A stretch of 64,000 bases of DNA, from IMG/VR virus record IMGVR_UViG_3300028833_000158, positions 1,274 to 65,273 of that record. One strand, 5' to 3'. Under the pieces are notes generated by a model. It saw only the letters and a list, made by a program, of their open reading frames with translations. It was not told the origin of the DNA and did no database searches. This document shows, in pieces, positions 1 through 64,000 of the stretch. Source of the stretch: a virus. Its lineage: Duplodnaviria > Caudoviricetes. The translations under genes were made by a program, and so were the position numbers. Within the stretch, counting starts at the first letter, position 1. Every line of letters begins with the position of its first letter.

Positions 1-8
1 CTGCAGAG

Positions 9-1394
9 TTGAGAAGTCGTCTTTCCAGATATGGTGTAATTCATGATGATCAGTTAAATAAGGCTATATTGTCTATAGGTGATACTACGATGGAGCATTC
101 AGACATAATTGATGTATCTGGAGATGAGTTTATTGAACACAAACTTAACAGAACAGAATTTCAGCATCCTGGGTATTATACACCAAATCTTAGGCCGACT
201 GTCGTTTACAAATGGCATAGTGCTTCATTAGAAGAAGATCCATCAGGAAGACTTAATCCTACTGTTTGGTTTGACTTTGCTGAGAATGTTCCTATACACG
301 AAGGAGATGTGTTTGTAACTACTCATTTCGTATCAGATCCAAGAATGATTAATGATGACAACTTGTTAAGGAACCGTATAAGAGGAGCCGTCGAGCAGAT
401 GGCTAAAAATGCAACAAAAAATGGAAAACTTCCATATACCATTCCTGACAGCGAACTTATGCACTGTACAAGAAGTATTCAGAGATTGCTTAAGCAGTAT
501 CAGCAGTCCCATCCGAATTTTGTAAATAAGTTAACTCATTCTATTGGAACTTATTACGTAGTAGATTCTGACTACCTTGAGCATCATGGTATTTTAGGAA
601 TGCATTGGGGAGTAAGACGGTTCCAGAATAAAAATGGATCTCTTACTCCTGCTGGAAGAGATAGGTATTTAAAAGGCGGAAGAAATTCTGAAAGTAAATC
701 TGAATCCGAGTCAAAGTCTGAAAATAACCAAGATGAAAAGTATGGTTTTAGTGCTGTAGGTATGGTAACGTTAGCTTATGCCGGAGCTTATCTGGCATTG
801 TTCGGAATTGCTATTGGAAGTGAAGTTGCTGCAGCAGCTAAAGAAAAACATCGTGAAAAGAAAGCAGAAGAAGAATTATTCGCTGAGGATAAGCAGTACG
901 GTCTTAAGAAAGAAGATCTTAAGAAATGCAATCCAAATTTTGGAAAAGACGGTTATAATAATAACTGTCCAAAATGCTCTACCGTAATGGAACTCAGAAA
1001 AAGAGGAATGGATGTACAAGCAAATTCTGGAAGTGGTCAGACAATGAAAGAAATGTGCTCATGGTTTAAGAATTGCAAGTACGAGAGTGATATGCATGTT
1101 TCAGCAGCAAAAGAAAAGATACTAAGCTATCCTCCAGGATCCAGCGGATTCGTTTCTGGATTTTACAAAGGTTTTGGCGGTCATGTTGTGCACTGGACAA
1201 ATGTTGGCGGAGAAATACGAATCGAGGACGGACAGAGTGGAAAGGTATATACCTGGGATCAGGCAGTGAAAAGGTATAATTGGCAAGAGGATAGATATTC
1301 TGTAGCAAGATTAGACAATTGTGCTATAAATGAAAAAGCCATGAAGAAGGCCGGAGTTTATACAGAATATGAAGAAGGAGACAAAAAGAAATGA
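9..1394 (+). CDS. HHG-motif putative virion protein with C-terminal papain-like (Tox-PL/glutamine deamidase-like) domain; 5' end may lie outside the window
   Basis: Internal YLEHHGILGMHWGVRRFQN motif, then a hydrophobic helix, then NCPKC..MELRKRGMDVQA / GGHVVHW / IEDGQSG (Cys-His-Asp papain-fold pattern). The frame is open to the window edge. Confidence 0.65.
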   Translation: MRSRLSRYGVIHDDQLNKAILSIGDTTMEHSDIIDVSGDEFIEHKLNRTEFQHPGYYTPNLRPTVVYKWHSASLEEDPSGRLNPTVWFDFAENVPIHEGDVFVTTHFVSDPRMINDDNLLRNRIRGAVEQMAKNATKNGKLPYTIPDSELMHCTRSIQRLLKQYQQSHPNFVNKLTHSIGTYYVVDSDYLEHHGILGMHWGVRRFQNKNGSLTPAGRDRYLKGGRNSESKSESESKSENNQDEKYGFSAVGMVTLAYAGAYLALFGIAIGSEVAAAAKEKHREKKAEEELFAEDKQYGLKKEDLKKCNPNFGKDGYNNNCPKCSTVMELRKRGMDVQANSGSGQTMKEMCSWFKNCKYESDMHVSAAKEKILSYPPGSSGFVSGFYKGFGGHVVHWTNVGGEIRIEDGQSGKVYTWDQAVKRYNWQEDRYSVARLDNCAINEKAMKKAGVYTEYEEGDKKK

Positions 1395-1711
1395 ATGAAA
1401 GGGAAGCAGCTAATATAGTTGAGCAGAAACATCCTGAATATGTGGCTTCTGCTGCAATGAAACTTGGTAATGGTTTTGTTGTAAATATGAAAGGTAAAGA
1501 TGGTGAAGAACTTCTTGACTGTATGTATGCAGTAAACGAAGATGGAACAAAAGTAATGGAATTTAATCCTGAAGCTTGCTTTGAAGAGTTCCAGAAAGCT
1601 TTACCTAATGTCGTTGAGTTCGGAAAAGAAACAAAGCAATCTGCTATAATTCCTGAACTTGATGATTTTCTTGAGCATCACGGCGTTAAAGGAATGCAGA
1701 TAAAGAAATAA
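1391..1711 (+). CDS. Hypothetical protein, possible immunity partner; ends in a truncated HHG motif
   Basis: ATGA overlap with the upstream gene; acidic; C-terminal FLEHHGVKGMQIKK. Confidence 0.55.
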   Translation: MNEREAANIVEQKHPEYVASAAMKLGNGFVVNMKGKDGEELLDCMYAVNEDGTKVMEFNPEACFEEFQKALPNVVEFGKETKQSAIIPELDDFLEHHGVKGMQIKK

Positions 1712-1855
1712 CTCCTCTCATAAGCTATAGCTAGAGAGGGTTATATATTTTAGATTAGGGTCCTAGTAAAACCTTATCTAAATCATTAAAATAACCCAAG
1801 TCTTAAATCGCGCAATGGGTTATCACAACAACACAATTTTTAAAGGAGAATTATT

Positions 1856-2566
1856 ATGAGCGCTTTAAAATGGGACGAAGTAGGAGAGCATCTCTTCGAA
1901 ACAGGTATTGACCACGGTGTACTTTATCCTATGTCAGATAGTGGTACTTATCCTCTTGGAGTAGCTTGGAATGGCCTTACTGGCGTAACCGAGTCTCCCG
2001 AAGGAGCCGAGGCTAATGATAAGTATGCTGACAACATTAAGTATCTGTCAATCAGATCAGCAGAGACCTTCAAGGCTACTGTTAAAGCATTTACTTATCC
2101 TGATGAGTGGGCACAGTGCAATGGCGAAGCTGTTGTAAATGGTGTTACTGTAGGACAGCAGTCAAGAAAGAGCTTTGGTCTTGTTTACAGGACTATCGTT
2201 GGTAACGATATTAAGGGTAATGACTACGCTTACAAGCTTCACCTCGTATACAATGGCACTGCATCACCTTCCGAGAGAGATTACCAGACTGTTAACGATA
2301 GCCCCGATGCAATCGAATTCAGCTGGGAGATCGATACCACTCCTGTAACTCTTACTACAAAGATTGATGGTAAGACTCTTAAGCCTACATCAATTCTTAC
2401 TATCGACAGCAGCAATTTCACTACAGAAGCAGCTAAGGCTAAGCTTAATACTCTTGAGGCAGCTCTGTTTGGAACTGATGCTGATCCCGAGGATCCTCAG
2501 TCTGTTGGAACTGAGCCTTATCTTCCGGATCCTGACACCGTTATTAGCATGCTTTCTGTTGGCTGA
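1856..2566 (+). CDS. Major tail (tube) protein
   Basis: LKWD..GE..FETG.DHGVLY, GVAWNGLTGVTESPEGAE, YADNIKY.SIRSAE.F, YKLHLVY pattern of siphovirus tail tube proteins; AAAGGAG RBS. Confidence 0.85.
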   Translation: MSALKWDEVGEHLFETGIDHGVLYPMSDSGTYPLGVAWNGLTGVTESPEGAEANDKYADNIKYLSIRSAETFKATVKAFTYPDEWAQCNGEAVVNGVTVGQQSRKSFGLVYRTIVGNDIKGNDYAYKLHLVYNGTASPSERDYQTVNDSPDAIEFSWEIDTTPVTLTTKIDGKTLKPTSILTIDSSNFTTEAAKAKLNTLEAALFGTDADPEDPQSVGTEPYLPDPDTVISMLSVG

Positions 2567-2590
2567 TAACAAGTAATTTCAAAATGATTT

Positions 2591-2619
2591 AGGGGCTGGC
2601 TTAATCGCTGGCCCCTTTT
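2591..2619 (+). terminator. Intrinsic terminator after the tail tube gene
   Basis: AGGGGC..GCCCCT stem followed by TTTT. Confidence 0.65.
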
Positions 2620-2643
2620 GTTGTGCTTAGAAAGGAGCATATT

Positions 2644-3096
2644 ATGTATATTAAGACTATCGAATACAAAGACTACATGGGTAATCCTAGAAAGGAAGAT
2701 TTCTATTTCAACCTTAGTGAGGCTGAAATAATGGAAATGGAGCTTTCTAAAGAGGGTGGATTTGATCAGTGGATTACCAGGATTGCTAATGCTCAGAATA
2801 CTCCTGAGCTTATCAAACTTTTTAAGAGCCTTATTCTCATGTCTTACGGTGAAAGATCTCTTGACGGAAAGAGTTTCCTCAAGAAAGATCCTGAGACCGG
2901 AAGACCCCTGAGCGAGGCTTTTGAGCAGACAGCTGCATATCCCGTACTTTTTATGCAACTTGCTACCAACACCGAAGCAGCTACGGAATTTATTAATCAG
3001 GTTATACCTGAAGATGCAGCTAATGCTGTAGAAAAAGCTAAAGCTGACGGAAGCTTGGAAGAGGCAACATCTAAGATCTATCCCCTCTCCAAGTAA
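2644..3096 (+). CDS. Tail assembly chaperone
   Basis: Follows the tail tube gene; TIEYKDY.GN.RKEDFYFNLSEAEI..MEL..SYGERS.DG..F.K pattern; RBS AAAGGAG supports ATG 2644. Confidence 0.7.
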   Translation: MYIKTIEYKDYMGNPRKEDFYFNLSEAEIMEMELSKEGGFDQWITRIANAQNTPELIKLFKSLILMSYGERSLDGKSFLKKDPETGRPLSEAFEQTAAYPVLFMQLATNTEAATEFINQVIPEDAANAVEKAKADGSLEEATSKIYPLSK

Positions 3097-3108
3097 AGAT
3101 ATGGACTT

Positions 3109-3210
3109 GAATCCCCATACTCTATGAGAGTGCGAGGGCTATTGTAAGACCATTCTTTGTCTCCTTTCCTTGGCTGATAGTCTTCGCATTTTCACAAAGT
3201 ATGGGGATTC
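3109..3210 (+). other. 34-bp imperfect inverted repeat (probable RNA hairpin)
   Basis: Arms 3109-3142 and 3177-3210; 4 of the 6 deviations are G-U pairs on the + strand. Confidence 0.75.
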
Positions 3211-3232
3211 TTATTAAAGAGGAGATCTTAAT

Positions 3233-4081
3233 ATGAGCTATTATTACTATGTTGGAAGGTCTCCAGATTATTTGGAGCATCATGGGATTCTAGGAATGAA
3301 ATGGGGAGTTAGAAGATTCCAGAATAAAGATGGATCACTTACTCCGGAAGGGAGAGCTAGGTATGGCGATATTCTCACTAAGAAACAGATGCAGAACTAT
3401 ATTAAAGACTATAATCTTCGGACTGGAGCAAATAAAAAGATCACTAAAAACACTGTTTTCAAGACCGCTGACGGCATGTACGACTATAAAGGCCGCAAGA
3501 TGAATACGGATGTAACAGTTGATGATCCGATGAATGATGTAGAGAATAAAACCGAAACAAAGCCTAAGAAAATTTCTGATTTAACAGATTCTGAACTTGC
3601 AGCAATAAATAAAAGAATGCAGTTAGAGGAAGAATACAAAAAGCATTTGGACAATACGATTCCTCCTAAGAAAGTAAATTTCATCAAATCTTCTCTTGGA
3701 AATTTAAAGAATAATTTAGTAAATGATCTTCCTAAAGGAATAAGCAGCGGTCTTCAGAGTGCACTTTCTGATGCTATAAAAGATTCTTTAAAAACAAAAG
3801 AACCTCCAAAGAAAACAGACATGCACATGGACACAACAAAAGCTTCAGATAAGGATATAGCAGACCTAGCAACAAGATGGGAAAATTTGATGAAGATTGA
3901 AAGGAATAAAAGAGATTACGATAATCGTATGGCAGAAATTGGAGAAGAGATGCTATCCGATTATTGGCCTAAGGAAGACAAAGCTATTAAATATGACGAA
4001 AGATCTAAATCTGATATGGAAGGAAATCCGCTTAATCCTGACAATTACAGATACTATTTAGATGACAAGAGCAAGAAATAG
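3233..4081 (+). CDS. HHG-motif putative virion protein
   Basis: N-terminal YLEHHGILGMKWGVRRFQNKDGSLTPEGRARY, near-identical to the motif in 9..1394; immediately upstream of portal. Confidence 0.7.
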   Translation: MSYYYYVGRSPDYLEHHGILGMKWGVRRFQNKDGSLTPEGRARYGDILTKKQMQNYIKDYNLRTGANKKITKNTVFKTADGMYDYKGRKMNTDVTVDDPMNDVENKTETKPKKISDLTDSELAAINKRMQLEEEYKKHLDNTIPPKKVNFIKSSLGNLKNNLVNDLPKGISSGLQSALSDAIKDSLKTKEPPKKTDMHMDTTKASDKDIADLATRWENLMKIERNKRDYDNRMAEIGEEMLSDYWPKEDKAIKYDERSKSDMEGNPLNPDNYRYYLDDKSKK

Positions 4082-4107
4082 TTTCTTTGAGAAAGGAAAA
4101 ATTCAAA

Positions 4108-5367
4108 ATGGGTTTAAAAGATAGACTTCAGCATGGATGGAATGCCTTTCTCGGAAGAGACGGCCCCTACTATGATTATAGGGATTATGGTGAAGCATAC
4201 TTTACAAGACCCGATAGGGTTAGATTTACAAGAGGACATGAGCGTTCAATAATAAATGCTGTATACAATAGAATAGCTATTGACGCAGCCACAATTGACA
4301 TTCGTCACGTTCGAACTGATAAAGATGGAAGGTACACTGAAGAGATTAACAGTGGACTTAATGATTGTCTGTCTTTATCTGCAAATAAAGATCAGAACGG
4401 AAGACAGTTTATTCAGGATGTTGTCATGTCGCTTCTCGATGAAGGTTGCATAGCTATAGTACCTATAGATACCACAGTTGACATAACAAAGGGTGCTTTT
4501 GATGTTAATTCAATGCGTCCAGGTAAAATCGTTCAGTGGTATCCTGATTATGTTAGAGTTAAAGTATACAACGATAGAATTGGGCACGAGCAGGAGATAA
4601 CTCTCCCTAAAGAGTCGGTTGCAATAATAGAGAATCCGTTTTATTCAGTAATGAATGAACCTAGCTCAACCGCATCAAGACTTATGCGAAAGCTTAATTT
4701 GTTGGATACTATAGACGAACATAATTCAACAGGAAAGCTCGATATGATTATACAGCTTCCATACATTATTAAAACACCTGCTAGAAGACAGCAGGCTGAG
4801 AATAGGCGTAAAGACATAGAGCTTCAGTTGTCTAGTTCAAAGTATGGGATAGCCTATACTGATGGTACAGAAAGGATAACTCAGCTTAATAGATCAATAG
4901 ATAACAACATGATCGAACAGGTTGAATACTTCACCAATATGCTGTACAGTCAGTTAGGTATAACTCAGGCTATAATGGACGGAACTGCTGATGAAAAAGT
5001 CATGCAGAATTATTACACAAGAACAATTGAGCCTATAGTCTCTGCTATAACTGATGAAATAAAACGTAAATTTCTTACTAAAACGGCTAGAACCCAAGGT
5101 CAGTCGATTATGTTCTTTAGAGACCCGTTCAAACTTATGCCCATTGCTGATTTCGCGGAGTTGGCAGATAAGCTTACTAGGAACTGTATCGCTACTTCTA
5201 ACGAAATAAGACAGGCAATAGGAATGAAACCGGTTAATGATCCTCAGGCTGATCAGCTTATCAACAACAATCTTTCACAGCCGAAAGAGGCACTTGAAGG
5301 AGCTGAAGCAGTTGAGATAGATAAGAACCTTAAAGGTAAGAAAATGGAGGAAATTCAAAATGGGTAA
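4108..5367 (+). CDS. Portal protein (HK97-like)
   Basis: RLQHGWNAF, RIAIDAA..DIRHVR, GKIVQWYP..VRV.VYND, GKLDMIIQLPY, NEIRQ.IG..P; adjacent to protease/capsid. Confidence 0.9.
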   Translation: MGLKDRLQHGWNAFLGRDGPYYDYRDYGEAYFTRPDRVRFTRGHERSIINAVYNRIAIDAATIDIRHVRTDKDGRYTEEINSGLNDCLSLSANKDQNGRQFIQDVVMSLLDEGCIAIVPIDTTVDITKGAFDVNSMRPGKIVQWYPDYVRVKVYNDRIGHEQEITLPKESVAIIENPFYSVMNEPSSTASRLMRKLNLLDTIDEHNSTGKLDMIIQLPYIIKTPARRQQAENRRKDIELQLSSSKYGIAYTDGTERITQLNRSIDNNMIEQVEYFTNMLYSQLGITQAIMDGTADEKVMQNYYTRTIEPIVSAITDEIKRKFLTKTARTQGQSIMFFRDPFKLMPIADFAELADKLTRNCIATSNEIRQAIGMKPVNDPQADQLINNNLSQPKEALEGAEAVEIDKNLKGKKMEEIQNG

Positions 5368-7210
5368 AACCAGAGACTTTGGAGGTTACGCCACCAGGTA
5401 TAACATCAAGTGCGCTGACGGTCGTACAATAAGACCTAATGCATTTGATGATATGGACGGCGAAACAGTACCTCTTGTGTGGGATCACAATCATAAATCC
5501 CCATTGAATGTTCTCGGCCACGCTCTTCTTCACAAAAGAGATGATGGCGTTTATGCAGATTTATATTTCAATGAAGAGACTACTCAGGGCGCTAATGCTA
5601 AGGCTCTTGTAAAGAACGGTGATGTTAAAGCGCTCTCTATCTTTGCAAATGGTCTTGCCCAGGACGAAGCAAAGAACGTTATGCACGGAGTAATTCGTGA
5701 GGTTTCTCTTGTTCTTGCTGGAGCTAATCCTGGAGCTTTCATTGATACTGCTATGGCGCATAGTATTGATGGTGAAGATCCTGACGAGGCTATAATTTAT
5801 ATGACCGAAGATCCGATAACACATAGTTTTTATGGAATCGATAGTGCCGCAACAGAAGTTGATGAAAGTAATATCGATGAAGAAGAAATCGTCGAGCATT
5901 CGGATAAAAAAGATGATGAATCCGATGATAAAGATGATGAAACTTATGGAGACGTTATAGCTTCCATGACAGAAAAGCAGCAAAAAGTAGTCGCAGAACT
6001 TGTAGCAAGAGCTGCTATAAAGTCTGATGAATATGATAACAATTCCGATGATAAAGGAGAAAAAGAAATGAAGCACAATGTTTTTGACAATGATTCTGCT
6101 AGCGCTTATGTCGAGCATGGTTTAACCAAAGACGAACAGAAAATGATCATCGCAGACGCAGACAGATATGGATCACTCAAGCAGTCTTTCCTTGCTCATA
6201 GTGAAGAGCTTGGAATTAGCGGTGATGTTCTTATGCATGGAACCGACATCGAGTATTCTGAGGACAAACAGGCGTACATGGTAAATGATCCTTCATTCCT
6301 GTTCCCTGAAGCAAAGGCTCTCAACAATCCTCCTGCATGGATCAAGAGAGATACTGGTTGGGTTTCTGGAGTTCTTTCTGGAACCAAGCATGTTCCTTTC
6401 AGCCGTATCAAGTCTGTATTTGCTGACATCACCGAAGATGAAGCAAGGGCTAAGGGATACATTAAGGGTGATAAGAAGCTTGATGAGGTCTTCACTCTGC
6501 TTAGAAGAAGCACCGATCCCCAGACCATTTACAAGCACCAGTCAATGGATCGTGATGATGTTATCGACATCACCGATTTCGACGTTGTAGCTTGGATCAA
6601 GTCTGAGATGAGAATGATGCTCGACGAGGAGATCGCTCGTGCTATTCTCATTGGTGATGGAAAGCTTACTTCTGATAGAACTCACATTGCTCATGATCAT
6701 ATCAGACCTATCTGGCTTGATGACGATCTCTTCACCATTAAGACTCTTGTTGAGCTCGCTGCTAATGCTACTGATGATACTAAGGCTAAAGCTTACATCA
6801 GAGCTGCAGTTAAGGCTCGTAAGAACTACAAGGGATCTGGAAACCCTGTATTCTACACCACTGAGGATGTTCTTACCGATATGCTGCTTCTTGAGGATAA
6901 CATGGGGCATAGACTTTACAAGTCTGAGTCTGAAGTTGCTTCCGCTATGCGTGTAAGTAGGATCGTAACTGTTCAGGTCATGGAAGGACAGAGCAGAACT
7001 GTTGATAATGTTACAAGAAATCTCGTAGGTATCATCGTTAACCTTTCCGACTATACCGTAGGTGCAGATAAGGGTGGAGCTGTTGCTATGTTCGATGACT
7101 TCGACATCGATTACAACAAGCAGAAGTATCTGATTGAGACCAGATGCTCTGGCGCTCTTACTGTTCCTTACAGTGCAATCGTTATCGAGTCTGCTGTAGC
7201 TAACTCATAA
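5360..7210 (+). CDS. Prohead protease-major capsid protein fusion
   Basis: N-terminal HK97-type protease (VPLVWDHNH, LSIF, EVSLVLAGANPGA), acidic linker, C-terminal capsid domain (EMRMMLDEEIARAILIGDG, FDIDYNKQKYLIETRCSGAL). Confidence 0.9.
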   Translation: MGKTRDFGGYATRYNIKCADGRTIRPNAFDDMDGETVPLVWDHNHKSPLNVLGHALLHKRDDGVYADLYFNEETTQGANAKALVKNGDVKALSIFANGLAQDEAKNVMHGVIREVSLVLAGANPGAFIDTAMAHSIDGEDPDEAIIYMTEDPITHSFYGIDSAATEVDESNIDEEEIVEHSDKKDDESDDKDDETYGDVIASMTEKQQKVVAELVARAAIKSDEYDNNSDDKGEKEMKHNVFDNDSASAYVEHGLTKDEQKMIIADADRYGSLKQSFLAHSEELGISGDVLMHGTDIEYSEDKQAYMVNDPSFLFPEAKALNNPPAWIKRDTGWVSGVLSGTKHVPFSRIKSVFADITEDEARAKGYIKGDKKLDEVFTLLRRSTDPQTIYKHQSMDRDDVIDITDFDVVAWIKSEMRMMLDEEIARAILIGDGKLTSDRTHIAHDHIRPIWLDDDLFTIKTLVELAANATDDTKAKAYIRAAVKARKNYKGSGNPVFYTTEDVLTDMLLLEDNMGHRLYKSESEVASAMRVSRIVTVQVMEGQSRTVDNVTRNLVGIIVNLSDYTVGADKGGAVAMFDDFDIDYNKQKYLIETRCSGALTVPYSAIVIESAVANS

Positions 7211-7225
7211 TCTTAAGTAATTTTA

Positions 7226-7255
7226 GCCATCCCGGGCGTAAAAACTCGGGGTGGT
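7226..7255 (+). promoter_or_regulatory. Conserved 11-bp hairpin with CGTAAAAA loop (copy 1)
   Basis: GCCATCCCGGG-CGTAAAAA-CTCGGGGTGGT; structural twin at 16924-16953. Confidence 0.6.
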
Positions 7256-7277
7256 ATTATTGGTAAAGGAGACACCA

Positions 7278-7838
7278 ATGATTACTATACATGTTCCTGA
7301 ATCTAAAGGCAAAGATTATTGGGACCCTAAAAAGGAAGAATTTGTGACTATTCCTTCAACAAAGGCCTATGATTTAAATCTCGAACATTCTTTAATATCG
7401 ATTTCCAAATGGGAATCTAAGTATCATATTCCATTCATTTCAAAAGAATCCCACACTGAGGATCAGGTTTTGCATTACATAAAATGCATGACTATTAACC
7501 AGAATGTTCCAGATTCTGTTTACGAGAATTTAACTGTTGATAACATAAAAGCAATATCGGATTACATAAACGATCCGATGAGCGCTACGACTGTTAATAA
7601 ATTACCAGGAATAGATAAGTCAAGAGAAGTTGTTACTTCAGAGTTGATTTATTATTGGATGATAGCGCTTCAAATACCTTGTGAGTTTGAAAAATGGCAT
7701 TTGAATAGACTATTGAAGTTAATAGAAGTATGTAACGTTAAGAATACTCCGCCTAAGAAGATGAGCAAAAACGAGATCATGGCACGTAATAAATCTCTTA
7801 ATGCCGCTCGTAGAGCGAAATACAATACGAAAGGCTAG
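7278..7838 (+). CDS. Probable second tail assembly chaperone
   Basis: LEHSLISISKWESKY..PF, TSELIYYWMIALQIP.E.EKWHLNRL..LI; lies upstream of the gp10-like and tape measure genes. Confidence 0.6.
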   Translation: MITIHVPESKGKDYWDPKKEEFVTIPSTKAYDLNLEHSLISISKWESKYHIPFISKESHTEDQVLHYIKCMTINQNVPDSVYENLTVDNIKAISDYINDPMSATTVNKLPGIDKSREVVTSELIYYWMIALQIPCEFEKWHLNRLLKLIEVCNVKNTPPKKMSKNEIMARNKSLNAARRAKYNTKG

Positions 7839-7849
7839 GAAAATTCAAA

Positions 7850-8236
7850 ATGAGTTCAGCAATCACATGTACAGTTAAAGGTAATTTTAAGAAAACTAAT
7901 TCGTTTCTTGAGAGATGTTTAAACTTTGTAAAACTTGGAAGGCTGGACCATTATGGACGTGTAGGAGTAGAGGCTTTTAGAAACAACACTCCTAAATACA
8001 CTGGATTAGCGGCATCTTCTTGGTATTACAAGATAGAAAGAAACGATCAAACTGCTAGTCTTATATTTTGTAATGATGACATAGAAGGTGGATTAAATGT
8101 GGCTATACTTATTGCTTATGGACACGGCACCAGAGGAGGTGTTTATGTTCCAGGTGTTGATTATATAACGCCATCTATGAAAAAGGTTCTTGTAGAAGTA
8201 GCTAATGATATGAGAAAGGAGATAGGGTCATTATGA
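7850..8236 (+). CDS. HK97 gp10-like tail completion protein
   Basis: KGNFKKT..FL, TP..TG..ASSWYY.I, VAILI.YGHGTRGG.YV.G.DYI.P. Confidence 0.6.
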   Translation: MSSAITCTVKGNFKKTNSFLERCLNFVKLGRLDHYGRVGVEAFRNNTPKYTGLAASSWYYKIERNDQTASLIFCNDDIEGGLNVAILIAYGHGTRGGVYVPGVDYITPSMKKVLVEVANDMRKEIGSL

Positions 8237-11200
8237 GTGCTGACATTATTGATACTAATGTTGTGCAGCTAAGATTTGACAATAGAGAATTTGTCAATAA
8301 CGTCAACCATAGTGTCGAAGCTGTAGAATCTTTAAAAGATTCTCTTAACTTTGATTCAACGTCTTTTGACAGTTTAACAAAAGCCGCTAATAATATTGAC
8401 TTGTCTGCTGTAGCTGCTAATATAGAATCATTATCTGATAGGTTTTCTACATTTGGAATTGTAGGAATGACCGCTATTCAGAAAATTACCGAAGAGGTCA
8501 TGAACCTTGGAGGAAAGTTAGTAGGCCTTCTTGCAAAACCTTGGAAACAGATAGTAACTGGTGGTTGGAGTAGAGCCTCCAATATTGGACAGGCTACATT
8601 CCAGCTTGAAGGTCTGTTCGGTAAGACAGAAGAAGGTGTCGCTAAGCTTAACATGACAATGAAAGCTACAAGCGACCAGGTAATAGCTCTTTCTAAACAA
8701 AGTGGCGATTTAATAGTAGCTATGAACGCTGCTGACTATGCTGTTGCAGATACAGCTTATGGTCTTGATTCGGCTGCTAAAGCTGCTTCAGTTCTTGCAA
8801 CTTCAGGTGTTGATGTTCTTCATTTCTCTGAAGATTTGAAAGATGCAAACGGTTTGATGAGAACCGAAATGCAGGTCGCATTGAGAGCAATTTCTGGTGT
8901 TGCTTCAATGGCAAACAGAAGTTATGACGATGTTGCTCGAGTGTTTGAAAGAGTATCTGGTGCCGGAAGAGTAATGGGTGATGATCTTAACTCTTTGGCT
9001 AGTTATGGTCTTAATGCAGCTGCAACATTAAGAGATTACCTTAATGATCTTGGCGTTACAGTAAATGCGACAGAGCAAGACATTCGAGACATGGTGTCAC
9101 ATGGCGAAATAGACTTCATGACGTTCGCTAAAGCAATGGACAATGCGTACGGCGACCATGCTAAAGATGCTAACAACACTTTTAGTGGTGCTTTTAGCAA
9201 CATGAAGTTTGCTTTGTCTAAAATCGGTGCGGATTTCATCTCTCCGATAAGAACTAAGATGGTTCCACTTTTTAACGATGTTCGAATAGCCATTAACAAC
9301 GTAAGGAAAGCTCTGAATTTCAAAATGAAATTTCCTTGGGTTGAAGAAGAGATTAGTATTGTAGAACTGTTTACGAATGTCATAACTAATCTTACAGCTA
9401 AAGCCCACGATTTGTTCACAGCTTGGAATGGTGGGCAGACCGTTATGGAAAAAGCCATGGCTGGTTTAGCAGAGTTTACCGGCGTGTCAATGGTTGAAAT
9501 AAAAAACGTATATGATGGAGTAGAAAAAGGAACTATAAAGTCTGCTGACGCAATAAGGAGACTTATAAGTATCACTTCTAATAGTGGTAAAGACATGCGA
9601 GAAGTGTTTAAGACACTTTCCGAGTCCCTTGGCGAGACAGAAGATGATATTTACAGAATGTGCTATAATGGCGAAATTTCTTTTGAGGATTTTTCGAATG
9701 CTGTATCATCAACATTTGGAAATCTCGTGCAGGAAACGAGAATTAGTCAATTAGCACAGCTTTTTAATAATGTTATACAGGCTGTTGTAAACTTGGCAAG
9801 TACAGTTACTTCTATAGTAGGCCCTGCAATATGGGCATTCTTCCAGGTATTTACTGGAGGAGGTATAAAAAGTGTTATTGATGTAACTAGTGCTTTTTCA
9901 GAATTCACAAAAAGGCTTATACTTTCGAGACAGAATCAGGAAAAAGTAAGAAGAGTTGCTTTTAGACTGTTTATGGTTCTTAAGAGTGGTTTAAAAATAG
10001 TTGCTCGTCTTGCTTCATCTGCTTTTAAAATTGTCGAAAGTATGGCACCGTTGATTGGCCATGTATTAGACTTTGTAGATGTACTTTCAGAAGTAATAGA
10101 GTATCTTGTAAATATTGTAGTAGAATCTAATCTGCTTTCTTCTACGATAAGTGTATTATGCAATGTTATAAAGTTAGCTGGATACATAATAGTAAATGTT
10201 CTTAAAACATTGATGGTTCTTATAGAGCCTGTTATAAGAGGAATTAGTGAAATATTTGCATTCCTTGCTAGAAGTATAGGTAGTGTTGATGTTTCTTTCT
10301 TAGATGTTATTATAGAAAGATTCAGAGATCTTCTTGCAACGGTTGCAAATGGTGGTTTAGCATATGTTCTTCAGAATTTAATTGGTACAATATTCTATAC
10401 GATAGCTTCTGTATTTAGAGCTATGACGTTAACATTTTCATGGTTCAATAATATGTTGCAGAATGCTGCAAATACTGTAGCTAATATTATCGATAGAATA
10501 ACCACAATATTCAGAAATTTTAGAGATGTTGTAATAAATCTGTTTAATGGAATAAAAGACTTCTTCAACAATGACTTCAACTTAGAAACCGCTATAGCAA
10601 TGTTTGGCCGTTTGGTTGGTTTGTCGGCAATGATTAGACTTGCTACCGGTATAAGAGGTATTGGAAGAGCTCTCGATGGTTTTGCTAATATTGTAAACTC
10701 TAATGCTTTAGTAAATGTTACGGCTGCTATAAAAACTGTTGCTAGAGCTGTTCTTGAATTCTCAATAGCAATGGTTCTTGTGTCGTCTATACCTAGAGAA
10801 AATTTAAGTACAGCAATCACACTGTTTTCTACATTGGTTGCCGCTATTATAGCGTTCATGGTTGTATTTTACGGTTATCAGCTTATTCTTAACCATATGA
10901 ATAATAAGATAATATCTGATCCGTATGTAAAATTCATGAATAAACTTAGTGCATCTATAAATGCAATGATGGCTAATGTCGGTAGAGCTGCCGTTATAAT
11001 GTCATTCGGTTTTCTTTTAATGTCAATAGCACTTGCATTAGGATTCATGATCAAGGGAATAGTTCAGCTTAACGAGCTCCCCATGAATACATTTACCGAT
11101 GGATATTATAGACTTGTAGCGATTTTCTCTCTATTGGCCGGATTTTTTGCAATAATAGCTTTTGCTCAAAGGTCAATAGTCCAGGCCAGCGGTGCTCAAT

Positions 11201-14200
11201 TTATTACCAACAATAATATTAGCACGCACAACGGCATGATGGGTGTAGCTGTAACATTAATGGCGTTGCTTGTTGTTGTAAAGGCATTTGAGACAATAAT
11301 AGTTGAGTATTCGCAGATAGATCCCGATCAGTTTACTGCCGGATTTGCTTATATTGCTTCGACATTAATGATTATGGCATCAATGATTGCCATAATTGGC
11401 CTTGCAGTTAAGAATGCAGGTTTTGGTATGGTCGGAGCATCAATAGCGATGCTAAGTTTCCTAGTCGTTCTTCATGGGTTTATTGATATTATACGAGATT
11501 ATACTAAATTAATAAAGAATTTTAGAAGTGTTGATCAGCTTAAGCTTGCTTTAGGAACAGTATTAACAATATTAGTATTCCTTACAGTTGCAATTTCAGC
11601 TATAGGTCTTGCTCTGACATATTTTGGAGGAGGAAGTGCTTTTTCAGCATCTATCAAGAATGGACTATCATTTACTAACAATGCTCCGAAGTTCTTGGGT
11701 GTTGTGATGACTATAGTGTCATTAGCTGTGGCTTTGCAGTCTGTAAGTTTGTTAATAATGGCTATAAATTATGCCGGAATAGAGAAAGCTTGGGCTGCTA
11801 TAGGAATAATATTTGTAATATTAGGTGGCGTATTTGCCTCGATGATGGCTATAAGAGGTGTTAAAGCTGGAAGTATAGCTGGAGTTGCAGCAATATTACT
11901 TGAATTGGCTCTTGTATTACCTGTTCTTATGAATTATGATCCAATGAAGGTACTATCAAGCGCTACAGGAATGTTGCTTGTAATATATGCTATAAGTTTC
12001 ATGCTTAAAGCAATGGGAGAAGCAAAAGTAGATATTGCAAAAGGAATAGGATTTTCTATACTTCTTTTTACACTTCTTTTAATGCTATCTTCTGCTTTTA
12101 TGATTCTTGCAAATATGGATTCGGCATCTGTTCTTTCATCAGGTTTAGCAATAGCAGCTACTTTAGCAGCATTCGGTGTAGCACTTAAATTTGCAAGTGG
12201 ATTTAAGTTTAAACCAGGTATATTCCGTACCATTGTTGCAATGCTCGGCGCTATAATACCGTTCTTGCTGCTTTTGACCGCAGTTAAAGACTTTGATCCT
12301 GTTAAGTTTTCAGTTCTTGGAACAGTTCTTTCGGTTTTAGCAGTATCAATAGGCGGAGCAATCAGACTTATGAAAGGCGTCATATCTGCCGGAGCTCAAA
12401 CTATTTTTGCATCGTTTATAGGAATAGCTATAGCATTATCGGTGCTTATGGCAGCTCTTGTCCTTTCAGCAAATGGCATAACAACTGACATATCAACGAT
12501 AGCCGGATTTGCTGCAGCTTTGATGTTGTTACTTCCTACTATAGCAGCTATGGCTGCAATATCGATTGCACTTAGTCGTTTTAAAGCAACGTTTGCAAGT
12601 GTTGGTGTTTTAGCTATAATAGCAGGAATTTTAGCTGGTTTAATAACTGTATTTTCGGTTATTGCTAGGTTTTCAGATGTTAACGCTACTGTAAGTTTGA
12701 TAGAAGGTCTTCAGTGGGGATTATTAAGATTATCAGCGTTCATGACTGTACTTGCTGGTTTTGCAATTGCTTTAGGATTTTTGTTCATGACTCCTTTAGG
12801 AATTGCTGACTTTGCATTAGGTCTTCTTGCAGTCGGTTCAATGCTGGCTACTATATCTGTATTCATAGGCATGATAGCAGCTTCAGCTACACTTGGAGAT
12901 GCTAATTCAACAGTATATTTATTAGAGAATTTAGGAACAATCCTTGATTCTATGGTTCCTTTCCTGCTTAAGATGGCCGGAATGTGTGCTTTATTCGGAT
13001 TAGTTTCACCTTTAGTTTTAGGTGGGGCTATTGGAATGGGTGCTATTCTTACTGTAATAGCAGGATTTGCTGGAATGATTGCTGCTATAGCACTAATAGG
13101 CAATCCCGAAGAAACTGTAGATCTTTTAAGAGGATTGATATTTGCGATGGACAACTTTAATGACTTTTTAGGTCATTTTATGCTTGTCCTTACATTATTA
13201 GGTTCCGTTGCTCCAGTAGCATTTTTAGGAGCTATGGTTCTCAATACTATATTTGCTATACTTACTAATTTCACAGCATCAATAGCTGTTATAGGAACTG
13301 TTGGAAACACCAGTGACACACTAACAGTGATGACAATGCTTGTCGATTCTCTTAGAGAATTGGTTAATGTATTTATGATAGTAATGGTGCTCGGTGCTAT
13401 GGGTGCCGCTGTTCTTACAGGAATGATATTAATATCTGAGAGTATGTCTCTGCTTTTAGGTCTTTCATTCATGATTGGGCAGATTGGTTCTATAAGAAAG
13501 CCGATAATTACAGGAATAAATACTATACTATTTACCGCTGTTGCTATGCTCGAAGCTACAAGAGCAATGGGCGATATAGAATTAGGTTCAATACTTAACT
13601 TTATATTTGCTATGAGTTTAATTGCTCTTACACCAATAAATGGTGTAGCAAAGTTTTCTCAGATTGGCACCATGCTGCTAATGATGGGCATGTCTAGTGT
13701 TTATATTCTTAAAGGAACACAGACTGCTATAAGCATGATCGAAGGTTTGAGAAGGGCTTCATATCTAATAAGAGACATAGTTAGAATTGATTCAAAGAAA
13801 TTAGTAAATCTTAGTCGTGATATTTTATCGACATCAACTACGATCAATGCTATTTATGCTAGCATAGGCGGTTGGGTTGGTCATAGTATAGCAGAAGGTG
13901 TTTTAAGTGGTGGAAGTCTTGGTGCAGTTGTCGAAGCAGGTGTTATTCTTGCTCATGCGTTGGAAGAGAGCATCAGAGATACAGCTCATATACATTCATA
14001 CAGCCCTTTATATGGTGAAATAGGTGGATGGTCTTCTAGAAGTATGGGAATAGGAGTTCTTTCCGAATCAGGATTCCTGATGAATTCTGGAAGCGATATG
14101 ATGGGTAATTTCGGCTCATTAATGGGTAACTTGTCGACCGTTTACGGTACAGACTCTGGCGCTCAGTATGTAGAGAGCTTCTCTGAGACATTGTTTTCTG

Positions 14201-16905
14201 GATTACAGTATGTTGTTCAAGGCTGGGGTGATTTATTCACTTATGCTGGTCAATCTGGAGCGCTTGGTGGCTTTGGGCACATGATTTTTGATGATAAAGA
14301 AATCAAAGCTCTTACCAACAATAATAACAACTATGCTGCCTCTGTAGATGCCGTAAATAATGCAAACACAAGACTTATTAATCAGAATGGTACGAGACCT
14401 TACTTTAGTCCTAACTTAGTTAAAGAGGTTTCAGAAGATGAGTATATCGATTATTTAATGAATGAAGCCATGCCTGACTTTGGCGATTTGTCAAGCTGGT
14501 TTGAAGGACTTAAAGAGTCATTTAATTTAGGTTCTATTACTGAAGGACTTGAGGACTTTGGTGGAGCTATAGAAGATGTTGGAGATGTTTCCGGTTCAGC
14601 TTCAAGTAAGATTTCAGATCTTCAAAGGAAGATCGATAATCTTATGGAAGATTATGAGAATCGAATGGAAACTGCTAAAGAAAGAGCAAGCAAAGACTTG
14701 TTTAAGAATGTCGACGAACAGGGAGAGGATTTCCTCGAAAAGATTCAAGACATAATGAAGCAGTACAATAACATTTACAAGTCTGCTGTAGAAGAAACTA
14801 ATAACCAGGATTTGTTCGCTGAAGTAAAAGAGAATGATGAATCGTTTGCTCCTGAAACATTATTAAAGAATCTCGAAAATCAGGTAGATCAGGTTAACGA
14901 GCTCAACACGATTGTTCTATCACTTAGCCAGAGAGTTGGCGACGAAAATCTTAGACAAGCAATTTCTAATATGGACGTCGATCAATTACCTCAGCTTAGA
15001 GCTCTTTATAGAATGTCGTCGAGCGAATTAGCTAATTACGAGAAACTTTATCAGGAAAAAGTCGCAGCTAATCAAGAGAAAATTCAAAATAAGTTAAGTG
15101 GAGAGATTTCTCAGATAACCGGAAAGTATACAAACATAGCATCGTTCGTTGCTACAGATGCGTCTACTCAGTTATTAGAGCATAATCTTCAGACTCAGAT
15201 AGATAAGCTTAACGAATACAATGAAACAGTATCGTCTTTGATGGTTCGTATTAAGGATGTTAATCTCAGAGAGGCAATTTCCAACATGGGAGTTGAATCT
15301 GTAGAGGAACTTAAGATTCTTAATGCTATGACAGATGAACAGCTTGATAATTATGTATCTTTGTATAATGTGAAGATGCAGGGAGAGCTTAAGAATGTCA
15401 CAAACGAACTTTCTGGTCAATTAGGTTCTCTTTTAGGCGAAGCTATTGATATTGAGGAATTTTATCAGGCTTATAAGCTTAAGATGGGCGATTTGTCAGA
15501 AATGGTTAGTTCAGATGATTCTGGAACTAAGAACGTTGGCAGATCAGCAGGTCGTACTATTGGAACGGGAATGAGCGAAGGAATAAGTGAAACATATAGC
15601 TCGGAGAACGCATATCAGACAGGTAAAGACTATACTATGTCTGTAGCTAAAGGTATGTCTGATCCTGAAGTAATTACGTTCCTTGAAACAACTGCTGATG
15701 GAATTATTAACATGATTATTGAGCCTCTTCAGGAAGCTCATGAAGATTACAAAGCTGGCGGAATAGAAGTAGTAACAGCACTTCTGTCCGGAATAAATGA
15801 AGCAAAAGATGAAGGTTTTGATGAGGTTATTGATGGCATAACATCTAGAATACTTGAAACATTTGCTGAATGTGACGACGATTATAGAGAGAGTGGACAT
15901 GCTTTAATAAATGCTTTCTGTCAGGGAATAGAAGAAGGTATGAGTTATGAGCAGGGGTTCGAAGGAACCATAGATTCGATAATAAATACTATCATAGCTA
16001 CTTTCGAAGAAAGCTATGAAGCAGATTTCCCTCAAATCGGTCACAATGTACTTCATTATGTAAGTGAAGGAATAGAAGAGGCAAAAGATCAAGGATTTGA
16101 AGAAACAATCGACGACATAGTTAACATAATTATTCAGACTTTATCTATTGAAGATACTTATGAAGACTATTTCGAATGCGGTCATACAATAGTTCACAAA
16201 CTTTGTGAAGGTATAGATGACGCTAAAGATTGGAGCTTCACTAGTTGCATAGAAGACATCGTAACTAGAATTAAAACAGCTATAACTAATAAGAATGATG
16301 TTATTGTTGCAGTTGGTGAGTTTATTTCGTTTGGTTTGGCTAGAGGAATGAATTCAGAAAGAGCACTTCATTCTGTAGAAACTTCTGCTGCCGCCGTTGC
16401 TAGTAAAGCAATAGGAAAAGCTAAAGAGGTTCTTGATTCGCATTCACCCTCAAGAGTATTTATTGAGATTGGTCGTTTCATAGATGAAGGTCTCGCAATA
16501 GGCTTAAGGCAGTATTCTGGTCTTGCTGAAGATGCTTCTACTGATGTTGCTGAGACTTCTATTTCAGCTGTTCAGGAAGCAATAAATCAGCTTTCAGGCA
16601 TGCTTGACGGATCAATCGATGTTAACCCTGTAATCACACCAACACTTGATCTGAGCGAAGTAAATGCTAGATCTCAAGCTCTTGCTGGCATGTTCAGTAA
16701 TCGTCAGATTGCAGTTCAGGCTCGAGCAGATGAGCAGCAGACAGAGATGATGAATCAGCTTGGAAATATTCTTGCTGAGCAGAACTCCGAACCCAGAAGC
16801 ATTACATTCAATCAGACTAACAATAGCCCTAAAGCATTGTCAAGAACTGAAATCTATCGTCAGACACGAAACGGTTTCTCACAACTTGCCAATGCTATTT
16901 CCTAA
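8233..16905 (+). CDS. Tape measure protein (2890 aa)
   Basis: Very long helical ORF between tail chaperones and Dit; N-terminal VVQLRFDN..F, tape-measure-like segment, long hydrophobic middle, C-terminal HSPSRVF..IG.FIDEGLAIG. Confidence 0.95.
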   Translation: MSADIIDTNVVQLRFDNREFVNNVNHSVEAVESLKDSLNFDSTSFDSLTKAANNIDLSAVAANIESLSDRFSTFGIVGMTAIQKITEEVMNLGGKLVGLLAKPWKQIVTGGWSRASNIGQATFQLEGLFGKTEEGVAKLNMTMKATSDQVIALSKQSGDLIVAMNAADYAVADTAYGLDSAAKAASVLATSGVDVLHFSEDLKDANGLMRTEMQVALRAISGVASMANRSYDDVARVFERVSGAGRVMGDDLNSLASYGLNAAATLRDYLNDLGVTVNATEQDIRDMVSHGEIDFMTFAKAMDNAYGDHAKDANNTFSGAFSNMKFALSKIGADFISPIRTKMVPLFNDVRIAINNVRKALNFKMKFPWVEEEISIVELFTNVITNLTAKAHDLFTAWNGGQTVMEKAMAGLAEFTGVSMVEIKNVYDGVEKGTIKSADAIRRLISITSNSGKDMREVFKTLSESLGETEDDIYRMCYNGEISFEDFSNAVSSTFGNLVQETRISQLAQLFNNVIQAVVNLASTVTSIVGPAIWAFFQVFTGGGIKSVIDVTSAFSEFTKRLILSRQNQEKVRRVAFRLFMVLKSGLKIVARLASSAFKIVESMAPLIGHVLDFVDVLSEVIEYLVNIVVESNLLSSTISVLCNVIKLAGYIIVNVLKTLMVLIEPVIRGISEIFAFLARSIGSVDVSFLDVIIERFRDLLATVANGGLAYVLQNLIGTIFYTIASVFRAMTLTFSWFNNMLQNAANTVANIIDRITTIFRNFRDVVINLFNGIKDFFNNDFNLETAIAMFGRLVGLSAMIRLATGIRGIGRALDGFANIVNSNALVNVTAAIKTVARAVLEFSIAMVLVSSIPRENLSTAITLFSTLVAAIIAFMVVFYGYQLILNHMNNKIISDPYVKFMNKLSASINAMMANVGRAAVIMSFGFLLMSIALALGFMIKGIVQLNELPMNTFTDGYYRLVAIFSLLAGFFAIIAFAQRSIVQASGAQFITNNNISTHNGMMGVAVTLMALLVVVKAFETIIVEYSQIDPDQFTAGFAYIASTLMIMASMIAIIGLAVKNAGFGMVGASIAMLSFLVVLHGFIDIIRDYTKLIKNFRSVDQLKLALGTVLTILVFLTVAISAIGLALTYFGGGSAFSASIKNGLSFTNNAPKFLGVVMTIVSLAVALQSVSLLIMAINYAGIEKAWAAIGIIFVILGGVFASMMAIRGVKAGSIAGVAAILLELALVLPVLMNYDPMKVLSSATGMLLVIYAISFMLKAMGEAKVDIAKGIGFSILLFTLLLMLSSAFMILANMDSASVLSSGLAIAATLAAFGVALKFASGFKFKPGIFRTIVAMLGAIIPFLLLLTAVKDFDPVKFSVLGTVLSVLAVSIGGAIRLMKGVISAGAQTIFASFIGIAIALSVLMAALVLSANGITTDISTIAGFAAALMLLLPTIAAMAAISIALSRFKATFASVGVLAIIAGILAGLITVFSVIARFSDVNATVSLIEGLQWGLLRLSAFMTVLAGFAIALGFLFMTPLGIADFALGLLAVGSMLATISVFIGMIAASATLGDANSTVYLLENLGTILDSMVPFLLKMAGMCALFGLVSPLVLGGAIGMGAILTVIAGFAGMIAAIALIGNPEETVDLLRGLIFAMDNFNDFLGHFMLVLTLLGSVAPVAFLGAMVLNTIFAILTNFTASIAVIGTVGNTSDTLTVMTMLVDSLRELVNVFMIVMVLGAMGAAVLTGMILISESMSLLLGLSFMIGQIGSIRKPIITGINTILFTAVAMLEATRAMGDIELGSILNFIFAMSLIALTPINGVAKFSQIGTMLLMMGMSSVYILKGTQTAISMIEGLRRASYLIRDIVRIDSKKLVNLSRDILSTSTTINAIYASIGGWVGHSIAEGVLSGGSLGAVVEAGVILAHALEESIRDTAHIHSYSPLYGEIGGWSSRSMGIGVLSESGFLMNSGSDMMGNFGSLMGNLSTVYGTDSGAQYVESFSETLFSGLQYVVQGWGDLFTYAGQSGALGGFGHMIFDDKEIKALTNNNNNYAASVDAVNNANTRLINQNGTRPYFSPNLVKEVSEDEYIDYLMNEAMPDFGDLSSWFEGLKESFNLGSITEGLEDFGGAIEDVGDVSGSASSKISDLQRKIDNLMEDYENRMETAKERASKDLFKNVDEQGEDFLEKIQDIMKQYNNIYKSAVEETNNQDLFAEVKENDESFAPETLLKNLENQVDQVNELNTIVLSLSQRVGDENLRQAISNMDVDQLPQLRALYRMSSSELANYEKLYQEKVAANQEKIQNKLSGEISQITGKYTNIASFVATDASTQLLEHNLQTQIDKLNEYNETVSSLMVRIKDVNLREAISNMGVESVEELKILNAMTDEQLDNYVSLYNVKMQGELKNVTNELSGQLGSLLGEAIDIEEFYQAYKLKMGDLSEMVSSDDSGTKNVGRSAGRTIGTGMSEGISETYSSENAYQTGKDYTMSVAKGMSDPEVITFLETTADGIINMIIEPLQEAHEDYKAGGIEVVTALLSGINEAKDEGFDEVIDGITSRILETFAECDDDYRESGHALINAFCQGIEEGMSYEQGFEGTIDSIINTIIATFEESYEADFPQIGHNVLHYVSEGIEEAKDQGFEETIDDIVNIIIQTLSIEDTYEDYFECGHTIVHKLCEGIDDAKDWSFTSCIEDIVTRIKTAITNKNDVIVAVGEFISFGLARGMNSERALHSVETSAAAVASKAIGKAKEVLDSHSPSRVFIEIGRFIDEGLAIGLRQYSGLAEDASTDVAETSISAVQEAINQLSGMLDGSIDVNPVITPTLDLSEVNARSQALAGMFSNRQIAVQARADEQQTEMMNQLGNILAEQNSEPRSITFNQTNNSPKALSRTEIYRQTRNGFSQLANAIS

Positions 16906-16923
16906 CTACTGTACCTCTTTTCA

Positions 16924-16953
16924 GCCTCTCAGGGCGTCACAACTCTGAGAGGT
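16924..16953 (+). promoter_or_regulatory. Conserved 11-bp hairpin with CGTCACAA loop (copy 2)
   Basis: GCCTCTCAGGG-CGTCACAA-CTCTGAGAGGT. Confidence 0.6.
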
Positions 16954-16989
16954 AATCTTTAAAAACTATGGTAAAGGAGAAAATTCAAA

Positions 16990-17856
16990 ATGATTGAAAG
17001 CATCACTGTTTATCAGAAGTTAGACAAGTCAGACGCCTTTACTATGGTGTTAAATGACCCGCATAATGTTACTGATCATTCTGGTTTTGTTATAGAAAAC
17101 ATAGACGGTCTTGGTCCAGTCGATGCCAATATTAATATGACAGAAATGGCAATAGACGGAGATAACTTTAATTCCGCTAGAATAGGTAAAAGGAATATAG
17201 TATTTGATCTCGTTTATTATGGTGAATACGGAAATGATATTCAGGGAGTAAGACGAAGATCATACAGCCTGTTTCCAACTAAAAAGAGAGTCTTTATAGA
17301 AGTAGCAACAGATGATCGAACAGTTTGGACGGTAGGTAATGTAGAAAAGAACGAACCGGATATTTTTAGTAAAGACTGTAAGAGTCAAGTGAGCATACTT
17401 TGTGGAGATCCTAAATGGTATGATAGTGATGGTGCCGAAACTACAACGTTTACACAAGTCGAGACTACAGATCCCCCGTTTTATTATGGGGAAATTAATT
17501 ATGGATACGATTCCGTAGAAGTAGGAGGAATACTAACAATTACTTTTGGATCCGACATAACTGGTGATAGTGATCCTATACTTAGAGTATCTTGTGTGAA
17601 TGCAACTTTCGATATTTATGCTCCTGAAAATGGATTTAAAAATGGAGATACATTAGCCATTTCCAGTATACAAGGTAATAAATATTGCATTTGGAAAGAT
17701 GAAACTGAAGCCGAAATCAATGCTCTTCATTTATTAAGTAAAGATCCTGATTGGATTGCAGTAGAACCAGGCGGTTGTGACATAATGGTTACAGGATCGA
17801 CTAATGCTATAGAAAGCGTTGTGTTCGAGAACCCAATATGCTATGAAGGAGTTTAA
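16990..17856 (+). CDS. Distal tail protein (Dit-like)
   Basis: Directly after the tape measure; SGF.IENIDGLGPVDANIN, KRNIV, EKNEPDIFSK, SILC.DP, C-terminal YEGV. Confidence 0.75.
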   Translation: MIESITVYQKLDKSDAFTMVLNDPHNVTDHSGFVIENIDGLGPVDANINMTEMAIDGDNFNSARIGKRNIVFDLVYYGEYGNDIQGVRRRSYSLFPTKKRVFIEVATDDRTVWTVGNVEKNEPDIFSKDCKSQVSILCGDPKWYDSDGAETTTFTQVETTDPPFYYGEINYGYDSVEVGGILTITFGSDITGDSDPILRVSCVNATFDIYAPENGFKNGDTLAISSIQGNKYCIWKDETEAEINALHLLSKDPDWIAVEPGGCDIMVTGSTNAIESVVFENPICYEGV

Positions 17857-17858
17857 TC

Positions 17859-19307
17859 ATGATTAACATTTCTGTTTTAGATTCCGATCAGAAGTGCATT
17901 GCTGTTCTCGACAAGTATAAGTCGTTCATATGGACTGACCGATACGATGAAGCTGGAGAGTTTGAACTTTGTATACCGATTAATGCTAAATATGCCCAGA
18001 GTATAAAGGAAGACATGTTTCTGACTATTCCGACATCAAACCGAATGATGGTTGTTGAAACCATTAAGATCGAGGCAGATGTTGAAGAGGGTAATTATTT
18101 CGTTATAAGTGGTAGATCAATAGAGTCCATTCTCGATAGAAGAATAGTATGGAAACAGACCAATGTTAATGGTTCAGTTCAGAATGCACTTCATTTACTT
18201 ATCAATGATGCAATAATCAATCCCGTGGACAGTAGAAGACGAATCAACAATTTCATTTTTTATGTATCAGATGATCCTGCAGTTACTTCTGTAGCCTATT
18301 CTGACGTCGCACAGTACAAAGGTGACAGTATTTATGACGTTGTAAAAAAGGTTTGTCAATCTTTTCACATAGGATTCAAAATGGTTGTAATTGACGGTCA
18401 ATTCGTGTTCGGTTTGTTTGCCGGAGTTGATAGATCTTACAGCCAAAATTCTATATCATATGTTGTATTTAGTCCTAAAAGTGACAATCTTATGAATAGT
18501 AGTTATCTCAGGTCAATTAAGAACTACAAGAATGTTCTTAGAGTGGTTGGCGAAGGAGAAGGAGCTACTAAAACAGAAATAACCCAGTACATTGAGTTCG
18601 ACTACGATAAAGCAAGTGAGATGACAGGTCTTGCAAGACGTGAAGCATATGTCGATTGCTCAAATGTGTCGTCAATACTTAATGGTAACGTCACAATGGA
18701 CGTAGAACAGTATTCTAACACCCTTGTTCAGAAGGGTAATGAGAAGATGGTTGACTATGTTCCTGAAACAGCATTTGATGGCGAAATAGATGCTACCAAC
18801 ATGTATACGTATGGCTCTGATTATGACGTTGGGGATATTTGTGAGATAAGGAATGAATACGGAATGAGTGACCGGGTTAGAGTTACTGAAGTAGTTCAGA
18901 CCTGGGAAGCAGATGGCTACACTTGTATTCCGACTCTTGAAAGCATGTCTAAAGAAGAGTTAGACTATGCTAGCAAAGATAAAGAAAAGACAACAATTGT
19001 TGAAACAGTTGAGACGACATCAATTAAGATTGAGACTGCTGGATTAGCTATTAAGTGGACCGATTCTTATGGTTCATCTGAAGACGCTTCAATTACTTAC
19101 TTAACACATTCAGATGTTAAGATGACGACTCAGTTGATGCGTATTAAGTATTATAGTAGTATTGACCAGTGGCAGATTACAATTCTTAAAGACAATACAA
19201 GTGTTAAGAATAATATTGATGGAACTACAGTTGTTTATAATCGCATGAGGACTATTAATTGGACTTACGATGAATTAGTTAACTATGAGGTAAGTTATAC
19301 AAATTAA
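17859..19307 (+). CDS. Baseplate hub/Tal-like minor tail protein (Gp37-like)
   Basis: YKSFIWTDRY.EAGEFEL, GRS.ESILDRRI, FDGEID.T..Y.YG.DY..GDI. Confidence 0.7.
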   Translation: MINISVLDSDQKCIAVLDKYKSFIWTDRYDEAGEFELCIPINAKYAQSIKEDMFLTIPTSNRMMVVETIKIEADVEEGNYFVISGRSIESILDRRIVWKQTNVNGSVQNALHLLINDAIINPVDSRRRINNFIFYVSDDPAVTSVAYSDVAQYKGDSIYDVVKKVCQSFHIGFKMVVIDGQFVFGLFAGVDRSYSQNSISYVVFSPKSDNLMNSSYLRSIKNYKNVLRVVGEGEGATKTEITQYIEFDYDKASEMTGLARREAYVDCSNVSSILNGNVTMDVEQYSNTLVQKGNEKMVDYVPETAFDGEIDATNMYTYGSDYDVGDICEIRNEYGMSDRVRVTEVVQTWEADGYTCIPTLESMSKEELDYASKDKEKTTIVETVETTSIKIETAGLAIKWTDSYGSSEDASITYLTHSDVKMTTQLMRIKYYSSIDQWQITILKDNTSVKNNIDGTTVVYNRMRTINWTYDELVNYEVSYTN

Positions 19308-19321
19308 GTAAAGGAGATGCC

Positions 19322-22072
19322 GTGAGTAATACTGAAAGAAAATATGAATACCACGATGACGGCATATTGCCGGAAAGCGGTGATTACAAAATAACTTATC
19401 TTACCGTATTTTCATCAGGGGCAGGTAATGTTTATGACGGATGGATTTGGGATCCTGACAGGAAGAATCACTCAGAGACTGAAAGAACTTTTGGTTACAG
19501 GAATCCCGACTATCCTGATTATTGTTGGGATGATGAGGTTGTCGTTGACTTAAGTAATGCCCAGAATAGGCAGGAAAGTTCAGAGTTTGAGCAGGGAAGA
19601 ATAACATCTTTCAATACAAATGTCAGCGATCAACCCATCATTCTGCAAGATATAGACCCCACTGGTCTCACAGAAAAACAGCGTGAAGCGAAAGCCACAA
19701 CCGTTCTCTTTAGTGCAATACCTCTGATTAAAGATGCGTATATTCATGCTGAAGTTGAAGTGGCTATGAAGATGAATCTCAGTTCGAGTAACACAACAGG
19801 CCGAATGAGACTTGAAGCGTTTTATATTTTAAATGATTCATCTGATAGAACTATGAGGCCTCATCCGATTAACCATTATTCGGTTGCTACAGAGAATGAA
19901 TGGAATTTATTAAGGCTTCTGTATTGGAATCCGGCGCTAAAGCATGAGGACATGAATTATATTGGTGTCAAACTTCTTTGTAGTGGCGGCACCGCTGAGA
20001 TAGGTATAAGCGATAATCCCGAATACGGTGATGCTATAATTACTTTGACAAGTGCTGGACTTGTTGGAGACCATATAGATGAGAAGAGAACACCTGTGTC
20101 TCTGGATATTTTTGGTAGGGAAGAGGTATTTATAGGTTATGAAATAGATGCAGACGATTATACCGTATTATGTGAATACGATGATGGCTCAATATTTGAA
20201 GTAACCAGATTGTGTGATTTCACTCCAGAGATAGGCAGTGAGATAGAGCTTCCTATTACTACTTTAACAGCTAATTATGAAGGTCTTAGTGCTTCAATGG
20301 AGCTTATTGCAGCATCAGTTGATCACATAGAAGTAACTGGATTGGATTATTTCGCTGGAGAAAGTTTACTTCTTGATGCCAACAACTATAAAGTATATGC
20401 TTATTATACAGACGACAGAGTTGTAGAAGTAACAGACGAATGCTCGTTTAGTCCACAGATGGGAAGTTACATCTGGGGCACAACAACATTAAATGCTTAT
20501 TATACACCTTCATTCATGCCGGGAAGAACATTCACCGGCAGTCTTGTAATTTCTAAGGTAAGTGTTGTAAGTCAGCAAGGAACTGACATAATATATACCT
20601 TGTACGACAATGGATTGGGTGTTATAAGTGGATCTGTTAATGATAGTTGGCATATAACTAATGAAGAGTTCTATAATGCTGATCCGAATTATCCCGGTGA
20701 TATGGTTTATAGAGCAACTGTTGTCGGTAGAGGCAACCATGATAGCTCAGATAAGACTCTAAGTTGGACTCCAGGAAGTAATAGCGTTACCGGTAATCCT
20801 AATTATTACTTCGATGTTAGGATTCCGGAAATATTTCAAAATGCCACGAAAATACGCTATGAATTAACCGGAAAACCTTTAGGATTAACTTCATGTCATG
20901 CAAGCAATGCTACAACAAATGGCTATCCTTGGAATGCAGAAGCAATCGGATTCGAGAATATGGATACGTCAAAGATCGTCTCCATGAGAAATGCGTTTAG
21001 AATTAGCAATAATAATTATACGGCTCATGGAAGAAACTCTATAGACCTATCATTCTTGAATGGAAAAGAATTCCCTAATCTTAAAGACTTGTATGGAACA
21101 TTCGAGTATAATGAGTTAAATGGATTAGAGAATTTAGATGTCTCTAATGTTGTGAACTTTAATAGAACTTTCCATATAGCTCTGTTTAACAATGCCGATC
21201 TGTTTGACAATATTGACACATCGAATGCAATGTATTGCTATCGTGCATTAGGCGGTATTGAAGGATTTACGAATTTAGATTTCATGTCCAATTTCAATTT
21301 TTCAAATGTCGTCGATGCAGAGTATATGTTTGCTGGATGTCAAATTTCAAATATTGATGGTATTAGAAGTCTTGATACGAGCAGTCTTACAAATTGTCGA
21401 GGTATGTTCTCCGGAAATCGTGTTATCACATCTATACATAACACCATAGGACAGTGGGATTCGTCAAGTATAACGGATTCGAGAGAAATGTTTGCTACTT
21501 GTACAGCACTTGTAAATCTGGGTGCTAATAACGATTTCTTCTTGAATATGGCAAACGGGGCGTTAATAAATGGCATGTTTAAAGACGATACAGCACTTAC
21601 TTCTGTAGCAGGCATTTCAATTGGACTGAACATTGCAAACGTAGCTCAATTATTCTCCGGATGTACGAGTCTTACAGATTTGGCTGGAGCAGAACTTTGG
21701 CAGATGGGTAATAAAGGATACCTGTCTCAGATGTTCTATAATTGCCCTATCAGTGCTGATTCAGTCCAGTACCTCGCAAGCTGGGATGTGTCAAATGTTG
21801 CTGCGTTCTATCAATTCATGAACGATACTTCCAATATAAGAATCCCTTCAAGAGAACCAAATTATCAGCATACTTACGAGTATCCGGCATTAGAGTATCT
21901 TAACAATTGGAATGTACGAAGAAGCAGAGGTTTGACGATGAACGATCAATTAGCTTTCGGAAGAGAATACTATTCAAGTTCCCGTTATGTATTACCGAAC
22001 GTTGTTGAGTATAGCACTTCTTCCCATAGCTATAAGACAGTTCCTACTTGGTATAGAGATTCTTCAACTTAA
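19322..22072 (+). CDS. Putative receptor-binding tail protein with Ig-like and BspA/DUF285-type repeats
   Basis: Two Big-like segments (YTVLCEYDDGS, YKVYAYYTDD) and many ~25-aa (W/L)DxSxxxxxxxMF repeats; GTG start with RBS. Confidence 0.65.
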   Translation: MSNTERKYEYHDDGILPESGDYKITYLTVFSSGAGNVYDGWIWDPDRKNHSETERTFGYRNPDYPDYCWDDEVVVDLSNAQNRQESSEFEQGRITSFNTNVSDQPIILQDIDPTGLTEKQREAKATTVLFSAIPLIKDAYIHAEVEVAMKMNLSSSNTTGRMRLEAFYILNDSSDRTMRPHPINHYSVATENEWNLLRLLYWNPALKHEDMNYIGVKLLCSGGTAEIGISDNPEYGDAIITLTSAGLVGDHIDEKRTPVSLDIFGREEVFIGYEIDADDYTVLCEYDDGSIFEVTRLCDFTPEIGSEIELPITTLTANYEGLSASMELIAASVDHIEVTGLDYFAGESLLLDANNYKVYAYYTDDRVVEVTDECSFSPQMGSYIWGTTTLNAYYTPSFMPGRTFTGSLVISKVSVVSQQGTDIIYTLYDNGLGVISGSVNDSWHITNEEFYNADPNYPGDMVYRATVVGRGNHDSSDKTLSWTPGSNSVTGNPNYYFDVRIPEIFQNATKIRYELTGKPLGLTSCHASNATTNGYPWNAEAIGFENMDTSKIVSMRNAFRISNNNYTAHGRNSIDLSFLNGKEFPNLKDLYGTFEYNELNGLENLDVSNVVNFNRTFHIALFNNADLFDNIDTSNAMYCYRALGGIEGFTNLDFMSNFNFSNVVDAEYMFAGCQISNIDGIRSLDTSSLTNCRGMFSGNRVITSIHNTIGQWDSSSITDSREMFATCTALVNLGANNDFFLNMANGALINGMFKDDTALTSVAGISIGLNIANVAQLFSGCTSLTDLAGAELWQMGNKGYLSQMFYNCPISADSVQYLASWDVSNVAAFYQFMNDTSNIRIPSREPNYQHTYEYPALEYLNNWNVRRSRGLTMNDQLAFGREYYSSSRYVLPNVVEYSTSSHSYKTVPTWYRDSST

Positions 22073-22087
22073 AGGAGAAAATTCAAA

Positions 22088-22447
22088 ATGGAAGATAGTA
22101 TACTCATTTCTGTAAAGAAATATTTAGGTATAGCCGATGAAGATCACGGATTTGATACCGATATTTTAATGTCTATCAATTCAGTATTTGGTATACTTAC
22201 TCAGCTGGGTGTAGGTCCTAAAGAGGGGTATACTATCTCGGATGAGTCTGCCAAATGGTCTGACTATCTCCAGGACAATACGTACTTGGAGATGGTTAAG
22301 ACCTATATGTACTTAAAGGTAAGAATGATATTTGACACCCCCACTTCAGGCTCGATGAACTCCGCCCACGAACAATTGATTCAGGAGCTGGAGTGGAGGA
22401 TCAATGTCATGGTAGACCCGGGATTTGAGGAGGTGCCTGATGATTGA
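22088..22447 (+). CDS. Probable head-tail connector/adaptor
   Basis: SIL.SVKK.LGI..ED.GFD.DI.M.INSVF..L.QLGVGP, VKTY.YLKVR..FD.P, ELEWR.NV pattern. Confidence 0.55.
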   Translation: MEDSILISVKKYLGIADEDHGFDTDILMSINSVFGILTQLGVGPKEGYTISDESAKWSDYLQDNTYLEMVKTYMYLKVRMIFDTPTSGSMNSAHEQLIQELEWRINVMVDPGFEEVPDD

Positions 22448-22661
22448 ATATGATGGTACATTTAAAACTATGCAAGATGTAGTTAGTCAAGCAAACGAAT
22501 ATGAAACTTCTATTCCGGATATAGTGACCGCTTTGGAAGGCATAGCTGATGCTATAACGAATAAAGAAGAAAGTATAATACCCGATCCGCCTACAACTGA
22601 TGGAACTTACACTCTTCAGTGTACAGTAACCAACGGTGTGGCAACTTATGCTTGGGTATAA
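22440..22661 (+). CDS. Hypothetical virion-associated protein
   Basis: RBS GAGGAGG; overlaps upstream stop; C-terminal DGTYTLQCTVTNG beta motif. Confidence 0.5.
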   Translation: MIEYDGTFKTMQDVVSQANEYETSIPDIVTALEGIADAITNKEESIIPDPPTTDGTYTLQCTVTNGVATYAWV

Positions 22662-22675
22662 AAAGGAGGATATTT

Positions 22676-22900
22676 ATGGCTAGTAGAATTGAGTTCGCGA
22701 CCATAGGCCAGGTCGATATGAGTAAATACTCAAAAAACCAGGTATTTAGTGCTCAGACAGCAGGTCTCGACCTTGGAGCAAACATGCCTGAAGGTGGTGG
22801 AAACACTCCAGCAGGAGCTTCAATCACAAATGTAACACATAATCCTCTGTCTCTTGGAGGAGTAAATACTGTAGTAACCGTAGAGAAAGAGGAGGGTTAA
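22676..22900 (+). CDS. Hypothetical protein
   Basis: AAAAGGAGG RBS before ATG 22676. Confidence 0.55.
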   Translation: MASRIEFATIGQVDMSKYSKNQVFSAQTAGLDLGANMPEGGGNTPAGASITNVTHNPLSLGGVNTVVTVEKEEG

Positions 22901-22903
22901 ACC

Positions 22904-23383
22904 ATGTTAACAGCTAACGGAAAAGCAATTTGTAAGATTACTAACGGAATATCCAGACCGAATTATACTTATTTGATACCTGATGAAGGAGACGTTCAGA
23001 TATTTTTTAATAGTGGTGGTAATGTTCAGTATTTTAATGAATTACTTGCTGGCATGCACATCGTTGTAGGAAGTGGAAACACAGCACCTGCTTCTTCAGA
23101 TAAGGCTATGGAGAGTGAAGTTACAGATCTTACTGTCATATCAACTACCGGAACAAATGACAATGGCAACGCATCTTATGAACAGGATTACATTGCCATA
23201 TTCTCCAGAACATATAGAAATGACACGGAGTCTGATGTTGTAATTTCAGAAGTAGGTATCCAGCATTATGGACATGCTTCTAATACTTCACCTCTTGCTA
23301 ATTTCCTCCTTGCTCGTGACGTGATCTCTCCTGTTACTATTAAGCCCGGAGAAGCTTATACTTTCACTATGTATATAGGATAA
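22904..23383 (+). CDS. Tail-collar/fibre anchoring-like protein
   Basis: IVVGSGNTAPA..D..MESE, ISEVGI, LLARDV.SPVT pattern typical of fibre N-terminal modules. Confidence 0.5.
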   Translation: MLTANGKAICKITNGISRPNYTYLIPDEGDVQIFFNSGGNVQYFNELLAGMHIVVGSGNTAPASSDKAMESEVTDLTVISTTGTNDNGNASYEQDYIAIFSRTYRNDTESDVVISEVGIQHYGHASNTSPLANFLLARDVISPVTIKPGEAYTFTMYIG

Positions 23384-23387
23384 GACA

Positions 23388-23765
23388 ATGTTTATCAAAT
23401 TCAACCCCAATCCTGCACATAACCGTGTAGGAGATTGCGTAATTCGAGCTATTTCCAAAGTTATGAACCAGGATTGGGATGTTTCCTACATGGGTGTGGT
23501 GTTACAAGGCTATATAGACAAAGATATGCCATCTTCAAACGATGTTTGGGGCGGATATTTATACTCTAAAGGCTTTAGAAAGTACACCATACCTAACACT
23601 TGTCCTCGTTGCTATACAGTTAGAGATTTCTGTATGGACAATCCTGTCGGGACGTTTCTGCTTGCCACAGGTAGTCATGTAATTGCTGTAGTTGATGGTG
23701 ATTACTATGACACCTGGGACAGCGGAGATGAAGTGCCTATTTATTATTGGAGAAAGGAGAAATAA
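23388..23765 (+). CDS. Small papain/C39-like peptidase-fold protein
   Basis: GDCVIRA, GSHVIAV, YYDTWDS: ordered Cys-His-Asp. Confidence 0.5.
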   Translation: MFIKFNPNPAHNRVGDCVIRAISKVMNQDWDVSYMGVVLQGYIDKDMPSSNDVWGGYLYSKGFRKYTIPNTCPRCYTVRDFCMDNPVGTFLLATGSHVIAVVDGDYYDTWDSGDEVPIYYWRKEK

Positions 23766-24146
23766 ATGGCATACCCTAATTTTTATTCAGCACCTAATAA
23801 CTTTCAAACACCCCAGCCTCAGTATCAGCCGCCTGTAGCTCAGTCAAATATTATCTGGGTTCAGGGCGAATCTGGCGGTAAGGCTTTTCCTCAGGGAGTT
23901 AACTGTAATACGATTCTTCTCGATTCTGAAGGAGATTTCTTTTACATCAAATCAACAGACATGAGCGGGATGCCCAGGCTGAGAAAGTTCGCATACAAAG
24001 AAGTTACTAATGAGCAGGAAAATGCTCCATCTGTCCAGCAGTCTCAGACAGAATATATCACTCGCAAAGAGTTTGAGAAGTTCAAGTCTGAGTACAGACC
24101 GCACTATAATAAGAACTACAAGAAGGAGGGTAGAGTAAATGAATAG
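23766..24146 (+). CDS. Conserved hypothetical protein with P/Q-rich N-terminus
   Basis: IIWVQGE.G.KAF..G.N..ILLDSEGD.FYIKSTD.SGMP; RBS AAAGGAG. Confidence 0.7.
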   Translation: MAYPNFYSAPNNFQTPQPQYQPPVAQSNIIWVQGESGGKAFPQGVNCNTILLDSEGDFFYIKSTDMSGMPRLRKFAYKEVTNEQENAPSVQQSQTEYITRKEFEKFKSEYRPHYNKNYKKEGRVNE

Positions 24147-24372
24147 TTTATACCAGTCTATGCAGCAGAATTCGATGCAGAACCAGTATAACCAGTTTAC
24201 TCAGAACCCCCTTCAGTTTATTATGCAGAAAAGAGGAATCGATATTCCTCAGACTTTTCAAAATGACCCTCGTGGAGCTATTCAGTACATGTTGAACAAT
24301 GGCCAGATGTCTCAGGCACAGTTCAACAGACTGTCTCAGATGGCTCAGATGATGGGGATTAGACTAACATAA
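24139..24372 (+). CDS. Q/N/M-rich small protein
   Basis: MNSLYQSMQQNSMQNQYNQF..NP.QF; overlap-coupled to upstream gene. Confidence 0.7.
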   Translation: MNSLYQSMQQNSMQNQYNQFTQNPLQFIMQKRGIDIPQTFQNDPRGAIQYMLNNGQMSQAQFNRLSQMAQMMGIRLT

Positions 24373-24383
24373 GGAGGTAATCT

Positions 24384-24689
24384 ATGTATAGAGGCACTAC
24401 CCCAACTTTATATTTGGAGTTGGATACAGATTTATCTCTTGCTAATTTGACTGAGCTCTGGGTCACGTTTAAAACCACTACTGTCACATTAACGAAGACA
24501 TTAGAAGAGGTTTCTTTAGATCCAGAAACAAAGACAATAATTGTCCAACTTTCTCAAGAAGAAACTCTTAAGACTTATAATGGTAATTGTGAAGTTCAAG
24601 TCAGATTTAAAACCGAAACTGGTTTAGCTTACGCATCTACTATAGAAAACATAGATGTTGAAAGGATACTGAAGGAAGGGGTGATCTGA
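24384..24689 (+). CDS. Hypothetical tail protein (BppU N-terminal-like)
   Basis: RGTTPT..L, LSQEETL, VQVR; AAGGAGG RBS. Confidence 0.55.
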   Translation: MYRGTTPTLYLELDTDLSLANLTELWVTFKTTTVTLTKTLEEVSLDPETKTIIVQLSQEETLKTYNGNCEVQVRFKTETGLAYASTIENIDVERILKEGVI

Positions 24690-24690
24690 T

Positions 24691-24942
24691 ATGTTCCCTT
24701 TGGAAATACATATACCTCTTACTGTTAAAGAAGAGAAACATATAAAACTTACTGTTAAAGATAGTGGAGGAAGTCAGTATCCTTATTACATTGGAGAGAC
24801 TGTCATCACTCCAAAAGTTAGAGAAGAAACAGAACTTGAAACTAAGAATAAGATTCTTCTCGAAAATATTATAGTTGAAGAAATCCCGTACTATGAAACC
24901 AGTAACATAAAAGGTACCACATTTATCGTTGGAGGAAATTAA
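24691..24942 (+). CDS. Hypothetical tail-associated protein
   Basis: Y.GE..ITP....L.TK.K.L.ENI.VE.IPY.E.SN..G.T pattern; RBS GAAGGGGTG. Confidence 0.6.
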   Translation: MFPLEIHIPLTVKEEKHIKLTVKDSGGSQYPYYIGETVITPKVREETELETKNKILLENIIVEEIPYYETSNIKGTTFIVGGN

Positions 24943-24943
24943 C

Positions 24944-25534
24944 ATGGCCATAAATAAAGTAGTGTTCGGAAATCAGACACTTATAGATCTTACCGCAGAT
25001 ACAATTACTCCTGCCGATTTGCAGAGTGGTGTAACTGCCCATGATGCATCTGGTACTGCTATAACCGGTATAAGTACCAAAGATAGTGATACATCTGATG
25101 CGACAGTTCTTGTTGGCGAGATGCTTACTGATAGAACCGCTTATGCCAGAGGAACAAAACTGACAGGTACTATGCCTAACAACGGATCAATCGACGTTGA
25201 TATTACAACGAAAGCTCAGGTTGTATCAGTTCCTCAGGGTTATCATGACGGTTCAGGAACGGTTCAGATTGATTCTACTGAACAGGCTAAGATTATTGCT
25301 AATAATATTAAAGATGGTGTTGAAATTCTCGGTGTAACAGGTACTTATACTGGTGAAGGAGTTACAGCACAGTCGAAAAATGCAACACCGTATACTACAG
25401 CACAGACGATATTACCCGATTCAGGATATGACTATCTGTCTCAGGTTAATGTAGAAGCGATTTCATATGTCGAGACCGATAATTCAGCAGGAGGAAAAAC
25501 CGCTACAATAGGCCAGGTTGCTCCTACACCGTAA
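24944..25534 (+). CDS. Tail fibre-like protein
   Basis: MAINKVVFGNQTLIDLT.DT, LTGTM.NNG, IP.GYHDGSG.V, NIK.GV.ILGV.G repeats. Confidence 0.6.
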   Translation: MAINKVVFGNQTLIDLTADTITPADLQSGVTAHDASGTAITGISTKDSDTSDATVLVGEMLTDRTAYARGTKLTGTMPNNGSIDVDITTKAQVVSVPQGYHDGSGTVQIDSTEQAKIIANNIKDGVEILGVTGTYTGEGVTAQSKNATPYTTAQTILPDSGYDYLSQVNVEAISYVETDNSAGGKTATIGQVAPTP

Positions 25535-25558
25535 TTTATATTTTAGGAGGAATAGATT

Positions 25559-26983
25559 ATGGCCATAAATAAAGTGGTTTATGGGAACGATACACTAATC
25601 GATTTAACCAATGATACAGCAACAGAAGATGATGTATTAGAGGGAGTAACTTTTCACGATAAAAGTGGTTCCTTAAGAAGCGGAAGTTTAAAACCTGTTC
25701 TTGATGTAGAAGTCGATGGTAATTCTATTGTTGATCAAGATGGAGTGGCTAATATAACTTCCGATAATCTATCGGTAATAGCAAAAGACCTCACCGAGAA
25801 CAAAACGGCAAACGTGACGGACGGAGTTGCAGACTTTGAAACGATAGACGGCTCACTCGTGAAGTCGCTCATTGTTGAGATTGAGCCGAGCCAAAGCGGT
25901 TCGGGAACACCCTCACCCTCAAACATTAGACCGATAAGCGGATATACACAGGAAGATTTGACGGTTGTTGGGAAGAATAGATTACCTTTAGTTTTTGCTG
26001 ATATTAAGTCTCTTAATACAAGTGGAACGTGGTCAGGGAATGTTTATACCTTCAATGGTATAACGTTTACTATTCACACAGATAATAGTGAAAATATAAC
26101 AAGCATAAGTATAAGCGGAACAGCAACCACAGGTGTGTCATTGCTGATTAAGGATTTTACCGAATATCTCTTTTCAGAGAATAGTTATATATTAAATGAT
26201 TCGGTAAATGCGTCTGCTATAAGCAAGGGCTCTTGCTATGTGTCGGTTGAACGTAAAAAAGGTGCGAGTGGAAATGTAAATTATCCAGCAAATACAAACA
26301 ACGCATCAAGAAGGGGAGCATTTACAGTTGATTATTCACAGTATGACAGATATAGAGTTCTTATCTATATGCCTGTAAATACAGTTGTGAACAATGCTGT
26401 ATTTTATCCCATGGTGCGTCTTTCGACAGAATCAGATTCCACCTTTGAACCCTATCACGGCAAGACCTACACCACCCCCTTCAATCAGACCATCTACGGG
26501 GGAACTTTAGATGTGCTGACAGGGGAGTTGACGATTGATAAGTGGTATGTGCAGATAACGGCTCAAAACGTAACCTTTAACAGCACCAATAACAGAGGAC
26601 TTATCAGAACTAACCTTGTCAGTATACCCTACGCAATTTCAAGTCCTAACACGGTGAACTGTATTTGTGACAAATTCGAGAGCATATCGCAGACAGAGGG
26701 AGTTGTAACGGGCAACGTTGGAGTATATGCACACGGTCAGATTATTGCTATTTGTGGATATAAAACCTCTTTAGAGGATTATCAGAGTTGGCTTACCGAC
26801 AACCCAGTAACCATTGTTTATGAGATTGACACACCTCAAACCATCCAACTCACCCCTCAAAAAGTTAAATCACTTGTTGGGGAGAACCATATAATGGCGA
26901 GTACGGGGGATGTTCTTGAGTGCAAGTATTCGATGTTGATTAATGGCGATGACTTGGAAATGCTGTTATCATCTATTTCTTAA
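25559..26983 (+). CDS. Tail fibre/receptor-binding-like protein
   Basis: Same N-terminus as the upstream gene (MAINKVVYGNDTLIDLT.DT); GKN.L, YPM.R, FEPY.G, YGGTLDV.TG, W...NP..IVYE...P modules. Confidence 0.6.
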   Translation: MAINKVVYGNDTLIDLTNDTATEDDVLEGVTFHDKSGSLRSGSLKPVLDVEVDGNSIVDQDGVANITSDNLSVIAKDLTENKTANVTDGVADFETIDGSLVKSLIVEIEPSQSGSGTPSPSNIRPISGYTQEDLTVVGKNRLPLVFADIKSLNTSGTWSGNVYTFNGITFTIHTDNSENITSISISGTATTGVSLLIKDFTEYLFSENSYILNDSVNASAISKGSCYVSVERKKGASGNVNYPANTNNASRRGAFTVDYSQYDRYRVLIYMPVNTVVNNAVFYPMVRLSTESDSTFEPYHGKTYTTPFNQTIYGGTLDVLTGELTIDKWYVQITAQNVTFNSTNNRGLIRTNLVSIPYAISSPNTVNCICDKFESISQTEGVVTGNVGVYAHGQIIAICGYKTSLEDYQSWLTDNPVTIVYEIDTPQTIQLTPQKVKSLVGENHIMASTGDVLECKYSMLINGDDLEMLLSSIS

Positions 26984-27077
26984 TCTTTTTAACGATACTT
27001 AATCTTGTGCGCGCGAGCAAGATTTAGTATAAAGTAACCTATTAACAATTTATATTTTTATGAAGGAGGACATTAAT

Positions 27078-27785
27078 ATGTCTTTAACCGAAAATGGTAA
27101 CGGAATGGTTATGCCCGTTGGTCCTATGTATGGCAACGGCGGTTTCGGAAATGGTTTTGGTGGTGACGGTTGGTGGGTTATCCTGTTCCTGTTTGCTCTT
27201 ATGGGTAATAACGGATGGGGCGGCTTTGGCGGAGGAAATGGCGGCCAGCTTTATCCTTGGATGAACCAGTCGGATCAGATCAATGGTGGATTCAGAGATC
27301 AGATGATCAATGGAAACATCAACTCAATTCGTGATAACCTTAATAACCTTCAGGTTGCTAATATGCAGCAGACTTTTGACCTTTCTTCTCAGTTTGCTAA
27401 TTGCTGCTGTGAGAATCGTCTCGCTACTGCAAATCTTGGAGCAACTATTGCCAGTGAAGCATGTGCTACAAGAACAGCCGATTACCAGAATACCCAGAGT
27501 GTCCTCAATGCAATAAATGGTGGAATCCAGTCTATAAAGGATCAGATTTGTCAGGATAAGATCGATGCTAAGAATGATGAGATTTCTCAGCTTCGTCAGG
27601 AGATCCTTTACGCGCGCGGACAGGCTTCCCAAGTTCAGCAGAATGCTACCATCGTAAATGATATTTACAACAGGCTTAATCAGTGCCCTGTAGGAACTGT
27701 TCCTGTATATGGCGAGCAGCCTATCTTCACCTGCCCTAACAACAACGGCGACTGCAGATGTAATGGTAATGCTTTTTTCAACTGA
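27078..27785 (+). CDS. Gly/Asn-rich conserved protein with hydrophobic segment and CCC motif
   Basis: GFGNGFGGDGWWVILFLFALMG, ANCCCENR, coiled-coil C-terminus; RBS AAGGAGG. Confidence 0.8.
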   Translation: MSLTENGNGMVMPVGPMYGNGGFGNGFGGDGWWVILFLFALMGNNGWGGFGGGNGGQLYPWMNQSDQINGGFRDQMINGNINSIRDNLNNLQVANMQQTFDLSSQFANCCCENRLATANLGATIASEACATRTADYQNTQSVLNAINGGIQSIKDQICQDKIDAKNDEISQLRQEILYARGQASQVQQNATIVNDIYNRLNQCPVGTVPVYGEQPIFTCPNNNGDCRCNGNAFFN

Positions 27786-27800
27786 TCAGGAGGTATTAAC

Positions 27801-28256
27801 GTGGCAGAATATTTAACACCAAGTGATGTGAATGTTGCTCTCAATGGGACAATTCCATTCAGTGTTGTTTCTATCCCTTGCAATACCGGTAATGTTGTAC
27901 CTCTTGCATCTGGGGTTCTTAATCTGAAGGGTAATACCACTAATAGATTTGCCAGATACAACGTAAGAGTCAAGGCAAATGTTCAGATACCTACTGGTGG
28001 AGCTGTCACTCCTATAGCTATAGGTATAACTGTAAACGGATCAATAATTCCTGAAAGTGTTGCAATCATAACGCCAGCAGCCGTAGAAGAGTATCAGTTT
28101 ATAAACACTGATGCTACTATTACGGTTCCTTGTGGATGTTGTGTTTCTGTATCAGCAGTTTATGTTGATGGAACCGAAGATAATCCGGCTACTACACCTA
28201 CACCTTCTATCGGAATAAGACGTAATGCGTCAATAACCGTAGAAAGAAAAGCTTAA
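27801..28256 (+). CDS. Beta-rich conserved protein (possible C1q/TNF-like fold)
   Basis: GTG start with AGGAGG; PC..G.V, RYNV...AN...PTGG, VPCGCC..VS. Confidence 0.7.
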   Translation: MAEYLTPSDVNVALNGTIPFSVVSIPCNTGNVVPLASGVLNLKGNTTNRFARYNVRVKANVQIPTGGAVTPIAIGITVNGSIIPESVAIITPAAVEEYQFINTDATITVPCGCCVSVSAVYVDGTEDNPATTPTPSIGIRRNASITVERKA

Positions 28257-28268
28257 GGAGGAGTGACA

Positions 28269-28694
28269 ATGAACGCTTTAGATGATCTTAAACTCGTTCT
28301 CGAGAACGAAATTAAAAAAGTCACGGCTAAAGGTGAAGTCTCTCCTACTGAAATCAAGCCTCTTGGTGAGGTTGTTGATATTTTAAAGGATATAGAGACC
28401 ATCTGCGCCATGAAAGAGTACGGAAACGACGACTCTTCATATGCTATGTCTAATCGTGGATATTCTTCAATGAGATACTCAAGTCGTCCTGAATGGGACA
28501 ACAGAGGCATGTACTACGATGATGGCAACTCTTACAAGAGAGACAGCATGGGAAGATACAGTCGTGACAATTACAGCGGGCATAGCGAGAAAGACGAAAT
28601 GATATTCAAGCTTGAGCAGATGATGAACTCTGCAAAGACTGAAAAGGATCGCATGATGTACATCGACGCTATTGAAGCACTTAAACGTAATTGA
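28269..28694 (+). CDS. Conserved hypothetical protein with Y/S/R/D-rich centre
   Basis: RDSMGRYSRD..SGH motif; RBS AAGGAGG. Confidence 0.7.
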   Translation: MNALDDLKLVLENEIKKVTAKGEVSPTEIKPLGEVVDILKDIETICAMKEYGNDDSSYAMSNRGYSSMRYSSRPEWDNRGMYYDDGNSYKRDSMGRYSRDNYSGHSEKDEMIFKLEQMMNSAKTEKDRMMYIDAIEALKRN

Positions 28695-29101
28695 TACTGT
28701 CCTATTCTAAACTCATAACCCTTCCTACCTTCCAAGAACGTTATAGATATTTGAAACAATCGGGAACCGTTGCTGAGGAAACTTTCGGCGGACACCGATA
28801 TTTGAATCAAGCATATTACCGCTCTCCTGAATGGAAACAAGTACGTAACCGCGTTATCATCCGCGATAAAGGATGTGATTTAGGTATGGAAGGGTTTGAG
28901 ATAAATGACCGGATCTACATCCATCATATCAACCCCATCACTGAGGAAGATATTTTGGATCGTAGTCCGGCATTGTTTGACATGGACAACCTGATCTGTG
29001 TAAGCTTCAACACTCATCAGGCTATACATTACGGCGATGAAAGCATGCTACCGATTAATTATTTCGCAGAACGCCAGCCCGGCGATACAAAATTATGGTA
29101 A
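28691..29101 (+). CDS. HNH endonuclease (packaging-associated)
   Basis: RNRVIIRD.GCDLG, IHHINPI, NLIC.S..TH.AIH; directly upstream of terminase. Confidence 0.85.
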   Translation: MILSYSKLITLPTFQERYRYLKQSGTVAEETFGGHRYLNQAYYRSPEWKQVRNRVIIRDKGCDLGMEGFEINDRIYIHHINPITEEDILDRSPALFDMDNLICVSFNTHQAIHYGDESMLPINYFAERQPGDTKLW

Positions 29102-29122
29102 TAGGATACTAGAGGTAAAAAT

Positions 29123-30853
29123 ATGTTATCAAATACTGCAACACCGTATTATTACGGATTATTCCGGGATGCAGTATTAAGAGGAGAAATACCTGTAAAC
29201 AGGGAAATCTCTTTGGAAATGAACCGTATAGATAATCTCATACGCAACCCGGATTATTATTACGACGATAGAGCAGTTGAAGGATGGATTGCCTTTTGCG
29301 AAAACGAATTGACACTAACTGATGGATCAGATATGCATATGCTTGACTCATTTAAATTATGGGGCGAGCAAGTATTCGGATGGTGGGAATTCATAGAAAA
29401 GTCAACATATGATCCAGAAATTGGACGATATGTTTCAAGACTAGCGAAGAAACGTCTTATAAATAAACAGTATCTCATAGTTGGTCGAGGTGCTGCTAAG
29501 TCATTATACGACACTTCGATTCATGGATATTTTTTAAATGTTGACACTACAGCGACTCATCAGATAACAACAGCACCTACTCTTCAGTTGGCTGATGAGG
29601 TATTAAGTCCATTAAGAACTGCTATTACAAGAGCTAAAGGACCATTATTTGCTTTCTTAACGGAAGGATCTTTACAGAATACAACCGGTAGTAGAGCAAA
29701 TAGACAAAAATTAGCAGCAACAAAGAAAGGAATAGAGAATTTCCTTACTGGTTCATTGCTCGAAGTTAGACCTATGTCTATAGACAAACTTCAGTCAATG
29801 AGATGTAAGATTGCTACTATTGATGAGTGGCTATCTTCTGATGTAAGGGAAGATGTTATGTCAGCTCTTGAGCAGACTTGTTCGAAGGTTGACGATTGGC
29901 TAATAATTTCAACATCATCTGAAGGTACTGTTCGTAATGGTCCTGGAGATGACATAAAGATTGAGTTAAGTAAAATATTAAGAGGAGAATACAACAATCC
30001 TCACGTAAGTATATTCTGGTATAAGCTTGATGATTTAGAAGAAGTTGGAATGCCTGAAATGTGGCTCAAAGCAAATCCTAATTTAGGAAAGACTGTAAGC
30101 TATGACACATATCAGACTGAAGTAGAAAGAGCTGAAAACGTTCCAAGTACAAGGAATGATATTTTAGCAAAGAGATTTGGAATACCTATGGAAGGATTCA
30201 CATACTTCTTCACGTATGATGAGACGGAGCCTCAACGACTTTACAATCTTAAAGGTATGGCTTGTTCTATGGGCGCAGACTTATCACAGGGAGACGACTT
30301 CTGTTCATTTAGTTTCTTGTTCCCGCTTCCCGGAGGAGCATTTGGAATAAAGACCAGGAATTATATTTCAAGTAGAACATTAGATAAGTTACCTCAAGCC
30401 ATGAGAAACAAGTATGAAGAGTTTATAGCAGAAGGTTCATTAATTGTTCTAGATGGCGTTATACTGGATTTAATGGTCGTTTATGACGAGCTTGATGACT
30501 TTATAACTAAGATGGAATATGATATAAGATGCTTTGGATATGATCCATATAATGCTAAAGAATTTGTTGAGAGATGGGCTTCCGAGAATGGTCCATTCGG
30601 AATTGAAAAAGTTATACAGGGAAGTAGAACTGAATCAGTTCCTCTTGGAGAAATTAAGAAATTGGCAGAAGATCGTTTATGGATATTTAATGAGGGAATA
30701 ATGCAATTTGCAATGGGTAACTGTATAGTTATGGAAGACACAAATGGTAACAGAAAACTCCTTAAGAAACGCTATGAGGCAAAGATTGACCCTGTAGCAA
30801 GTTCTATGGACGCTTTCATTGCTTACAAGAACAATCAAGATGCATTCGAATAA
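29123..30853 (+). CDS. terL: Terminase large subunit
   Basis: Walker A (GRGAAKS), Walker B (ATIDEW), nuclease motifs GADLSQGDDF and KIDPVA..MDA. Confidence 0.95.
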   Translation: MLSNTATPYYYGLFRDAVLRGEIPVNREISLEMNRIDNLIRNPDYYYDDRAVEGWIAFCENELTLTDGSDMHMLDSFKLWGEQVFGWWEFIEKSTYDPEIGRYVSRLAKKRLINKQYLIVGRGAAKSLYDTSIHGYFLNVDTTATHQITTAPTLQLADEVLSPLRTAITRAKGPLFAFLTEGSLQNTTGSRANRQKLAATKKGIENFLTGSLLEVRPMSIDKLQSMRCKIATIDEWLSSDVREDVMSALEQTCSKVDDWLIISTSSEGTVRNGPGDDIKIELSKILRGEYNNPHVSIFWYKLDDLEEVGMPEMWLKANPNLGKTVSYDTYQTEVERAENVPSTRNDILAKRFGIPMEGFTYFFTYDETEPQRLYNLKGMACSMGADLSQGDDFCSFSFLFPLPGGAFGIKTRNYISSRTLDKLPQAMRNKYEEFIAEGSLIVLDGVILDLMVVYDELDDFITKMEYDIRCFGYDPYNAKEFVERWASENGPFGIEKVIQGSRTESVPLGEIKKLAEDRLWIFNEGIMQFAMGNCIVMEDTNGNRKLLKKRYEAKIDPVASSMDAFIAYKNNQDAFE

Positions 30854-30867
30854 GGAGGAATCCTCAA

Positions 30868-31206
30868 ATGGATAAGTGGGATTTGTTTATGACCGTTGTC
30901 ATTACATTAATCGGTAGTGGTGGTTTTTGGTCAGTCCTACAGATATTTATTAATAACCGAATTGAAAGAAAGTCTGATACTACTAAAATGATACTTGGGT
31001 TGGGCCATGATCGAATAATGCAGTTATGTCAGATTTATATTTCAAGAGGTTGGATCACAATGGGCGAATATGAAGATTTGATGAAGTACCTATATAAGCC
31101 ATATATTAAACTTGGCGGTAATGGATCTGCTGAGAAGATGATGGCAGAAATAGACAAATTACCCGTTCGCCCTGATAAGATGAAAGGAGATAATAATAAT
31201 GAGTAA
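30868..31206 (+). CDS. Membrane-anchored lysis-region protein
   Basis: N-terminal TM helix; LGHDRI..LC..YI.RG.IT..EYEDL..YLY.PY..LGGNG. Confidence 0.7.
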   Translation: MDKWDLFMTVVITLIGSGGFWSVLQIFINNRIERKSDTTKMILGLGHDRIMQLCQIYISRGWITMGEYEDLMKYLYKPYIKLGGNGSAEKMMAEIDKLPVRPDKMKGDNNNE

Positions 31207-31420
31207 TAAGTGGTATGACAGACTTAAATGGGTTGCAATTCTTGGACTTCCTGGACTTGCTAGTGCAATAAGAATTATATTTGCACTTTGGGGCCTTCCC
31301 TATACTGATGCTATAGCTGGAACCATCGACGCAATAGCTTTTATGCTTGGCACTTGGCTCGGAATATCTCACATCCAGTATAAGAAGAAAGAGGAGGTAA
31401 AACCTAATGACAGCGAATGA
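31199..31420 (+). CDS. Holin (Dp-1 type)
   Basis: MSNK.YD.LKW.A...LP..A; two TM helices; basic C-terminus. Confidence 0.8.
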   Translation: MSNKWYDRLKWVAILGLPGLASAIRIIFALWGLPYTDAIAGTIDAIAFMLGTWLGISHIQYKKKEEVKPNDSE

Positions 31421-32033
31421 TATTTGCGAAAAAGCAAAGAACCTGGCATCAATGAAAACTCTTTATGTAAAAGGATGCCCTTGCAAAAAACTTAATCGGT
31501 CAAATAAACTCAGGTACGCTAACAGCAATACATTCAATAGCAAGCATGCTAAATTTATATTTGCAGCGGATGAAGATACTATGGGAATTGATGAAATACA
31601 GATGTTTAATTTCCTGTTCCCGAGCAATCGTTTTACCAATCTCGGTGAGATTATGGATCGTTGCCATGATATTTCTAAGGATTTCGATAGTATCATTCCT
31701 GGTGAAGTAGTATTCTTTAGTGATCGAGCAGGTATTTACATTGGAAACGGTGACATAGTTACTTGCTTTGATAGTGGTATTAGTATAACAAAAGCTGTTG
31801 GTGTATCTCATGGTAAGATGATGTTTGTTGACTATGTAGACAATGAACTTGTTGATATTGTCGAAAAAGCAACAGAGATGGAAAAAGCTGTTAATTCCAT
31901 AGTGGAGGAGATCAACAATGAAGAAACCAATGTGGAAGTACGTGATGGCGGAACTGGGAGCGGGGATAGAGTGCACGAGTTGTCATCACAAGCTAAAAGC
32001 TATGACCGTGGTAATGGGAGACGTCGCTCTTGA
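31407..32033 (+). CDS. Degenerate NlpC/P60-like endolysin homologue
   Basis: MT..D...KAK..A..KTLYV.GC N-terminus and PGE.VF....AGIYIGNG; expected catalytic C and H are replaced (GIDEI, DRAG). Confidence 0.5.
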   Translation: MTANDICEKAKNLASMKTLYVKGCPCKKLNRSNKLRYANSNTFNSKHAKFIFAADEDTMGIDEIQMFNFLFPSNRFTNLGEIMDRCHDISKDFDSIIPGEVVFFSDRAGIYIGNGDIVTCFDSGISITKAVGVSHGKMMFVDYVDNELVDIVEKATEMEKAVNSIVEEINNEETNVEVRDGGTGSGDRVHELSSQAKSYDRGNGRRRS

Positions 32034-32112
32034 TACTTGTCCATTTTGTCAGAAAGAGATGGAACCAATAGAGCAGGAGCTCCTTGATCGTATGAAGGAG
32101 GAAGTAAGATGA
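31918..32112 (+). CDS. Zinc-ribbon protein
   Basis: CTSC...CPFC; RBS GGAGGAG; overlaps the 3' end of 31407..32033. Confidence 0.55.
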   Translation: MKKPMWKYVMAELGAGIECTSCHHKLKAMTVVMGDVALDTCPFCQKEMEPIEQELLDRMKEEVR

Positions 32113-33002
32113 GTTATAAGGTTGATCCGAATAGAAAGCCGGATAGCCCTCTTGCAAAGTGTGCTATTTGGACTTCTAACTGCACTTTCCCTAGAAATAC
32201 AAAAAAGAAACCGTCTGAATGGACTATTATACCTCATGTAATTGATGGTAATCCTCCAGCGGAAGGCCAGGCTAGAGCTTTCCAAAATCCAAACAGAGGT
32301 GCCTCTGCTCACTACATAATAGATTCTATAGGAACTATTGTGCAGAATGTGCCAGAGTGCTGCAGGGCTTGGACTACGGGAGGCGATCTGAATGTTAATG
32401 GACTTACCGGATCAGAAATAGATCATGAAGCTATAACTATGGAGATTGCCAATGTCACACCTAGACCTTACTGTGGCATGACACCTGAAGCTGTCAACAG
32501 TCTTGTTATGCTTATGGTTGATATTTGCCAGAGAAATGGAATACCGGCTGTAAAATGGTCTGGTAACAAGTTTCTTGCAGGTACGCCTGAGCAGAATGTA
32601 GCAGCTCATAGATGGTTTGCTAAAAAATCATGTCCTGGAGATTTCCTGTATAATAATATGGGTGCCGTATGTGATACAGTTAACATGTATCTTACAAAGG
32701 GTCTTCCTACAAATGGATATTTCATTAACGGACTTGACTATAGCGTAGTATTTGACCCTGTTTACTATGCTAACAAGTATGCAGACCTTGAAGATGCTTT
32801 TGGCTTTGATGAGTTCATGCTTTGGAAGCATTTCTGTGACTTTGGTATGAATGAATTCAGACAGGGATCAGATAACTTTAATCCCCAGGTATACAAAGAC
32901 AATAATCCTGATATTTCAAACTCTCCTTATGGTGAGGATGAAAAAGGATACTATGATCACTTCGTACAGTTTGGACAGTACGAAAATAGAATACACAATT
33001 AA
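32109..33002 (+). CDS. Endolysin: N-acetylmuramoyl-L-alanine amidase with C-terminal repeats
   Basis: IIPH, ASAHY.I, ITMEIAN, AHRWFAKKSCPG (Amidase_2 Zn ligands); two F.P.YY...Y.D...HF..FG..E.R repeats. Confidence 0.9.
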   Translation: MSYKVDPNRKPDSPLAKCAIWTSNCTFPRNTKKKPSEWTIIPHVIDGNPPAEGQARAFQNPNRGASAHYIIDSIGTIVQNVPECCRAWTTGGDLNVNGLTGSEIDHEAITMEIANVTPRPYCGMTPEAVNSLVMLMVDICQRNGIPAVKWSGNKFLAGTPEQNVAAHRWFAKKSCPGDFLYNNMGAVCDTVNMYLTKGLPTNGYFINGLDYSVVFDPVYYANKYADLEDAFGFDEFMLWKHFCDFGMNEFRQGSDNFNPQVYKDNNPDISNSPYGEDEKGYYDHFVQFGQYENRIHN

Positions 33003-33017
33003 AAGGAGAAAACAATT

Positions 33018-33215
33018 ATGTCAGCAAGATTTGAAACAAGAACAAATGCAGAAACTGGTAAGGTTGAGTATCTTGAAAGGGGTGTCAATCTTTCAGTTGG
33101 CGAGCCTTCAGAACTCTTCAACGACGATCCCATGATCAAGGTATCTGATCTTAAGGCTCTTGTAGCAGAAGCATCGTCTTTTGAAGACTTTGTAGCAGCT
33201 ATAGAGGCTCTTTGA
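33018..33215 (+). CDS. Hypothetical protein
   Basis: AAAAGGAG RBS; codon style like the late genes. Confidence 0.65.
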   Translation: MSARFETRTNAETGKVEYLERGVNLSVGEPSELFNDDPMIKVSDLKALVAEASSFEDFVAAIEAL

Positions 33216-33264
33216 TATTTGCTTAAATCCCTTAATTGGGAAGACTTTTACCTCCTATCCTATA

Positions 33265-33330
33265 TGGCTAAAGGGCGGTGGGAATTTCCTGCCGCTCCGA
33301 TGCCAAGGATATTTTACCCTTTTCTTTTTC
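33265..33330 (+). terminator. Terminator at the end of the late/lysis block
   Basis: GGGCGGTGGG/CCTGCCGCTC stem followed by T-rich tract. Confidence 0.6.
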
Positions 33331-33390
33331 GCAAATTTTTGTTATCCTATTATGAAGGGTAATAGTGCCCTGACAAGAAAGGAGAGAATT

Positions 33391-33618
33391 ATGTATACAG
33401 CTATATTATATGTTATAATGATGCTCGCATTAAATATCTACGTGGCAGCACTTGTCGTAATGGATATTATTGAATCCAAAAAGAAGAAGAAATTCACTTG
33501 GTTTGACTACGAGTGGACTTTATCAAAAGATGGAGAAATAATAGTACACTGGGACAAATTGAGACACAGTATAGAATGGTACGAGAGAAATAACTATGAT
33601 ATGGAGAGCCTGATTTAA
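33391..33618 (+). CDS. Small membrane protein
   Basis: AAAGGAG RBS; N-terminal hydrophobic helix followed by KKKKK. Confidence 0.65.
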   Translation: MYTAILYVIMMLALNIYVAALVVMDIIESKKKKKFTWFDYEWTLSKDGEIIVHWDKLRHSIEWYERNNYDMESLI

Positions 33619-33686
33619 GGCTCTTCTTTTTTTTCTTTTTGCAAATTTTTGTTATCCTATTATGAGGAGACAGAAAGGAGAATTAT

Positions 33687-33821
33687 ATGAAATCTATATT
33701 TATAGCAGACGTAAAGAATTGTCCGACATACTTAGTAATTCACACAATAGAAAGTATTGAAGAACTTGGGTGCACTTGGACATGGACTAAAGACGGCAAT
33801 ATTAAGTATTGGTTTAAGTAA
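33687..33821 (+). CDS. 44-aa hypothetical protein (below ORF-track cutoff)
   Basis: MKSIFIADVKNCPTYLVIHTIESIEELGCTWTWTKDGNIKYWFK; motif plus AAAGGAG RBS. Confidence 0.6.
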   Translation: MKSIFIADVKNCPTYLVIHTIESIEELGCTWTWTKDGNIKYWFK

Positions 33822-33893
33822 AACTAATTTTATTGTCTCCTCTTTTCTTTTTGCAAATTTTTGTTGTCCTATTATGGAAAGGAGGTAAATTAT

Positions 33894-34013
33894 ATGAGAC
33901 CAGACGATATTATGTGTATTAGTCTCGTTATAGGATTTATCCTCGGATGGTTTGTAAAGAAACTTGACGTGGATTTATTCCATAACAAGACTGATAACAA
34001 CAACGAGGACTGA
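33894..34013 (+). CDS. 39-aa membrane peptide
   Basis: MRPDDIMCISLVIGFILGWFVKKLDVDLFHNKTDNNNED; AAAGGAGG RBS. Confidence 0.6.
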   Translation: MRPDDIMCISLVIGFILGWFVKKLDVDLFHNKTDNNNED

Positions 34014-34082
34014 TATTTAGTCCTCTTTTCTTTTTCGCAAAATTTTGTTATCCTATTATGAGGAGACAGAAAGGAGAAAATT

Positions 34083-34274
34083 ATGACAGAAAGAAAAGCA
34101 ACTATATCAGTTAACAATATTGATGAGGTTAAAAGAATTGAAAACATTCTTCACAGAACTTTCAGCGAAGGCAACGATTTATATAAAATCGGAGTAGCTG
34201 GAGTATGGAGTAAGTATCAATTATTTATGCAGCAGTATGAACTTAATATGATTATAGAAGAGTTGATGAAATGA
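34083..34274 (+). CDS. Hypothetical protein
   Basis: Motif plus AAAGGAG RBS. Confidence 0.65.
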   Translation: MTERKATISVNNIDEVKRIENILHRTFSEGNDLYKIGVAGVWSKYQLFMQQYELNMIIEELMK

Positions 34275-34380
34275 TTATTAAATTTTATCGTCTCCTCTTT
34301 TCTTTTTTCGCAAAATTTTGTTATCCTATTATGAGAAGTAAAACTTGTAAACTTTTTGATAATGAAAGGAGATAAAAAAC

Positions 34381-34602
34381 ATGAAGAGATTTTTAACGAT
34401 AGTTTTAACGGCAATTGTAACAGCGATAGTTTTAACAGTTGTGGCAATCTTTAAGTTTGGTTCTGTAAATGTACAGAACCATACCGATAGGTATGTAACA
34501 ACATGTAACGATGTAATCGTTGATATGCACGATGAAACCGTCACAGACAGAATTGATTTCAACATAGATGTAAAGCAGGGATTTAACCTGTTTACAAGAT
34601 AA
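34381..34602 (+). CDS. Small protein with N-terminal TM/signal segment
   Basis: MKRFLTIVLTAIVTAIVLTVVAIF; AAAGGAG RBS. Confidence 0.7.
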   Translation: MKRFLTIVLTAIVTAIVLTVVAIFKFGSVNVQNHTDRYVTTCNDVIVDMHDETVTDRIDFNIDVKQGFNLFTR

Positions 34603-34679
34603 ACTACTTCTCAAAGGTAAAGGAAGCTGAATAAGCTTCTTTTCCTTTTATTTTTCGCAATTATATTTTGCCCCTTTAT

Positions 34680-34823
34680 GAAGAAAAGGGCAGTATAAAA
34701 GTACGGCGCAGAGCTTGAAAGGAGGGGAGCTCTTAATGAAAGATGGAAGCTTGTGAAGTGGTTTCCACGGATCAAGAAAAACGTCCAACTCCCTCTCGGT
34801 ATTAAGATTCCGAGCCTTTTCTT
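34680..34823 (+). ncRNA. Candidate structured ncRNA A
   Basis: Follows the promoter motif; no ORF over 20 aa; 5' AAGAAAAGG pairs with 3' CCTTTTCTT; internal GAGC/GCTC and CTCGG/CCGAG hairpins. Confidence 0.4.
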
Positions 34824-34850
34824 TTTTGCAATTTTTTCATATCCCATTAT

Positions 34851-34984
34851 GAGAAAAGGAACTTGGCACCCATAAGATGCCACACGGAGTGGACACGAGA
34901 AACTCTAGGCAGTGCCGCTAGACGGGTAAGGTGAAAATCCCACTACCAAGTATAAGTTGATTCGAAATCAGCCTTTTCTTTTTT
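34851..34984 (+). ncRNA. Candidate structured ncRNA B
   Basis: Follows the promoter motif; no RBS-ORF; nested stems AGAAAAGG/CCTTTTCT, ACTTGG/CCAAGT, GAGT/ACTC; T-loop-like GGTGAAAATCC. Confidence 0.55.
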
Positions 34985-35035
34985 GCAAAATTTTCATCTA
35001 CTTTTATGACGGATATCGTCAGAAAGGAGATAATT

Positions 35036-35323
35036 ATGAATTTTGCAGAAAATTGTATTGAATGCATTAAAGAAGAAGTGAAAGAGGCAGCAAAAGCTAA
35101 AAAAGCTGAGGATAGGCTTGACAGTGTACATGTTATACTGGATTATCGTCACGAAGGATTTATATTCTTCGAGGTAGATAATGGTATGCAGGTAGACTAT
35201 GATAAGCAGGTATTTTTCAGTGAAAAGGAAGCTAGAAAGCTGTTTATGAGATGCTTCTATAGCAATAAAAGATTTGTTGATGCATGCAGATTCATAGCAA
35301 AACACAAAGGACGGATATTTTGA
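35036..35323 (+). CDS. Hypothetical protein
   Basis: Motif, 5' hairpin GACGGATATCGTC, AAAGGAG RBS. Confidence 0.7.
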   Translation: MNFAENCIECIKEEVKEAAKAKKAEDRLDSVHVILDYRHEGFIFFEVDNGMQVDYDKQVFFSEKEARKLFMRCFYSNKRFVDACRFIAKHKGRIF

Positions 35324-35390
35324 TTATATAGAACGGGGCAGAAATGTCCTGTTCTATTTTCTTTTTCGAAATTAATTCATATCTTATTAT

Positions 35391-35520
35391 GAACGCGGCA
35401 GAAGTGAGTCGAGGGTGAGAGTCCCTCTAGCTGAGATGCTATCACATAGGAAATAAGATTGGGCGACTCCCAACTAGGAAATGAACTAGACAAGACCACG
35501 TACTTTTCTTTTTATATTTT
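35391..35520 (+). ncRNA. Candidate structured ncRNA C
   Basis: Follows the promoter motif; GAGGGTGAGAGTCCCTC T-loop-like hairpin and TTGGG/CCCAA hairpin; no RBS-ORF. Confidence 0.45.
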
Positions 35521-35575
35521 GCAAATTATTCATATACTATTACGAGACGGTAACGTCATTCGAAAGGGGATAAAA

Positions 35576-35797
35576 ATGGTAATGAACATGGCAGTAACTA
35601 TCATAGCAATTATGTCACTTGTGGCGACTATATCATTAGTCATCATGGCAGCAGCTTGCTACCGATTAGTATTCGGTTACAAGAAGCTTATGGATGAAAT
35701 GATTGATGTCATAACTGAACAATTGGATGGTAAGATTTCTGACATCATCGACGAAACGATCGAAGACGAACTAGAGAACGAGGATGGAGCCCAGTAA
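35576..35797 (+). CDS. Small membrane protein with acidic tail
   Basis: AAAGGGG RBS; TM helix; stop inside the CAGTAATG hairpin loop. Confidence 0.65.
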   Translation: MVMNMAVTIIAIMSLVATISLVIMAAACYRLVFGYKKLMDEMIDVITEQLDGKISDIIDETIEDELENEDGAQ

Positions 35798-35861
35798 TGG
35801 GCTCTTCCTTTTATATTTTTGAATTTTTTTCACCTTCTATTATAGAAAGGAGGAAACAATT

Positions 35862-36011
35862 ATGAAGAAATTTTTAACGGTATTAGGTTTAATCTTAAAG
35901 CTGCTCGGAAAGATATTCATGACAGGTATGTTTACCTGGTGTGCAATAGAAGAAGTACGAGAGCTTACAGATTGGCTAACAACAGAAGACTTTAATTTAT
36001 CCGACGATTGA
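35862..36011 (+). CDS. 49-aa amphipathic peptide
   Basis: MKKFLTVLGLILKLLGKIFMTGMFTWCAIEEVRELTDWLTTEDFNLSDD; AAAGGAGG RBS. Confidence 0.6.
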   Translation: MKKFLTVLGLILKLLGKIFMTGMFTWCAIEEVRELTDWLTTEDFNLSDD

Positions 36012-36087
36012 GAAATTTTGAGAGGCTTGATATTTAAGCCTCTTGAAATTTTTTCACTTCCTTTAATGGAGGCGGAAAGGAAAATAA

Positions 36088-36207
36088 ATGATCACAGCTA
36101 TTTGTGAAATGGCTTTCGTAGTATTATTGTTTATTGGATTATACACAATACCAATTATACCAATAATATTAGGAGCCGGGTTTCTAATATGGCTAATCAA
36201 ACATTAA
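36088..36207 (+). CDS. 39-aa hydrophobic peptide
   Basis: MITAICEMAFVVLLFIGLYTIPIIPIILGAGFLIWLIKH; GGAAAGG RBS. Confidence 0.55.
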   Translation: MITAICEMAFVVLLFIGLYTIPIIPIILGAGFLIWLIKH

Positions 36208-36311
36208 AAGAAACCGCCAGAAAGATTAGAGAGTTATATTTATAGCTCTCTAATTTTTTCATGTTCTATTATGGAGGCAATAGGGTCTCCATAATAGAAA
36301 GGAGAAATAAA

Positions 36312-36635
36312 ATGAAAGATTTTATTACTAAAGGAACTAATGTTTTTGGACGTACGATTAGTGTTGTACTAACCGCAGTGAACTTGATGTTAGCAATCGC
36401 GTTAAACATCTTATCTTGTAAGAAGCTTAAGAAAGGCTGGAAAATCGTAGGTGTAATAGCATCTAACGGTTTGGTCAGCGTTATCTCATGGCTTGAATCA
36501 AGATATGCAGTTAAGAAAGATTGCGAGAACGAAGGACTGCGTTTTAAACACTATACTTACGTCGACAGAATTAAATGGTTAATGGAAGGAGATGACTATT
36601 TAGAGAATTGTTATGAAGATCCCTATGAGGAGTAA
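36312..36635 (+). CDS. Two-TM membrane protein
   Basis: AAAGGAG RBS; two hydrophobic segments. Confidence 0.7.
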   Translation: MKDFITKGTNVFGRTISVVLTAVNLMLAIALNILSCKKLKKGWKIVGVIASNGLVSVISWLESRYAVKKDCENEGLRFKHYTYVDRIKWLMEGDDYLENCYEDPYEE

Positions 36636-36784
36636 ACTCTATGTAGAGGACTGGATATTTCTGGTCCTCTAAAGTTTTCGCAAATTTTTCATGTCCCTTA
36701 ATGGAAGAGCGGATAGATGCTCTTTTAGTTTTTTCAACTATTATATTTTTTTAAAGTCGGTAAAGAGCCGCGGAAAGGAAAGAA

Positions 36785-37309
36785 ATGACTAACAAGGAAA
36801 GACTGGTAGAAGTGTTTGGTGAAGAGAGCTATAACAATCTTGTAAAGGCAGCGAAGGAATCTAACGCTGTTGATATTTTTGTTTGGCTTCTTGATGAGTT
36901 TCAGGTAAAAACACAGTTGAGTGATGCAGAGATCGAGTATGTCAAGAACGACGAGAAAGTGGTGACTGATATTTTGGCAGAGGAAACCCCTGCAAAGAAG
37001 AGCCGTCGTGGTGGATCACGCAAAGGTAGAGGATATGATCTCAAGTGGTATGTTGATGCAGTGTCAGACTTTTATCTTGGAAAAGCTGCAAGCATTGAGT
37101 TTACTTTGAAAGACGACAGATCTTCCGGAAAGAAGACAAATACCATGGACGGCTTTAAGAGCAGATGGATTGTGGCCGTTAAAAGCCTTGGACTTGAAGA
37201 AGAGGTAATGATTCATAAGTATTATAAAGGAACTTGCAATGAGTGCATTTGTCTTGAGAAACCGAACTTTAAGAACTCAAAGGCAGCTGGCTTTCAGTAT
37301 ATGAGGTGA
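36785..37309 (+). CDS. Hypothetical protein with basic KKSRRGGSRKGRG linker
   Basis: ORF with GGAAAGG RBS. Confidence 0.75.
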   Translation: MTNKERLVEVFGEESYNNLVKAAKESNAVDIFVWLLDEFQVKTQLSDAEIEYVKNDEKVVTDILAEETPAKKSRRGGSRKGRGYDLKWYVDAVSDFYLGKAASIEFTLKDDRSSGKKTNTMDGFKSRWIVAVKSLGLEEEVMIHKYYKGTCNECICLEKPNFKNSKAAGFQYMR

Positions 37310-37316
37310 TGATATT

Positions 37317-37853
37317 ATGAGTAAATCAATATGGATTTTTGAAGAAGATCAAGCCAATATAATTGCAGTGGGAAAGAGCGAATTAAAAAATTTCAATCTT
37401 TACAGCATAGATGAGATATTTATTCCAAAAAAGAAAGTTATTATAAAACATGCAAGAAAAGATTCAGAGTATTTAATAATTCGTATTCATGGAGACAATA
37501 CGAAATATTTAGTTAAATCAAATGATGTGAAAAACGATCACATTATTAGCCATGTTGAATATTTTTGGAATGGTGCTAGAAGTATTGAAGCTGAACCATT
37601 AACTGACGACACTATTGAAATATGTAAAAATAGAGGAATCAAAGTTTTTACTGCAAGACACTGGTGGCCTGGTAATAGTGTTTATGATAAAATTCACACC
37701 ATGTATCATGCTTCTTCTAACATGACAGATGAAGAAATATCGGCATATTGTTTAAAAGAAGAGCAAGATACTCAATTGGAATTAGAAAATTTTCGTAGAA
37801 AAGAAAAAGAAAGAGGAAGTGTCAATAATCATGCTTTGTTTGTAAAAATTTGA
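37317..37853 (+). CDS. Hypothetical protein (AT-rich)
   Basis: ORF with GAGGTG RBS. Confidence 0.65.
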   Translation: MSKSIWIFEEDQANIIAVGKSELKNFNLYSIDEIFIPKKKVIIKHARKDSEYLIIRIHGDNTKYLVKSNDVKNDHIISHVEYFWNGARSIEAEPLTDDTIEICKNRGIKVFTARHWWPGNSVYDKIHTMYHASSNMTDEEISAYCLKEEQDTQLELENFRRKEKERGSVNNHALFVKI

Positions 37854-37872
37854 TTAAAAAGGAGGTAACAGA

Positions 37873-38109
37873 ATGAAAGTCTTGATCATGATTTACATTC
37901 TAATTGGTTTTGTTATTGATGTTATACTTGCTATAGGATTAATCTATTTAAATGAGGGTAAGGTTACACTAGATAAAATAGCTAAGGACTTTAAAAAGAA
38001 GCATCTTAACCTTATCTTGGCGTTATTTTTCATAGAAATGCTGTTTATATGGCCATATGTTATGTTCATATATAAACCAAAAAGTGACATGGAGGTATCT
38101 GATGAGTGA
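37873..38109 (+). CDS. Two-TM membrane protein
   Basis: AAAAGGAGG RBS; hydrophobic. Confidence 0.65.
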   Translation: MKVLIMIYILIGFVIDVILAIGLIYLNEGKVTLDKIAKDFKKKHLNLILALFFIEMLFIWPYVMFIYKPKSDMEVSDE

Positions 38110-38383
38110 TCTTTACAGAGAGAAAGATGGTCAGCTGTCATTCGTAAAGCCAGTCAAAGAAACCGATAAGCGGAGCTTGTATAAGTATACAGGCCCCGTT
38201 TTTCGTTTCGATCAGTGTATTGCCACAGTAACCCTTGAAACCTGGGCCAATACTCCGGCAAAGGCATATAGTAATATGGTCTATCAGGTTAAGCAGAGAC
38301 TTGGCTATCAGCCTACTGCTCAACTAAGAATAAGCAAAAATTTAATTATTAAGGAGGAATTGAAATATGGGAAGACTTGTTAA
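38102..38383 (+). CDS. Conserved hypothetical protein
   Basis: GGAGG RBS; Y.YTGPV.RFD.CI....LETWA.T.AKA.SN..YQ.K pattern. Confidence 0.7.
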   Translation: MSDLYREKDGQLSFVKPVKETDKRSLYKYTGPVFRFDQCIATVTLETWANTPAKAYSNMVYQVKQRLGYQPTAQLRISKNLIIKEELKYGKTC

Positions 38384-38525
38384 TGCAGCACTTATCGTAG
38401 CAGCTATAGGTATAGCTTACGAGTGTGGAAGAGAAAAAGGAGCACGAGATATGTTCTTTAAGTGGACTGAGGCTGTTCTCACAGTTAAAGCCAACGAGGA
38501 GAAGGAGATCGAGAAAGATGAATGA
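38367..38525 (+). CDS. 52-aa hypothetical protein
   Basis: AAGGAGG RBS; MGRLVNAALIVAAIGIAYECG. Confidence 0.55.
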   Translation: MGRLVNAALIVAAIGIAYECGREKGARDMFFKWTEAVLTVKANEEKEIEKDE

Positions 38526-38715
38526 TCTTCGTACAGAGGGGTGCGCCAAATGCGGTGTACCTCTCTTTGAAACCATAGATGGCAGTAATTATAGAAAGAT
38601 ATTTCGTTCGTTTGCCACTAAAAGTGTTAATGATGTTGAGTTGCATTTCTGCATTGATTGCTATAAACAGTTGAATAATAAGTTTGAAGAGGAGAAACAG
38701 GATGAAATGGTGTGA
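38518..38715 (+). CDS. Zinc-finger small protein
   Basis: CAKC...CIDC; AAGGAG RBS. Confidence 0.6.
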   Translation: MNDLRTEGCAKCGVPLFETIDGSNYRKIFRSFATKSVNDVELHFCIDCYKQLNNKFEEEKQDEMV

Positions 38716-39175
38716 CAAGTTTGGTTATCCACAATTAAAAGAAGAAGTTATTAAGCGCGATCCCCAGGCAATTAAAGAAATTCTAGAACTACGTTCTCAG
38801 GATCTTGGTATGCATACTATTGCTAAGACCTTAATTGATAGGCATGTCAGTTATAGAATACCTGAGGGTGATAAAAGGATAGATGATCTGGCTTTCAGTG
38901 AAGGCGGAATTTATGATATTTTATTACCCAAGCCTAAAGACGGATACGACCTCGATGGTTTGAGGAATCTTGCTACTTCTGTTATTGGATGTGCAGTGGA
39001 GGATTATGGATATTCTTTGTCTCATAATATGTCCAACGAGCATCCTGCTTCTGAAAAGTTCTTTACTTCGGGATTGTGTGATTTATATTTAGGTGTGTTT
39101 GATGTTCCTATGACAGGAAAAGATGTAATGAACGAAGTTAAAAATAGGGTAGCTAATGGAGCACGTTGGAGGTAA
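38702..39175 (+). CDS. Hypothetical protein
   Basis: GAGGAG RBS; C-terminal LA..VI..AVEDY...L...SE.FF.S pattern. Confidence 0.7.
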   Translation: MKWCDKFGYPQLKEEVIKRDPQAIKEILELRSQDLGMHTIAKTLIDRHVSYRIPEGDKRIDDLAFSEGGIYDILLPKPKDGYDLDGLRNLATSVIGCAVEDYGYSLSHNMSNEHPASEKFFTSGLCDLYLGVFDVPMTGKDVMNEVKNRVANGARWR

Positions 39176-39178
39176 ATC

Positions 39179-39406
39179 ATGATAGATGCATTATTGATAT
39201 TTGTGCTGTTCTTATCTCTGTTTCTAAACTTTTGCCTAATATCGAGGATCCTTTGCCATGATGCAGAGTTCTATCTGGATATTTCTGACCCAGAAAACGT
39301 AAAGCCGATTCTCAAATTTGACATTGACGAAGTAGAGAATAAGCCGTTCTTTATAGTAAAGGTCATAAAGAAAGAAAATAATTCATGCAATATTAAGGAG
39401 CGGTAA
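39179..39406 (+). CDS. Small membrane-anchored protein
   Basis: GGAGG RBS; N-terminal TM. Confidence 0.6.
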   Translation: MIDALLIFVLFLSLFLNFCLISRILCHDAEFYLDISDPENVKPILKFDIDEVENKPFFIVKVIKKENNSCNIKER

Positions 39407-39431
39407 CGCTATTTTACCATAGGAGGTAACA

Positions 39432-39812
39432 ATGGAAGAAGAACTTGACAAATTAAAGGAGGCTTTGACTAAGTCTACTGAAAAGTATCTTGCAAGCGTT
39501 GAAGAAGGATCAGACTCGAAAGCAGCAGCAGACGAGATGTGCCACATCGCTGAAACCACGGCAAAAATCGAAGATTTAGCTGAACAGAGAAAAACCGAAA
39601 AGGCAAAGATTAATCTGGAAAAGTTAAAGAATGGATTAATGATCGTGGGAGCAGCAATAGGTACATTTGCAATGCGATATGTGCTTCAGAAGGATGATCA
39701 GCATTTCAGACGTAACATGCAGCGAGAAAACTGGCAGAATGAAAGAGACGGAGTTATTATGTCTCCGACTGGAAAGTATTGGAACCAGGAAAGCGTAAAA
39801 AACAGTAAGTAA
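39432..39812 (+). CDS. Hypothetical coiled-coil/TM protein
   Basis: AGGAGG RBS. Confidence 0.7.
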   Translation: MEEELDKLKEALTKSTEKYLASVEEGSDSKAAADEMCHIAETTAKIEDLAEQRKTEKAKINLEKLKNGLMIVGAAIGTFAMRYVLQKDDQHFRRNMQRENWQNERDGVIMSPTGKYWNQESVKNSK

Positions 39813-39858
39813 CGCACCAATTGAGAGATTGATATTTATTATCGGTCTCTCTTTTTCT

Positions 39859-39885
39859 TCGCAATAAAAACACTTCCTTTAATGG
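39859..39885 (+). promoter_or_regulatory. Promoter-like motif copy
   Basis: TCGCAATAAAAACACTTCCTTTAATGG; G39861 to ATG 39882 = 21 nt. Confidence 0.7.
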
Positions 39886-39900
39886 AAGGAGGTGATATGT

Positions 39901-40065
39901 ATGATTTTATTCACAATCATGGCATTAATAATAGTTTTAGTATGTATTGCCATCGTAGCAATAGGCGGTGCCTATCTGTTAATAAGATGGATAATACCAG
40001 TAGGACTATTGATATTGCTGGTATATGTAATAATAAAGATGATACAATCACTATTCAGAAAGTGA
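39901..40065 (+). CDS. 54-aa two-TM membrane peptide (frame differs from ORF track)
   Basis: MILFTIMALIIVLVCIAIVAIGGAYLLIRWIIPVGLLILLVYVIIKMIQSLFRK; GGAGG 8 nt upstream. Confidence 0.65.
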   Translation: MILFTIMALIIVLVCIAIVAIGGAYLLIRWIIPVGLLILLVYVIIKMIQSLFRK

Positions 40066-40119
40066 AACTTTAAGAGGACTGGTATATTCTGGTCCTCTAA
40101 ATTTTTGAAAGGAGACTAA

Positions 40120-40944
40120 ATGAGAATTAAGGATGTTCTACCAATTGCATTAACCGCTATTTCTGTTGTTGGAAGCATAGCAGCAGTTATTATGGCAGCA
40201 AATGAAACACCAAAAGCCGTAGAGATTTTAGACGATAAGAGACTCGAAATAGACCCAACAGGTGAGACTGATATTTCTGTAAAGGAAAAAGCGATCATAT
40301 GCGCAAAGAGCTATTGGAAGACTGAAGTTCTGATTGGTGTATCCATAACTGCAAGCATAGCATCGTGTGTCATTGGTCATAAGAATTATCGTGCGCTTAT
40401 GGCTTCAACTGCTGTTTTATCAACTGCTTATGCTAAGCATAAAGATAAAGTAAAGAAGTTCATAGGTGAGGAAAAGGCTAAACTTATCGATCAGCAAGTA
40501 AAAGAAAGCATGAAACTGGAGAAAGCCAAGAATCCTACAGAGCTTGTGTGGTTCTATGATACAGTTTCAGATACATATTTCCAGATGACTTGGCAAGATT
40601 ATTGGAATGCTAAGATCTGCGCAAACCGTGACATTAATACTTACGGTGATATTTCTCTTGGAAACATGTTTCCTAACATAAAGAACTACATGGAAGATAA
40701 GAACTGTGCAGATTATACTTGGTTCTATGATGACATAGTCGAGAACTATGGCTATCCTTGGCTTGATATTTATGAGGAAGCATGGAATATGCCGTATACC
40801 GAGGGAGATAAGAATAACTATGACAAATCCATTCGTGACGGAAAGCCCACATGGGTTATAAGGTATGGTATTTGGCCTCTTCCTCCAGATGTGGCTAGGG
40901 ATCTTCAATATATTGGCACAGAATCAGATCAGGCAGCAACGTAA
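40120..40944 (+). CDS. DUF6353-like protein, paralog 1
   Basis: Hydrophobic N-terminus, A..ETPKA..IL, K.YWK, S..S...G, C-terminal FYD..S..YF. Confidence 0.65.
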   Translation: MRIKDVLPIALTAISVVGSIAAVIMAANETPKAVEILDDKRLEIDPTGETDISVKEKAIICAKSYWKTEVLIGVSITASIASCVIGHKNYRALMASTAVLSTAYAKHKDKVKKFIGEEKAKLIDQQVKESMKLEKAKNPTELVWFYDTVSDTYFQMTWQDYWNAKICANRDINTYGDISLGNMFPNIKNYMEDKNCADYTWFYDDIVENYGYPWLDIYEEAWNMPYTEGDKNNYDKSIRDGKPTWVIRYGIWPLPPDVARDLQYIGTESDQAAT

Positions 40945-40965
40945 ATATTTCACCTTCTATTATGG
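40940..40965 (+). promoter_or_regulatory. Promoter-like motif copy
   Basis: CGTAAATATTTCACCTTCTATTATGG; G40941 to ATG 40962. Confidence 0.7.
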
Positions 40966-40980
40966 AAAGGAGGTTAAATT

Positions 40981-41145
40981 ATGAAGTTCAAAAGTAAGAT
41001 ATTTTGGGCAGTATTAACTATTATAATGGGCGCTACTGAAATAGCAACAGCGTCTAAAGATATTTATGATGCTGCAAAATTAAAGAAAGCTTTAGAACCT
41101 AAGAAACTTAGCGATCCGGTAGTTGAAAAAGAGGGGGACCAGTAA
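40981..41145 (+). CDS. 54-aa hypothetical protein
   Basis: AAAGGAGG RBS; stop in the CAGTAATG hairpin loop. Confidence 0.6.
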   Translation: MKFKSKIFWAVLTIIMGATEIATASKDIYDAAKLKKALEPKKLSDPVVEKEGDQ

Positions 41146-41182
41146 TGGTCCTCTTCCTTTTATATTTTTGGAAAGGAGTAAA

Positions 41183-41971
41183 ATGAATATTCGTTCAATA
41201 TTTGGAGCCCTGCGTTCAGGGGTTGTCAAACATAGTCCTGAAATATTAACTGCTGTAGGAACGATAGGACTTATAGCTGCTGGTGTTATGGCTGTAAATC
41301 AGACTCCTAAGGCTGTTAAAATTCTGGAAGATTATAGCAATGATGTTAGTGTAGAGGAACCAATAACACCTCAAGAAAAGTTTAAAATGTGCTGGAAGTT
41401 GTATCTTCCTTCAGTATTAATGGCGACAACATCTGTAGCCAGTATTATATTTGCCAGGAGAATAGATTCCAAACGAATGGCAGCATGGGCAGCTGCATAT
41501 CAGATGTCTGAAACGGCTATAAATAGACTCGAGCAAACTATAAAGGATGAGTACGGAGAACGAAAACTCAAGAAGCTCGAGCAGCAGTCTGATATTAAAT
41601 TACTTGAGGAAAATCCTATAAATCCTGACGAGATAGTCAATACTGGAGATGGTGATGATCTATTCTGCGATTATTATTCAGGTGGATATTTTAGATCTAC
41701 TCCGGAAGCTGTAAGAGCTAGATATAATCATTGGATCGCGAAATTACAGAGAAACGATTCAATGAGTGTTAATAGTTGGGTGACAGAGCTGGAACTACGT
41801 CCTATGGGTGATGATGTTGGCGAAGAAATGGGCTTTACATCGTCTATGTATCAGAATAGAGAGCTTGATGACGAGCCGATATTCGAATATGGTCCTGGAT
41901 ATTTAGGAAAGCCGTGTGCAGTTGTCAAACTGTCTTGTAGACCTACCGTAGACTACAAATACAACTATTAA
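41183..41971 (+). CDS. DUF6353-like protein, paralog 2
   Basis: KHSPEILTAVG..G, AVNQTPKAVKIL, WKLY.P, LFCDYYSG.YF.S. Confidence 0.7.
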   Translation: MNIRSIFGALRSGVVKHSPEILTAVGTIGLIAAGVMAVNQTPKAVKILEDYSNDVSVEEPITPQEKFKMCWKLYLPSVLMATTSVASIIFARRIDSKRMAAWAAAYQMSETAINRLEQTIKDEYGERKLKKLEQQSDIKLLEENPINPDEIVNTGDGDDLFCDYYSGGYFRSTPEAVRARYNHWIAKLQRNDSMSVNSWVTELELRPMGDDVGEEMGFTSSMYQNRELDDEPIFEYGPGYLGKPCAVVKLSCRPTVDYKYNY

Positions 41972-41976
41972 TTCAT

Positions 41977-42001
41977 CGCAAAAAATTCATATATTATTAT
42001 G
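41977..42001 (+). promoter_or_regulatory. Promoter-like motif copy
   Basis: CGCAAAAAATTCATATATTATTATG; G41978 to ATG 41999. Confidence 0.7.
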
Positions 42002-42045
42002 AGGCAACTAACAACCAGCTCACATTCACACGAAAGGAGAATAAA

Positions 42046-42357
42046 ATGAGCAAAGAAAAGGAAGTTAAGGAAGTAAAGGAACAGGAAGTTAAGGCAGTTG
42101 AGCCCGAGAAGAAGGAAGAAAAGAAATCTATACGTCAGAAGATGGCAGAGAAGAAGGAAGCTTTTGTAGAGAAGCATCCTAAGGCAGCAAAAAGGATTTC
42201 TACCGTAGGTAAGGTAGGAACTGGAGTTGTGTTAGGTGTTATCGCAAAGTTTGGATTCGACGCAATCACAGACGCGATTTCTGGATCATCAAACTCAGGT
42301 GATGTCATTGACACCACTTATACAGATGTAACTACTGATAATAGCAATAACTCGTAA
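42046..42357 (+). CDS. K/E-rich protein with C-terminal hydrophobic segment
   Basis: AAAGGAG RBS. Confidence 0.7.
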   Translation: MSKEKEVKEVKEQEVKAVEPEKKEEKKSIRQKMAEKKEAFVEKHPKAAKRISTVGKVGTGVVLGVIAKFGFDAITDAISGSSNSGDVIDTTYTDVTTDNSNNS

Positions 42358-42433
42358 AGAGCGTTGTTAGCCTCCATTTAGAGAGATCAGAAATGGTCTC
42401 TCTATTTTATTTTTTCTTTTGAAAGGAAATGCT

Positions 42434-43099
42434 ATGGAAAAGTTACCAAACAACTCAGATTCTGCTAATAATAAGCAGAAACCGTCAATAAATACAAACG
42501 TAAATAAAATTGACGGAATAAGTGCAAGTCACAGACCAACATTCTTGAAAATGCTAAAGACAAGTATATTTCCTGAGAATATGACTGTTATGGATCTTGT
42601 TCAAGATGTTGTAGTTCCGGCTATTAGAGATGGAATGTTTGATATTTTGATGAGTTCTATAGATCATTGGAGAGCTGGTGTCGGAGGCTCTTCCATGATA
42701 AGAACCGGAACTCGTATCAATGGAAATGTTGCAACTAGAATAACATCTGGAACTAACTATAACAGGATTTCTAGAATAAGCCAGAACTACGAGAAACCTC
42801 AGGTAATCGTAACAGCTCCGACATATGATGATATTTTCATAGAAGATGGAGTTGACAAGAATGGCAAATTTATGAGCGGAGCAGTAAGAGCTCAGCTGGT
42901 TATTGCTCAACTTGATGACGATATAGCAAAGTATCAGGTAGCCAGAGTATCCGATTTGTTTAAGTATTGCGGATTGTCACCGTCACCTAACGGATCTGAT
43001 TTCAACTACGGATGGACAAATCTTAGTGAAGCAGGATACAAGCCCTGCAGAGGCGGAGTACGTCTGGTATTACCTGAAGCTATGCAGATAGATGATTGA
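42434..43099 (+). CDS. Conserved hypothetical phage protein
   Basis: LPNNS, DVVVPAI.D...D, A.V.DL....G......D..YGWT.L, L.LP.A..ID. Confidence 0.75.
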   Translation: MEKLPNNSDSANNKQKPSINTNVNKIDGISASHRPTFLKMLKTSIFPENMTVMDLVQDVVVPAIRDGMFDILMSSIDHWRAGVGGSSMIRTGTRINGNVATRITSGTNYNRISRISQNYEKPQVIVTAPTYDDIFIEDGVDKNGKFMSGAVRAQLVIAQLDDDIAKYQVARVSDLFKYCGLSPSPNGSDFNYGWTNLSEAGYKPCRGGVRLVLPEAMQIDD

Positions 43100-43111
43100 A
43101 AGGAGTAAAAA

Positions 43112-44038
43112 ATGAAAATCAAAGTTCCCACAAAAGCCGTTAACATGGCAATAAACTTATTAGGAAAGGTGAAGCAGTATTCACCTCAGATCATGATGGC
43201 AGTAGGAGCTGCAACTTCTGTGGCAGCAGTCGTAGAGGCAGTTAAACAGACTCCTAAAGCTATTGATATTCTCGAGGAGCATAAGAAAGAGCTCGAGACA
43301 TTTAAAGAGGTTCTTGATGAAAAGCCTGAACAGTATCAGGTTGCTGATTATAAGAAGGACACATATGCACTTTGCATTAGAACTGGTCTTAAACTTACAA
43401 AGACGTTTGCTATGCCTATGATCATGGAAGCAGCGTCTCTTATTTGTTTCTTCGGTGCTCATAAAATTATGAGTAATAGAAATAAGACATTGTCAGTTGC
43501 TCTTGCGACGATGACCGATGCGTATAACAGTTATCGTAATAAGATGATCGAAGCACTTGGAGAGGAAAAGGAAGAGCAGATAAGACTCGGTACAACTAAA
43601 GACAAGATCACTAAAGAAATAACGGATAAATCTGGAGAGGTTAAAAAAGTAACTGAACGGATTGACGTTGTTGATCCGAGTAATATTGGCCCTTATGATA
43701 TTCTCTGGGTTGAGGGTGATCCAGGATTCGATCAGTCCGAAGAACTTAGAACGTTATATAAGGCAAATGTCGCTGACATGTGGACTAAATTTATATATGA
43801 AACAAAAGTCAGAGATAAGGTGCCTCTTGCTGAAATCACCAAATACTTTAAAGACAATAAAGAAGCTTATTCAAACGAACTTCACATAGTCGCTGGATAC
43901 AAGCAGTCTGATGATGACAAAAGAGTAATAATAAGATCCAAAAACGTTGAAGTTAAGCAGCCCAATGGCTTATATCTTGATGGAGAGGTTCTGTCATTCA
44001 ATGTACAGGGTTCAATAGTTCCGTCAATAATAAAGTAA
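43112..44038 (+). CDS. DUF6353-like protein, paralog 3
   Basis: KQYSPQIMMA.G, AVKQTPKA..IL, GAHKIM..RN..L..A......AY..YR. Confidence 0.7.
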   Translation: MKIKVPTKAVNMAINLLGKVKQYSPQIMMAVGAATSVAAVVEAVKQTPKAIDILEEHKKELETFKEVLDEKPEQYQVADYKKDTYALCIRTGLKLTKTFAMPMIMEAASLICFFGAHKIMSNRNKTLSVALATMTDAYNSYRNKMIEALGEEKEEQIRLGTTKDKITKEITDKSGEVKKVTERIDVVDPSNIGPYDILWVEGDPGFDQSEELRTLYKANVADMWTKFIYETKVRDKVPLAEITKYFKDNKEAYSNELHIVAGYKQSDDDKRVIIRSKNVEVKQPNGLYLDGEVLSFNVQGSIVPSIIK

Positions 44039-44050
44039 AGGAGAATCAGC

Positions 44051-44650
44051 ATGAAAGTCATTGATATTTTGTTTGCGGCAGTAGGAGCAGGAATAGGATC
44101 CGGAATTACTTACTTCGTAATGAAAAAGAAGATTGAAAAGAAGTCAGAAGAAGTAAATGATATTCGTGAGATGTATAACGAAAGGATCAGAAATATCGAA
44201 AAGGCTCGTACTGAGATCGACACCATGAACGAGAAGAAAGAAGAAATAGCAAAGGAAGTCGAAAAGAAGGTTGAAGAAGATCCTATAGCTAATTCTGAAA
44301 ACTTCATAGATTACTCAGCCATAAGTAAGAAGGGAAAGAAGTCCAAAAAAGGTAATAGTCCTATAAAGATCATATCTGAATCTGAAGCTCAGCAGTATAG
44401 CAAAGATTATGAGCTTATAGGTCTTAGCTTATATGAAGATGATGTTTTGATTGACGACGAGACAGAGAACATTATATCTCCGTCTGAAATGACGTATTGG
44501 ATTGGAGAGAATGGAATTGAGAACATAAGGAATTCGTTCGAAAGTAACGGCGGAACTTATATTCTTAACGAAACTCGTAAGGCTATATATGACATCACCC
44601 TTCTTGACGAAAGGTTCGGTGATGACTATGAACCTGTCACAATCGAGTAA
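44051..44650 (+). CDS. Conserved hypothetical protein with N-terminal anchor
   Basis: GAG.GS..TYF..KKK, acidic C-terminus with L.LY.DDVL.DD. Confidence 0.75.
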   Translation: MKVIDILFAAVGAGIGSGITYFVMKKKIEKKSEEVNDIREMYNERIRNIEKARTEIDTMNEKKEEIAKEVEKKVEEDPIANSENFIDYSAISKKGKKSKKGNSPIKIISESEAQQYSKDYELIGLSLYEDDVLIDDETENIISPSEMTYWIGENGIENIRNSFESNGGTYILNETRKAIYDITLLDERFGDDYEPVTIE

Positions 44651-45152
44651 GTATTTTAGATCCATATGTCGATTAGTTTGGGATGACCGATTCGGAAAAA
44701 GTTATCGACTGCTTTTTGAGCATTTATATTCTAGGGACTTTGAATGGTCTATTATCATGGATCGTAACAGAGCTATAGATGGTATTTGTTTGCGAGAAAA
44801 GTATGGATGTAGTAACAGCTTATTGAACGAACCTTGCTCAGTTCTAGAAATGCTAATAGCTTTAGCAGCCAGAATGGAAAATCAGATTATGTCTAGTTTC
44901 GATGCTGGAGATAGAACTGGGCAATGGTTCTGGACAATGATTAATAATCTTGAGTTAAATAAATTGGATGACGATCATTTTAACGCAGAGTTGGCTGATT
45001 ATTACATAGATCGATTTCTTTATAGGGAATACGAGTTTGATGGGTCTGGTGGAGGTTTATTCGTATTAGATAGACCTCCGCAAGATTTAAGAGATGTTGA
45101 AATATGGATACAAGCTAATTGGTATCTTGGAGAAATGGATGGATATTTGTAG
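44622..45152 (+). CDS. Conserved hypothetical phage protein
   Basis: F.W.I.MD.NRA.DG..LR, CSVLEMLIALA.R, QWFW.M..NL.L, Y..DG.GG.F, EIW.Q..WY. Confidence 0.8.
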   Translation: MTMNLSQSSKYFRSICRLVWDDRFGKSYRLLFEHLYSRDFEWSIIMDRNRAIDGICLREKYGCSNSLLNEPCSVLEMLIALAARMENQIMSSFDAGDRTGQWFWTMINNLELNKLDDDHFNAELADYYIDRFLYREYEFDGSGGGLFVLDRPPQDLRDVEIWIQANWYLGEMDGYL

Positions 45153-45166
45153 ACGGAGGTATATTA

Positions 45167-48100
45167 ATGTTAGACTTTATGATGGTTACTACGCGTGCAC
45201 CTAAACGCGGAACTATCGAAATATACCCGAAGTTTATTGTTGGAAACTCCAAAGATCTTATGATTAGAGGAGGAGACTTTTACGCAATTTGGAATGATGA
45301 AACTGGTTTATGGTCAACTGATGAAGTAGATGCCCTTAGGATGATTGATAGAGAACTCGATACTTTCGCAGAGAAACATAGAGAAGAGTATCAAGGTGAC
45401 ACTGTCAGGATAATGCATATGTGGGATGCTGATACTGGCTCTATAGACAGATGGCATAAATATTGTCAAAAGCAGACTAGAGATAATTATCACATGCTTG
45501 ATGACAAAATTATATTTTCTGATGCCAACACAAAAAGGTCGGATTATGCAAGTAAAAAGCTGCCATATGCGTTAGTGCCTTGTGACATTCCTAACTACAC
45601 AAAGCTATCTACTACTTTATATTCTGAAGAAGAACTTCATAAACTTGAATGGGCTATAGGTGCAATAATAACCGGAGATGCTAGAAAGATACAGAAATTT
45701 GAAGTTCTGTATGGTTCAGCAGGAACTGGTAAAGGAACAATGCTTGATATTATAGCACAGTTGTTTGAAGGGTATTATTGCACGTTTGAGGCTAAAGCTC
45801 TTGGATCAGCTAATGCGTCTTTTGCATTGGAACCGTTCAAGAACAATCCTCTTGTGGCAATCCAATTCGATGGAGATCTTTCAAGAATAGAAGACAATAC
45901 CCGTCTTAACTCATTGATATCTCATGAAGAAATGATTGTTAATGAGAAATTCAAATCGAGTTATGCTAGTAGATTCAAATGCTTTCTGTTCATGGGTACT
46001 AATAAACCTGTTAAAATCACAGATGCAAAGTCAGGTCTAATAAGACGTCTTATTGATATTTCACCTACTGGTAATAAGATTCCTGTACGAGAGTATAAGA
46101 AACTTGTTGATGGTATAAAATTTGAACTTGGCGGTATAGCATGTCATTGTCGAGATGTATATTTGGATGATCCTGATTGTTATGAGGGTTATATTCCGAT
46201 TAACATGATGGGTGAGTCAAATGACTTCTATAACTTTATAGAAGACTCAGCAAATGTGTTTTCTGCTCAAGAGGCTATAACTCTTAAACAGGCATGGAGT
46301 ATGTATAAGGAATATTGTGATGAAGCAAAGATACCTTATCCGTTCTCAATGAGAGTATTCAAAAGCGAATTAAAGAACTATTTTAACACTTTTGAAGAAC
46401 GTTATACATTTGAAGACGGTACTCGTACATACAATTGCTATATTGGTTTCAAACTCAAATTCGACAAACCACAAGTGAAAACAAAAAAAGACTCTGAGTC
46501 CTGGCTTAAGTTCGGAGAGTATGATTCTGTATTCGACTTAATGGCTAAGGATTATCCTGCGCAGTATGCAACATCTGAAGGTATTCCTAGCAAAAAATGG
46601 CAGAATAACAAAACATTACTTGGCGAACTTAATACATCGAAATTACATTATGTAAAAGTTCCAACAGAGCATATAGTTATAGACTTTGATATTCCGGACG
46701 AGCATGGCAATAAGTGTCTCGCGAAGAATCTAGAAGCAGCTGCTAAGTGGCCTCCTACATATGCAGAATTATCTAAGTCTGGTCAAGGTATACATCTGCA
46801 TTATATTTATACAGGAGACCCTACTAAGTTATCAAGTATATACGACGAGCATATAGAGATAAAAGTTTTTAATGGCAATAGCAGTTTGAGAAGACAATTA
46901 AGCAAGTGCAACAATCTTCCTATAGCTAAGATAAGCTCGGGTTTACCACAGAAAGGAGACAAGGTGACAAACTTTGAGGGACTTGCTAATGAAAAATCTA
47001 TAAGAACTTCAATAAAGAACAATCTTGAAAAGAAAGTTCATCCAGGAACTAAACCAAGTATCGATTTCATTGCTAAAATCTTGAACGACGCTTATGAATC
47101 AGGAATAAAGTACGATGTATCAGATATGCGAACTGCTGTACTTGGCTTCGCAGCTGGAAGTACGCATCATGCTTCTGAGTGTATCAAGATGGTCAATCAG
47201 ATGAAATTTAAGTCTAAAGAAATTTTGGACGACGATATAATTGACGAGGTTCCTATCGAACCACTTGACCCTACATTGATATTTTATGATTGCGAGGTGT
47301 TTCCTAACCTTTTGCTAATAAATTGGAAAAGACAGGGTCATGGTGAAAAAGTTGTTCGCATGATCAATCCGAAGCCGTCCGAAGTTGAAGAGTTAATGAA
47401 GCACAGACTTGTTGGTTTCAACTGTCGCAGGTATGATAATCACATACTTTGGGCAAGGATGATGGGATATTCAGAAGAGCAGTTGTTCAGATTATCGCAA
47501 AGGATAATTAGTGGTGATAAGGATGCCTTCTTCAGCGAAGCATATAATGTCAGTTACACCGATATTTATGATTACTGTGCAAAGAAGCAGTCCCTTAAGA
47601 AATGGGAGATAGAGCTTGGTATTAGACATATGGAGCTTGGTCTTCCTTGGGATCAGCCAGTTCCTAAAGAACTGTGGGAAAAGGTCGCTGAATATTGTGA
47701 CAACGACGTTATATCCACAGAAGCAGTATGGAATGCTACTCAAGGCGATTTCCTTGCCAGAGAGATTCTCGCAGACCTTGCTGGCGGAACAGTAAATGAT
47801 ACCACTAACACTCTTACTACCAGATTGATATTTGGCAATAATAAGAAGCCTCAATCATCATTCAACTACAGATTCCTCGGAGACAAGCCGAAAGGTAAGT
47901 CATTTACGTGGAAAGATGTTATATCTTATGCCTCAGGTAAGACCGATCATAAGCCTGAAGGCCAGGTATGGTTTGATGGATATACTTATGTTAACGGCGT
48001 AAGTTCATATCGTGACGTCGCAGAAGTAGGTGAAGGCGGTAGAGTCTATGCAAATCCTGGATCATATGGTCATGCAAAGACATTCGATGTAGCTTCGCAG

Positions 48101-49069
48101 CATCCTCACAGCATAATAGCCGAAAGACTGTTCGGAGATTACACTGATATTTTCGAAGAACTTGTTAATGCTCGTGTAGACATAAAACACAAGGACTTCG
48201 ATAAGGCATGTCAGTTGTTTGGTGGAAGGCTTGCTAAATACTTGACAGATCCTGATCAGGCAAAGATGTTGGCTCAGGCACTGAAGATAGCAATTAATTC
48301 GGTGTATGGCCTGACTGCTGCTAAGTTTGCTAATCCGTTCAGAGATCCCAGGAATGAAGACAACATTGTTGCAAAACGTGGAGCTCTGTTTATGATCGAC
48401 CTGCAGCATGCTGTAGAAGACCTTGGATACAAAGTCATACACATTAAGACTGATTCAATTAAGATACATAAGCCCGATGAATTCATTGAGAACTTCGTTA
48501 ATAGATTCGGTGAATGCTATGGATATTCTTTCGAAGTTGAAGATGAGTGGGATCGTATCTGTCTTGTAAATGATGCAGTATTCATAGGTCACACTGAAGA
48601 AGGATGGAAAGCTACAGGTGCACAGTTCCAGCAGCCTTATGTGTTTAAGACTCTGTTCACTCACGAGCCTATAACATTCGATGACCTTTGCGAGACTAAA
48701 GCAGTGTCTAAAGGCGCTTTATATTTGGACTTTGAAGATGGTACAGAGCCTAGGTTTGTTGGTAGAGTTGGTCAGTTCTGCCCTGTAAAGCATGGTGGTG
48801 TTCTATATCGTGTTGATAACGGCAAGAACTACGCAGCAGCTGGAACAAAAGGATACCATTGGCTTGAATCTGAAGTAGTTAAACAGCTTGGTAAGGAAGA
48901 TGACATTGATATTTCTTACTATGAAAATTTAGCACATGATGCAATGGGTGCCATAATCTCATTCGGATATTTTGATGACTTTGTTGATGTGTCAAAGCCT
49001 TATGAGTTTGAACCATTCATGAATGAACCAGTTGAGAACGGTGTTCCTCTGGAATTACCGTTTAAATAA
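45167..49069 (+). CDS. Fused SF3 helicase / AEP primase / 3'-5' exonuclease / family B DNA polymerase
   Basis: GSAGTGKG P-loop; VIDFD and ELSKSGQGIHLHY (AEP); FYDCEVF, GFN..RYD, YCDND (exonuclease); FDVASQHP, KIAINSVYG, HIKTDS (PolB). Confidence 0.9.
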   Translation: MLDFMMVTTRAPKRGTIEIYPKFIVGNSKDLMIRGGDFYAIWNDETGLWSTDEVDALRMIDRELDTFAEKHREEYQGDTVRIMHMWDADTGSIDRWHKYCQKQTRDNYHMLDDKIIFSDANTKRSDYASKKLPYALVPCDIPNYTKLSTTLYSEEELHKLEWAIGAIITGDARKIQKFEVLYGSAGTGKGTMLDIIAQLFEGYYCTFEAKALGSANASFALEPFKNNPLVAIQFDGDLSRIEDNTRLNSLISHEEMIVNEKFKSSYASRFKCFLFMGTNKPVKITDAKSGLIRRLIDISPTGNKIPVREYKKLVDGIKFELGGIACHCRDVYLDDPDCYEGYIPINMMGESNDFYNFIEDSANVFSAQEAITLKQAWSMYKEYCDEAKIPYPFSMRVFKSELKNYFNTFEERYTFEDGTRTYNCYIGFKLKFDKPQVKTKKDSESWLKFGEYDSVFDLMAKDYPAQYATSEGIPSKKWQNNKTLLGELNTSKLHYVKVPTEHIVIDFDIPDEHGNKCLAKNLEAAAKWPPTYAELSKSGQGIHLHYIYTGDPTKLSSIYDEHIEIKVFNGNSSLRRQLSKCNNLPIAKISSGLPQKGDKVTNFEGLANEKSIRTSIKNNLEKKVHPGTKPSIDFIAKILNDAYESGIKYDVSDMRTAVLGFAAGSTHHASECIKMVNQMKFKSKEILDDDIIDEVPIEPLDPTLIFYDCEVFPNLLLINWKRQGHGEKVVRMINPKPSEVEELMKHRLVGFNCRRYDNHILWARMMGYSEEQLFRLSQRIISGDKDAFFSEAYNVSYTDIYDYCAKKQSLKKWEIELGIRHMELGLPWDQPVPKELWEKVAEYCDNDVISTEAVWNATQGDFLAREILADLAGGTVNDTTNTLTTRLIFGNNKKPQSSFNYRFLGDKPKGKSFTWKDVISYASGKTDHKPEGQVWFDGYTYVNGVSSYRDVAEVGEGGRVYANPGSYGHAKTFDVASQHPHSIIAERLFGDYTDIFEELVNARVDIKHKDFDKACQLFGGRLAKYLTDPDQAKMLAQALKIAINSVYGLTAAKFANPFRDPRNEDNIVAKRGALFMIDLQHAVEDLGYKVIHIKTDSIKIHKPDEFIENFVNRFGECYGYSFEVEDEWDRICLVNDAVFIGHTEEGWKATGAQFQQPYVFKTLFTHEPITFDDLCETKAVSKGALYLDFEDGTEPRFVGRVGQFCPVKHGGVLYRVDNGKNYAAAGTKGYHWLESEVVKQLGKEDDIDISYYENLAHDAMGAIISFGYFDDFVDVSKPYEFEPFMNEPVENGVPLELPFK

Positions 49070-49092
49070 TTTATATTTTAAGGAGATTAAAA

Positions 49093-49620
49093 ATGAGCAG
49101 AAATTTACTCGAAATCGAAAATGCACAGATCATGTTTAAGAACTTCTCTGGACAGGAGAAGCAGGCTATGGTTAACGGTCGTATGAAGATCGTTAACGAA
49201 GCAGGAAAAAGGAACTTTAATGTTCTTATCGATCCCGAAAAGAGCACTATTTACTGGAATGGCGAGCTTGTTACAAATCCTGACTTCGGTCAGGAACTCG
49301 CCAACCTCGGTTTTAATATCATACTGAGACCCGGAAAAGAAGAGGGAGAAGGACCTCAGTACAGGCTCCCTGTTCATGTTGGCTTTGACAACTTTGTTCC
49401 TGATCTCTATCTTGTTACCGGAAACAAGAAGGTCAAACTTGACGCAGAAAGCATCGATTGCCTTGACAACGCCGATATCATCACGGCTGATATATCTATA
49501 AATAACGGTAGATCGTACGTCGGGAATGACGGTAAGGAAAAGGTTAAGGCTTGGTGTAATATTGGATATTTCACCATTGAGCAGAACCGTTTTGCTTCCA
49601 AGTACGATTTTGCTGAGTGA
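49093..49620 (+). CDS. Probable single-stranded DNA-binding protein
   Basis: IENAQI.FKNFSG.E, N.AG.RNF.V, LD.ADI..ADI.I, aromatic/acidic C-terminus; follows the polymerase. Confidence 0.6.
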   Translation: MSRNLLEIENAQIMFKNFSGQEKQAMVNGRMKIVNEAGKRNFNVLIDPEKSTIYWNGELVTNPDFGQELANLGFNIILRPGKEEGEGPQYRLPVHVGFDNFVPDLYLVTGNKKVKLDAESIDCLDNADIITADISINNGRSYVGNDGKEKVKAWCNIGYFTIEQNRFASKYDFAE

Positions 49621-49643
49621 AAATAATTCATACCTTCTTATGA
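49619..49643 (+). promoter_or_regulatory. Promoter-like motif copy
   Basis: GAAAATAATTCATACCTTCTTATGA; then the GGGTAATAGTGCCC hairpin, identical to the one after copy 33331. Confidence 0.7.
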
Positions 49644-49680
49644 GGGTAATAGTGCCCGGTTTAATAAGGAGGCAAAAAAC

Positions 49681-49983
49681 ATGACACTAAATGCAATACA
49701 GGTTTTGAGCTCTTTAGCAGAGATCGAAAGACTGCTCGACAGAGAAAAAGACGAATGCAGAAACTATATGCACGATATCGTTATTCCACAGACAATGGAT
49801 ATAATGAAACTCGCGCAAGGTGACCTGCTGGACGTCGGAATTGAAGATGTCGAGAAGATCATCGAGATTCGTGCAAAGAGTGAAGAGAAACTCGAACGCA
49901 TGAAGTTTCTGGCTGAATTGTCAGAAAAAATGGCAGAATTGACACATGCACTATGTCCTAGCAAAGAGGATGGAGTCCAGTAA
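49681..49983 (+). CDS. Hypothetical helical protein
   Basis: AAGGAGG RBS; stop in the CAGTAATG hairpin loop. Confidence 0.7.
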   Translation: MTLNAIQVLSSLAEIERLLDREKDECRNYMHDIVIPQTMDIMKLAQGDLLDVGIEDVEKIIEIRAKSEEKLERMKFLAELSEKMAELTHALCPSKEDGVQ

Positions 49984-50024
49984 TGGGCTCTTCCTCTTCT
50001 TTCTGCCCAAAAAGGAGACCACAA

Positions 50025-50504
50025 ATGAAAATAAAAATGATCTTGCTCTTAACTGCAGCATTTATATTTTTATGCGGATTTACTCAAAAGACAGAATCAC
50101 CGAAAGCCATTTATACTGACACAGGTGTTGTTGTACTTGACGGTCGCTTAGAAACTCTAGGACTAACTAGGCAGGAACGTTATGAACTTCGAGCAATCGC
50201 TGAATCTGAAGCTCTAAACCAAGGCATTAAAGGAATGGCCCTAATTATGAGGGTCGTCCTTAATCGCCGCGAGTATGGTGGCTATGGAGAAGACATACAT
50301 TCTATTATATTTGCATATAAACAGTTCTGGACCTATGGTATGCCGCAATCATACGAAAGTTTAAGTAAGGAATCTGAATTAGCACTCATATGGGTAATGA
50401 ATGGCTGGGACGAATCTGAAGGCGCTTTATATTTTTGTGCTTACGGATGGAATGGACCCGAACATTTATTCAAATATGGTGATCATTGGTTTAGTAAAAA
50501 GTGA
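50025..50504 (+). CDS. SleB-like cell wall hydrolase (Hydrolase_2) with signal peptide
   Basis: Signal-like MKIKMILLLTAAFIFLCG; AESEA.NQ...GMA....VVLNR, I...KQF, GALYF, YGDHWF. Confidence 0.75.
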   Translation: MKIKMILLLTAAFIFLCGFTQKTESPKAIYTDTGVVVLDGRLETLGLTRQERYELRAIAESEALNQGIKGMALIMRVVLNRREYGGYGEDIHSIIFAYKQFWTYGMPQSYESLSKESELALIWVMNGWDESEGALYFCAYGWNGPEHLFKYGDHWFSKK

Positions 50505-50511
50505 GGGAAGT

Positions 50512-50694
50512 ATGAGTATATTTAACATTAAGAAAAAGAAAATAGTAAGTGTTATTAAATGCTGTAACTGCGGAAGAAAGTTAGGAGAGTATGTAAAGAC
50601 TGCAGAGATCGAAGATGGTACAGATGATATTTACAATGTTTGCCCGGATTGCTATAAGATAATGATAGATAAGATATCTGGAAAGGAGAAATAA
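50512..50694 (+). CDS. Zinc-finger small protein
   Basis: CCNC...CPDC. Confidence 0.6.
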   Translation: MSIFNIKKKKIVSVIKCCNCGRKLGEYVKTAEIEDGTDDIYNVCPDCYKIMIDKISGKEK

Positions 50695-50912
50695 TGTTTG
50701 TAAAGTTTACTCTGGTTGAAAAAGGAAAAGAACTCAAGATCCTTGCTAACGCTAATTTAATTGACTATGTAGTTGACAATGACGATAAGGAGAAAGATAC
50801 CTGTATACTCATGCTCACAACTGGCATGAAGGGTATTGTTAAGGGTTCTTATGATGATATTTGTAGGCAGGTTATAGCTGCTACAAAGCAAAAGGTACCC
50901 ATAACAAAATGA
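50694..50912 (+). CDS. Hypothetical protein
   Basis: AAAGGAG RBS. Confidence 0.65.
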   Translation: MFVKFTLVEKGKELKILANANLIDYVVDNDDKEKDTCILMLTTGMKGIVKGSYDDICRQVIAATKQKVPITK

Positions 50913-50915
50913 TAT

Positions 50916-50942
50916 TTGCAAAAAATCCATCTTCTATTATGG
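50916..50942 (+). promoter_or_regulatory. Promoter-like motif copy
   Basis: TTGCAAAAAATCCATCTTCTATTATGG; G50918 to ATG 50939. Confidence 0.7.
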
Positions 50943-50970
50943 ACAATAATGTCCAGAAAGGAGATAAAAC

Positions 50971-51321
50971 ATGACAGTAAACAAATATTTAACTACCCGA
51001 TATTGGAAAAGGCGTAATTTGCATAGTGCGCCTTCAGAGAGAGAACTCAGAGATAATTACAACGATGAGGTATTTTATGTTATCGAAAGTTCTGATGTTG
51101 AATGGGTCTTTGAACCGGAATCAGATAAGACGTTTCCAAAGATCAAAGTAAAGCATCAGACTATGGGACATATGTACTACGTGTATCTCGTTCAACTCGA
51201 AGGCGACTTGTATTTTACGAGGTCCATTGGGTCAGAAAGGGAAAACCGCGATTTATTAGCGGCAGGTTTTATGAAAATCCCGAAAGACGTATTGGCAAAG
51301 GAAACACCTTTAACAGTGTAA
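50971..51321 (+). CDS. Hypothetical protein
   Basis: Motif, GGACAATAATGTCC hairpin, AAAGGAG RBS. Confidence 0.7.
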   Translation: MTVNKYLTTRYWKRRNLHSAPSERELRDNYNDEVFYVIESSDVEWVFEPESDKTFPKIKVKHQTMGHMYYVYLVQLEGDLYFTRSIGSERENRDLLAAGFMKIPKDVLAKETPLTV

Positions 51322-51378
51322 CCAATCAAGAGAGATTGATATTTATCAGTCTCTCTTATTCTTTCGAAAGGAGGTAAT

Positions 51379-51579
51379 ATGGTCACGGTAATTAATCAAA
51401 ACGTGCCGATATGTCCAAAATGTGCTTCAGGTATGCACAAGAGGTATAACATGTTCGGTATTGTTTATATTTGTAACGACAATAACCACATCTGGAGAGT
51501 TGTGGATCGCAACAAGAACGATAATGAAATAGTAGTAACTGACAACCATCTCGAAGCGGAGGCGTATAATGGAGAATGA
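51379..51579 (+). CDS. Zinc-ribbon-like small protein
   Basis: CPKC...YIC...H; AAAGGAGG RBS. Confidence 0.65.
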   Translation: MVTVINQNVPICPKCASGMHKRYNMFGIVYICNDNNHIWRVVDRNKNDNEIVVTDNHLEAEAYNGE

Positions 51580-51763
51580 TATTTGTGAAGGCGATGATGT
51601 AATCATATCAGGTAAAGTTACTGCCGTACTTGATATTGACCTTGGCGTACGATATCTTGTAGTATTGCCTAGTAATCGTCGTGTAATTGTAGGGGAAATG
51701 GATATTAAGTCATACCGTCCGGAAGTAAAGGTCGATGGTGAAGATCACAGAAAGGGGAATTGA
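51569..51763 (+). CDS. Hypothetical (SH3/KOW-like) protein
   Basis: EGDDVII.GKV.AV pattern; GGAGG RBS. Confidence 0.55.
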   Translation: MENDICEGDDVIISGKVTAVLDIDLGVRYLVVLPSNRRVIVGEMDIKSYRPEVKVDGEDHRKGN

Positions 51764-52001
51764 TATTATGGTAAATGATCCTACTGTAAAAGAAGTTGTT
51801 TATGGAATGTCAAAGAGAAAGAGACTGGCACTATTCAGAATTATCGAATGTGTTGCAGATAAAAAGCTAATCAAAACAACTGATCTTCTTGTCTATGAAA
51901 GAAAGATGAATAATCAAGAACAGGAAGTAACTCGTTTTCTTATGGCACAGTTATTTACAAGAGTAGGAGGACAAGATGAACCGAGCAGAGAGAAGATCTA
52001 A
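51735..52001 (+). CDS. Hypothetical protein
   Basis: ORF in an overlapping chain. Confidence 0.55.
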   Translation: MVKITERGIDIMVNDPTVKEVVYGMSKRKRLALFRIIECVADKKLIKTTDLLVYERKMNNQEQEVTRFLMAQLFTRVGGQDEPSREKI

Positions 52002-52248
52002 AGGTAACAGACGTAGGAATGATATTTACCAGAAGTATCGTAAGTTTCTGGAGATCGTGGACGACGTAAAGACTTACACATGTGAGACTTGTGGTACGAC
52101 GTTTGGTATCATAGCCTATAAAGATGGAAGGAAATCAGGTACAGCTCAGGCAGGTTTTGCTGAGCCTTGTGAGAAATGTAAGGAGATGATGGCTAATGGA
52201 GATTACGGACAAGGAATTAATAAACCTTCAGAAACAGCAGGCGATTGA
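51976..52248 (+). CDS. Zinc-binding hypothetical protein
   Basis: MNRAERR start; CETC...CEKC; AGGAGG RBS. Confidence 0.65.
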   Translation: MNRAERRSKGNRRRNDIYQKYRKFLEIVDDVKTYTCETCGTTFGIIAYKDGRKSGTAQAGFAEPCEKCKEMMANGDYGQGINKPSETAGD

Positions 52249-52432
52249 AACATTAGAAGATGTGCTTGACTTACTTGATCTGGAAGACCTTGATATTCAC
52301 AGAGAGCTCGAGTTTAAGTTTCTGAACAGACGTGGTAAAGATATGTACGCCGGTATGGATAAGATCCTCAATAGAACTCGTAAGAGAATACGTGAGGCTA
52401 TTGTTTATATTAAGGAGGATATGGATGAATAA
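52196..52432 (+). CDS. Hypothetical protein
   Basis: ORF in an overlapping chain. Confidence 0.55.
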   Translation: MEITDKELINLQKQQAIETLEDVLDLLDLEDLDIHRELEFKFLNRRGKDMYAGMDKILNRTRKRIREAIVYIKEDMDE

Positions 52433-52856
52433 CGATATGGACGCTCAATTCTTATGTAAGGATTGTTCGAGATTCAACCAGTGCCAGTACTACGACAGAA
52501 GAAAAGGTGATTCCTACATCTGTAAATATTTTCACTTGGCAGAAACCTATGGCGTGACTAATGGTGATGTGATGAGGGTGCTGTTTCCGAATTGCGTGCA
52601 AAACGAGAATAGGAATTGGGTAGGTACAAACATTGACGGTTATACAACGTTTTCAACAGTGTGGTGGAATGCAACTTATAAGAAAGAATGTATCAAGACA
52701 TTGCCGACAGTCGAGAAAGAAAGTTGTCGTTGTAATACTTGCAAGAATAATGATGATGAATTAAGTGGCGAATGCTACGAATGTGTCAAAGGGATATTTG
52801 ACCACTATGAAAAAGAGAATAAAACGGAGGTAGAAAATGGACGAACGAATGATTGA
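52425..52856 (+). CDS. Cys-rich hypothetical protein
   Basis: AAGGAGG RBS; CKDC..C, TNGDV.R.LFP, CNTC...CYEC. Confidence 0.65.
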   Translation: MNNDMDAQFLCKDCSRFNQCQYYDRRKGDSYICKYFHLAETYGVTNGDVMRVLFPNCVQNENRNWVGTNIDGYTTFSTVWWNATYKKECIKTLPTVEKESCRCNTCKNNDDELSGECYECVKGIFDHYEKENKTEVENGRTND

Positions 52857-53055
52857 ACAATTACAAAAAGACAATGTAAGAAAGCAGATAATGGATTTTA
52901 TTCCCAACAATCTCGGAATTAACCTTTGTTCTGTCGAGGATATTATTGTACGCAGACAGAAAAATGGAGAAATCACAAAAATCATCATTGATTTTATTCC
53001 CGAAGAACCCGAACCTAAACCAATGGTTGGTTTAGATGGTGCTGTTTTAGCGTGA
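52837..53055 (+). CDS. Hypothetical protein
   Basis: GGAGG RBS. Confidence 0.6.
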   Translation: MDERMIEQLQKDNVRKQIMDFIPNNLGINLCSVEDIIVRRQKNGEITKIIIDFIPEEPEPKPMVGLDGAVLA

Positions 53056-53081
53056 TGCAGAGCAGATATGAGAGGTGAAGA

Positions 53082-53174
53082 ATGCTTGACAAAATCCTAA
53101 TGGTCGCAATTGGCCTTCTTTGTATTTGGCTCGTGTGGTTGCTGATAATGATAATTAAAGGAGATAAGAAATGA
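53082..53174 (+). CDS. 30-aa membrane peptide
   Basis: MLDKILMVAIGLLCIWLVWLLIMIIKGDKK; GAGGTG RBS; ATGA overlap with the next gene. Confidence 0.5.
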   Translation: MLDKILMVAIGLLCIWLVWLLIMIIKGDKK

Positions 53175-53650
53175 GCTACGAAACAAACGATAAGATGGTA
53201 AGTCATCCGGATCATTATAAGTCCGGGAAGTATGAGGTCATTGATATTATTGACGAGTTTACTAAAGACTTGTCAGGAACTGAGGCTGTATGTACGGCTA
53301 ATGCAATTAAGTATATTCTGAGATGGAAGAAAAAGAACGGCATTCAGGATGTGAAGAAAGCTATTTGGTATCTCACACATCTGGTTGAGCATTTGGAATC
53401 TCAGGTGATTCATGCGGATCCAGAATGTGCTAGGAAGATGGAAGAGTTTGAGAATTCTATTGATATTTCCAGAGAGCTCGAATTTGCACAGACTGGCAAA
53501 TGGCCGGAAAGGGAAGTGGAGTATGATGGGCCTGACGAGCACTGTAGAACTTGCATGTCTAGGTTTGAAACGCCGGAGAATGACGAAAAGTGCATTAACT
53601 GTTATGGAAGAGAGAATTATGAACCAGATCTGAATAAGGAGAGCAACTAA
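53171..53650 (+). CDS. DUF3310 / T7 gp1.7-like nucleotide kinase domain protein
   Basis: MVSHPDHY.SG..EVID.I, NAIKY..RW.KKNG.QD.KKA.WYL. Confidence 0.8.
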   Translation: MSYETNDKMVSHPDHYKSGKYEVIDIIDEFTKDLSGTEAVCTANAIKYILRWKKKNGIQDVKKAIWYLTHLVEHLESQVIHADPECARKMEEFENSIDISRELEFAQTGKWPEREVEYDGPDEHCRTCMSRFETPENDEKCINCYGRENYEPDLNKESN

Positions 53651-53844
53651 TGAGCCTACAAGACAAGATAACTAATGCTAAACCCACGACGTTTCTTACA
53701 GATGGGTTGACACAGGAAGAAGTAAAGCAGTGTGTTGAGAGCGGTAGGAAAGTCACAATAGATGACGATGAAGCTCCAACTACACCTATGAGAGTTGTAG
53801 ATATTCCGGGACAGGAAAATAAAATCTACGTGCCAATTAATTGA
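53650..53844 (+). CDS. Hypothetical protein
   Basis: AAGGAG RBS. Confidence 0.55.
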   Translation: MSLQDKITNAKPTTFLTDGLTQEEVKQCVESGRKVTIDDDEAPTTPMRVVDIPGQENKIYVPIN

Positions 53845-53869
53845 TTAAATAGGAAAAGAGGTATGAATT

Positions 53870-54601
53870 ATGGAAGAAGAAAATAAACTTTGTTGCAACT
53901 GCAAATTTGTGACAGTACTTTATAATGAAGAGCCTTGCAAGTCTTGTCATTTGAGATCAAATTGGCAGAGTAATGTCAAATTCAAGACGGGTGATTTAGT
54001 GGTTTCGAAAAACGACCCTTGTAGAAAAAACCTTTATGTTTATTTGCGTAATAAATGGGTTCTGCGCGTACCAAATTATGTCACTACTAGGTCAAGTTAT
54101 ATTATATCATCAGCCGGTTATCGTGGTTCCGAAATGATAGATAAACTTATACGTAATTCTAACGCCGAATGTGAATGGTTAGATGATCTAGAATATGCCA
54201 GCCCGGAAATTATTACGCAACACGATGACAGAGCGGAGAATCTTTATATTCCTGAGCCTTTTGGCGAATGGTTTCCTAAATTAATTGAAGAGGAACGTGA
54301 TCAGAAACAGAAGATAGCATTAGATGAAGTATATAGCGCTAAAGAATTCTTCACATTTTTTGATAGGAAACCAAAAGTATTCACCACGCCAAACATGATC
54401 AAGAACGTCATCTTCAGTGATCCGGCTACTATTATATTCTGGGAGGACGGTACTAAGACCGTTGTGAAAACTCAGGATGGCGAGAAGTATGATAAGGAAA
54501 AAGGATTTGCAATGGCGGTATGTAAGAAGGTATTTGGTAATGAAAGAGACTACTATAATGTCTTTAAACGTTGGATGAGAAAAGGAAAAGAGGTAAAATA
54601 A
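53870..54601 (+). CDS. Hypothetical protein with conserved phage C-terminal domain
   Basis: IKNVIF.DPATI.FW.DGTKTVVK...E.YD.EKG.AMA..KK..GN. Confidence 0.75.
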   Translation: MEEENKLCCNCKFVTVLYNEEPCKSCHLRSNWQSNVKFKTGDLVVSKNDPCRKNLYVYLRNKWVLRVPNYVTTRSSYIISSAGYRGSEMIDKLIRNSNAECEWLDDLEYASPEIITQHDDRAENLYIPEPFGEWFPKLIEEERDQKQKIALDEVYSAKEFFTFFDRKPKVFTTPNMIKNVIFSDPATIIFWEDGTKTVVKTQDGEKYDKEKGFAMAVCKKVFGNERDYYNVFKRWMRKGKEVK

Positions 54602-54602
54602 T

Positions 54603-55202
54603 ATGGAAATAGCATTTTATATTCTGTTAGTGAGCTGGGTAATACTGCTTGCGTGTTGTATAGTTGCTATATCGCGTTTTAAGAAGGCTAATGACAGTCT
54701 TGACACCAGCCTTGATACGGTGATTGAGCGTAATGAAGAGATTCAGAGCCTTATGAATCAGCTTGATGTCGCCGAGCAGGACATAGACTTTTGGAAAGAT
54801 ACATGCGACAAGATGCAGTGGACAATAAATGATCTCAATAAACGCATAGGTAACATGAAAGCCACTGAAGAAAACGGAAGTATTCTATATGTGGATAAGG
54901 GGAACATTGAGTATGTCAATGCAGCTATCGATATAAGCGCTAATGTAATAAAAGATATTACTGAAGGTAGACTTGATATTGATCAAGTAGAAGACTCATT
55001 ACGTTTTAACATTAAGCGTGTGATGATGGACGAACTGCTGTCACATGCTAAGTTCTATGTGACTTATGATATTTCAAGCAATTCTTATAGTTTTGTAGTA
55101 AGGATTCCTATTGTTGCGTTAAATGGTTCAGAGCGGGAATACAGTAAATGTGCTGGGTATCCGCTTACAAATATTCTGCTTGAAAAGGTTAAGGAGGAAT
55201 AA
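54603..55202 (+). CDS. Membrane-anchored coiled-coil protein
   Basis: N-terminal TM helix followed by heptad repeats. Confidence 0.65.
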   Translation: MEIAFYILLVSWVILLACCIVAISRFKKANDSLDTSLDTVIERNEEIQSLMNQLDVAEQDIDFWKDTCDKMQWTINDLNKRIGNMKATEENGSILYVDKGNIEYVNAAIDISANVIKDITEGRLDIDQVEDSLRFNIKRVMMDELLSHAKFYVTYDISSNSYSFVVRIPIVALNGSEREYSKCAGYPLTNILLEKVKEE

Positions 55203-55203
55203 T

Positions 55204-55473
55204 ATGTTACGTTTAGATTTAAATGATATCAACGAAACAGTCTTATTTGTTAATCCCGTGAATGGTGTTAAGATTCTTAAACAAAAAGATGATGATTCTG
55301 AAGAAACAACCTATGTATTATTAATCGATACGGGTGACATCGTGTGCTATGCTGAATATAATTCAGAAGACATTCGCGATGCGGTTTATGGGTATGTCCT
55401 GAATAAGATTAATGAATACTTATTTCAACAGATTGAAGCTGCTCAGTTGCGTTGTAAGGAGGAAACATGTTAA
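55204..55473 (+). CDS. Hypothetical protein
   Basis: AAGGAGG RBS. Confidence 0.6.
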   Translation: MLRLDLNDINETVLFVNPVNGVKILKQKDDDSEETTYVLLIDTGDIVCYAEYNSEDIRDAVYGYVLNKINEYLFQQIEAAQLRCKEETC

Positions 55474-55703
55474 AAGCTATAGTAACGGTGATGGACGAAA
55501 ATGATAGAATCATTCAGGCTAACAGATTGATATTTGAGACTGATCCTTTTGGTACACCTGTTGGCTGTGGCATTGAGCATGACTTTCATTTTAAGATCAT
55601 CACTGCAGATGAAGAGCTTATACGTAAGGTCACAGAAGAAGGTCTTAAACTTAGTGCTGAAGAAATTCATAAAATGATAATTCATAAAATGATGGAGGAA
55701 TAG
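55467..55703 (+). CDS. Hypothetical protein
   Basis: AAGGAGG RBS. Confidence 0.6.
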   Translation: MLKAIVTVMDENDRIIQANRLIFETDPFGTPVGCGIEHDFHFKIITADEELIRKVTEEGLKLSAEEIHKMIIHKMMEE

Positions 55704-55704
55704 A

Positions 55705-56118
55705 ATGAACAAGGATGAGATTTTGATAATTATGTATCCTTTTTGGATGAAGAATAATCAACTTAGTTCAATGTATGAAAACATTCTTAAACAAAGAGCA
55801 AATAATCTTATACTTCTTCCGGATTACTGTAAGGTTGTTACAGCACCTAAAGATGTCGAGATTAAGACAGAGATGGAGAATGACGATTCATCTTCACTTT
55901 GGTTACTTGTTGATAATCCGAATTATTCTCCATTTGATCGTAGAACTAGACCAGTAAGTCTGAAATGTGACGTATGTCATAGGCGTATAGACAAATGGGG
56001 TGATGATTATTTGAGATGCCCTTATTGTGGTAAGAAGCATACGTTTGGAGCGGAAGAGGAGAAGGAATATACTAATGAAGAATTAGATGAAGCTTTTGAT
56101 AATGGAAGAGGAGGTTGA
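55705..56118 (+). CDS. Zinc-ribbon protein
   Basis: CDVC...CPYCG; GGAGG RBS. Confidence 0.65.
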   Translation: MNKDEILIIMYPFWMKNNQLSSMYENILKQRANNLILLPDYCKVVTAPKDVEIKTEMENDDSSSLWLLVDNPNYSPFDRRTRPVSLKCDVCHRRIDKWGDDYLRCPYCGKKHTFGAEEEKEYTNEELDEAFDNGRGG

Positions 56119-56124
56119 TATTTT

Positions 56125-56484
56125 ATGGGATACAGACCTACTATATATGTAAATCGTAGACCGAAATTGGAACTTGGTAAATTTTATGGGTATGTAAACA
56201 TGGATAATCTTAAGTCAGTTAAGTGGCTCGAGGATCACGGTAAAATAGAGCTGGATGAGATGTTTGCTGGATACGGACCGGAAATAGATTTTACTGCTGA
56301 TGAGTTTCGTGAATTCTGGGATCTTTATGTTCAGGATATTAACGAATATGTTTGGAAAGAAGACGATTGGATAAGATATGACGAACCATTCAATCCTGAT
56401 TATTATCCTCATGCCTGGAAAAGAGGAACTTTCAAAGAAAACTTATATGATACAGACGATGTAAAGACTATTAAGTGGTTTTAA
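56125..56484 (+). CDS. Hypothetical protein
   Basis: AGGAGG RBS; MGYR...Y, GKFYGY. Confidence 0.7.
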   Translation: MGYRPTIYVNRRPKLELGKFYGYVNMDNLKSVKWLEDHGKIELDEMFAGYGPEIDFTADEFREFWDLYVQDINEYVWKEDDWIRYDEPFNPDYYPHAWKRGTFKENLYDTDDVKTIKWF

Positions 56485-56499
56485 GGAGGATTGATATTC

Positions 56500-56686
56500 T
56501 ATGCGGTGGCGGAATAGGTAGACGCAAATACAAATTCATGAGGATTCCAGCAGCTAACGGTTGGCAGTCATGCGAGGGTTGAGACTACGTGCCGAAAAAG
56601 CGGGACCAGGTGGAGATCATTAAACTCAAATCATGAAGAAAAAGACCGTATGTAAGGTGACAGAAATTCAAATCCTTACCCGCATA
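56500..56686 (+). ncRNA. Oversized tRNA-like element (Leu/Ser-type D arm, no canonical anticodon arm)
   Basis: Perfect TATGCGG/CCGCATA acceptor stem, TG-GCGGAATAGGTAGACGC D arm, GTAAGG/CCTTAC T stem with TTCAAAT; ~125-nt structured insert; no encoded CCA. Confidence 0.6.
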
Positions 56687-56705
56687 TTAAAAGAAAGGAG
56701 GAACA

Positions 56706-56909
56706 ATGAAAGTTTCCGAACTATATAATGAAATGCTTAAGTTATTGGAAGACGGAAAAGGAAATTATGAAATTATGATTCGCGTTGCGGACGATGACGA
56801 AAAAAGGGATTTGATATCTCATATTGACAATGTTAAATCTTTTTCTTCAAAAGTTGGATATGTTGAACTGACATCTGTTAATAACGCGTATTTAGATTGG
56901 AGAGAATGA
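56706..56909 (+). CDS. Hypothetical protein
   Basis: AAAGGAGG RBS. Confidence 0.6.
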   Translation: MKVSELYNEMLKLLEDGKGNYEIMIRVADDDEKRDLISHIDNVKSFSSKVGYVELTSVNNAYLDWRE

Positions 56910-56942
56910 CATTTGGTTCAAAGTAAGGAGGATTGATATTCT

Positions 56943-58103
56943 ATGATCGATCTTGACAAAATGCTTTACGATCATCAGAAGAAAGCAATCCGTAATATGA
57001 GGAACGGTTGTATACTTAATGGTGGAGTGGGGTCTGGGAAATCTCGGACCTCACTTGCTTACTATTACCAGAAAGAAAAAGATCGTCCTCTTTATATTAT
57101 CACCACTGCTATGAAGCGTGATTCAAGAGAGTGGGAAGAAGAGGTTTTATATTTCTTTCCTTGTAAAGCCACGGCAATAGACAGTTGGAATAATATTAAG
57201 AAATACACGGATGTAAAAGATGCTTTCTTTATATTTGACGAAGACCGTGTTACAGGCTATGGCGCATGGGTTAAGGCATTTCTCAAGATAACAAAGTCTA
57301 ACCATTGGATAATATTATCAGCTACGCCTGGAGACACATGGTCTGATTATATTCCTGTATTCATAGCTAATGGTTTCTATCGTAATAAGACAGAATTCAC
57401 GCAAAAGCATGTCATATGGAATCGTTATACTACCTTTCCTAAAATAGATGGTTATGTTCATACTGGATATTTAAATGGCCTTCGTAGGAAAGTTCTAGTT
57501 AATATGGAAGACGAAAGGAAGACAGTACAGCACCATGAAGATATTTATTGTACGTATCCGATTACGGATTATAAGCGTGTTATTAAAGATCGCTGGGATA
57601 TTTTCAAAGAGGAACCATTCCAGAATGCAGGAGCGATGTGCTATTGCCTCAGGAAAGTTGTTAACTCAGACCCTAGCAGACTTGATAAGGTATATGATAT
57701 TACAGAACGGAAGGGAAAGGCTATCATATTCTACAACTACGATTACGAACTTGAGCGACTTAAGGCTGGATTTGCAGATGGATATTTTGAAGTTGCGGAA
57801 TGGAACGGACACCGACATCAAGAAATTCCTGTTGAGAGTGAAAGATGGATATACTTGGTGCAATACAATTCTGGGTCAGAAGGATGGAATTGTGTCTTAA
57901 CTGACACTATTATATTTTACTCGCAGACATACAGCTATAAGCAATTGAAGCAGGCGTGTGGTAGAATAGATAGGATTAATACTCCTTACCATGATTTATA
58001 TTTTTATCATCTTAAGAGTCGTTCGGGCATTGATCTGGCAATCAGTCGTGCACTTGCTGATAAGAAGAACTTTAATGAGAATGATTTTGTTGTTGGGATG
58101 TAG
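56943..58103 (+). CDS. SF2 (SNF2/DEAD-like) helicase
   Basis: LYDHQ, GGVGSGKS, IFDE, ILSATP, EGWN, QACGRIDR. Confidence 0.9.
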   Translation: MIDLDKMLYDHQKKAIRNMRNGCILNGGVGSGKSRTSLAYYYQKEKDRPLYIITTAMKRDSREWEEEVLYFFPCKATAIDSWNNIKKYTDVKDAFFIFDEDRVTGYGAWVKAFLKITKSNHWIILSATPGDTWSDYIPVFIANGFYRNKTEFTQKHVIWNRYTTFPKIDGYVHTGYLNGLRRKVLVNMEDERKTVQHHEDIYCTYPITDYKRVIKDRWDIFKEEPFQNAGAMCYCLRKVVNSDPSRLDKVYDITERKGKAIIFYNYDYELERLKAGFADGYFEVAEWNGHRHQEIPVESERWIYLVQYNSGSEGWNCVLTDTIIFYSQTYSYKQLKQACGRIDRINTPYHDLYFYHLKSRSGIDLAISRALADKKNFNENDFVVGM

Positions 58104-58142
58104 TAAATAATTCATGCCTTCTTATGAAAGGAGGAAATATTT

Positions 58143-58403
58143 ATGTTTGAAAACAAAGCTTTTGAAAAGATTTATTACTCGAGATTTATAGCATCTTGGT
58201 ATAATTCTGGAGGAAAGCGTATCAGATCATACGTTGACAGTGAAAAGAGACCTAACGATTTTGTTAGGTGGCTTCGCACGTTAACTATAAATGATAAGCA
58301 AATTCCGGAAGATGTAATCAAGGATATTCTCGAAATGGCAACAAATGGCAAGGCAGAGTTGGAATGGAACTTAAACAAATACTTAAAAGAGATTGGGCAG
58401 TAA
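58143..58403 (+). CDS. Conserved hypothetical protein
   Basis: I.YSRFIASW...GG, F..WL..L, I..MA.NGK.ELE; stop in the CAGTAATG hairpin loop. Confidence 0.75.
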   Translation: MFENKAFEKIYYSRFIASWYNSGGKRIRSYVDSEKRPNDFVRWLRTLTINDKQIPEDVIKDILEMATNGKAELEWNLNKYLKEIGQ

Positions 58404-58463
58404 TGCCCTTTCCCTTTTATTTTGTAAATAATTCACTTCCTATTATGAAAGGAGGTGATGAAT

Positions 58464-58655
58464 ATGACTTATGGAGAATTCAAAGACGTAGTTAAAAAGA
58501 CTTATCCGAATAGCGAGAATCATTTTGCAATTGGAGGCGGAATATTATTAAAGATGCCTTCATGGAAAGATGAAGAGATTAACGCATTGACGGTAAAAAG
58601 TTATGAACAGGATAGCTACGACGATGAAAACTGGTTTTTTGTCACAGCAAAGTAA
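58464..58655 (+). CDS. Hypothetical protein
   Basis: AAAGGAGGTG RBS. Confidence 0.65.
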   Translation: MTYGEFKDVVKKTYPNSENHFAIGGGILLKMPSWKDEEINALTVKSYEQDSYDDENWFFVTAK

Positions 58656-58741
58656 CAAATTAAGAGGGCTTGATATTTGATCAGGCTCTCTTATTCTTTT
58701 CGTAATTAATTCACTTCCTATTATGAAAGGAGGTAATTATT

Positions 58742-58957
58742 ATGACTAATAAAAGTTTTGAAAACACAATGATGGCACTTATTGAAGTTGGAAAACTGAT
58801 TAAGTTTGACGAGACCAGCAGTGATTACACTGATGATCTTTGTGACAAGTTAGCAGAAGTAACTAAAATATTGTCATCTATGTATGGTGATCAACAACTT
58901 AGAAAGAGTAAAAAACTCAATAAAAAACTTGAAGAAATATACGGAGATTGGGGCTGA
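58742..58957 (+). CDS. Hypothetical protein
   Basis: AAAGGAGG RBS. Confidence 0.65.
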   Translation: MTNKSFENTMMALIEVGKLIKFDETSSDYTDDLCDKLAEVTKILSSMYGDQQLRKSKKLNKKLEEIYGDWG

Positions 58958-59019
58958 AATATGCCCCTTTCCCTTTTATTTTTTATCGAAGGTTTATCAT
59001 TTGGGCTATTTTTGGGTCA

Positions 59020-59290
59020 AAAAATCGTGGTTAAAAATGTGGTTAAAAATAACCATTTGGTTAAAAATATTTAACCATTTGCAAAATTTTTTGGAATTTT
59101 TGGTTAAAAATGTAAAAATTTTTAACCAAATGGTTAAAAATAAAAAATTTTTAACCAGGCTGAAACCCAGTATTCATGCGGGTTTCAGAGGTTTTTGGTT
59201 AAAAGGTTAAAAATATTTTATAATTAATGTGAAAAAAAAATATGTATATATAATAATATAGAAAAATTTTTAACCATTTAACCAAAATGA
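59020..59290. repeat. AT-rich iteron-like region, candidate replication origin
   Basis: GGTTAAAAAT at 59029, 59041, 59059, 59102, 59132 and later, inverted TTTTTAACC copies interleaved, plus a long A/T-only stretch. Confidence 0.65.
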
Positions 59291-59313
59291 TATTTTTCAC
59301 GATTTTTAGAGTT

Positions 59314-59369
59314 TCGCAAAAAAATGTTGCCCTTTTATGGGAGAGAAGGTTATATGATGACCTTTTCTC
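59314..59369 (+). promoter_or_regulatory. Promoter-like motif plus 5' hairpin upstream of the nuclease/RNAP operon
   Basis: TCGCAAAAAAATGTTGCCCTTTTATGG (G59316 to ATG 59337), then GAGAAGGT..ACCTTTTCTC stem. Confidence 0.7.
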
Positions 59370-59411
59370 TTATTTTTATTTTTGTGTTTGGATTTTGGGA
59401 AGGAGACAAAC

Positions 59412-59732
59412 ATGAAGACGAGTAAGCAAAGACAGTACAAAAAAGAAGAAAGGAAGTTTCAATCTAGTCTTATACGAGAAATCAAAGAAAGGTTCCCTGG
59501 TTCGATGGTCTTGAAGAATGATCCGAATTATATTCAGGGAATTCCGGATTTGTTAGTATTGTATAACAAGCGTTGGGCGTCTTTGGAATGCAAACGTTCG
59601 TCGTCTAGTACTCACCAACCAAATCAGGATTATTATGTTGACAAGATGAACAAAATGTCATTCAGTCGATTTATATTTCCCGAGAATAAGGAGGAGGTAC
59701 TAGATGATCTGGAACAATCATTCAAATCTTGA
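59412..59732 (+). CDS. VRR-NUC/Holliday junction resolvase-like nuclease
   Basis: E..FQ..L..EIK.RFPG..V.KND...IQGIPDL.VL....WA.LECKRS. Confidence 0.8.
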   Translation: MKTSKQRQYKKEERKFQSSLIREIKERFPGSMVLKNDPNYIQGIPDLLVLYNKRWASLECKRSSSSTHQPNQDYYVDKMNKMSFSRFIFPENKEEVLDDLEQSFKS

Positions 59733-60264
59733 AGGCCAGCACGCTTTTATGAGTGCGAGCAAATTTCAGTGGATTAATTACACAGATATGAAATTGCTTG
59801 AAACTTATAACAACATGATGGCTGCACAAAGAGGAACTGAGTTACATGCATTTGCAGCTCAGTGTATTAAGCTTAGACAAAAATTAAAAGGCAAAGATAA
59901 TTTAGCAAACTATGTAAATGATGCAGTCGGATTTGGAATGACTCCTGAAGTTGTTTTATATTATTCCGATGTTTGCTTTGGTACTGCCGATGCTATTAAG
60001 TTTGATGAGAAGAAAAAGTTTTTAAGGATTCACGATTTAAAAACTGGTGTCACTAAAGTTCACATGGAACAGCTGGAAGTTTATGCAGCTTTATTTTGTC
60101 TTGAGTATCACATGAAGCCTGGCGATATAGGAATGGAGCTAAGGATATACCAGAATGATGATGTAATGATATTTGAACCTACTGCTGAAAACATAGTTCC
60201 AATTATGGACAAAGCAGTTAGCTTCACAAAACTAATTCATAACAACAATTTAATAGGAGTTTGA
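59704..60264 (+). CDS. PD-(D/E)XK exonuclease (DUF2800/Cas4-like)
   Basis: HAF.SAS...W, GT.LH.FA, FGTADAI, LRIHDLKTG, QL.VYAALF. Confidence 0.8.
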   Translation: MIWNNHSNLEGQHAFMSASKFQWINYTDMKLLETYNNMMAAQRGTELHAFAAQCIKLRQKLKGKDNLANYVNDAVGFGMTPEVVLYYSDVCFGTADAIKFDEKKKFLRIHDLKTGVTKVHMEQLEVYAALFCLEYHMKPGDIGMELRIYQNDDVMIFEPTAENIVPIMDKAVSFTKLIHNNNLIGV

Positions 60265-60266
60265 AA

Positions 60267-63236
60267 ATGAATGAGTATGAAAGTTTCAAAGCTTATGAAG
60301 AGCTTGAAGAGGGTTTATATTTAGAGCATTACGGAACTCCTAGACATTCTGGTAGATATCCTTGGGGCTCGGGAAAAAATCCTTATCAGCACGACAGCGA
60401 AGACTGGTTAGCAAGAGTAGAAAAGCTTCGTTCAAGAAAAAATATGGATGATAAGCAGATTGCTCGAGAAATGGGATGTACGATTAACCAGTTAAGAGCT
60501 TGGGAATCAGTTGCTAAAAACGAAAGAAAGAATGCTCAGATCACTTGGTGTAAGAAACTTGCATCTGAAGGAAAATCAGTTGCAGAGATAGAGCAGATAA
60601 CTGGAATCAAAGACAGAACAGTAAGAAACTATCTTAACAGCAATAGAGATGTTAAACCTTTGCAGGCTCAGGCAACAGCTAAGTTCTTGGAAGAACAGGT
60701 TGATAAGAAAGGTTATATTGATATTGGTAAAGGTGTAGAGAAAGATATTGTAGCAGTTGATGGAACTCTTGGAATTACATCTAACAAGCTTAAAGAAGCT
60801 ATGGAAATAATGAAAAGAGATGGCTATGATATTTACACCAATCTTAAGGTTCCTCAAGCAACTAATCCAAAGAATATGACAACTCGAGTAGTTGCATGTA
60901 AGTTCCCTGAAGGAATGACAACTAACGAGAAATACAAAGAGCTGTATAAAGCAAGAGATAATGGTGATATTCAGTCTGTTGCCGAGTATCATTCAGATGA
61001 TGCTGGTCTTACATGGAATGCTCCTAAACCTCCTGTATCTATTGATTCAAATAGAATAAAAGTTGTTTATGCTGAAGATGGAGGAATTGAGAAAGATGGT
61101 GTCATCGAAATAAGAAGAGGCGTTGCAGACTTAAGTCTTGGTGATTCTCATTATGCTCAGGTTCGTATTGCTGTTGATGGAACTCATTATCTTAAAGGTA
61201 TGGCAGTTTATAGAGATGGCAAAGACATGCCTGATGGAGTTGATATTTTGTTTAACACCAACAAGCATAGTGACAAGAAGATGATCGATGGTGATAATGG
61301 TGTTCTTAAACCAATGAAAGAAGATCCAGCTCATAAAGGAAAGATAGATCAGAGTAATCCATTTGGAGCTGTTATTATGCGTGGTGGACAATCTGATTAT
61401 GAGGATCCTAAAACTGGTGAAGTTAAACAGTCTGCTATAAATAAGATACATGATCAGGGTGATTGGGGAGAATACTCTAAAGATCTTCCTGCTCAGTTCT
61501 TATCTAAACAGAACACAGATCTCATAAAGAAACAGCTTCAGTATTCTATTAATGACATGCGTAATGAGTTCAACGATATTATGGCGATCGATAATCCTAC
61601 GATTCGTAAATATTATTTGGACAAGTTTGCATCAAGTTGTGATTCAAAAGCCGTGCATCTTAAAGCTTCTGCTCTTCCTAGGCAGCAGTATCAGGTTATT
61701 CTTCCTGTTCCGTCACTTAAGGACAATGAGATCTATGCTCCTAATTACAGAGATGGAGAACAAGTAGCGTTGGTAAGGTTTCCTCATGGTGGAACATTTG
61801 AGATACCTATATTGACTGTTAATAATAAGAATCCAGAAGCTAAGAAGTTACTTGGCACTGATCCTTCTGATGCTGTCTGCATAAATAAGAATATTGCAGA
61901 TCGATTGTCAGGTGCAGACTTTGATGGAGATACAGCAATTGTCATACCAACAGGCAGAGGAAACAAGGTTAAGATAACTAACTCTGATCCTCTTAAAGGT
62001 CTTGTTGGTTATGATGCGAAAGAAGAATATGCAACTCATGTCGAAGAGAAGAATGGTAAGAAAGTATATGTCAATAAGAATGGCGTTGTAATAAAACCCA
62101 TGGATGAGAGGACAACTCAGATAGAAATGGGTAAAGTTACAAATCTTATTACAGATATGACTGTTGCTGGTGCTCCTCTTGATGACATTGCTAAAGCTGT
62201 TAGGCATTCTCAAACTGTAATCGATGCTAAGAAACACCATCTTGACTATAAACAATCAGAGATAGACAATGACATAGCATCATTAAAGGTTATGTATCAG
62301 AGAAGAATAGATGAGAATGGTGATCTTCACATTGGTGGTGCATCTACACTGTTGTCTAGAGCTAAGCATGAGAAAGCATATCCTGAAACCAAAGGTCAAG
62401 TACATTACAACCAGATAGGAAAGCCTTGGTATAATCCGGACCTTCCTGAAGGAGCATTAATACTTAAAGAATCTGGTAGAACATTCGAAGAGACTAAGCC
62501 TGTCAAGGATGCTGATGGTAATGTAATGTACTATGAGGATACTGGTAAGCCTATAAAGGCTAAGACTGGTAAGGTTAAGCTAGCCACAGTAGATAGACCC
62601 GAGATGGCTATGACTAATGATGCTCGTACCCTGTTGTCTGCTATAAGGAGCGAGCCGGAGCTACTATATGCGGACTATGCAAACCAACTTAAAGCATTAG
62701 CAAATGAGTCACGAAAGACAATCATGTACACAAAAGGTTTGCAGTACAATCCTTCAGCTAGGAAAGAGTATGCAGAAGAAGTAGCGTCCCTTAAGGAGAA
62801 GCTAGACAATGCCTATAGGCAGAAGCCTAAGGAGGCTAGAGCACAGAACATAGCCCTGGGTATAATCAATGAGAAGATTAAGGCAGACCCTAACCTTAGT
62901 AAGAAGGATGAGAAGAAGATTAGACAGTTAGCTATAGAAACAGCAAGGTCACAGGTGGGTGTTGATCGAAAAGATAGGGAAATCACACTCACAGATAGGG
63001 AATGGGCAGCAATACAAGCTGGTGCAATTAGTGATCATATACTTTCTGAGATACTAAACAATACAAATCCTGACAGTTTAAGAGAAAGAGCAACTCCTTC
63101 TAACAACAGAGCGTTGTCTGAATCTCAAATGGCAAGGATTCGTAACATGCATAATGGTTACTATACTATTGCAGAGATTGCTGATGCAATGGGTGTTTCT
63201 ACATCAACTGTTTCTAGAGTTTTGAAAGGAGCATAA
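60267..63236 (+). CDS. Putative single-subunit two-barrel (DFDGD) RNA polymerase with N- and C-terminal HTH domains
   Basis: QVR....YLKG (61158-61199), VRFPH (61776), LSGADFDGD (61911-61931); HTH-like segments at both ends; N-terminal YLEHYG tag. ATG 60267 fits the RBS better than TTG 60261. Confidence 0.75.
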   Translation: MNEYESFKAYEELEEGLYLEHYGTPRHSGRYPWGSGKNPYQHDSEDWLARVEKLRSRKNMDDKQIAREMGCTINQLRAWESVAKNERKNAQITWCKKLASEGKSVAEIEQITGIKDRTVRNYLNSNRDVKPLQAQATAKFLEEQVDKKGYIDIGKGVEKDIVAVDGTLGITSNKLKEAMEIMKRDGYDIYTNLKVPQATNPKNMTTRVVACKFPEGMTTNEKYKELYKARDNGDIQSVAEYHSDDAGLTWNAPKPPVSIDSNRIKVVYAEDGGIEKDGVIEIRRGVADLSLGDSHYAQVRIAVDGTHYLKGMAVYRDGKDMPDGVDILFNTNKHSDKKMIDGDNGVLKPMKEDPAHKGKIDQSNPFGAVIMRGGQSDYEDPKTGEVKQSAINKIHDQGDWGEYSKDLPAQFLSKQNTDLIKKQLQYSINDMRNEFNDIMAIDNPTIRKYYLDKFASSCDSKAVHLKASALPRQQYQVILPVPSLKDNEIYAPNYRDGEQVALVRFPHGGTFEIPILTVNNKNPEAKKLLGTDPSDAVCINKNIADRLSGADFDGDTAIVIPTGRGNKVKITNSDPLKGLVGYDAKEEYATHVEEKNGKKVYVNKNGVVIKPMDERTTQIEMGKVTNLITDMTVAGAPLDDIAKAVRHSQTVIDAKKHHLDYKQSEIDNDIASLKVMYQRRIDENGDLHIGGASTLLSRAKHEKAYPETKGQVHYNQIGKPWYNPDLPEGALILKESGRTFEETKPVKDADGNVMYYEDTGKPIKAKTGKVKLATVDRPEMAMTNDARTLLSAIRSEPELLYADYANQLKALANESRKTIMYTKGLQYNPSARKEYAEEVASLKEKLDNAYRQKPKEARAQNIALGIINEKIKADPNLSKKDEKKIRQLAIETARSQVGVDRKDREITLTDREWAAIQAGAISDHILSEILNNTNPDSLRERATPSNNRALSESQMARIRNMHNGYYTIAEIADAMGVSTSTVSRVLKGA

Positions 63237-63246
63237 GAATAATATT

Positions 63247-63516
63247 ATGGGACAAATAATTAAATCTATGCTCACAACAGTTGACAATCCTTACAATCCA
63301 TTCAATAACTTTGATGATTGGTATCGTTTTGACAAAGACAATCATCACGATAGTTGTGAGCGACTTGCTGAAATTCTTCCTGATCTTGATGATGCAAATG
63401 AAGTTGAAGCAATTAAAATGACAGAATCAGCTATTAATTACATTGTTGAAAATGATTTACTTGGTGAGTTCACAAAAGTTCAGAAAGTTTGTGAAATAGA
63501 TGACGGAACTGAATAG
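63247..63516 (+). CDS. Conserved hypothetical protein
   Basis: MLTT.DNPYNPF..FDDWY.FD....H..C..LA pattern. Confidence 0.75.
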   Translation: MGQIIKSMLTTVDNPYNPFNNFDDWYRFDKDNHHDSCERLAEILPDLDDANEVEAIKMTESAINYIVENDLLGEFTKVQKVCEIDDGTE

Positions 63517-63548
63517 TTTTTTCATGTTTCTATTCAGTTTTGTTATTT
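63507..63548 (+). terminator. Intrinsic terminator
   Basis: Perfect AACTGAATAG/CTATTCAGTT stem followed by T-rich tract. Confidence 0.7.
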
Positions 63549-63943
63549 CTATTTGTTCATTCAGGCATTAAAGACCTATAGGGAGTAATATTACCGTCAC
63601 TGTAACCTTAACAACCTAAACCCCTCTAAGCGCGCACTAACTCTTGTTTAGGCCTTTAATGTTCTGATTGAACGTAATTGTTTAGTATCTATTGCTTTGG
63701 TTAATAATCATTTAAAAGAATTGTGAAGAATAAATCTTAATCTTTGTAGTAAATGTTTTTTTAATTAAATTTAAAAAGATTTTACTTTAAAACAAATGTA
63801 AACTTGTTGACGAGATTCTTTTGTTAAGTTTTATGTTAGTTTTTGTTTAAAAGTTTTTGAAATCTTTTAAGTTTAATTCATTCTCTGTTTGTTTTTTGCT
63901 TTTTAAAGCGTCAAGGATGGCGTCATAGAGGTATTTTTCAATT

Positions 63944-64000
63944 TGCTACCCTATTTTTAGGTATAGGGGGGGTCTAAAAAATCAGCCCCCCACCCGAAAT
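63944..64000. other. G-tract/C-tract hairpins, probable genome-end/packaging region
   Basis: CCCTAT..ATAGGG and GGGGGG..CCCCCCC stems at the end of a gene-free AT-rich tail. Confidence 0.4.

Follow-up and report, generated by a model that had tools for sequence, protein, structure and literature searches.

In T4, the internal proteins IPI-III and Alt bear a capsid-targeting sequence (CTS) that the gp21 prohead protease cleaves at L/I-x-E, and virion RNA polymerases (RNAPs) are known from N4 (vRNAP), the crAss-like phage phi14:2 (gp66), and phiKZ. Temperate phages are said to carry MuF-fused polymorphic toxins, reportedly described by Jamet and colleagues in 2017. In P23-45, an RNAP fused to the tape measure is reportedly carried in the virion (bioRxiv 10.1101/2022.12.01.518664). 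In phiKZ and SPN3US, head proteins are reported to be processed by a prohead protease that cuts at [S/A/G]-x-E (PMC10052503, PMC7411985).

The locus analyzed here (the window, a stretch of 64,000 nucleotides) resembles each of these systems in part. As with the T4 CTS, a short N-terminal leader ends in a word of the form aliphatic-x-X, which would here too be the repeated cutting word of the scaffold, the cargo is basic, and the leader is common to unrelated proteins, including enzymes. In contrast to T4, there is no sequence homology, His takes the place of Glu, an S78 (HK97-type) protease is fused to the capsid protein in Gram-positive siphophages, and a conserved adaptor would stay after the putative cut; targeting and cleavage are here read from sequence comparison. 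Like the virion RNAPs, the enzyme of the window is phage-encoded and may be particle-carried, the latter judging from one annotation in phage 1706, and it shares the two-barrel architecture with the crAss-like and P23-45 enzymes. Unlike them, it is compact (~900-1000 aa), with a fold nearest to QDE-1 and to Thermus phage non-virion RNAPs, and in place of giant N- or C-terminal domains or a tape-measure fusion it bears an N-terminal box of 20 residues. The MuF toxins are likewise head-module proteins with swappable toxin-like C-terminal domains and a small downstream gene possibly encoding immunity, but their carrier is a folded head protein, whereas that of the window is a peptide of 20 residues, and a Pfam search found no MuF domain in the toxin-like protein or in 129 tagged relatives. 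In phiKZ and SPN3US, a single short consensus, also used on capsid and scaffold, reportedly serves for trimming many proteins of the head interior and of ejection, virion RNAP subunits among them; these jumbo myophages differ by another consensus and long propeptides, and are not known to have a conserved adaptor or polyprotein arrays.

The peptide in question corresponds to Pfam entry PF23847 (DUF7211, a 25-position model), which Pfam lists without a function. Our literature search found no paper describing the tag and no measured cleavage, packaging, or ejection for any DUF7211 protein. Judging by the model, this entry covers neither the RNAP box nor the tie between L-x-H and the capsid spacer, nor the way in which the polyproteins are laid out. 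We consider it probable, on balance, that the motif serves as an address label in two parts, for trimming by the head protease and carriage in the particle to the next host. Its users would, with similar probability, be one very large Gram-positive siphophage lineage, the 1706 / Oengus / actinophage 'supercluster', whose defining features are a gene fusing protease and capsid and a YonO-like RNA polymerase.

A six-frame search of the window for [YF]LEH[HY]G gave four copies and no further match, compared with 0.0035 expected from residue frequencies and 0.0033 from 300 shuffles. All four sit at the positions given in the preliminary description, in frame with real ORFs:

573-590, plus strand: YLEHHG, inside the 539-aa toxin-like ORF
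1667-1684, plus strand: FLEHHG, 12 residues ahead of the stop of the 106-aa ORF 1391-1711
3269-3286, plus strand: YLEHHG, residue 13 of ORF 3233-4081
60318-60335, plus strand: YLEHYG, residue 20 of the RNAP ORF 60261-63236

Three of the copies exceed the DUF7211 gathering cut-off of 27 bits, both by hmmscan (37.7 bits for P0003, the ORF 3233-4081; 33.5 for P0001, the toxin-like ORF; 27.9 for P0002, the 106-aa ORF) and by six-frame genome search (41, 37.7, and 29.3 bits, respectively). The P0001 copy is internal (residue 267 of 539) rather than N-terminal. The P0002 copy is a truncated C-terminal tag covering profile positions 3-16 only, in which GMQIKK is followed by the stop without WGVRR, and the DNA alignment revealed no continuation of the tag past it. 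Column identity among the four DNA copies is only 61%; conservation is at the peptide rather than the DNA level. The features of the toxin-like gene and its small downstream ORF are as follows:

3-1394, plus strand: toxin-like fusion protein P0001 (full ORF 539 aa, starting 226 nt upstream of the window)
528-542, plus strand: KLTH/S (slash, putative cut), a spacer-type φ-x-H-S site in P0001, 15 residues before the tag His
570-647, plus strand: internal DUF7211 tag DYLEH/HGILGMHWGVRRFQNKNGSLT (PF23847, 33.5 bits)
747-839, plus strand: TM-like helix of P0001
927-1322, plus strand: papain-fold glutamine-deamidase-like domain of P0001
1391-1711, plus strand: small acidic 106-aa ORF P0002, overlapping the stop of the toxin-like gene
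1664-1708, plus strand: truncated tag DFLEHHGVKGMQIKK at the end of P0002 (29.3 bits)

P0001 comprises, in order, an N-domain, a spacer, the tag, the TM-like helix, and the papain-fold domain. The KLTH/S site is predicted to bound the N-domain on its C-terminal side. In the closest relative this domain has an ORF of its own (L016, 4270-4845), and the toxin-like part occurs alone, N-terminally tagged, in another (L038). The Tox-PL1 / Gln_amidase profile PF15644 is matched over its whole length (1-114) at 17.2 bits, below its cut-off of 24.1 (E 0.011), and is present in 22 of the 30 ESM Atlas clusters nearest to the toxin-like protein (score 0.94, 197 shared features). A Cys-His-acid motif was looked for in the sequence, which contains NNCPKC, GGHVVHW, and EDGQ. 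We use the term toxin-like on the strength of the sub-threshold Pfam match and the language-model similarity.

The head module continues with the core tagged protein, the portal, and the protease-capsid fusion:

3233-4081, plus strand: core tagged protein P0003, directly upstream of the portal gene
3266-3343, plus strand: N-terminal tag of P0003
3575-3643, plus strand: conserved helix SDxEL..R.qlE..Y of P0003
4087-5367, plus strand: portal protein (phrog_12, E 1e-56; Pfam Phage_portal, 75.7 bits)
5360-7210, plus strand: prohead protease (S78)-spacer-HK97-type major capsid protein fusion (phrog_3270, E 1.5e-206)
5750-6241, plus strand: acidic spacer with six φ-x-H-[S/G] sites
5750-5764, plus strand: spacer site AMAH/S
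5813-5827, plus strand: spacer site PITH/S
5888-5902, plus strand: spacer site IVEH/S
6107-6121, plus strand: spacer site YVEH/G
6188-6202, plus strand: spacer site FLAH/S
6227-6241, plus strand: spacer site VLMH/G

The tag logo was built from 141 copies in 80 related loci and the window. Leu stands two residues before the His in 135 copies, and H, G, M, W, and G are invariant; nearly all tags are N-terminal, with a median leader of 12 residues and a His index of ≤30 in 90%. DUF7211 is matched by 127 of 129 tagged relatives. The tag is an invariant yet disordered linear motif. All but one of the 141 tags (140) are located ahead of the capsid gene, even though the sampled sequence comprised 543 kb downstream of that gene and 467 kb upstream. 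A survey of the C-terminal domains behind the tag in related phages, proposed in the preliminary description, yielded 139 cargoes in 58 unrelated clusters, with a median pI of 10.1 and with GNAT (2) and Gln_amidase (1) as the sole Pfam domains. P0003 falls in the biggest cluster (45 of 139); its cargo profile matches Mudcat gp7 (6e-21), FP_oengus AUV56562 (1.4e-20), and RosaAsantewaa gp6 (4e-12), with no match to 1706 orf7, and its synteny is kept in FP_oengus.

The fusion is a single ORF with Peptidase_S78 at residues 7-130 (35.5 bits, cut-off 21) and Phage_capsid at residues 358-608 (27.6 bits, cut-off 24.2). AF2 modeled its protease (1-131) and its capsid part (from ~316) with confidence, whereas most of the spacer is disordered, and the sites fall within disordered segments or at their borders. 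The words AMAHS, IVEHS, YVEHG, FLAHS, and VLMHG, reported earlier from the protease-capsid linker, all lie within it (residues 131-294), to which we add PITHS; six of the seven spacer His residues are followed by S or G. The sites are kept in 80 relatives (81 fusions with the window), in the actinophages Mudcat and RosaAsantewaa, and in 1706. Across the 81 fusions the consensus is φ-x-H-[SGA]-[DE], with an aliphatic residue two before the His at 502 of 608 sites versus a background of 21.5%. The L-x-H of the tags agrees with the [LIMV]-x-H of the spacer, whereas the following residues differ, being aromatic or His then Gly in the tags and small then acidic in the spacer.

The same word recurs at polyprotein module boundaries. 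The tag profile matches 50,620 representative proteins (~50,000 protein clusters), and the best 150 of these are polyproteins with two to five tags each at a median spacing of 212 aa. In these 150 proteins, a φ-x-H-S site precedes 116 of 274 internal tags, at a median distance of 12 residues, compared with 22 of 579 control windows (odds ratio 18.6, p 6e-44). The toxin-like fusion of the window, with its φ-x-H-S site followed by an internal tag, has this polyprotein-type layout.

The fourth copy belongs to the RNAP gene, which was found in 12 of 12 complete relatives and lies directly upstream of the head module once the cos ends are joined:

60261-63236, plus strand: single-subunit two-barrel RNA polymerase, YonO/QDE-1-like (phrog_4291, E=0)
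60315-60374, plus strand: N-terminal box LYLEH/YGTPRHSGRYPWGSG, an L-x-H-Y-G leader plus RNAP-specific adaptor
61914-61931, plus strand: catalytic ADFDGD (DxDGD loop, residues 552-557)

The ADFDGD motif is invariant among 28 RNAP homologues. Foldseek with the AF2 model (pLDDT 78.8) retrieved QDE-1 (E 1.2e-8, probability 1.00), RDR2, and the Thermus phage RNAPs P74 gp62 and P32 gp64; TM-scores are low (0.25-0.35), and the likeness to solved two-barrel RNAPs is thus at domain level. In the box, H23, G25, and S30-G38 are invariant in the 28 RNAPs, although residues 1-46 have a pLDDT below 50, and it is kept in Mudcat, RosaAsantewaa, Pepy6, and 1706. By hhalign the box and the tags match with 90.5% probability (E 1.4e-6) over ~11 columns, with the leader alone aligning: the common half is d-x-L-x-H-Y-G, after which the RNAP has its own invariant RSGRYPWGSG box. 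The DUF7211 model gave no match to the RNAP N-termini of the window, Mudcat gp94, RosaAsantewaa gp54, and MT835495 at E up to 10. The earlier observation of a motif common to the RNAP and head proteins is confirmed; three copies are DUF7211, and the RNAP shares only the first half. The residue before the His matches between the RNAP and the tags of the same phage more often than in shuffled pairings (5.88 versus 2.27, p 6.5e-4, 22 phages) in a test that ignores phylogeny and whose result gene conversion could equally give; the residue after the His showed no co-variation. The ReqiPepy6 RNAP leader is DYLAHYG versus DFLAHYG in the seven tagged genes that this phage has in a row.

The GenBank entry for Lactococcus phage 1706 (EU081845) annotates as 'structural protein' both the RNAP homologue orf75 (36.6% identity, E 6e-169), which also has the N-terminal box, and orf7 with its two tags. 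Since orf62 and orf71 carry the same label and lie in non-structural modules, it is not merely positional; the record note of ReqiPepy6 gp106 repeats the label of 1706 orf75. With regard to the two roles for which the motif had been put forward, virion loading is favored by these labels (annotation only), the confinement to the head module, and the invariance of a disordered motif, whereas cleavage has comparative support, from the shared L-x-H with differing residues after the His. The 1706 labels, polyprotein layout, head-module confinement, basic cargo, and RNAP-tag co-variation make packaging of the tagged proteins likely; cleavage at L-x-H is plausible. We infer that loading is signaled by the tag itself, that cleavage falls at L-x-H, and that the cargo is ejected.

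The first part of the proposed label would be the short leader ending in Leu-x-His, the recurring word of the acidic disordered spacer that must be cut out of the protease-capsid precursor. The second would be a small adaptor, G-[VI]-x-G-M-K-W-G-V-R-R (DUF7211) in most cargoes and G-x-P-R-R-S-G-R-Y-P-W-G-S-G in the RNA polymerase. Basic tagged proteins would co-assemble with the acidic scaffold-like spacer and the protease inside the procapsid, where the S78 protease would then cut after His, in the spacer and at the tag. Such cuts would free polyprotein modules, in the window phage parting the N-domain from the tagged toxin-like module, and the cargo would remain in the head beside the DNA and be delivered at infection.

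A docking motif alone, with tagged proteins and RNAP in the virion, L-x-H uncut, and the leader mimicking the spacer word to bind the protease domain, spacer, or portal, is in our estimate unlikely, as is the variant in which the GMKWGVRR adaptor alone does the binding. Docking would fit conservation that is strongest past the His, the position of P0003-type genes next to the portal gene, and the shortness of many leaders (4-8 residues, down to 'MLLH'), from which cleavage would take off almost nothing; it would also fit the different residues after the His in tags and spacer, both of which one protease pocket would need to accept. However, the φ-x-H-S sites a median 12 residues before internal tags are hard to explain without chain processing, and the spacer sites are placed exactly at domain boundaries. 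We also doubt, rather strongly, that the RNAP box has no functional relation to DUF7211, its x-L-x-H-Y-G being coincidental or ancestral and the enzyme either reaching the virion by another route (e.g., bound to the DNA end) or acting only inside the cell, like SPbeta YonO. YonO, reportedly characterized by Forrest and colleagues in 2017 as a non-virion late RNAP, is a precedent, DUF7211 gives the box no score, and just 11 columns align; against this, the box is invariant in two phyla though disordered, its residue before the His co-varies with the tags of the same phage, 1706 orf75 carries a structural label, and the gene adjoins the head module after cos joining.

We regard as improbable that the tag is no sorting signal at all, being instead a junction for cargo-cassette recombination or a motif for DNA, cell-wall, or membrane binding or translation control. 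P0002 and the L016 ORF 4270-4845 (...EDYLAHHSIL) both end in truncated tags that resemble recombination scars, the toxin-like gene of the window is a fusion made at the tag, and the cargoes are highly polymorphic. In contrast, conservation is at the peptide level, with Firmicutes phages of 35% GC sharing the peptide with actinophages, among them Mudcat (45% GC), no hydrophobic signal-peptide core follows the motif, and tags are confined to the head module. A recombination role could exist alongside sorting.

An extension of the address-label reading, which we offer only tentatively, is a modular 'L-x-H leader plus adaptor' code by which this large lineage loads almost any protein into the capsid, whether produced singly or within a polyprotein, with the capsid-fused S78 protease cutting polyproteins by a His-specific rule; the cargo range, equally tentative, would run from the RNA polymerase of the phage through toxin-like enzymes and acetyltransferases to basic proteins that coat the DNA. 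We know of no description of a His-specific cutting rule for any prohead protease. If true, these siphophages would inject a transcription machine along with a changeable effector set, and the 20-residue tag would be a ready handle for putting foreign proteins into phage particles.

P0002 is a candidate immunity or inhibitor protein. A PepSY-like fold was noted for it as a weak lead.

The four (Y/F)LEH(H/Y)G hexapeptides of the preliminary description were all recovered in frame where it had placed them, and a six-frame search of the window gave no further match to the hexapeptide. The expected count is 0.0035, which rules out chance as the origin of the four copies. Their DNA is only 61% alike, and therefore it is the peptide that is conserved. 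The window represents bases 1274-65273 of an IMG/VR phage record of 65,273 bp that was judged complete; its GC content is 35-40%, and every gene lies on the + strand in the following arrangement.

Outside the window, directly upstream: small-terminase-like gene and connector genes, part of the left-end head/tail module
Ends at 1394, + strand: toxin-like ORF, 539 aa
1391-1711, + strand: 106-aa ORF
1856-2566, + strand: major tail protein
2623-3096, + strand: tail assembly chaperone
3233-4081, + strand: 282-aa ORF
4087-5367, + strand: portal
5360-7210, + strand: prohead protease-capsid fusion
After the fusion, in the left-end head/tail module, + strand: neck protein, then 2890-aa tape measure
29123-30853, + strand: TerL, unusually distant from the head module
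Right end, + strand: primase-polymerase, helicase, RecB-like exonuclease and 991-aa RNA polymerase (RNAP)

The gene order is rearranged, with TerL ~25 kb downstream of the portal gene, past the tail genes, and with the major tail protein and tail assembly chaperone genes (1856-3096) inside the head module, flanked by tagged genes. In the close relative L016, the tail-protein/chaperone pair occupies the same odd place, and TerL lies directly 3' of the small-terminase-like gene, unlike in the window.

Three of the four copies belong to Pfam DUF7211 (PF23847) and share the extended form DYLEHHGILGM(K/H)WGVRRFQNK(D/N)GSLT. The copy at 573 is internal to the 539-aa ORF, and the copy in ORF 1391-1711 is ended early by a stop codon. 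Rescue of this truncated tag by frameshifting was ruled out, as the DNA alignment revealed no tag continuation, and the truncation is best read as a recombination scar. Inspection of the sequences also ruled out a signal-peptide reading of the motif, since no hydrophobic core follows it. The sole other L-x-H-[HYFW]-G in the proteome, LDHYG at residue 32 of the neck/tail-completion protein (7850-8236), is neither N-terminal nor followed by an adaptor (the GMKWGVRR-type part after the His), and probably occurs by chance.

Loci surrounding capsid-fusion homologues, 80 in all, yielded 141 tags with the logo [DN]-[EY]-L-x-H-[YHF]-G-[VI]-x-G-M-[KR]-W-G-[VI]-R-[RK]. Leu stands two residues before His in 135 of these tags, a position that the search pattern did not demand, and the leaders (Met to His) have a median length of 12 residues. 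All tags but one (140/141) are encoded upstream of the capsid gene on the same strand, in a sample that contains slightly more downstream than upstream DNA. The tagged cargoes fall into 58 unrelated clusters and are basic (median pI 10.1, 10th percentile 9.3); Pfam domains are nearly absent from them (GNAT twice, Gln_amidase once). The largest cluster includes ORF 3233-4081; the SDxEL...R.qlE..Y helix of this cluster recurs in Mudcat gp7, FP_oengus AUV56562, and RosaAsantewaa gp6, and the family of ORF 3233-4081 keeps a position adjoining the portal gene. A third, different kind of module sits between the portal and capsid genes of actinophages, where the window has no gene: Mudcat gp11 (locus L127, 7442-8053) opens with VTTPAEDFLEH-YSSQYYDP..., an L-x-H leader lacking the GMKWG adaptor, and its counterpart, ReqiPepy6 gp023 (L131, 7320-7970), contains ...RRTLIH-EYDP. 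The FLEH-YSS of Mudcat gp11, combined with this third module, again suggests that L-x-H is the shared element.

The spacer that joins the protease to the HK97-type capsid protein contains a related word. All five capsid-linker words listed in the preliminary description were found in the fusion, together with a sixth, and six of the seven His in residues 131-294 are followed by Ser or Gly. Across 81 fusions, conserved spacer sites such as SVIRH|GE, ISLYH|AD, DVLSH|SD, and SFLAH|AE (putative cuts marked by a bar) have an aliphatic residue two positions before His in 83% of sites compared to a background of 21.5%, and S, A or G, then D or E, after it; the same pattern was observed in Mudcat, RosaAsantewaa, and Lactococcus phage 1706. 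The AlphaFold2 (AF2) model of the fusion is confident for the protease (1-131) and the capsid part (from ~316), and segments 132-193, 223-253, and 289-313 are disordered, with the His sites inside them or at helix ends. By analogy, this layout looks like a degradable scaffold with putative cut sites; T4 gp22 is a degradable scaffold with L-x-E sites. Since the spacer is disordered, the model was uninformative as to how a spacer site would fit the protease active site.

A profile of the 36-residue tag region (E≤1e-3) matched 50,620 representative proteins among 1.84 billion. The best 150 of these 50,620 matches carry 2-5 tags each at a median spacing of 212 residues, approximately the size of a stand-alone tagged protein. 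These natural polyproteins (P0006-P0155) reach 1569 aa, with DUF7211 tags spaced by ~210 aa; the 1335-aa P0006, for example, has tags at residues 6, 255, 525, 897, and 1045. Within the polyproteins among the best 150 matches, [VLI]-x-H-S-[D/A/E], a site of the capsid-spacer type, was found at a median of 12 residues before 116 of the 274 internal tags, compared to 22 of 579 control windows (odds ratio 18.6, p 6e-44). A module boundary therefore consists of a spacer-type site, a short peptide, and a tag-type site.

The toxin-like ORF of the window has exactly this boundary layout (KLTH|S ... 15 residues ... YLEH|HG). The closest relative, L016 (RNAP 83% identical), encodes the N-domain in an ORF of its own that ends in ...EDYLAHHSIL-stop, and the related locus L038 has the toxin-like part by itself, tagged at the N-terminus; the window's ORF is thus a fusion made at a tag. 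Its sequence predicts that cleavage would separate an N-domain from a tagged toxin-like module. The toxin-like domain matched Pfam Gln_amidase at 17.2 bits, below the 24.1 threshold, yet over the whole profile, and in the ESM Atlas it was placed among PF15644 clusters (score 0.94, 22 of 30 matches). The 106-aa ORF is acidic and overlaps the stop codon of the toxin-like gene; its residues 1-78, as modeled in the Atlas, have a weak, low-confidence resemblance to PepSY-type domains (TM 0.57-0.63). These features would be compatible with an inhibitor or immunity protein but prove nothing.

The RNAP ORF encodes a two-barrel RNAP (phrog_4291 match at E=0) with an invariant ADFDGD. A preprint that does not discuss virions (10.1101/842583) describes this RNAP as the signature protein of a supercluster of actinophages and Lactococcus/Faecalibacterium phages. 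The AF2 model of the RNAP (pLDDT 78.8) is similar to QDE-1, plant RDR2, and the RNAPs of Thermus phages P74 (gp62) and P32 (gp64); sequence searches found no solved structures for either the capsid fusion or the RNAP. The N-terminus reads LYLEH-YGTPRHSGRYPWGSG. Membership of this N-terminal box in DUF7211 was ruled out, as the DUF7211 HMM gave no match, and the leader alone is shared: profile-profile comparison of the box with the tags aligned 11 columns (x-d-x-L-x-H-Y-G-x) with 90.5% probability (E 1.4e-6). The box is kept in MT835495, Mudcat gp94, RosaAsantewaa gp54, ReqiPepy6 gp106, 1706 orf75, and 21 IMG/VR relatives, and the RNAP itself is present in all 12 relatives with a completeness of 90% or more. 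H23, G25, and S30-G38 are invariant in 28 RNAP sequences, yet residues 1-46 are predicted to be disordered, and this combination, as modeled, is the signature of a partner-binding short linear motif.

For Lactococcus phage 1706, 15 structural proteins were reportedly identified by SDS-PAGE and LC-MS/MS. Its record (EU081845) labels 11 ORFs 'structural protein', including orf75 and orf7, and the GenBank note on the ReqiPepy6 RNAP gp106 reads 'similar to Lactococcus phage 1706_gp75, structural protein'. Over 1040 residues, the 1029-aa orf75 shares 36.6% identity with the window's RNAP (E 6e-169); it starts with DDSLQH-YGTKRHSGRYPWGSG, and orf7 carries two tags, ILQH-RGVIGMRWG and ILLH-KGVKGMKWG. 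The label does not derive from synteny, because the structural module does not contain orf62, orf71 or orf75. The small replication-region ORFs orf62 and orf71 bear the same label; no tag was found in the sequence of orf71, and the two are possibly tag-independent cargo or contaminants. The cargo profile of ORF 3233-4081 did not match orf7, and therefore the 1706 evidence covers the tag and not this cargo family.

The RNAP box and the tags of the same phage have an identical residue before His far more often than shuffled pairings do (score 5.88 compared to 2.27, p 6.5e-4, 22 phages, relatedness ignored). Matching residues (RNAP/tags) are E/E in the window, Q/Q in 1706, A/A in ReqiPepy6, and M/M in the related loci L091 and L020. 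Gene conversion is an alternative cause of this match. No co-variation was detected in the 22 phages at the residue after His or three before it.

The best-supported model is a two-part label, composed of an L-x-H leader, which matches the spacer word of the protease, and an adaptor, either DUF7211 or the RNAP box. Basic tagged cargo would co-assemble with the acidic spacer and be trimmed by the protease, and the trimmed cargo would stay in the head. We consider it likely that the tagged proteins and the RNAP are present in the virion, and the full model is favored somewhat less strongly; cleavage at L-x-H, judged from sequence, is only slightly favored. The main weaknesses of the model are that the residues after His differ between tags and spacer and that the virion evidence rests on an annotation label. 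The very short leaders, which imply that the conserved part survives the cut, also count against it.

The nearest functional analogue is the T4 capsid-targeting sequence, which shows no homology and differs in key residue, protease context, and phage type. No paper mentioning DUF7211 or the GMKWG motif was found in the literature, and no virion proteomics for this lineage was found in papers describing Arthrobacter, Streptomyces, and Rhodococcus WC1 phages. New here are the explicit check of the 1706 annotation, the statistic on polyprotein boundaries, and the co-variation within phages. If the tag is a loading and processing signal, it would explain how transcription could begin without the host polymerase throughout a supercluster that includes 1706-like dairy phages of Lactococcus, Faecalibacterium phages from the gut, and hundreds of phages of Arthrobacter, Gordonia, Streptomyces, and Rhodococcus. 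On the same condition, tens of thousands of head-module genes now called 'hypothetical' would acquire a function, siphophages would be seen to deliver a polymorphic set of effectors, and aliphatic-x-His would be a new protease specificity. The model would also permit concrete, cheap tests on phages already cultured, and the tag could become a means of packaging chosen proteins into phage particles.

A strand-polar oligomer was also observed. Over the whole window, [AT]T[GT]ATATTT occurs 69 times on the + strand and 0 times on the - strand, with ~4 expected from composition, and the shorter [GT]ATATTT occurs 119 versus 6 times. The copies lie within ORFs in all frames and between genes at a median spacing of ~530 nt, for example:

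5560, 9644, 13135 ... 61240, + strand: copies of the strand-polar oligomer

Only 3 of the 69 copies have a promoter-like element downstream, so the oligomer is not simply the promoter motif of the preliminary description, whose upstream half was considered as its identity and rejected. A role as a nick, priming, Chi-like or polymerase signal is possible.

Follow-up and report, generated by a model that had tools for sequence, protein, structure and literature searches.

The DUF7211 tag of ORF1 is the seam between a variable N-terminal module and an exchangeable cargo in which a linker is followed by a membrane helix and a PL1 hydrolase. The cargo was swapped between sister phages by recombination, with the junction directly after the codons for L-E-H-H, and a small gene downstream of it, ORF2, moves with it. 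By its sequence and modelled structure, the tip of the cargo is an intact Tox-PL1 papain-fold cysteine hydrolase, for which catalysis is predicted. The explanation that we favor, if only slightly, is that ORF1 is a two-part late protein whose swappable PL1 cargo would be loaded by means of the tag, cut free by a protease and delivered to the host, with ORF2 silencing it in the phage-producing cell.

Layout of ORF1 and exchange of its cargo

The DNA analysed, here called the window, comprises 64,000 nucleotides beginning at position 1,274 of IMG/VR record IMGVR_UViG_3300028833_000158. The following features, numbered from the first base of the window, are relevant to ORF1 and its tag.

1..1394, + strand: ORF1, 514 aa, with its start upstream of the window and its stop codon at 1392-1394
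1..569, + strand: N-module, residues 1-240, rare, with two more phi-E-His words and a 'QH.GYYTPNL' motif
570..668, + strand: DUF7211 (PF23847) or HHG tag, 33.5 bits with Pfam and 37.7 bits in a second run
669..746, + strand: Ser/Glu/Lys low-complexity linker, identified from sequence
747..815, + strand: hydrophobic, TM-like helix, residues 300-322, Kyte-Doolittle 19-mer mean 1.78
912..1349, + strand: Tox-PL1/Gln_amidase-type papain-fold domain, identified by signature, profile comparison and AF2 model
963-968, 1182-1184, 1227-1229 and 1233-1235, + strand: Asn372-Cys373, His445, Asp460 and Gln462, respectively
588..1699, + strand: exchangeable cassette relative to sister contig L004, identified by DNA identity profile
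3233..4081, + strand: second tag-led protein, 282 aa, with its tag at 3266-3364 (37.7 bits; 41 in a second run)

ORF1 consists, in order, of the N-module, the DUF7211 tag, the linker, the hydrophobic helix and the C-terminal papain-type domain. An earlier note on this DNA, made from the letters of the window, placed the start of the reading frame at position 9. This start is wrong, as ORF1 extends past the 5' end of the window and likely begins at an ATG with a AAAGGGAGAG ribosome-binding site at record base 1123, 150 nt 5' of the window. The gene sits between the tail-terminator and major-tail genes, a location that would suit a tail-borne protein too. Only two relatives of the N-module were found in a search of 5.8 billion proteins, together with a weaker local match to P0010, and a search of the ESM Atlas gave no usable match. 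The TM-like helix previously noticed after the HHG module is present at residues 300-322, and a comparable hydrophobic segment occurs in 40/89 relatives that possess both tag and PL1 tip.

The tag of ORF1 (D-Y-L-E-H-H-G-I-L-G-M-H-W-G-V-R-R-F-Q-N...R-Y) lies at the junction between the N-module and the cargo. As first proposed, the same module is found in the protein encoded at 3233..4081, and the DNA of the two tags is 84% identical over 90 nt. The 282-aa protein has no match to any enzyme family, consistent with the claim that its C-terminus is unrelated to that of ORF1. A third, truncated copy is found at the end of the ORF at 1391..1711 (27.9 bits; 29.3 in a second run). All three copies score above the Pfam DUF7211 cut-off of 27 bits, and no others were found in the 65-kb record. 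Random coincidence of a short motif, considered as an explanation for the tag, was rejected in view of the Pfam scores and the DNA identity between copies. The third copy, the downstream partner gene and the true gene start had all been missed in the earlier note.

The tag spans about 33 residues, and its location varies among relatives, where it may be N-terminal, internal or repeated. The gene at 3233..4081 lies directly 5' of the portal gene, and a tag-led gene occupies the same place in the relatives examined, including Faecalibacterium phage FP_oengus. One search, biased towards ORF1's own domains, returned 118 tag-bearing matches. More than one tag was present in 36 of these proteins, and many relatives resemble polyproteins with two or three tags.

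Exchange of the cargo was revealed by comparison with contig L004, which has 98.5% DNA identity to record bases 1-1911. After the shared stretch, L004 has 667 unrelated nt in place of 1061 nt, beyond which 94.6% identity resumes. At the junction, identity is 19-20/20 up to the L-E-H-H codons and falls to 5/20 across the tag; it returns at the ORF2 stop. L004 possesses a different tip after the same tag, and both the PL1 tip and ORF2 are absent. The N-module of ORF1 is also joined to three non-enzymatic coiled-coil/helix tips (P0001, P0002 and P0010), and the same PL1 tip follows other N-modules (P0003-P0009). The C-termini were catalogued, as the earlier note had suggested, and the tips of the 118 matches from the one biased search form 33 BLAST clusters. 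The C-terminus is polymorphic, as had been claimed, rather than invariant. A constant part with diverse, recombining C-terminal tips is the architecture of polymorphic toxins as Zhang et al. (2012) use the term, and the tip domain is one that occurs in other toxin families as well. That the PL1 tip is itself a toxin is something we infer.

The downstream gene ORF2

ORF2 encodes a protein of 106 aa with two parts.

1391..1624, + strand: ORF2 core, 78 aa, a small alpha/beta protein; its start overlaps the ORF1 stop (ATGA)
1625..1711, + strand: 27-residue extension, not present in relatives, ending in the truncated tag F-L-E-H-H-G-V-K-G-M (1667-1696)

In at least six further loci, a relative of ORF2 lies directly 3' of a PL1 tip. 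In L006-L009 the relatives (21-62% identity) overlap the stops of the PL1 genes, as ORF2 does here. L010 and L013 have weaker relatives at this position (hmmsearch E ~5e-6 against 10 sequences), and so does L021 (E 0.005). An ORF2-like gene is absent from four of the more distant PL1 loci (L011, L012, L014 and L015). L022 (Longispora) was left out of the locus comparison. A locus search with the ORF2 alignment recovered one IMG/VR locus only, and a search of 5.8 billion proteins with ORF2 returned ORF2 itself as the sole match. A hairpin 3' of ORF2 was not called by the terminator scan.

ORF2 matched no Pfam family, including the immunity families Imm35 and SUKH, and its fold had no Foldseek match at E<=1e-3. 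VIA-align returned PepSY-/cystatin-like rows with Z 3.6-5.7, which are within noise and were not counted as evidence. The ORF2 model has pLDDT <50 at residues 80-87 and 101-106. We read the truncated tag at the end of ORF2 as the deletion scar of a lost tag-led gene. From sequence comparison, ORF2 behaves like a candidate inhibitor or immunity protein of the PL1 tip. An enzyme injected in few copies, however, may need no inhibitor.

The C-terminal papain-type domain

By its sequence, the C-terminal domain of ORF1 groups with Tox-PL1/Gln_amidase, as a diverged subgroup. The catalytic signature of Tox-PL1 is NC-H-DxQ (Zhang et al. 2012, PMC3482391), and the signature is complete in ORF1 (Asn372-Cys373, His445 and Asp460-x-Gln462). 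When the domain was aligned with 90 relatives, N28, C29 and Q118 (domain numbering) were invariant, while H101 and D116 were conserved in at least 90%. The NCPKC, GHVVHW and EDGQ motifs pointed out in the earlier note lie on these columns and are real. A phmmer search with the PL1 domain gave 1412 representatives at E<=1e-3 (50% clustering), and 49/90 aligned relatives matched PF15644 (Gln_amidase) at E<=1e-3. The HMM search against Gln-deamidase families that the earlier note proposed had a divided outcome. The score of ORF1 itself against PF15644, 17.2-18.1 bits with the full profile (1-114) spanned, is below the 24.1-bit cut-off. In contrast, hhalign against a profile of six relatives gave 99.8% probability (E 1.6e-29), and the four of these six that were tested pass the Pfam cut-off. 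The Tox-PL assignment is supported by the signature and by this profile-profile homology to Gln_amidase members.

The AF2 model of the domain is a confident papain fold (pLDDT 94.7), as the earlier note had anticipated. C29 opens a helix (29-40), and H101 and D116 lie in adjacent strands (100-107 and 112-116); placement of the catalytic triad was judged from these secondary-structure positions. The best structural matches are all papain-fold proteins. SpvD is first (Z 11.8, rmsd 3.0, 142 residues), and YopQ (Z 10.9), a CdiA-CT toxin (Z 9.3) and OspI (Z 8.9) are also among them. The Cpe1 structure (PDB 9l5u) was matched by Foldseek with E 4e-3.

The leader-cleaving C39 peptidases ComA, LahT and PCAT1 are structural matches as well (Z 8.7-8.9), which is consistent with an unlikely alternative, namely that PL1 serves virion assembly as a processing peptidase that matures tag-led or other head or tail proteins and is not directed at the host. 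A processing role was already proposed for MuF-linked Tox-PL1 (Zhang et al. 2012, PMC3482391), and the many polyprotein-like relatives with two or three tags also speak for it. However, L004 has lost the PL1 tip, yet three tag-bearing genes remain in the 7.3-kb contig seen. The phage already encodes an S78 prohead protease, and the tightly linked small partner gene is more easily understood as inhibiting a harmful enzyme than as accompanying a maturation factor.

Among the weaker structural matches (Z 5.7-6.2) are Tse1, which is a peptidoglycan amidase, and the endolysin of a phage. Together with the papain-like fold, the hydrophobic helix and the location of the gene between the tail-terminator and major-tail genes, they raise the slightly more doubtful alternative that ORF1 acts on the cell envelope as a virion enzyme, being a membrane-anchored peptidoglycan peptidase of NlpC/P60- or CHAP-like type that opens the wall at DNA entry. 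In signature as in sequence family the domain is Tox-PL1, not NlpC/P60 or CHAP, and the best structural matches (SpvD, OspI and CdiA-CT) act on intracellular proteins. A separate gene (32109-33002) encodes an Amidase_2 lysin, and a cognate inhibitor gene would be unusual for a wall hydrolase.

The PL1 tip is not restricted to tag-bearing proteins. The tag is present in 98/150 best representatives bearing the tip (about two thirds), and proteins of L016, L017, L023 and L024 have the tip without the tag. The tip is also fused to MuF-like minor capsid/head proteins of actinophages (Arthrobacter and Microbacterium phages) and is found on mycobacteriophage genes annotated 'VIP2-like toxin'. No MuF / SPP1 gp7 domain (PF04233) was found in the 65-kb record, while 5 control genomes gave matches to the family in the same search. 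ORF1 was rejected as a MuF toxin because the record contains no MuF domain. The description of ORF1 in the earlier note as part of a system analogous to but distinct from MuF fits since the phage itself lacks a MuF domain, though the PL1 tip is shared with MuF-like proteins.

Phage context, proposed mechanism and known systems

The source phage, a 65-kb siphovirus of gut Clostridia, is probably virulent. The long ORFs are all on one strand, and neither a tyrosine integrase nor a resolvase-type recombinase domain was found in the record, which is rated 100% complete. These two features, and the finding that MuF toxins occur only in temperate phages (Jamet et al. 2017), make it improbable, and the least likely of the alternatives, that ORF1 is a weapon of lysogens against competitor bacteria, as for temperate-phage MuF toxins, with ORF2 as a classical immunity protein, even though ORF1 has a polymorphic-toxin architecture with a downstream partner gene, MuF toxins have the same tip and a Ruminiclostridium genome bin contains one relative, possibly within a prophage.

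A candidate enzyme for cutting at the tag is encoded in the virion module.

5360..7210, + strand: prohead protease-major capsid fusion

The spacer between protease and capsid contains conserved 'hydrophobic-x-His' words, with His134 and His293 invariant in four relatives. Among the [ILVMFY]-E-H words of the proteome, 8/13 fall in five virion-module proteins, but 3/8 of these clustered words are the homologous tags themselves, and the 'L-x-His' site was defined post hoc, after inspection of the data.

Delivery of the hydrolase to the host, the explanation favored here, would proceed stepwise. The tag would load the cargo into the procapsid, like the capsid-targeting sequences of T4, and the phage prohead protease would cut at the tag's opening word, 'L-x-His'. 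Once freed, the cargo would be ejected with the DNA and placed at the host membrane by the hydrophobic helix, where the PL1 enzyme may cleave or deamidate a host protein, either aiding take-over or blocking a defence. In the phage-producing cell, ORF2 would bind and silence the PL1 enzyme. A broader proposal, possible but in our judgement falling just short of probable, is that DUF7211 is a general, protease-gated signal for capsid loading and ejection. It would define a second phage polymorphic effector system, independent of MuF and widespread in phages of gut Clostridia, including apparently virulent ones, in which cargo-plus-inhibitor cassettes (PL1 and ORF2) are swapped precisely at the seam between L-x-His and Gly.

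Known examples of phage-carried effectors are Alt and the internal proteins of T4, the Dar proteins of P1 and the MuF toxins. The tag is a different handle, a peptide of about 33 residues with a Pfam DUF number; a literature search across some 8.4 million full texts for DUF7211, PF23847 or the GMKWG motif found nothing relevant. The pair of sister phages is a natural before and after in which the exchange point is fixed to a few codons, and the locus supplies a candidate pair of enzyme and inhibitor ready for direct cloning. If the proposal is true, the tag would be a simple means of finding injected cargo in uncultured gut phages and could be used to load proteins into phage heads. PL1 and ORF2 would then extend the repertoire of host take-over and anti-defence by a phage-borne cysteine hydrolase with its inhibitor.

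The capsid-targeting sequences of the T4 internal proteins and Alt are removed by the gp21 prohead protease. Like the DUF7211 tag, they are one short leader on unrelated cargo proteins, and the opening word of the leader recurs in the processed region of the capsid precursor. There is no sequence similarity between the two, and the tag, a putative leader, has about 33 residues, shows strong conservation even among distant phages and is internal in some proteins. Packaging of T4 Alt has been described (PMC5512222).

In Firmicutes phages, MuF polymorphic toxins (Zhang et al. 2012, PMC3482391; Jamet et al. 2017, PMC5576092) are also head-module proteins in which a constant trafficking part is joined to variable toxin-type C-terminal tips, Tox-PL1 included, and each system is proposed to deliver its tips along with the DNA. 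The constant part here is a peptide of about 33 residues, whereas in MuF it is a portal-binding domain. The tag may be N-terminal, in mid-protein or repeated, and this phage has no MuF domain. Furthermore, no integrase was found here, whereas temperate phages are the only ones in which MuF toxins were found (Jamet et al. 2017, PMC5576092).

The tip of ORF1 shares with Tox-PL1/PF15644 the NC-H-DxQ signature, the papain fold and a C-terminal place in modular proteins. It differs in being a diverged subgroup with an HMM score under the Pfam cut-off, in the membrane helix that precedes it and in its partner, which by Pfam is neither Imm35 nor SUKH. Cpe1-Cpi1 is a papain-like interbacterial protease toxin with its immunity protein (PMC12136450; PDB 9l5u). 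Both Cpe1 and the ORF1 tip are small papain-fold tips with a Cys-His-Asp triad and a downstream inhibitor gene, a candidate one in the phage. Cpe1 differs in being C39-like and in its delivery, which is by T6SS or CDI in Gram-negative bacteria; its substrates are GyrB and ParE.

Architecture of ORF1 and fold of its C-terminal domain

The sequence features that the earlier note named in ORF1 are all present. Its start coordinate (window position 9) was wrong, as the gene extends beyond the 5' end of the window; the likely start is the ATG after AAAGGGAGAG at record base 1123, giving a protein of 514 aa.

Segments of ORF1 (residues)
1-240: N-module
241-273: tag, Pfam DUF7211, 33.5 bits (cut-off 27)
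Between tag and hydrophobic helix: Ser/Glu/Lys linker
300-322: hydrophobic helix, Kyte-Doolittle 1.78
Between hydrophobic helix and C-terminal domain: short charged helix
~355-500: C-terminal domain (PL1 tip)

A second copy of the tag forms the N-terminus of a 282-aa ORF (3233..4081), and a truncated copy the final residues of ORF2 (1391..1711), the small gene after ORF1. No copies beyond these three were found in the whole record. The N-terminus (60318-60335) of a 991-aa protein (60261-63236) reads ...LYLEHYGTPRHSGRYPWGSG, a half-match to the tag; Pfam detects only HTH and sigma-r4 pieces in this protein.

The Pfam family Gln_amidase (PF15644, 'Papain fold toxin 1') covers the ORF1 tip at full profile length (1-114). 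In this HMM comparison, of the kind suggested in the earlier note, the scores of ORF1 itself, 17.2 bits (E 0.011) and 18.1 bits in a second search, lie below the cut-off. Among 1.84 billion representatives phmmer found 1412 tip relatives at E<=1e-3, of which 156 reach E<=1e-10. PF15644 was matched at E<=1e-3 by 49/90 aligned relatives, and four fetched relatives passed its curated cut-off with 29-54 bits. Profile-profile comparison of the ORF1-tip subgroup with six relatives, including those four, gave 99.8% probability (E 1.6e-29). Because of this direct homology to family members, the tip was assigned to the Tox-PL1/Gln_amidase family. The NC-H-DxQ signature that defines Tox-PL1 (Zhang et al., PMC3482391) is present as Asn372-Cys373, His445 and Asp460-Gly-Gln462, where the alignment columns are either invariant or conserved to 90% or more.

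In the AF2 model of the tip (pLDDT 94.7, pTM 0.90) the cysteine opens a helix, and the histidine and aspartate lie on adjacent strands. The top structural matches are papain-fold proteins only.

Structural matches to the tip model
SpvD: Z 11.8, rmsd 3.0, 142 residues
YopQ: Z 10.9; Foldseek E 8.7e-5
CdiA-CT toxin: Z 9.3
Staphopain C: Z 9.0
ComA peptidase: Z 8.9
OspI: Z 8.9

Signature, homology and model thus bear out the papain-like Tox-PL domain proposed in the earlier note. By sequence and predicted structure, the C-terminal domain of ORF1 is a Tox-PL1 papain-fold domain and a predicted hydrolase, which would act either as a peptidase or as a Gln/Asn deamidase.

Exchange of tips at the tag

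The gene order of this phage is shared by L004, a sister phage contig from JGI sample 3300041748, whose DNA is 98.5% identical across record bases 1-1911. After base 1911, 1061 nt of this phage are replaced by 667 unrelated nt in L004, and identity returns at the ORF2 stop codon (94.6%). Successive 20-nt steps match at 19-20/20 as far as the L-E-H-H codons, then at 15, 15, 12, 11 and 5 of 20 through the remainder of the tag. G-I-L-G-M-x-W-G... therefore moves with the cargo, and Y-L-E-H-H remains attached to the module before it. P0001, the protein of L004, shares 96% identity with ORF1 as far as the tag; beyond the tag it has a segment of coiled coil and a helix of the glycine-zipper type, and no enzyme. 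Two other proteins sharing the ORF1 N-module (P0002 and P0010) likewise have non-enzymatic helices as tips. Conversely, the helix-plus-PL1 tip stands behind other N-modules in P0003-P0009 (37-68% identity).

The tag was present in 118/120 listed matches of one search, a sample skewed towards PL1 because the query itself contained PL1. The tips of these 118 fall into 33 BLAST clusters, and at least two tags occur in 36 of the tagged proteins. Among the best 150 tip representatives, 98 have the tag upstream of the tip, in one of two forms, ...WGVRRFQN.DGSLT or ...WGVRNGPPYPL. In precomputed Pfam annotation the tag is paired with, among others, GNAT acetyltransferases, CW_7 and glycine zipper. 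The tip is exchangeable and the tag is the seam, and the claim of a polymorphic C-terminus is supported.

Three related proteins, P0011 (806 aa), P0013 and P0019, are polyprotein-like with three tags per chain; the P0011 chain ends with a PL1 tip. Modules upstream of the tag contain another short motif, QH-x-GYY[ST]PN[LN] (window ~121-190, ORF1 residues ~91-114). It occurs in 19/269 fetched proteins, usually straight after another L-x-His word (e.g. ...YLEH|AQHEGYYSPNL), and may represent a different type of leader sharing the same opening site.

ORF2 begins on the ATGA that terminates ORF1. Its relatives (78-91 aa, 21-62% identity) occupy the same overlapping position after the PL1 genes of four related loci (L006, L007, L008 and L009). 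An HMM of these relatives matches genes downstream of distant PL1 domains in L010 and L013 (E ~5e-6, 10-sequence search) and, weakly, the downstream gene of L021 (E 0.005); matches for L017 and L024 are borderline, and no ORF2-like gene was found in L011, L012, L014 or L015. L004 lacks both the PL1 tip and ORF2. ORF2 is linked to the tip and not to the phage backbone, as would be expected of a cognate inhibitor or immunity protein, for which it is a candidate. In the confident model of its core (pLDDT >90 over most of residues 1-78), four strands lie between an N-terminal and a C-terminal helix; the core matched no Pfam family and gave no convincing solved-structure match. In this phage alone, ORF2 is longer by 27 poorly modelled residues that end F-L-E-H-H-G-V-K-G-M. 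In L009 a complete tag-led gene begins 2 nt after the ORF2 relative. The likeliest reading of the extension is a deletion scar, at which ORF2 was joined to the leader of a cargo gene that has since been lost. In L021, from a Ruminiclostridium genome bin, four tag-led ORFs form an array on one strand (3578-8424); the first encodes a tag-helix-PL1 protein and is followed by an 81-aa ORF2-like gene.

Virion genes and a possible role of the tag

The virus record has 65,273 bases, of which the window takes in 1274-65273; it is rated 100% complete (CheckV) and carries all long ORFs on the + strand. Among named phages Faecalibacterium phage FP_oengus is the closest to it, and human faecal phages come next. 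A siphovirus virion module is encoded in the first 22 kb.

Virion and packaging genes (window positions where given)
First 22 kb, +: tail terminator
First 22 kb, +: major tail protein (phrog_2645, E 4e-92)
First 22 kb, +: tail assembly chaperone and portal
5360-7210, +: prohead protease-major capsid fusion (phrog_3270, E 1.5e-206)
First 22 kb, +: Neck1-type protein
8233-16905, +: tape measure, 2890 aa
First 22 kb, +: Dit and minor tail proteins
29123-30853, +: TerL, far from the virion module

The gene order (window 1-30853) is unusual: the connector genes are separated from the portal by the major tail and chaperone genes, and TerL follows the portal only after ~22 kb. The tape measure is very long, and Pfam TMP_3 matches its residues 136-332 only.

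In this phage, L004, L005, L008 and FP_oengus, the portal gene is immediately preceded by a tag-led gene, and a Ruminiclostridium genome bin has such genes in arrays. The first word of the tag is always hydrophobic-x-His. Similar words also occupy invariant positions in the spacer of the protease-capsid fusion in four relatives (47-79% identity): His134 lies just after the protease domain and His293 ~20 residues ahead of the conserved capsid core. Both are candidate maturation sites. The proteome contains 13 [ILVMFY]-E-H words against 7.2 expected from composition. Eight of the 13 lie in five virion-module proteins comprising 8.7% of residues, a pattern picked after viewing the data and in which 3/8 words are the homologous tags themselves.

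T4 capsid-targeting sequences are short leaders that bring cargo into the capsid. Given the hydrophobic-x-His words and the recombination seam, the simplest model resembles them: by analogy, the tag would load its cargo into the procapsid and be cut at L-x-His by the prohead protease.

Comparison with known phage effectors

Zhang et al. 2012 (PMC3482391) reported MuF head proteins with Tox-PL1 tips. By tblastn (27-33% identity, E as low as 1e-9), the tip was found at gene ends in phages of Arthrobacter and Microbacterium, where the annotation reads 'MuF-like minor capsid protein', 'capsid maturation protease' or the two fused, and also in gene 2 of Mycobacterium phages. MuF toxins have been surveyed and found in temperate phages only (Jamet et al. 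2017, PMC5576092), whereas domain searches of this record recognised neither a MuF domain nor a tyrosine integrase or resolvase domain. DUF7211 and its motif are not mentioned in the literature searched. Effectors packaged and injected with DNA are an established concept (PMC5512222); what is new is the proposed carrier. Architecture, family and exchange, as read from sequence and models, support the reading of a polymorphic, tag-borne papain-fold protein as a putative effector that may be toxic, packaged and delivered, to which this locus contributes a mapped swap between sister phages, a linked partner gene and a leader scar.

Follow-up and report, generated by a model that had tools for sequence, protein, structure and literature searches.

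A 25-base signal repeated 24 times in a gut phage genome is a candidate promoter for the phage's own single-chain two-barrel RNA polymerase

The window, that is the whole stretch of 64,000 nucleotides that was analysed, belongs to the genome of a 65-kb gut phage in which a 25-base signal, present in 24 copies, precedes the early and replication genes. The copies and the polymerase gene with which they will be compared are distributed as follows:

33331..33355, + strand: motif copy 1, GTT subclass, heads a 75-aa ORF
33641..33665, + strand: motif copy 2, GTT subclass, behind terminator 33603-33626
33853..33877, + strand: motif copy 3, GTT subclass, SD from +4
34037..34061, + strand: motif copy 4, GTT subclass, behind terminator 34005-34025
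34310..34334, + strand: motif copy 5, GTT subclass
34657..34681, + strand: motif copy 6, no SD-bearing ORF downstream
34828..34852, + strand: motif copy 7, no SD-bearing ORF downstream
34985..35009, + strand: motif copy 8, hairpin begins at the G
35368..35392, + strand: motif copy 9, long leader, within the bin of top RNA depth
35521..35545, + strand: motif copy 10, ACG replaces ATG
35821..35845, + strand: motif copy 11, ATA-G, SD at +4, adapter-flanked RNA contig end 35857
36045..36069, + strand: motif copy 12, shares bases with the tail of the preceding terminator
36250..36274, + strand: motif copy 13, first base C
36680..36704, + strand: motif copy 14, heads the 36785-39406 operon, leader hairpin and T tract 36702-36727
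39374..39398, + strand: motif copy 15, new and weaker, RNA contig starts 39400 and 39407
39861..39885, + strand: motif copy 16, SD at +3, behind terminator 39823-39851
40941..40965, + strand: motif copy 17, SD at +4
41978..42002, + strand: motif copy 18, heads the primase-polymerase operon, adapter-flanked RNA contig end 42015
49619..49643, + strand: motif copy 19, A-11 equivalent is C, RNA depth rises behind the copy, adapter-flanked end 49653
50918..50942, + strand: motif copy 20, heads the 50971-58103 operon (helicase)
58103..58127, + strand: motif copy 21, SD at +3
58424..58448, + strand: motif copy 22, SD at +3
58702..58726, + strand: motif copy 23, SD at +3, behind terminator 58661-58693
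59316..59340, + strand: motif copy 24, GTT subclass, heads the endonuclease-exonuclease-RNA polymerase operon, polymerase start 945 nt on
59339..59383, + strand: terminator-like attenuator, leader hairpin from the predicted start onward with a T tract behind it
60261..63236, + strand: candidate 991-aa HTH-flanked two-barrel RNA polymerase, PHROG 4291, GADFDGD at residues 551-557

The degenerate pattern GNAAWWWWWWNNNNNNYYNTWATG (24 nt) has 19 exact matches, all on the + strand, which is approximately 100-fold above chance (expected in dinucleotide shuffles: 0.18 ± 0.44, maximum 2). A 25-nt weight matrix, applied with leave-one-out, scores the 23 sites listed by an earlier sequence-only reading at 14–32 bits, and reveals an additional, weaker copy at 39374 (15.6 bits, 21 after refitting), which brings the total to 24. 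With a threshold of 8 bits, the matrix finds no match on the - strand, none in window 1–33000 (the 33-kb structural block) and none in the 1,273 genome bases beyond the window, while Markov shuffles give 0–2 matches. The restriction to the + strand and the absence from the structural block, both claimed from the sequence alone, are thus in agreement with the matrix; the motif is present in one register at each of the 23 coordinates listed, the matrix scan of the full genome recovers them together with 39374, and the gap of 13 nt between GCAA and TATTAT was correctly given. The proposed invariance is less strict. The conserved G lies 21 nt before the ATG triplet in most copies, but the first base is C at 36250, and the triplet, also kept in most copies, is ACG at 35521 and ATA at 35821. 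Nor are all copies intergenic, as those at 39374, 40941, 49619 and 58103 touch or share the final codons of the preceding ORF. The motif is confined to a single strand of the non-structural arm, directly behind terminator hairpins (26 terminator-like sites vs. 5.3 expected). The 5' arm of a hairpin begins at 0 to +3 from the G of the ATG triplet in 9–10 of the 24 copies, a frequency for which the original wording, "often", is fair.

Copies in the same register are found in phages of Lactococcus (P092, 10 copies), Arthrobacter (Mudcat, 7), Gordonia (Vardy, 9) and Streptomyces (Scap1, 7), as well as in metagenomic relatives, and the motif-bearing genomes span 33–61% G+C. The group comprises the Actinobacteria-phage supercluster, Lactococcus 1706-type phages and gut Firmicutes phages. 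Comparison of the consensus of the 24 copies with six other phages leads to the family consensus TCGCAA-N-WW-TTACA-N4-CTATWATG-RRR, which the copies described here match in register; T20 is conserved at 100%, T23 at 97% and G24 at 94%, the latter being a purine without exception. All these motif-bearing relatives encode the HTH-flanked two-barrel RNA polymerase of PHROG 4291, whose gene is present in 8 of 10 sampled IMG/VR contigs chosen by an exact 16-base family pattern and in only 250 of the 50,697 records of a phage collection. Moreover, in 8 of 12 relatives the polymerase start is preceded by a motif copy at a distance of 885–953 nt, similar to that seen here. The suggestion that the operon of the polymerase gene has a motif copy at its head is confirmed, with a conserved placement, and the proposed tie between the motif and the protein encoded at 60261 is supported by their co-occurrence across phages of two host phyla.

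The 991-aa protein matches phrog_4291 with E=0 and contains both the metal-binding DxDGD loop and the R-x-P of the second barrel; among the 10 sequences compared, GADFDGD, R506 and P508 are invariant. It is predicted to adopt the two-barrel fold: a Foldseek search with the predicted model, which is of moderate quality (pLDDT 65, pTM 0.40) and gives low global TM-scores, retrieves QDE-1 as the best match (probability 0.97), followed by Pol IV, P74 gp62, RDR2 and Pol II. Matches to the HTH of sigma region 4 occur at both ends of the protein, and in a Pfam search of the 35 other early/middle-region proteins no further sigma or HTH domain was found. DNA-dependent RNA synthesis by the PHROG 4291 family is a prediction (PMC2919709; 10.1101/842583). 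The common annotation of this polymerase is "HTH DNA-binding protein".

We further analyzed the motif with respect to bacterial promoter rules. None of the copies possesses a -35 hexamer 16–18 bp upstream of the -10; GCAA sits at 13 nt, and the stretch where a -35 is expected is the unconserved T-rich tail of a terminator. There is no TG extension in any copy, and a scan with the sigma-70 consensus does not flag the sites. The A-11 equivalent (A19) is found in 16 of the 24 copies, in none of the four of the closest relative (L001) and in 70% across the family, and no shifted register yields A-11 and T-7 together. The initial judgement that the motif is not of the sigma-A type is upheld by these features.

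An SD sequence (AAGGAGG) begins at +3/+4 from G24 in seven units, so that a sigma-type start 6–8 nt past the A/T-rich block would cut it. T23/G24 has the character of a pyrimidine-purine start pair, and four relatives, despite diverged sequences, have leader hairpins whose first base is +1 or +2. RNA data consist of assembled contigs from two sheep-gut metatranscriptome runs of one study and one sample. Their cover of the array is very uneven, from 0 to 145x, vs. 2–5x on the adjoining late genes. Of the four left contig ends shown with flanking adapter, three lie at +12 to +15 from the G24 of a copy, other contigs start at +4 and +11 of the 39374 copy, and depth increases from 5 to 30–70x across the 49619 copy, which has a C at the A-11 equivalent. 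These ends fit a start anywhere within approximately 15 nt upstream, strand, enzyme and single-base start being beyond the resolution of contigs. Taken with the SD position, the start pair and the +1 hairpins, they support the earlier placement of the start at or next to the G.

Since the motif does not fit bacterial promoter rules and travels with the polymerase across two phyla, it is most likely the promoter of this enzyme. We thus infer, with a probability of about 0.62, that the 24 copies are promoters for the phage's own 991-aa single-chain two-barrel RNA polymerase rather than for the host sigma-A holoenzyme, with transcription starting at or near G24. The sigma-region-4-like HTH modules at both ends of the enzyme would bind two upstream blocks, (T)CGCAA at positions 0–4 and TTCAT/TTACA at positions 8–13, separated by one helical turn; the A/T-rich CTATWAT block (positions 17–23) would melt, and RNA would begin at the T23/G24 step and enter the purine-rich initial sequence. 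Each small early gene would form its own unit, made of a promoter, a short leader, an ORF or an ORF-less RNA, and a hairpin/T-tract terminator, whereas replication genes would be carried by longer units. The polymerase's own operon is headed by one copy. The conserved terminator-like hairpin at the predicted start of its leader probably limits expression, so that self-activation, if any, would be damped. The structural genes, devoid of a copy, would need another route of expression. This last point counts against the assignment, as the only bacterial relative tested, YonO of SP-beta, transcribes late genes (PMC5467207). Moreover, the assignment of the polymerase to the motif draws on a co-occurrence that lies entirely within one phage lineage, and motif and enzyme could have been inherited jointly without interacting.

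An enzyme reading the promoter of its own operon needs a first dose, either from the virion or from host transcription. A more far-reaching version, which we put forward tentatively and consider rather doubtful, is that the 991-aa enzyme is carried by the virion and injected with the DNA, and that this one-chain, sigma-free relative of cellular RNA polymerases alone reads the double-stranded bipartite promoter via its built-in sigma-region-4-like HTH modules, running the whole early/middle programme, its own gene included, without recourse to the host polymerase.

The strongest competing explanation, unlikely in our opinion, is that the host sigma-A RNA polymerase uses TATWAT as a -10 while a phage DNA-binding protein on GCAA/TTACA, possibly the HTH modules of the 991-aa protein itself, replaces the -35 contact. 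In T4 middle promoters, a MotA box lies about 12–13 bp upstream of a sigma-70 -10. The motif has the same geometry, with a conserved box about 13 bp before a -10-like hexamer and no -35, and the highly conserved T23 would suit T-7. However, T4 middle promoters require an intact sigma-70 -10 and a start 6–8 nt downstream; the motif lacks the former and is hard to reconcile with the latter: the A-11 equivalent is missing in one third of the copies and in all those of the closest relative, the 49619 copy shows its depth step without it, a start at this distance would remove the SD in seven units, and one RNA contig begins at +4. Pfam reveals no activator or sigma-appropriator domain outside the polymerase, and an activator would also have to be injected at the onset of infection. 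A sigma-70 -10 has been read in the motif before: a 50-bp intergenic repeat of Gordonia phage Vardy, described in five copies, was reported as bearing one (PMC9671010). It is the same motif, of which we find 9 in-register copies in Vardy, whose genome also has a homologous polymerase gene; the repeat's downstream GAGACCCCTAC block is confined to actinobacterial phages, and it was published without a link to a phage polymerase. In print, we found the motif only as this "sigma-70-like" repeat of one relative.

It is less probable still that the motif is an unusual early promoter read by the host enzyme only, and that the phage polymerase made from it serves just the motif-less late genes. Such a scheme offers a simple infection logic, with the early genes and the polymerase gene under one promoter type; it has a precedent in YonO, which transcribes a late operon (PMC5467207), and no terminator-like site separates the polymerase operon from the structural genes. 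On the other hand, two host phyla would have to read one 25-nt signal without a -35 and often without A-11, the upstream blocks are conserved along the phage lineage and not the host, the SD geometry is unfavourable, and our searches found no separate late-promoter motif. A role at the RNA level or another role in DNA (processing, translational operator, replication or packaging signal), with transcripts starting elsewhere, appears very improbable. Contig ends do not separate primary from processed ends, and the C-rich positions 13–17 are able to pair with the SD in 8–9 copies; yet this pairing is not seen in relatives, an Rfam search gave no match, and the conservation is one of A/T-rich primary sequence with no covarying structure. 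Moreover, most copies lie immediately behind a terminator, so that the unit needs a promoter exactly at the motif. A T7-type promoter was rejected, as the genome has no Pfam match to a Pol-A-type RNA_pol and the fold is of the two-barrel type, and so was a hairpin promoter of the N4 virion-polymerase kind (in which a short DNA hairpin whose loop has 3 nt precedes the start), inverted repeats around TATTATG occurring in only 8–9 of the 24 copies, with loops of 6–10 nt, and being absent in relatives.

The proposed polymerase promoters can be compared with known systems. T7 has about 17 copies of a 23-bp promoter ending at the start, with the initial sequence GGGAGA. The array described here is similar, with some two dozen co-directional copies of about 25 bp that extend as far as a proposed G start, with purines behind it, and are paired with terminators and 5' hairpins. 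The T7 enzyme, however, is a single-subunit polymerase of the Pol-A type and its gene is not behind its own promoter, whereas here the enzyme is two-barrelled and its gene lies behind a motif copy. The Thermus phage P23-45 encodes two single-chain two-barrel RNA polymerases, gp96 in the virion and the non-virion gp64, each with its own conserved multi-copy motif just upstream of mapped starts (14 and 7 copies) (PMC10770324). Like the phage studied here, P23-45 is a siphophage with a multi-copy motif that co-occurs with such an enzyme among relatives, and P74 gp62 and P32 gp64 are among the structural matches of the 991-aa model. The motif sequences are unrelated, however, the P23-45 enzymes are devoid of built-in HTH modules, one is joined to the tape measure protein, and starts and occupancy were measured there by ONT-cappable-seq and ChIP-seq, whereas the motif here is known from sequence and RNA contigs. 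YonO, with its promoter PyonO, is the sole RdRP-like single-chain two-barrel enzyme of bacteria or phages for which DNA-dependent RNA polymerase activity and a defined start in vivo have been demonstrated (PMC5467207). It belongs to a distant family, has no HTH ends and uses one promoter for one late operon.

Single-chain enzymes related to cellular RNA polymerases are regarded as resembling the ancestor of all such polymerases, and how any of them finds its promoters is poorly known. The PHROG 4291 family, with at least 250 members in sequenced phages, many of which have cultivable hosts, is paired here with a 25-nt candidate promoter, a predicted start base and two fused putative DNA-binding modules through which recognition might be explained. 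Whether a two-barrel enzyme can recognise promoters without sigma thereby becomes directly testable. If true, the proposed pairing would provide a compact orthogonal transcription system for Gram-positive hosts, and would correct widespread labels, under which the polymerase figures as an HTH DNA-binding protein and the motif as a host-type promoter.

The source contig is a virus contig of 65,273 bp, of which the window covers bases 1274–65273, and its + strand carries every long ORF. The left 33 kb holds the structural genes, including that of a 2,890-aa tape measure protein. The right half consists of small genes without assigned function and a replication set (1,316-aa primase-polymerase, ssDNA-binding protein, helicase, VRR-Nuc-like endonuclease and Cas4-like exonuclease), after which lies the gene of a 991-aa protein. 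All coordinates at which the sequence-only reading had placed a promoter-like motif carry it, in a single register; a 25-nt weight matrix recovered these sites (23 of 23) and one extra copy at 39374. A degenerate 24-nt pattern gave 19 exact matches vs. 0.18 expected, all 19 on the + strand. The earlier claim that the motif is confined to this strand and absent from the structural block stands, since the matrix finds no copy on the - strand or in that block; the remainder of the genome, beyond the window, likewise gave none. The consensus reads as a T-rich tail followed by Y-GCAAAWWWTT-CAT-N-TCC-TATTATG-RRRGG (positions 0–24, G24 being the G of TATTATG). The frame from G to ATG, described before as invariable, holds for most copies; 36250 begins with C, and 35521 and 35821 have ACG and ATA, respectively. 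Seven copies form a subclass in which G/T-T replaces C-A at positions 11–12. The copies referred to by name and the 991-aa protein are as follows:

33331–34310, + strand: five motif copies, G/T-T subclass
34657, + strand: motif copy, G/T-T subclass
36680, + strand: motif copy heading a longer operon
41978, + strand: motif copy heading a longer operon (primase-polymerase)
50918, + strand: motif copy heading a longer operon (helicase)
59316, + strand: motif copy, G/T-T subclass, heading the operon of the endonuclease, the exonuclease and the 991-aa protein
60261–63236, + strand: 991-aa protein, candidate RNA polymerase

The five subclass copies at the start of the array (33331–34334) are near-identical, and the polymerase-operon copy (59316) is also in this subclass. 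Its orthologue in the metagenomic relative L001 is of the same G/T-T type, the family standard at these two positions being C-A.

Hairpins followed by a T tract, resembling terminators, are five-fold enriched (26 vs. 5.3 expected). Many of them end a few bases upstream of a motif copy, so that the array at 33.3–36.7 kb is a row of self-contained units, each made of the motif, a short leader, a small ORF and a terminator. Two or three units (34657–34984; 35368–35458) have no ORF of at least 25 aa preceded by a ribosome-binding site (SD), and these may produce small phage RNAs. Scanning the entire window, ORF-less units included, with Rfam and for tRNAs gave no match, and 12 kb of the array, compared by megablast with the phage collection, matched nothing either. 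No terminator-like site was found in the stretch of approximately 2 kb that joins the polymerase operon to the structural genes across the contig junction. The motif was not found in it either, and its only repeated signal is a 44-bp sequence that occurs twice in tandem where the contig begins (genome 1–88, outside the window). The last 450 nt of the contig (window 63700–64000) are non-coding, A/T-rich and end in a G7/C6 hairpin; together with the duplication they may mark the end of the genome or a late-control region, or have arisen in assembly. Three DUF6353 paralogues are present in the middle region (40120–40944, 41123–41971, 43112–44038), two of which immediately follow small ORFs headed by the motif. 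The gene of a protein with a Hydrolase_2 cell-wall hydrolase domain (49983–50504) lies within the replication set, at a distance from the structural/lysis block.

As judged from its sequence, the motif does not fit a sigma-A promoter. GCAA is only 13 nt from TATWAT, as noted before, where the sigma-A -35 distance is 16–18 bp; the stretch 16–18 bp upstream of TATWAT is unconserved, and positions 15–17 are C-rich, with no TG. A occupies the position equivalent to the sigma-70 base A-11 in 16 of the 24 copies of the window phage, 0 of 4 in L001 and 70% family-wide. Conservation is strongest at T20, A22, T23 and G24, and none of the shifted registers gives A-11 and T-7 together. A sigma-70 consensus scan did not flag the motif sites and revealed no enrichment (42 vs. 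34 expected at 32.5–42.5 kb, 31 vs. 29 at 56–64 kb, 7 vs. 9 at the genome start).

The SD sequence AAGGAGG starts 3–4 nt downstream of G24 in seven units, where a start 6–8 nt after TATTAT would fall inside the ribosome-binding site. Two-barrel enzymes usually start at a pyrimidine-purine pair; T23/G24 behaves as such a pair, and almost every copy continues with three purines. With G24 taken as +1, a hairpin begins at 0 to +3 in 9–10 of 24 leaders, in line with the earlier remark that hairpins often begin at this G. The leader of the polymerase operon (window 59339–59383) contains a hairpin starting at +1 or +2 here, in L001 and in MT835495, and at +4 in another relative, L008; the four sequences have diverged, and a U tract follows each. 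Conservation of this hairpin in position, not in sequence, was observed in L001, L008, MT835495, L006 and L010. Such a hairpin and T tract before the polymerase operon suggest attenuation of polymerase expression. A second terminator-like hairpin with a T tract occurs at a predicted operon start (36702–36727). An N4-like DNA hairpin presenting TATTATG in its loop was rejected, as it can be drawn for only 8–9 copies and for none in the relatives; it is probably a by-product of the C-rich positions 15–17 facing the purine-rich SD.

The match of the 991-aa protein to phrog_4291 (HTH-flanked two-barrel RNA polymerase candidate) spans its whole length (E=0). HTH matches, including sigma-region-4, lie near residues 50–130 and 940–990, and the GADFDGD loop (551–557) and R506-x-P508 are invariant in an alignment with nine relatives. 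A sequence search of PDB chains yielded no match, and the fold was therefore tested with an AlphaFold model, whose quality is moderate (pLDDT 65). The best structural match of this model is QDE-1 (probability 0.97), followed by Pol IV, the Thermus phage polymerases P74 gp62 and P32 gp64, RDR2 and Pol II. The family was predicted from sequence as the "1706" family of YonO-like proteins (PMC2919709), and again, likewise from sequence, as the HTH-RdRP-like signature protein of an Actinobacteria/Firmicutes phage group (10.1101/842583); no experimental test of the family was found in the literature searched. The polymerase N-terminus (window 60321–60380; LEHYGTPRHSGRYPWGSG) does not vary among 10 relatives and is similar to a YLEHHGILGMKWGVRR motif present in two head-module proteins of the window phage (582–680 and 3263–3360) and in head-module proteins of Streptomyces phage Scap1 (L016, ~2322) and MT835495 (L014, ~11160). 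This likeness is a hint, and nothing more, of polymerase packaging in the virion, where the N-terminus may act as a capsid-targeting tag; a search of the literature for proteomics of relatives' virions turned up nothing relevant other than the papers cited.

A tblastn search detected the polymerase in 250 of 50,697 phage records, which include gut contigs and phages of Arthrobacter, Gordonia, Streptomyces, Rhodococcus, Microbacterium, Curtobacterium, Lactococcus and Faecalibacterium. Among those listed, the annotated complete genomes have the polymerase gene near the right end. The complete genomes that were fetched were analyzed by self-comparison and matrix refitting, and every one examined carries this motif in an identical register; all copies are on the + strand and lie in the arm that follows the tail genes. 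In-register copies number 10 in Lactococcus phage P092, 7 in Arthrobacter phage Mudcat, 9 in Gordonia phage Vardy and 7 in Scap1; among metagenomic relatives, L001 has 4 and L008 has 2, and the 24 of the window phage exceed any compared genome. A longer list obtained from MT835495 by self-BLAST and matrix refitting contained only two credible copies, and the remainder was left out as noise. The family profile, in which each phage has equal weight, reads T-C-G-C-A-A, W-rich, T-T-A-C-A, N4, C-T-A-T-W-A-T-G-R-R-R, with T20 conserved at 100%, T23 at 97%, G24 at 94% (else A) and C11 at 92%. At least 106 stretches of IMG/VR match an exact 16-base family pattern; of ten contigs sampled, eight encode the polymerase, the two others being a 19%-complete fragment and a complete contig with a single match. 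A copy lies 885–953 nt upstream of the polymerase start in seven relatives (L001, L005, L006, L008, L010, L011, L012) and 945 nt upstream in the window phage. Going by these records, the motif travels with the polymerase, an association confined to one phage lineage with hosts of two phyla and genomes of 33–61% G+C. In Vardy (L018) and Scap1 another conserved block, GAGACCCCTAC, lies between the motif and the SD; this block is common to actinobacterial phages of different host genera and absent in Firmicutes phages.

RNA was available as assembled contigs from two sheep-gut metatranscriptome runs of one study and one sample. Depth along 31–51 kb ranges from 0 to 145x, with 2–5x over the last late genes and a peak at 35.0–35.7 kb, and this unevenness argues for RNA rather than carried-over DNA. 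The bin 35003–35669 has the top depth in both runs (145x and 100x). Three of the four adapter-flanked left ends shown lie at +14, +15 and +12 from G24 of 35821, 41978 and 49619; by our own estimate, ~2% of random positions in the 20 kb would lie 20 nt or less downstream of a copy. At the weak copy 39374, contigs start at +4 and +11, and in run X2 depth rises from 5 to 30–70x across copy 49619, which has C at the A-11 equivalent. Adapter orientation at contig ends fits + strand RNA in four of five cases, too few to use. These data support discrete transcripts beginning within about 15 nt of the motif 3' end; base, strand and enzyme are not given by contigs.

We read the copies, at a probability of about 0.6, as promoters at which the phage two-barrel polymerase starts on G24 or an adjacent base; the two HTH modules would recognise the two upstream blocks. 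The main rival, in which the host enzyme initiates and a phage protein stands in for the -35 contact, much as MotA does in T4, has the same geometry, but the variable A-11 and the SD spacing speak against it. A Pfam search of 35 other early/middle-region proteins detected no sigma factor and no HTH regulator; small proteins without assigned function could possibly recognise the motif instead. That the host alone reads the motif, the phage enzyme being kept for late genes as for YonO, would leave the same atypical signal in hosts of two phyla unexplained.

As to promoters specific to a phage polymerase, T7 has them in multiple copies. Those of P23-45 are likewise multi-copy and specific to the phage enzyme, so that the kind is already known (PMC10770324). 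In the literature searched, the only appearance of the motif in print is the genome note on Vardy, where a "50-bp motif with a sigma-70 -10" is described in five copies (PMC9671010); searches for the motif sequence and for cluster-level descriptions gave nothing relevant beyond the cited papers. New here are the first in vivo RNA evidence for the motif, which is indirect, the set of 24 copies, the ribosome-binding-site argument for the start and the conserved attenuator-like leader of the polymerase operon.
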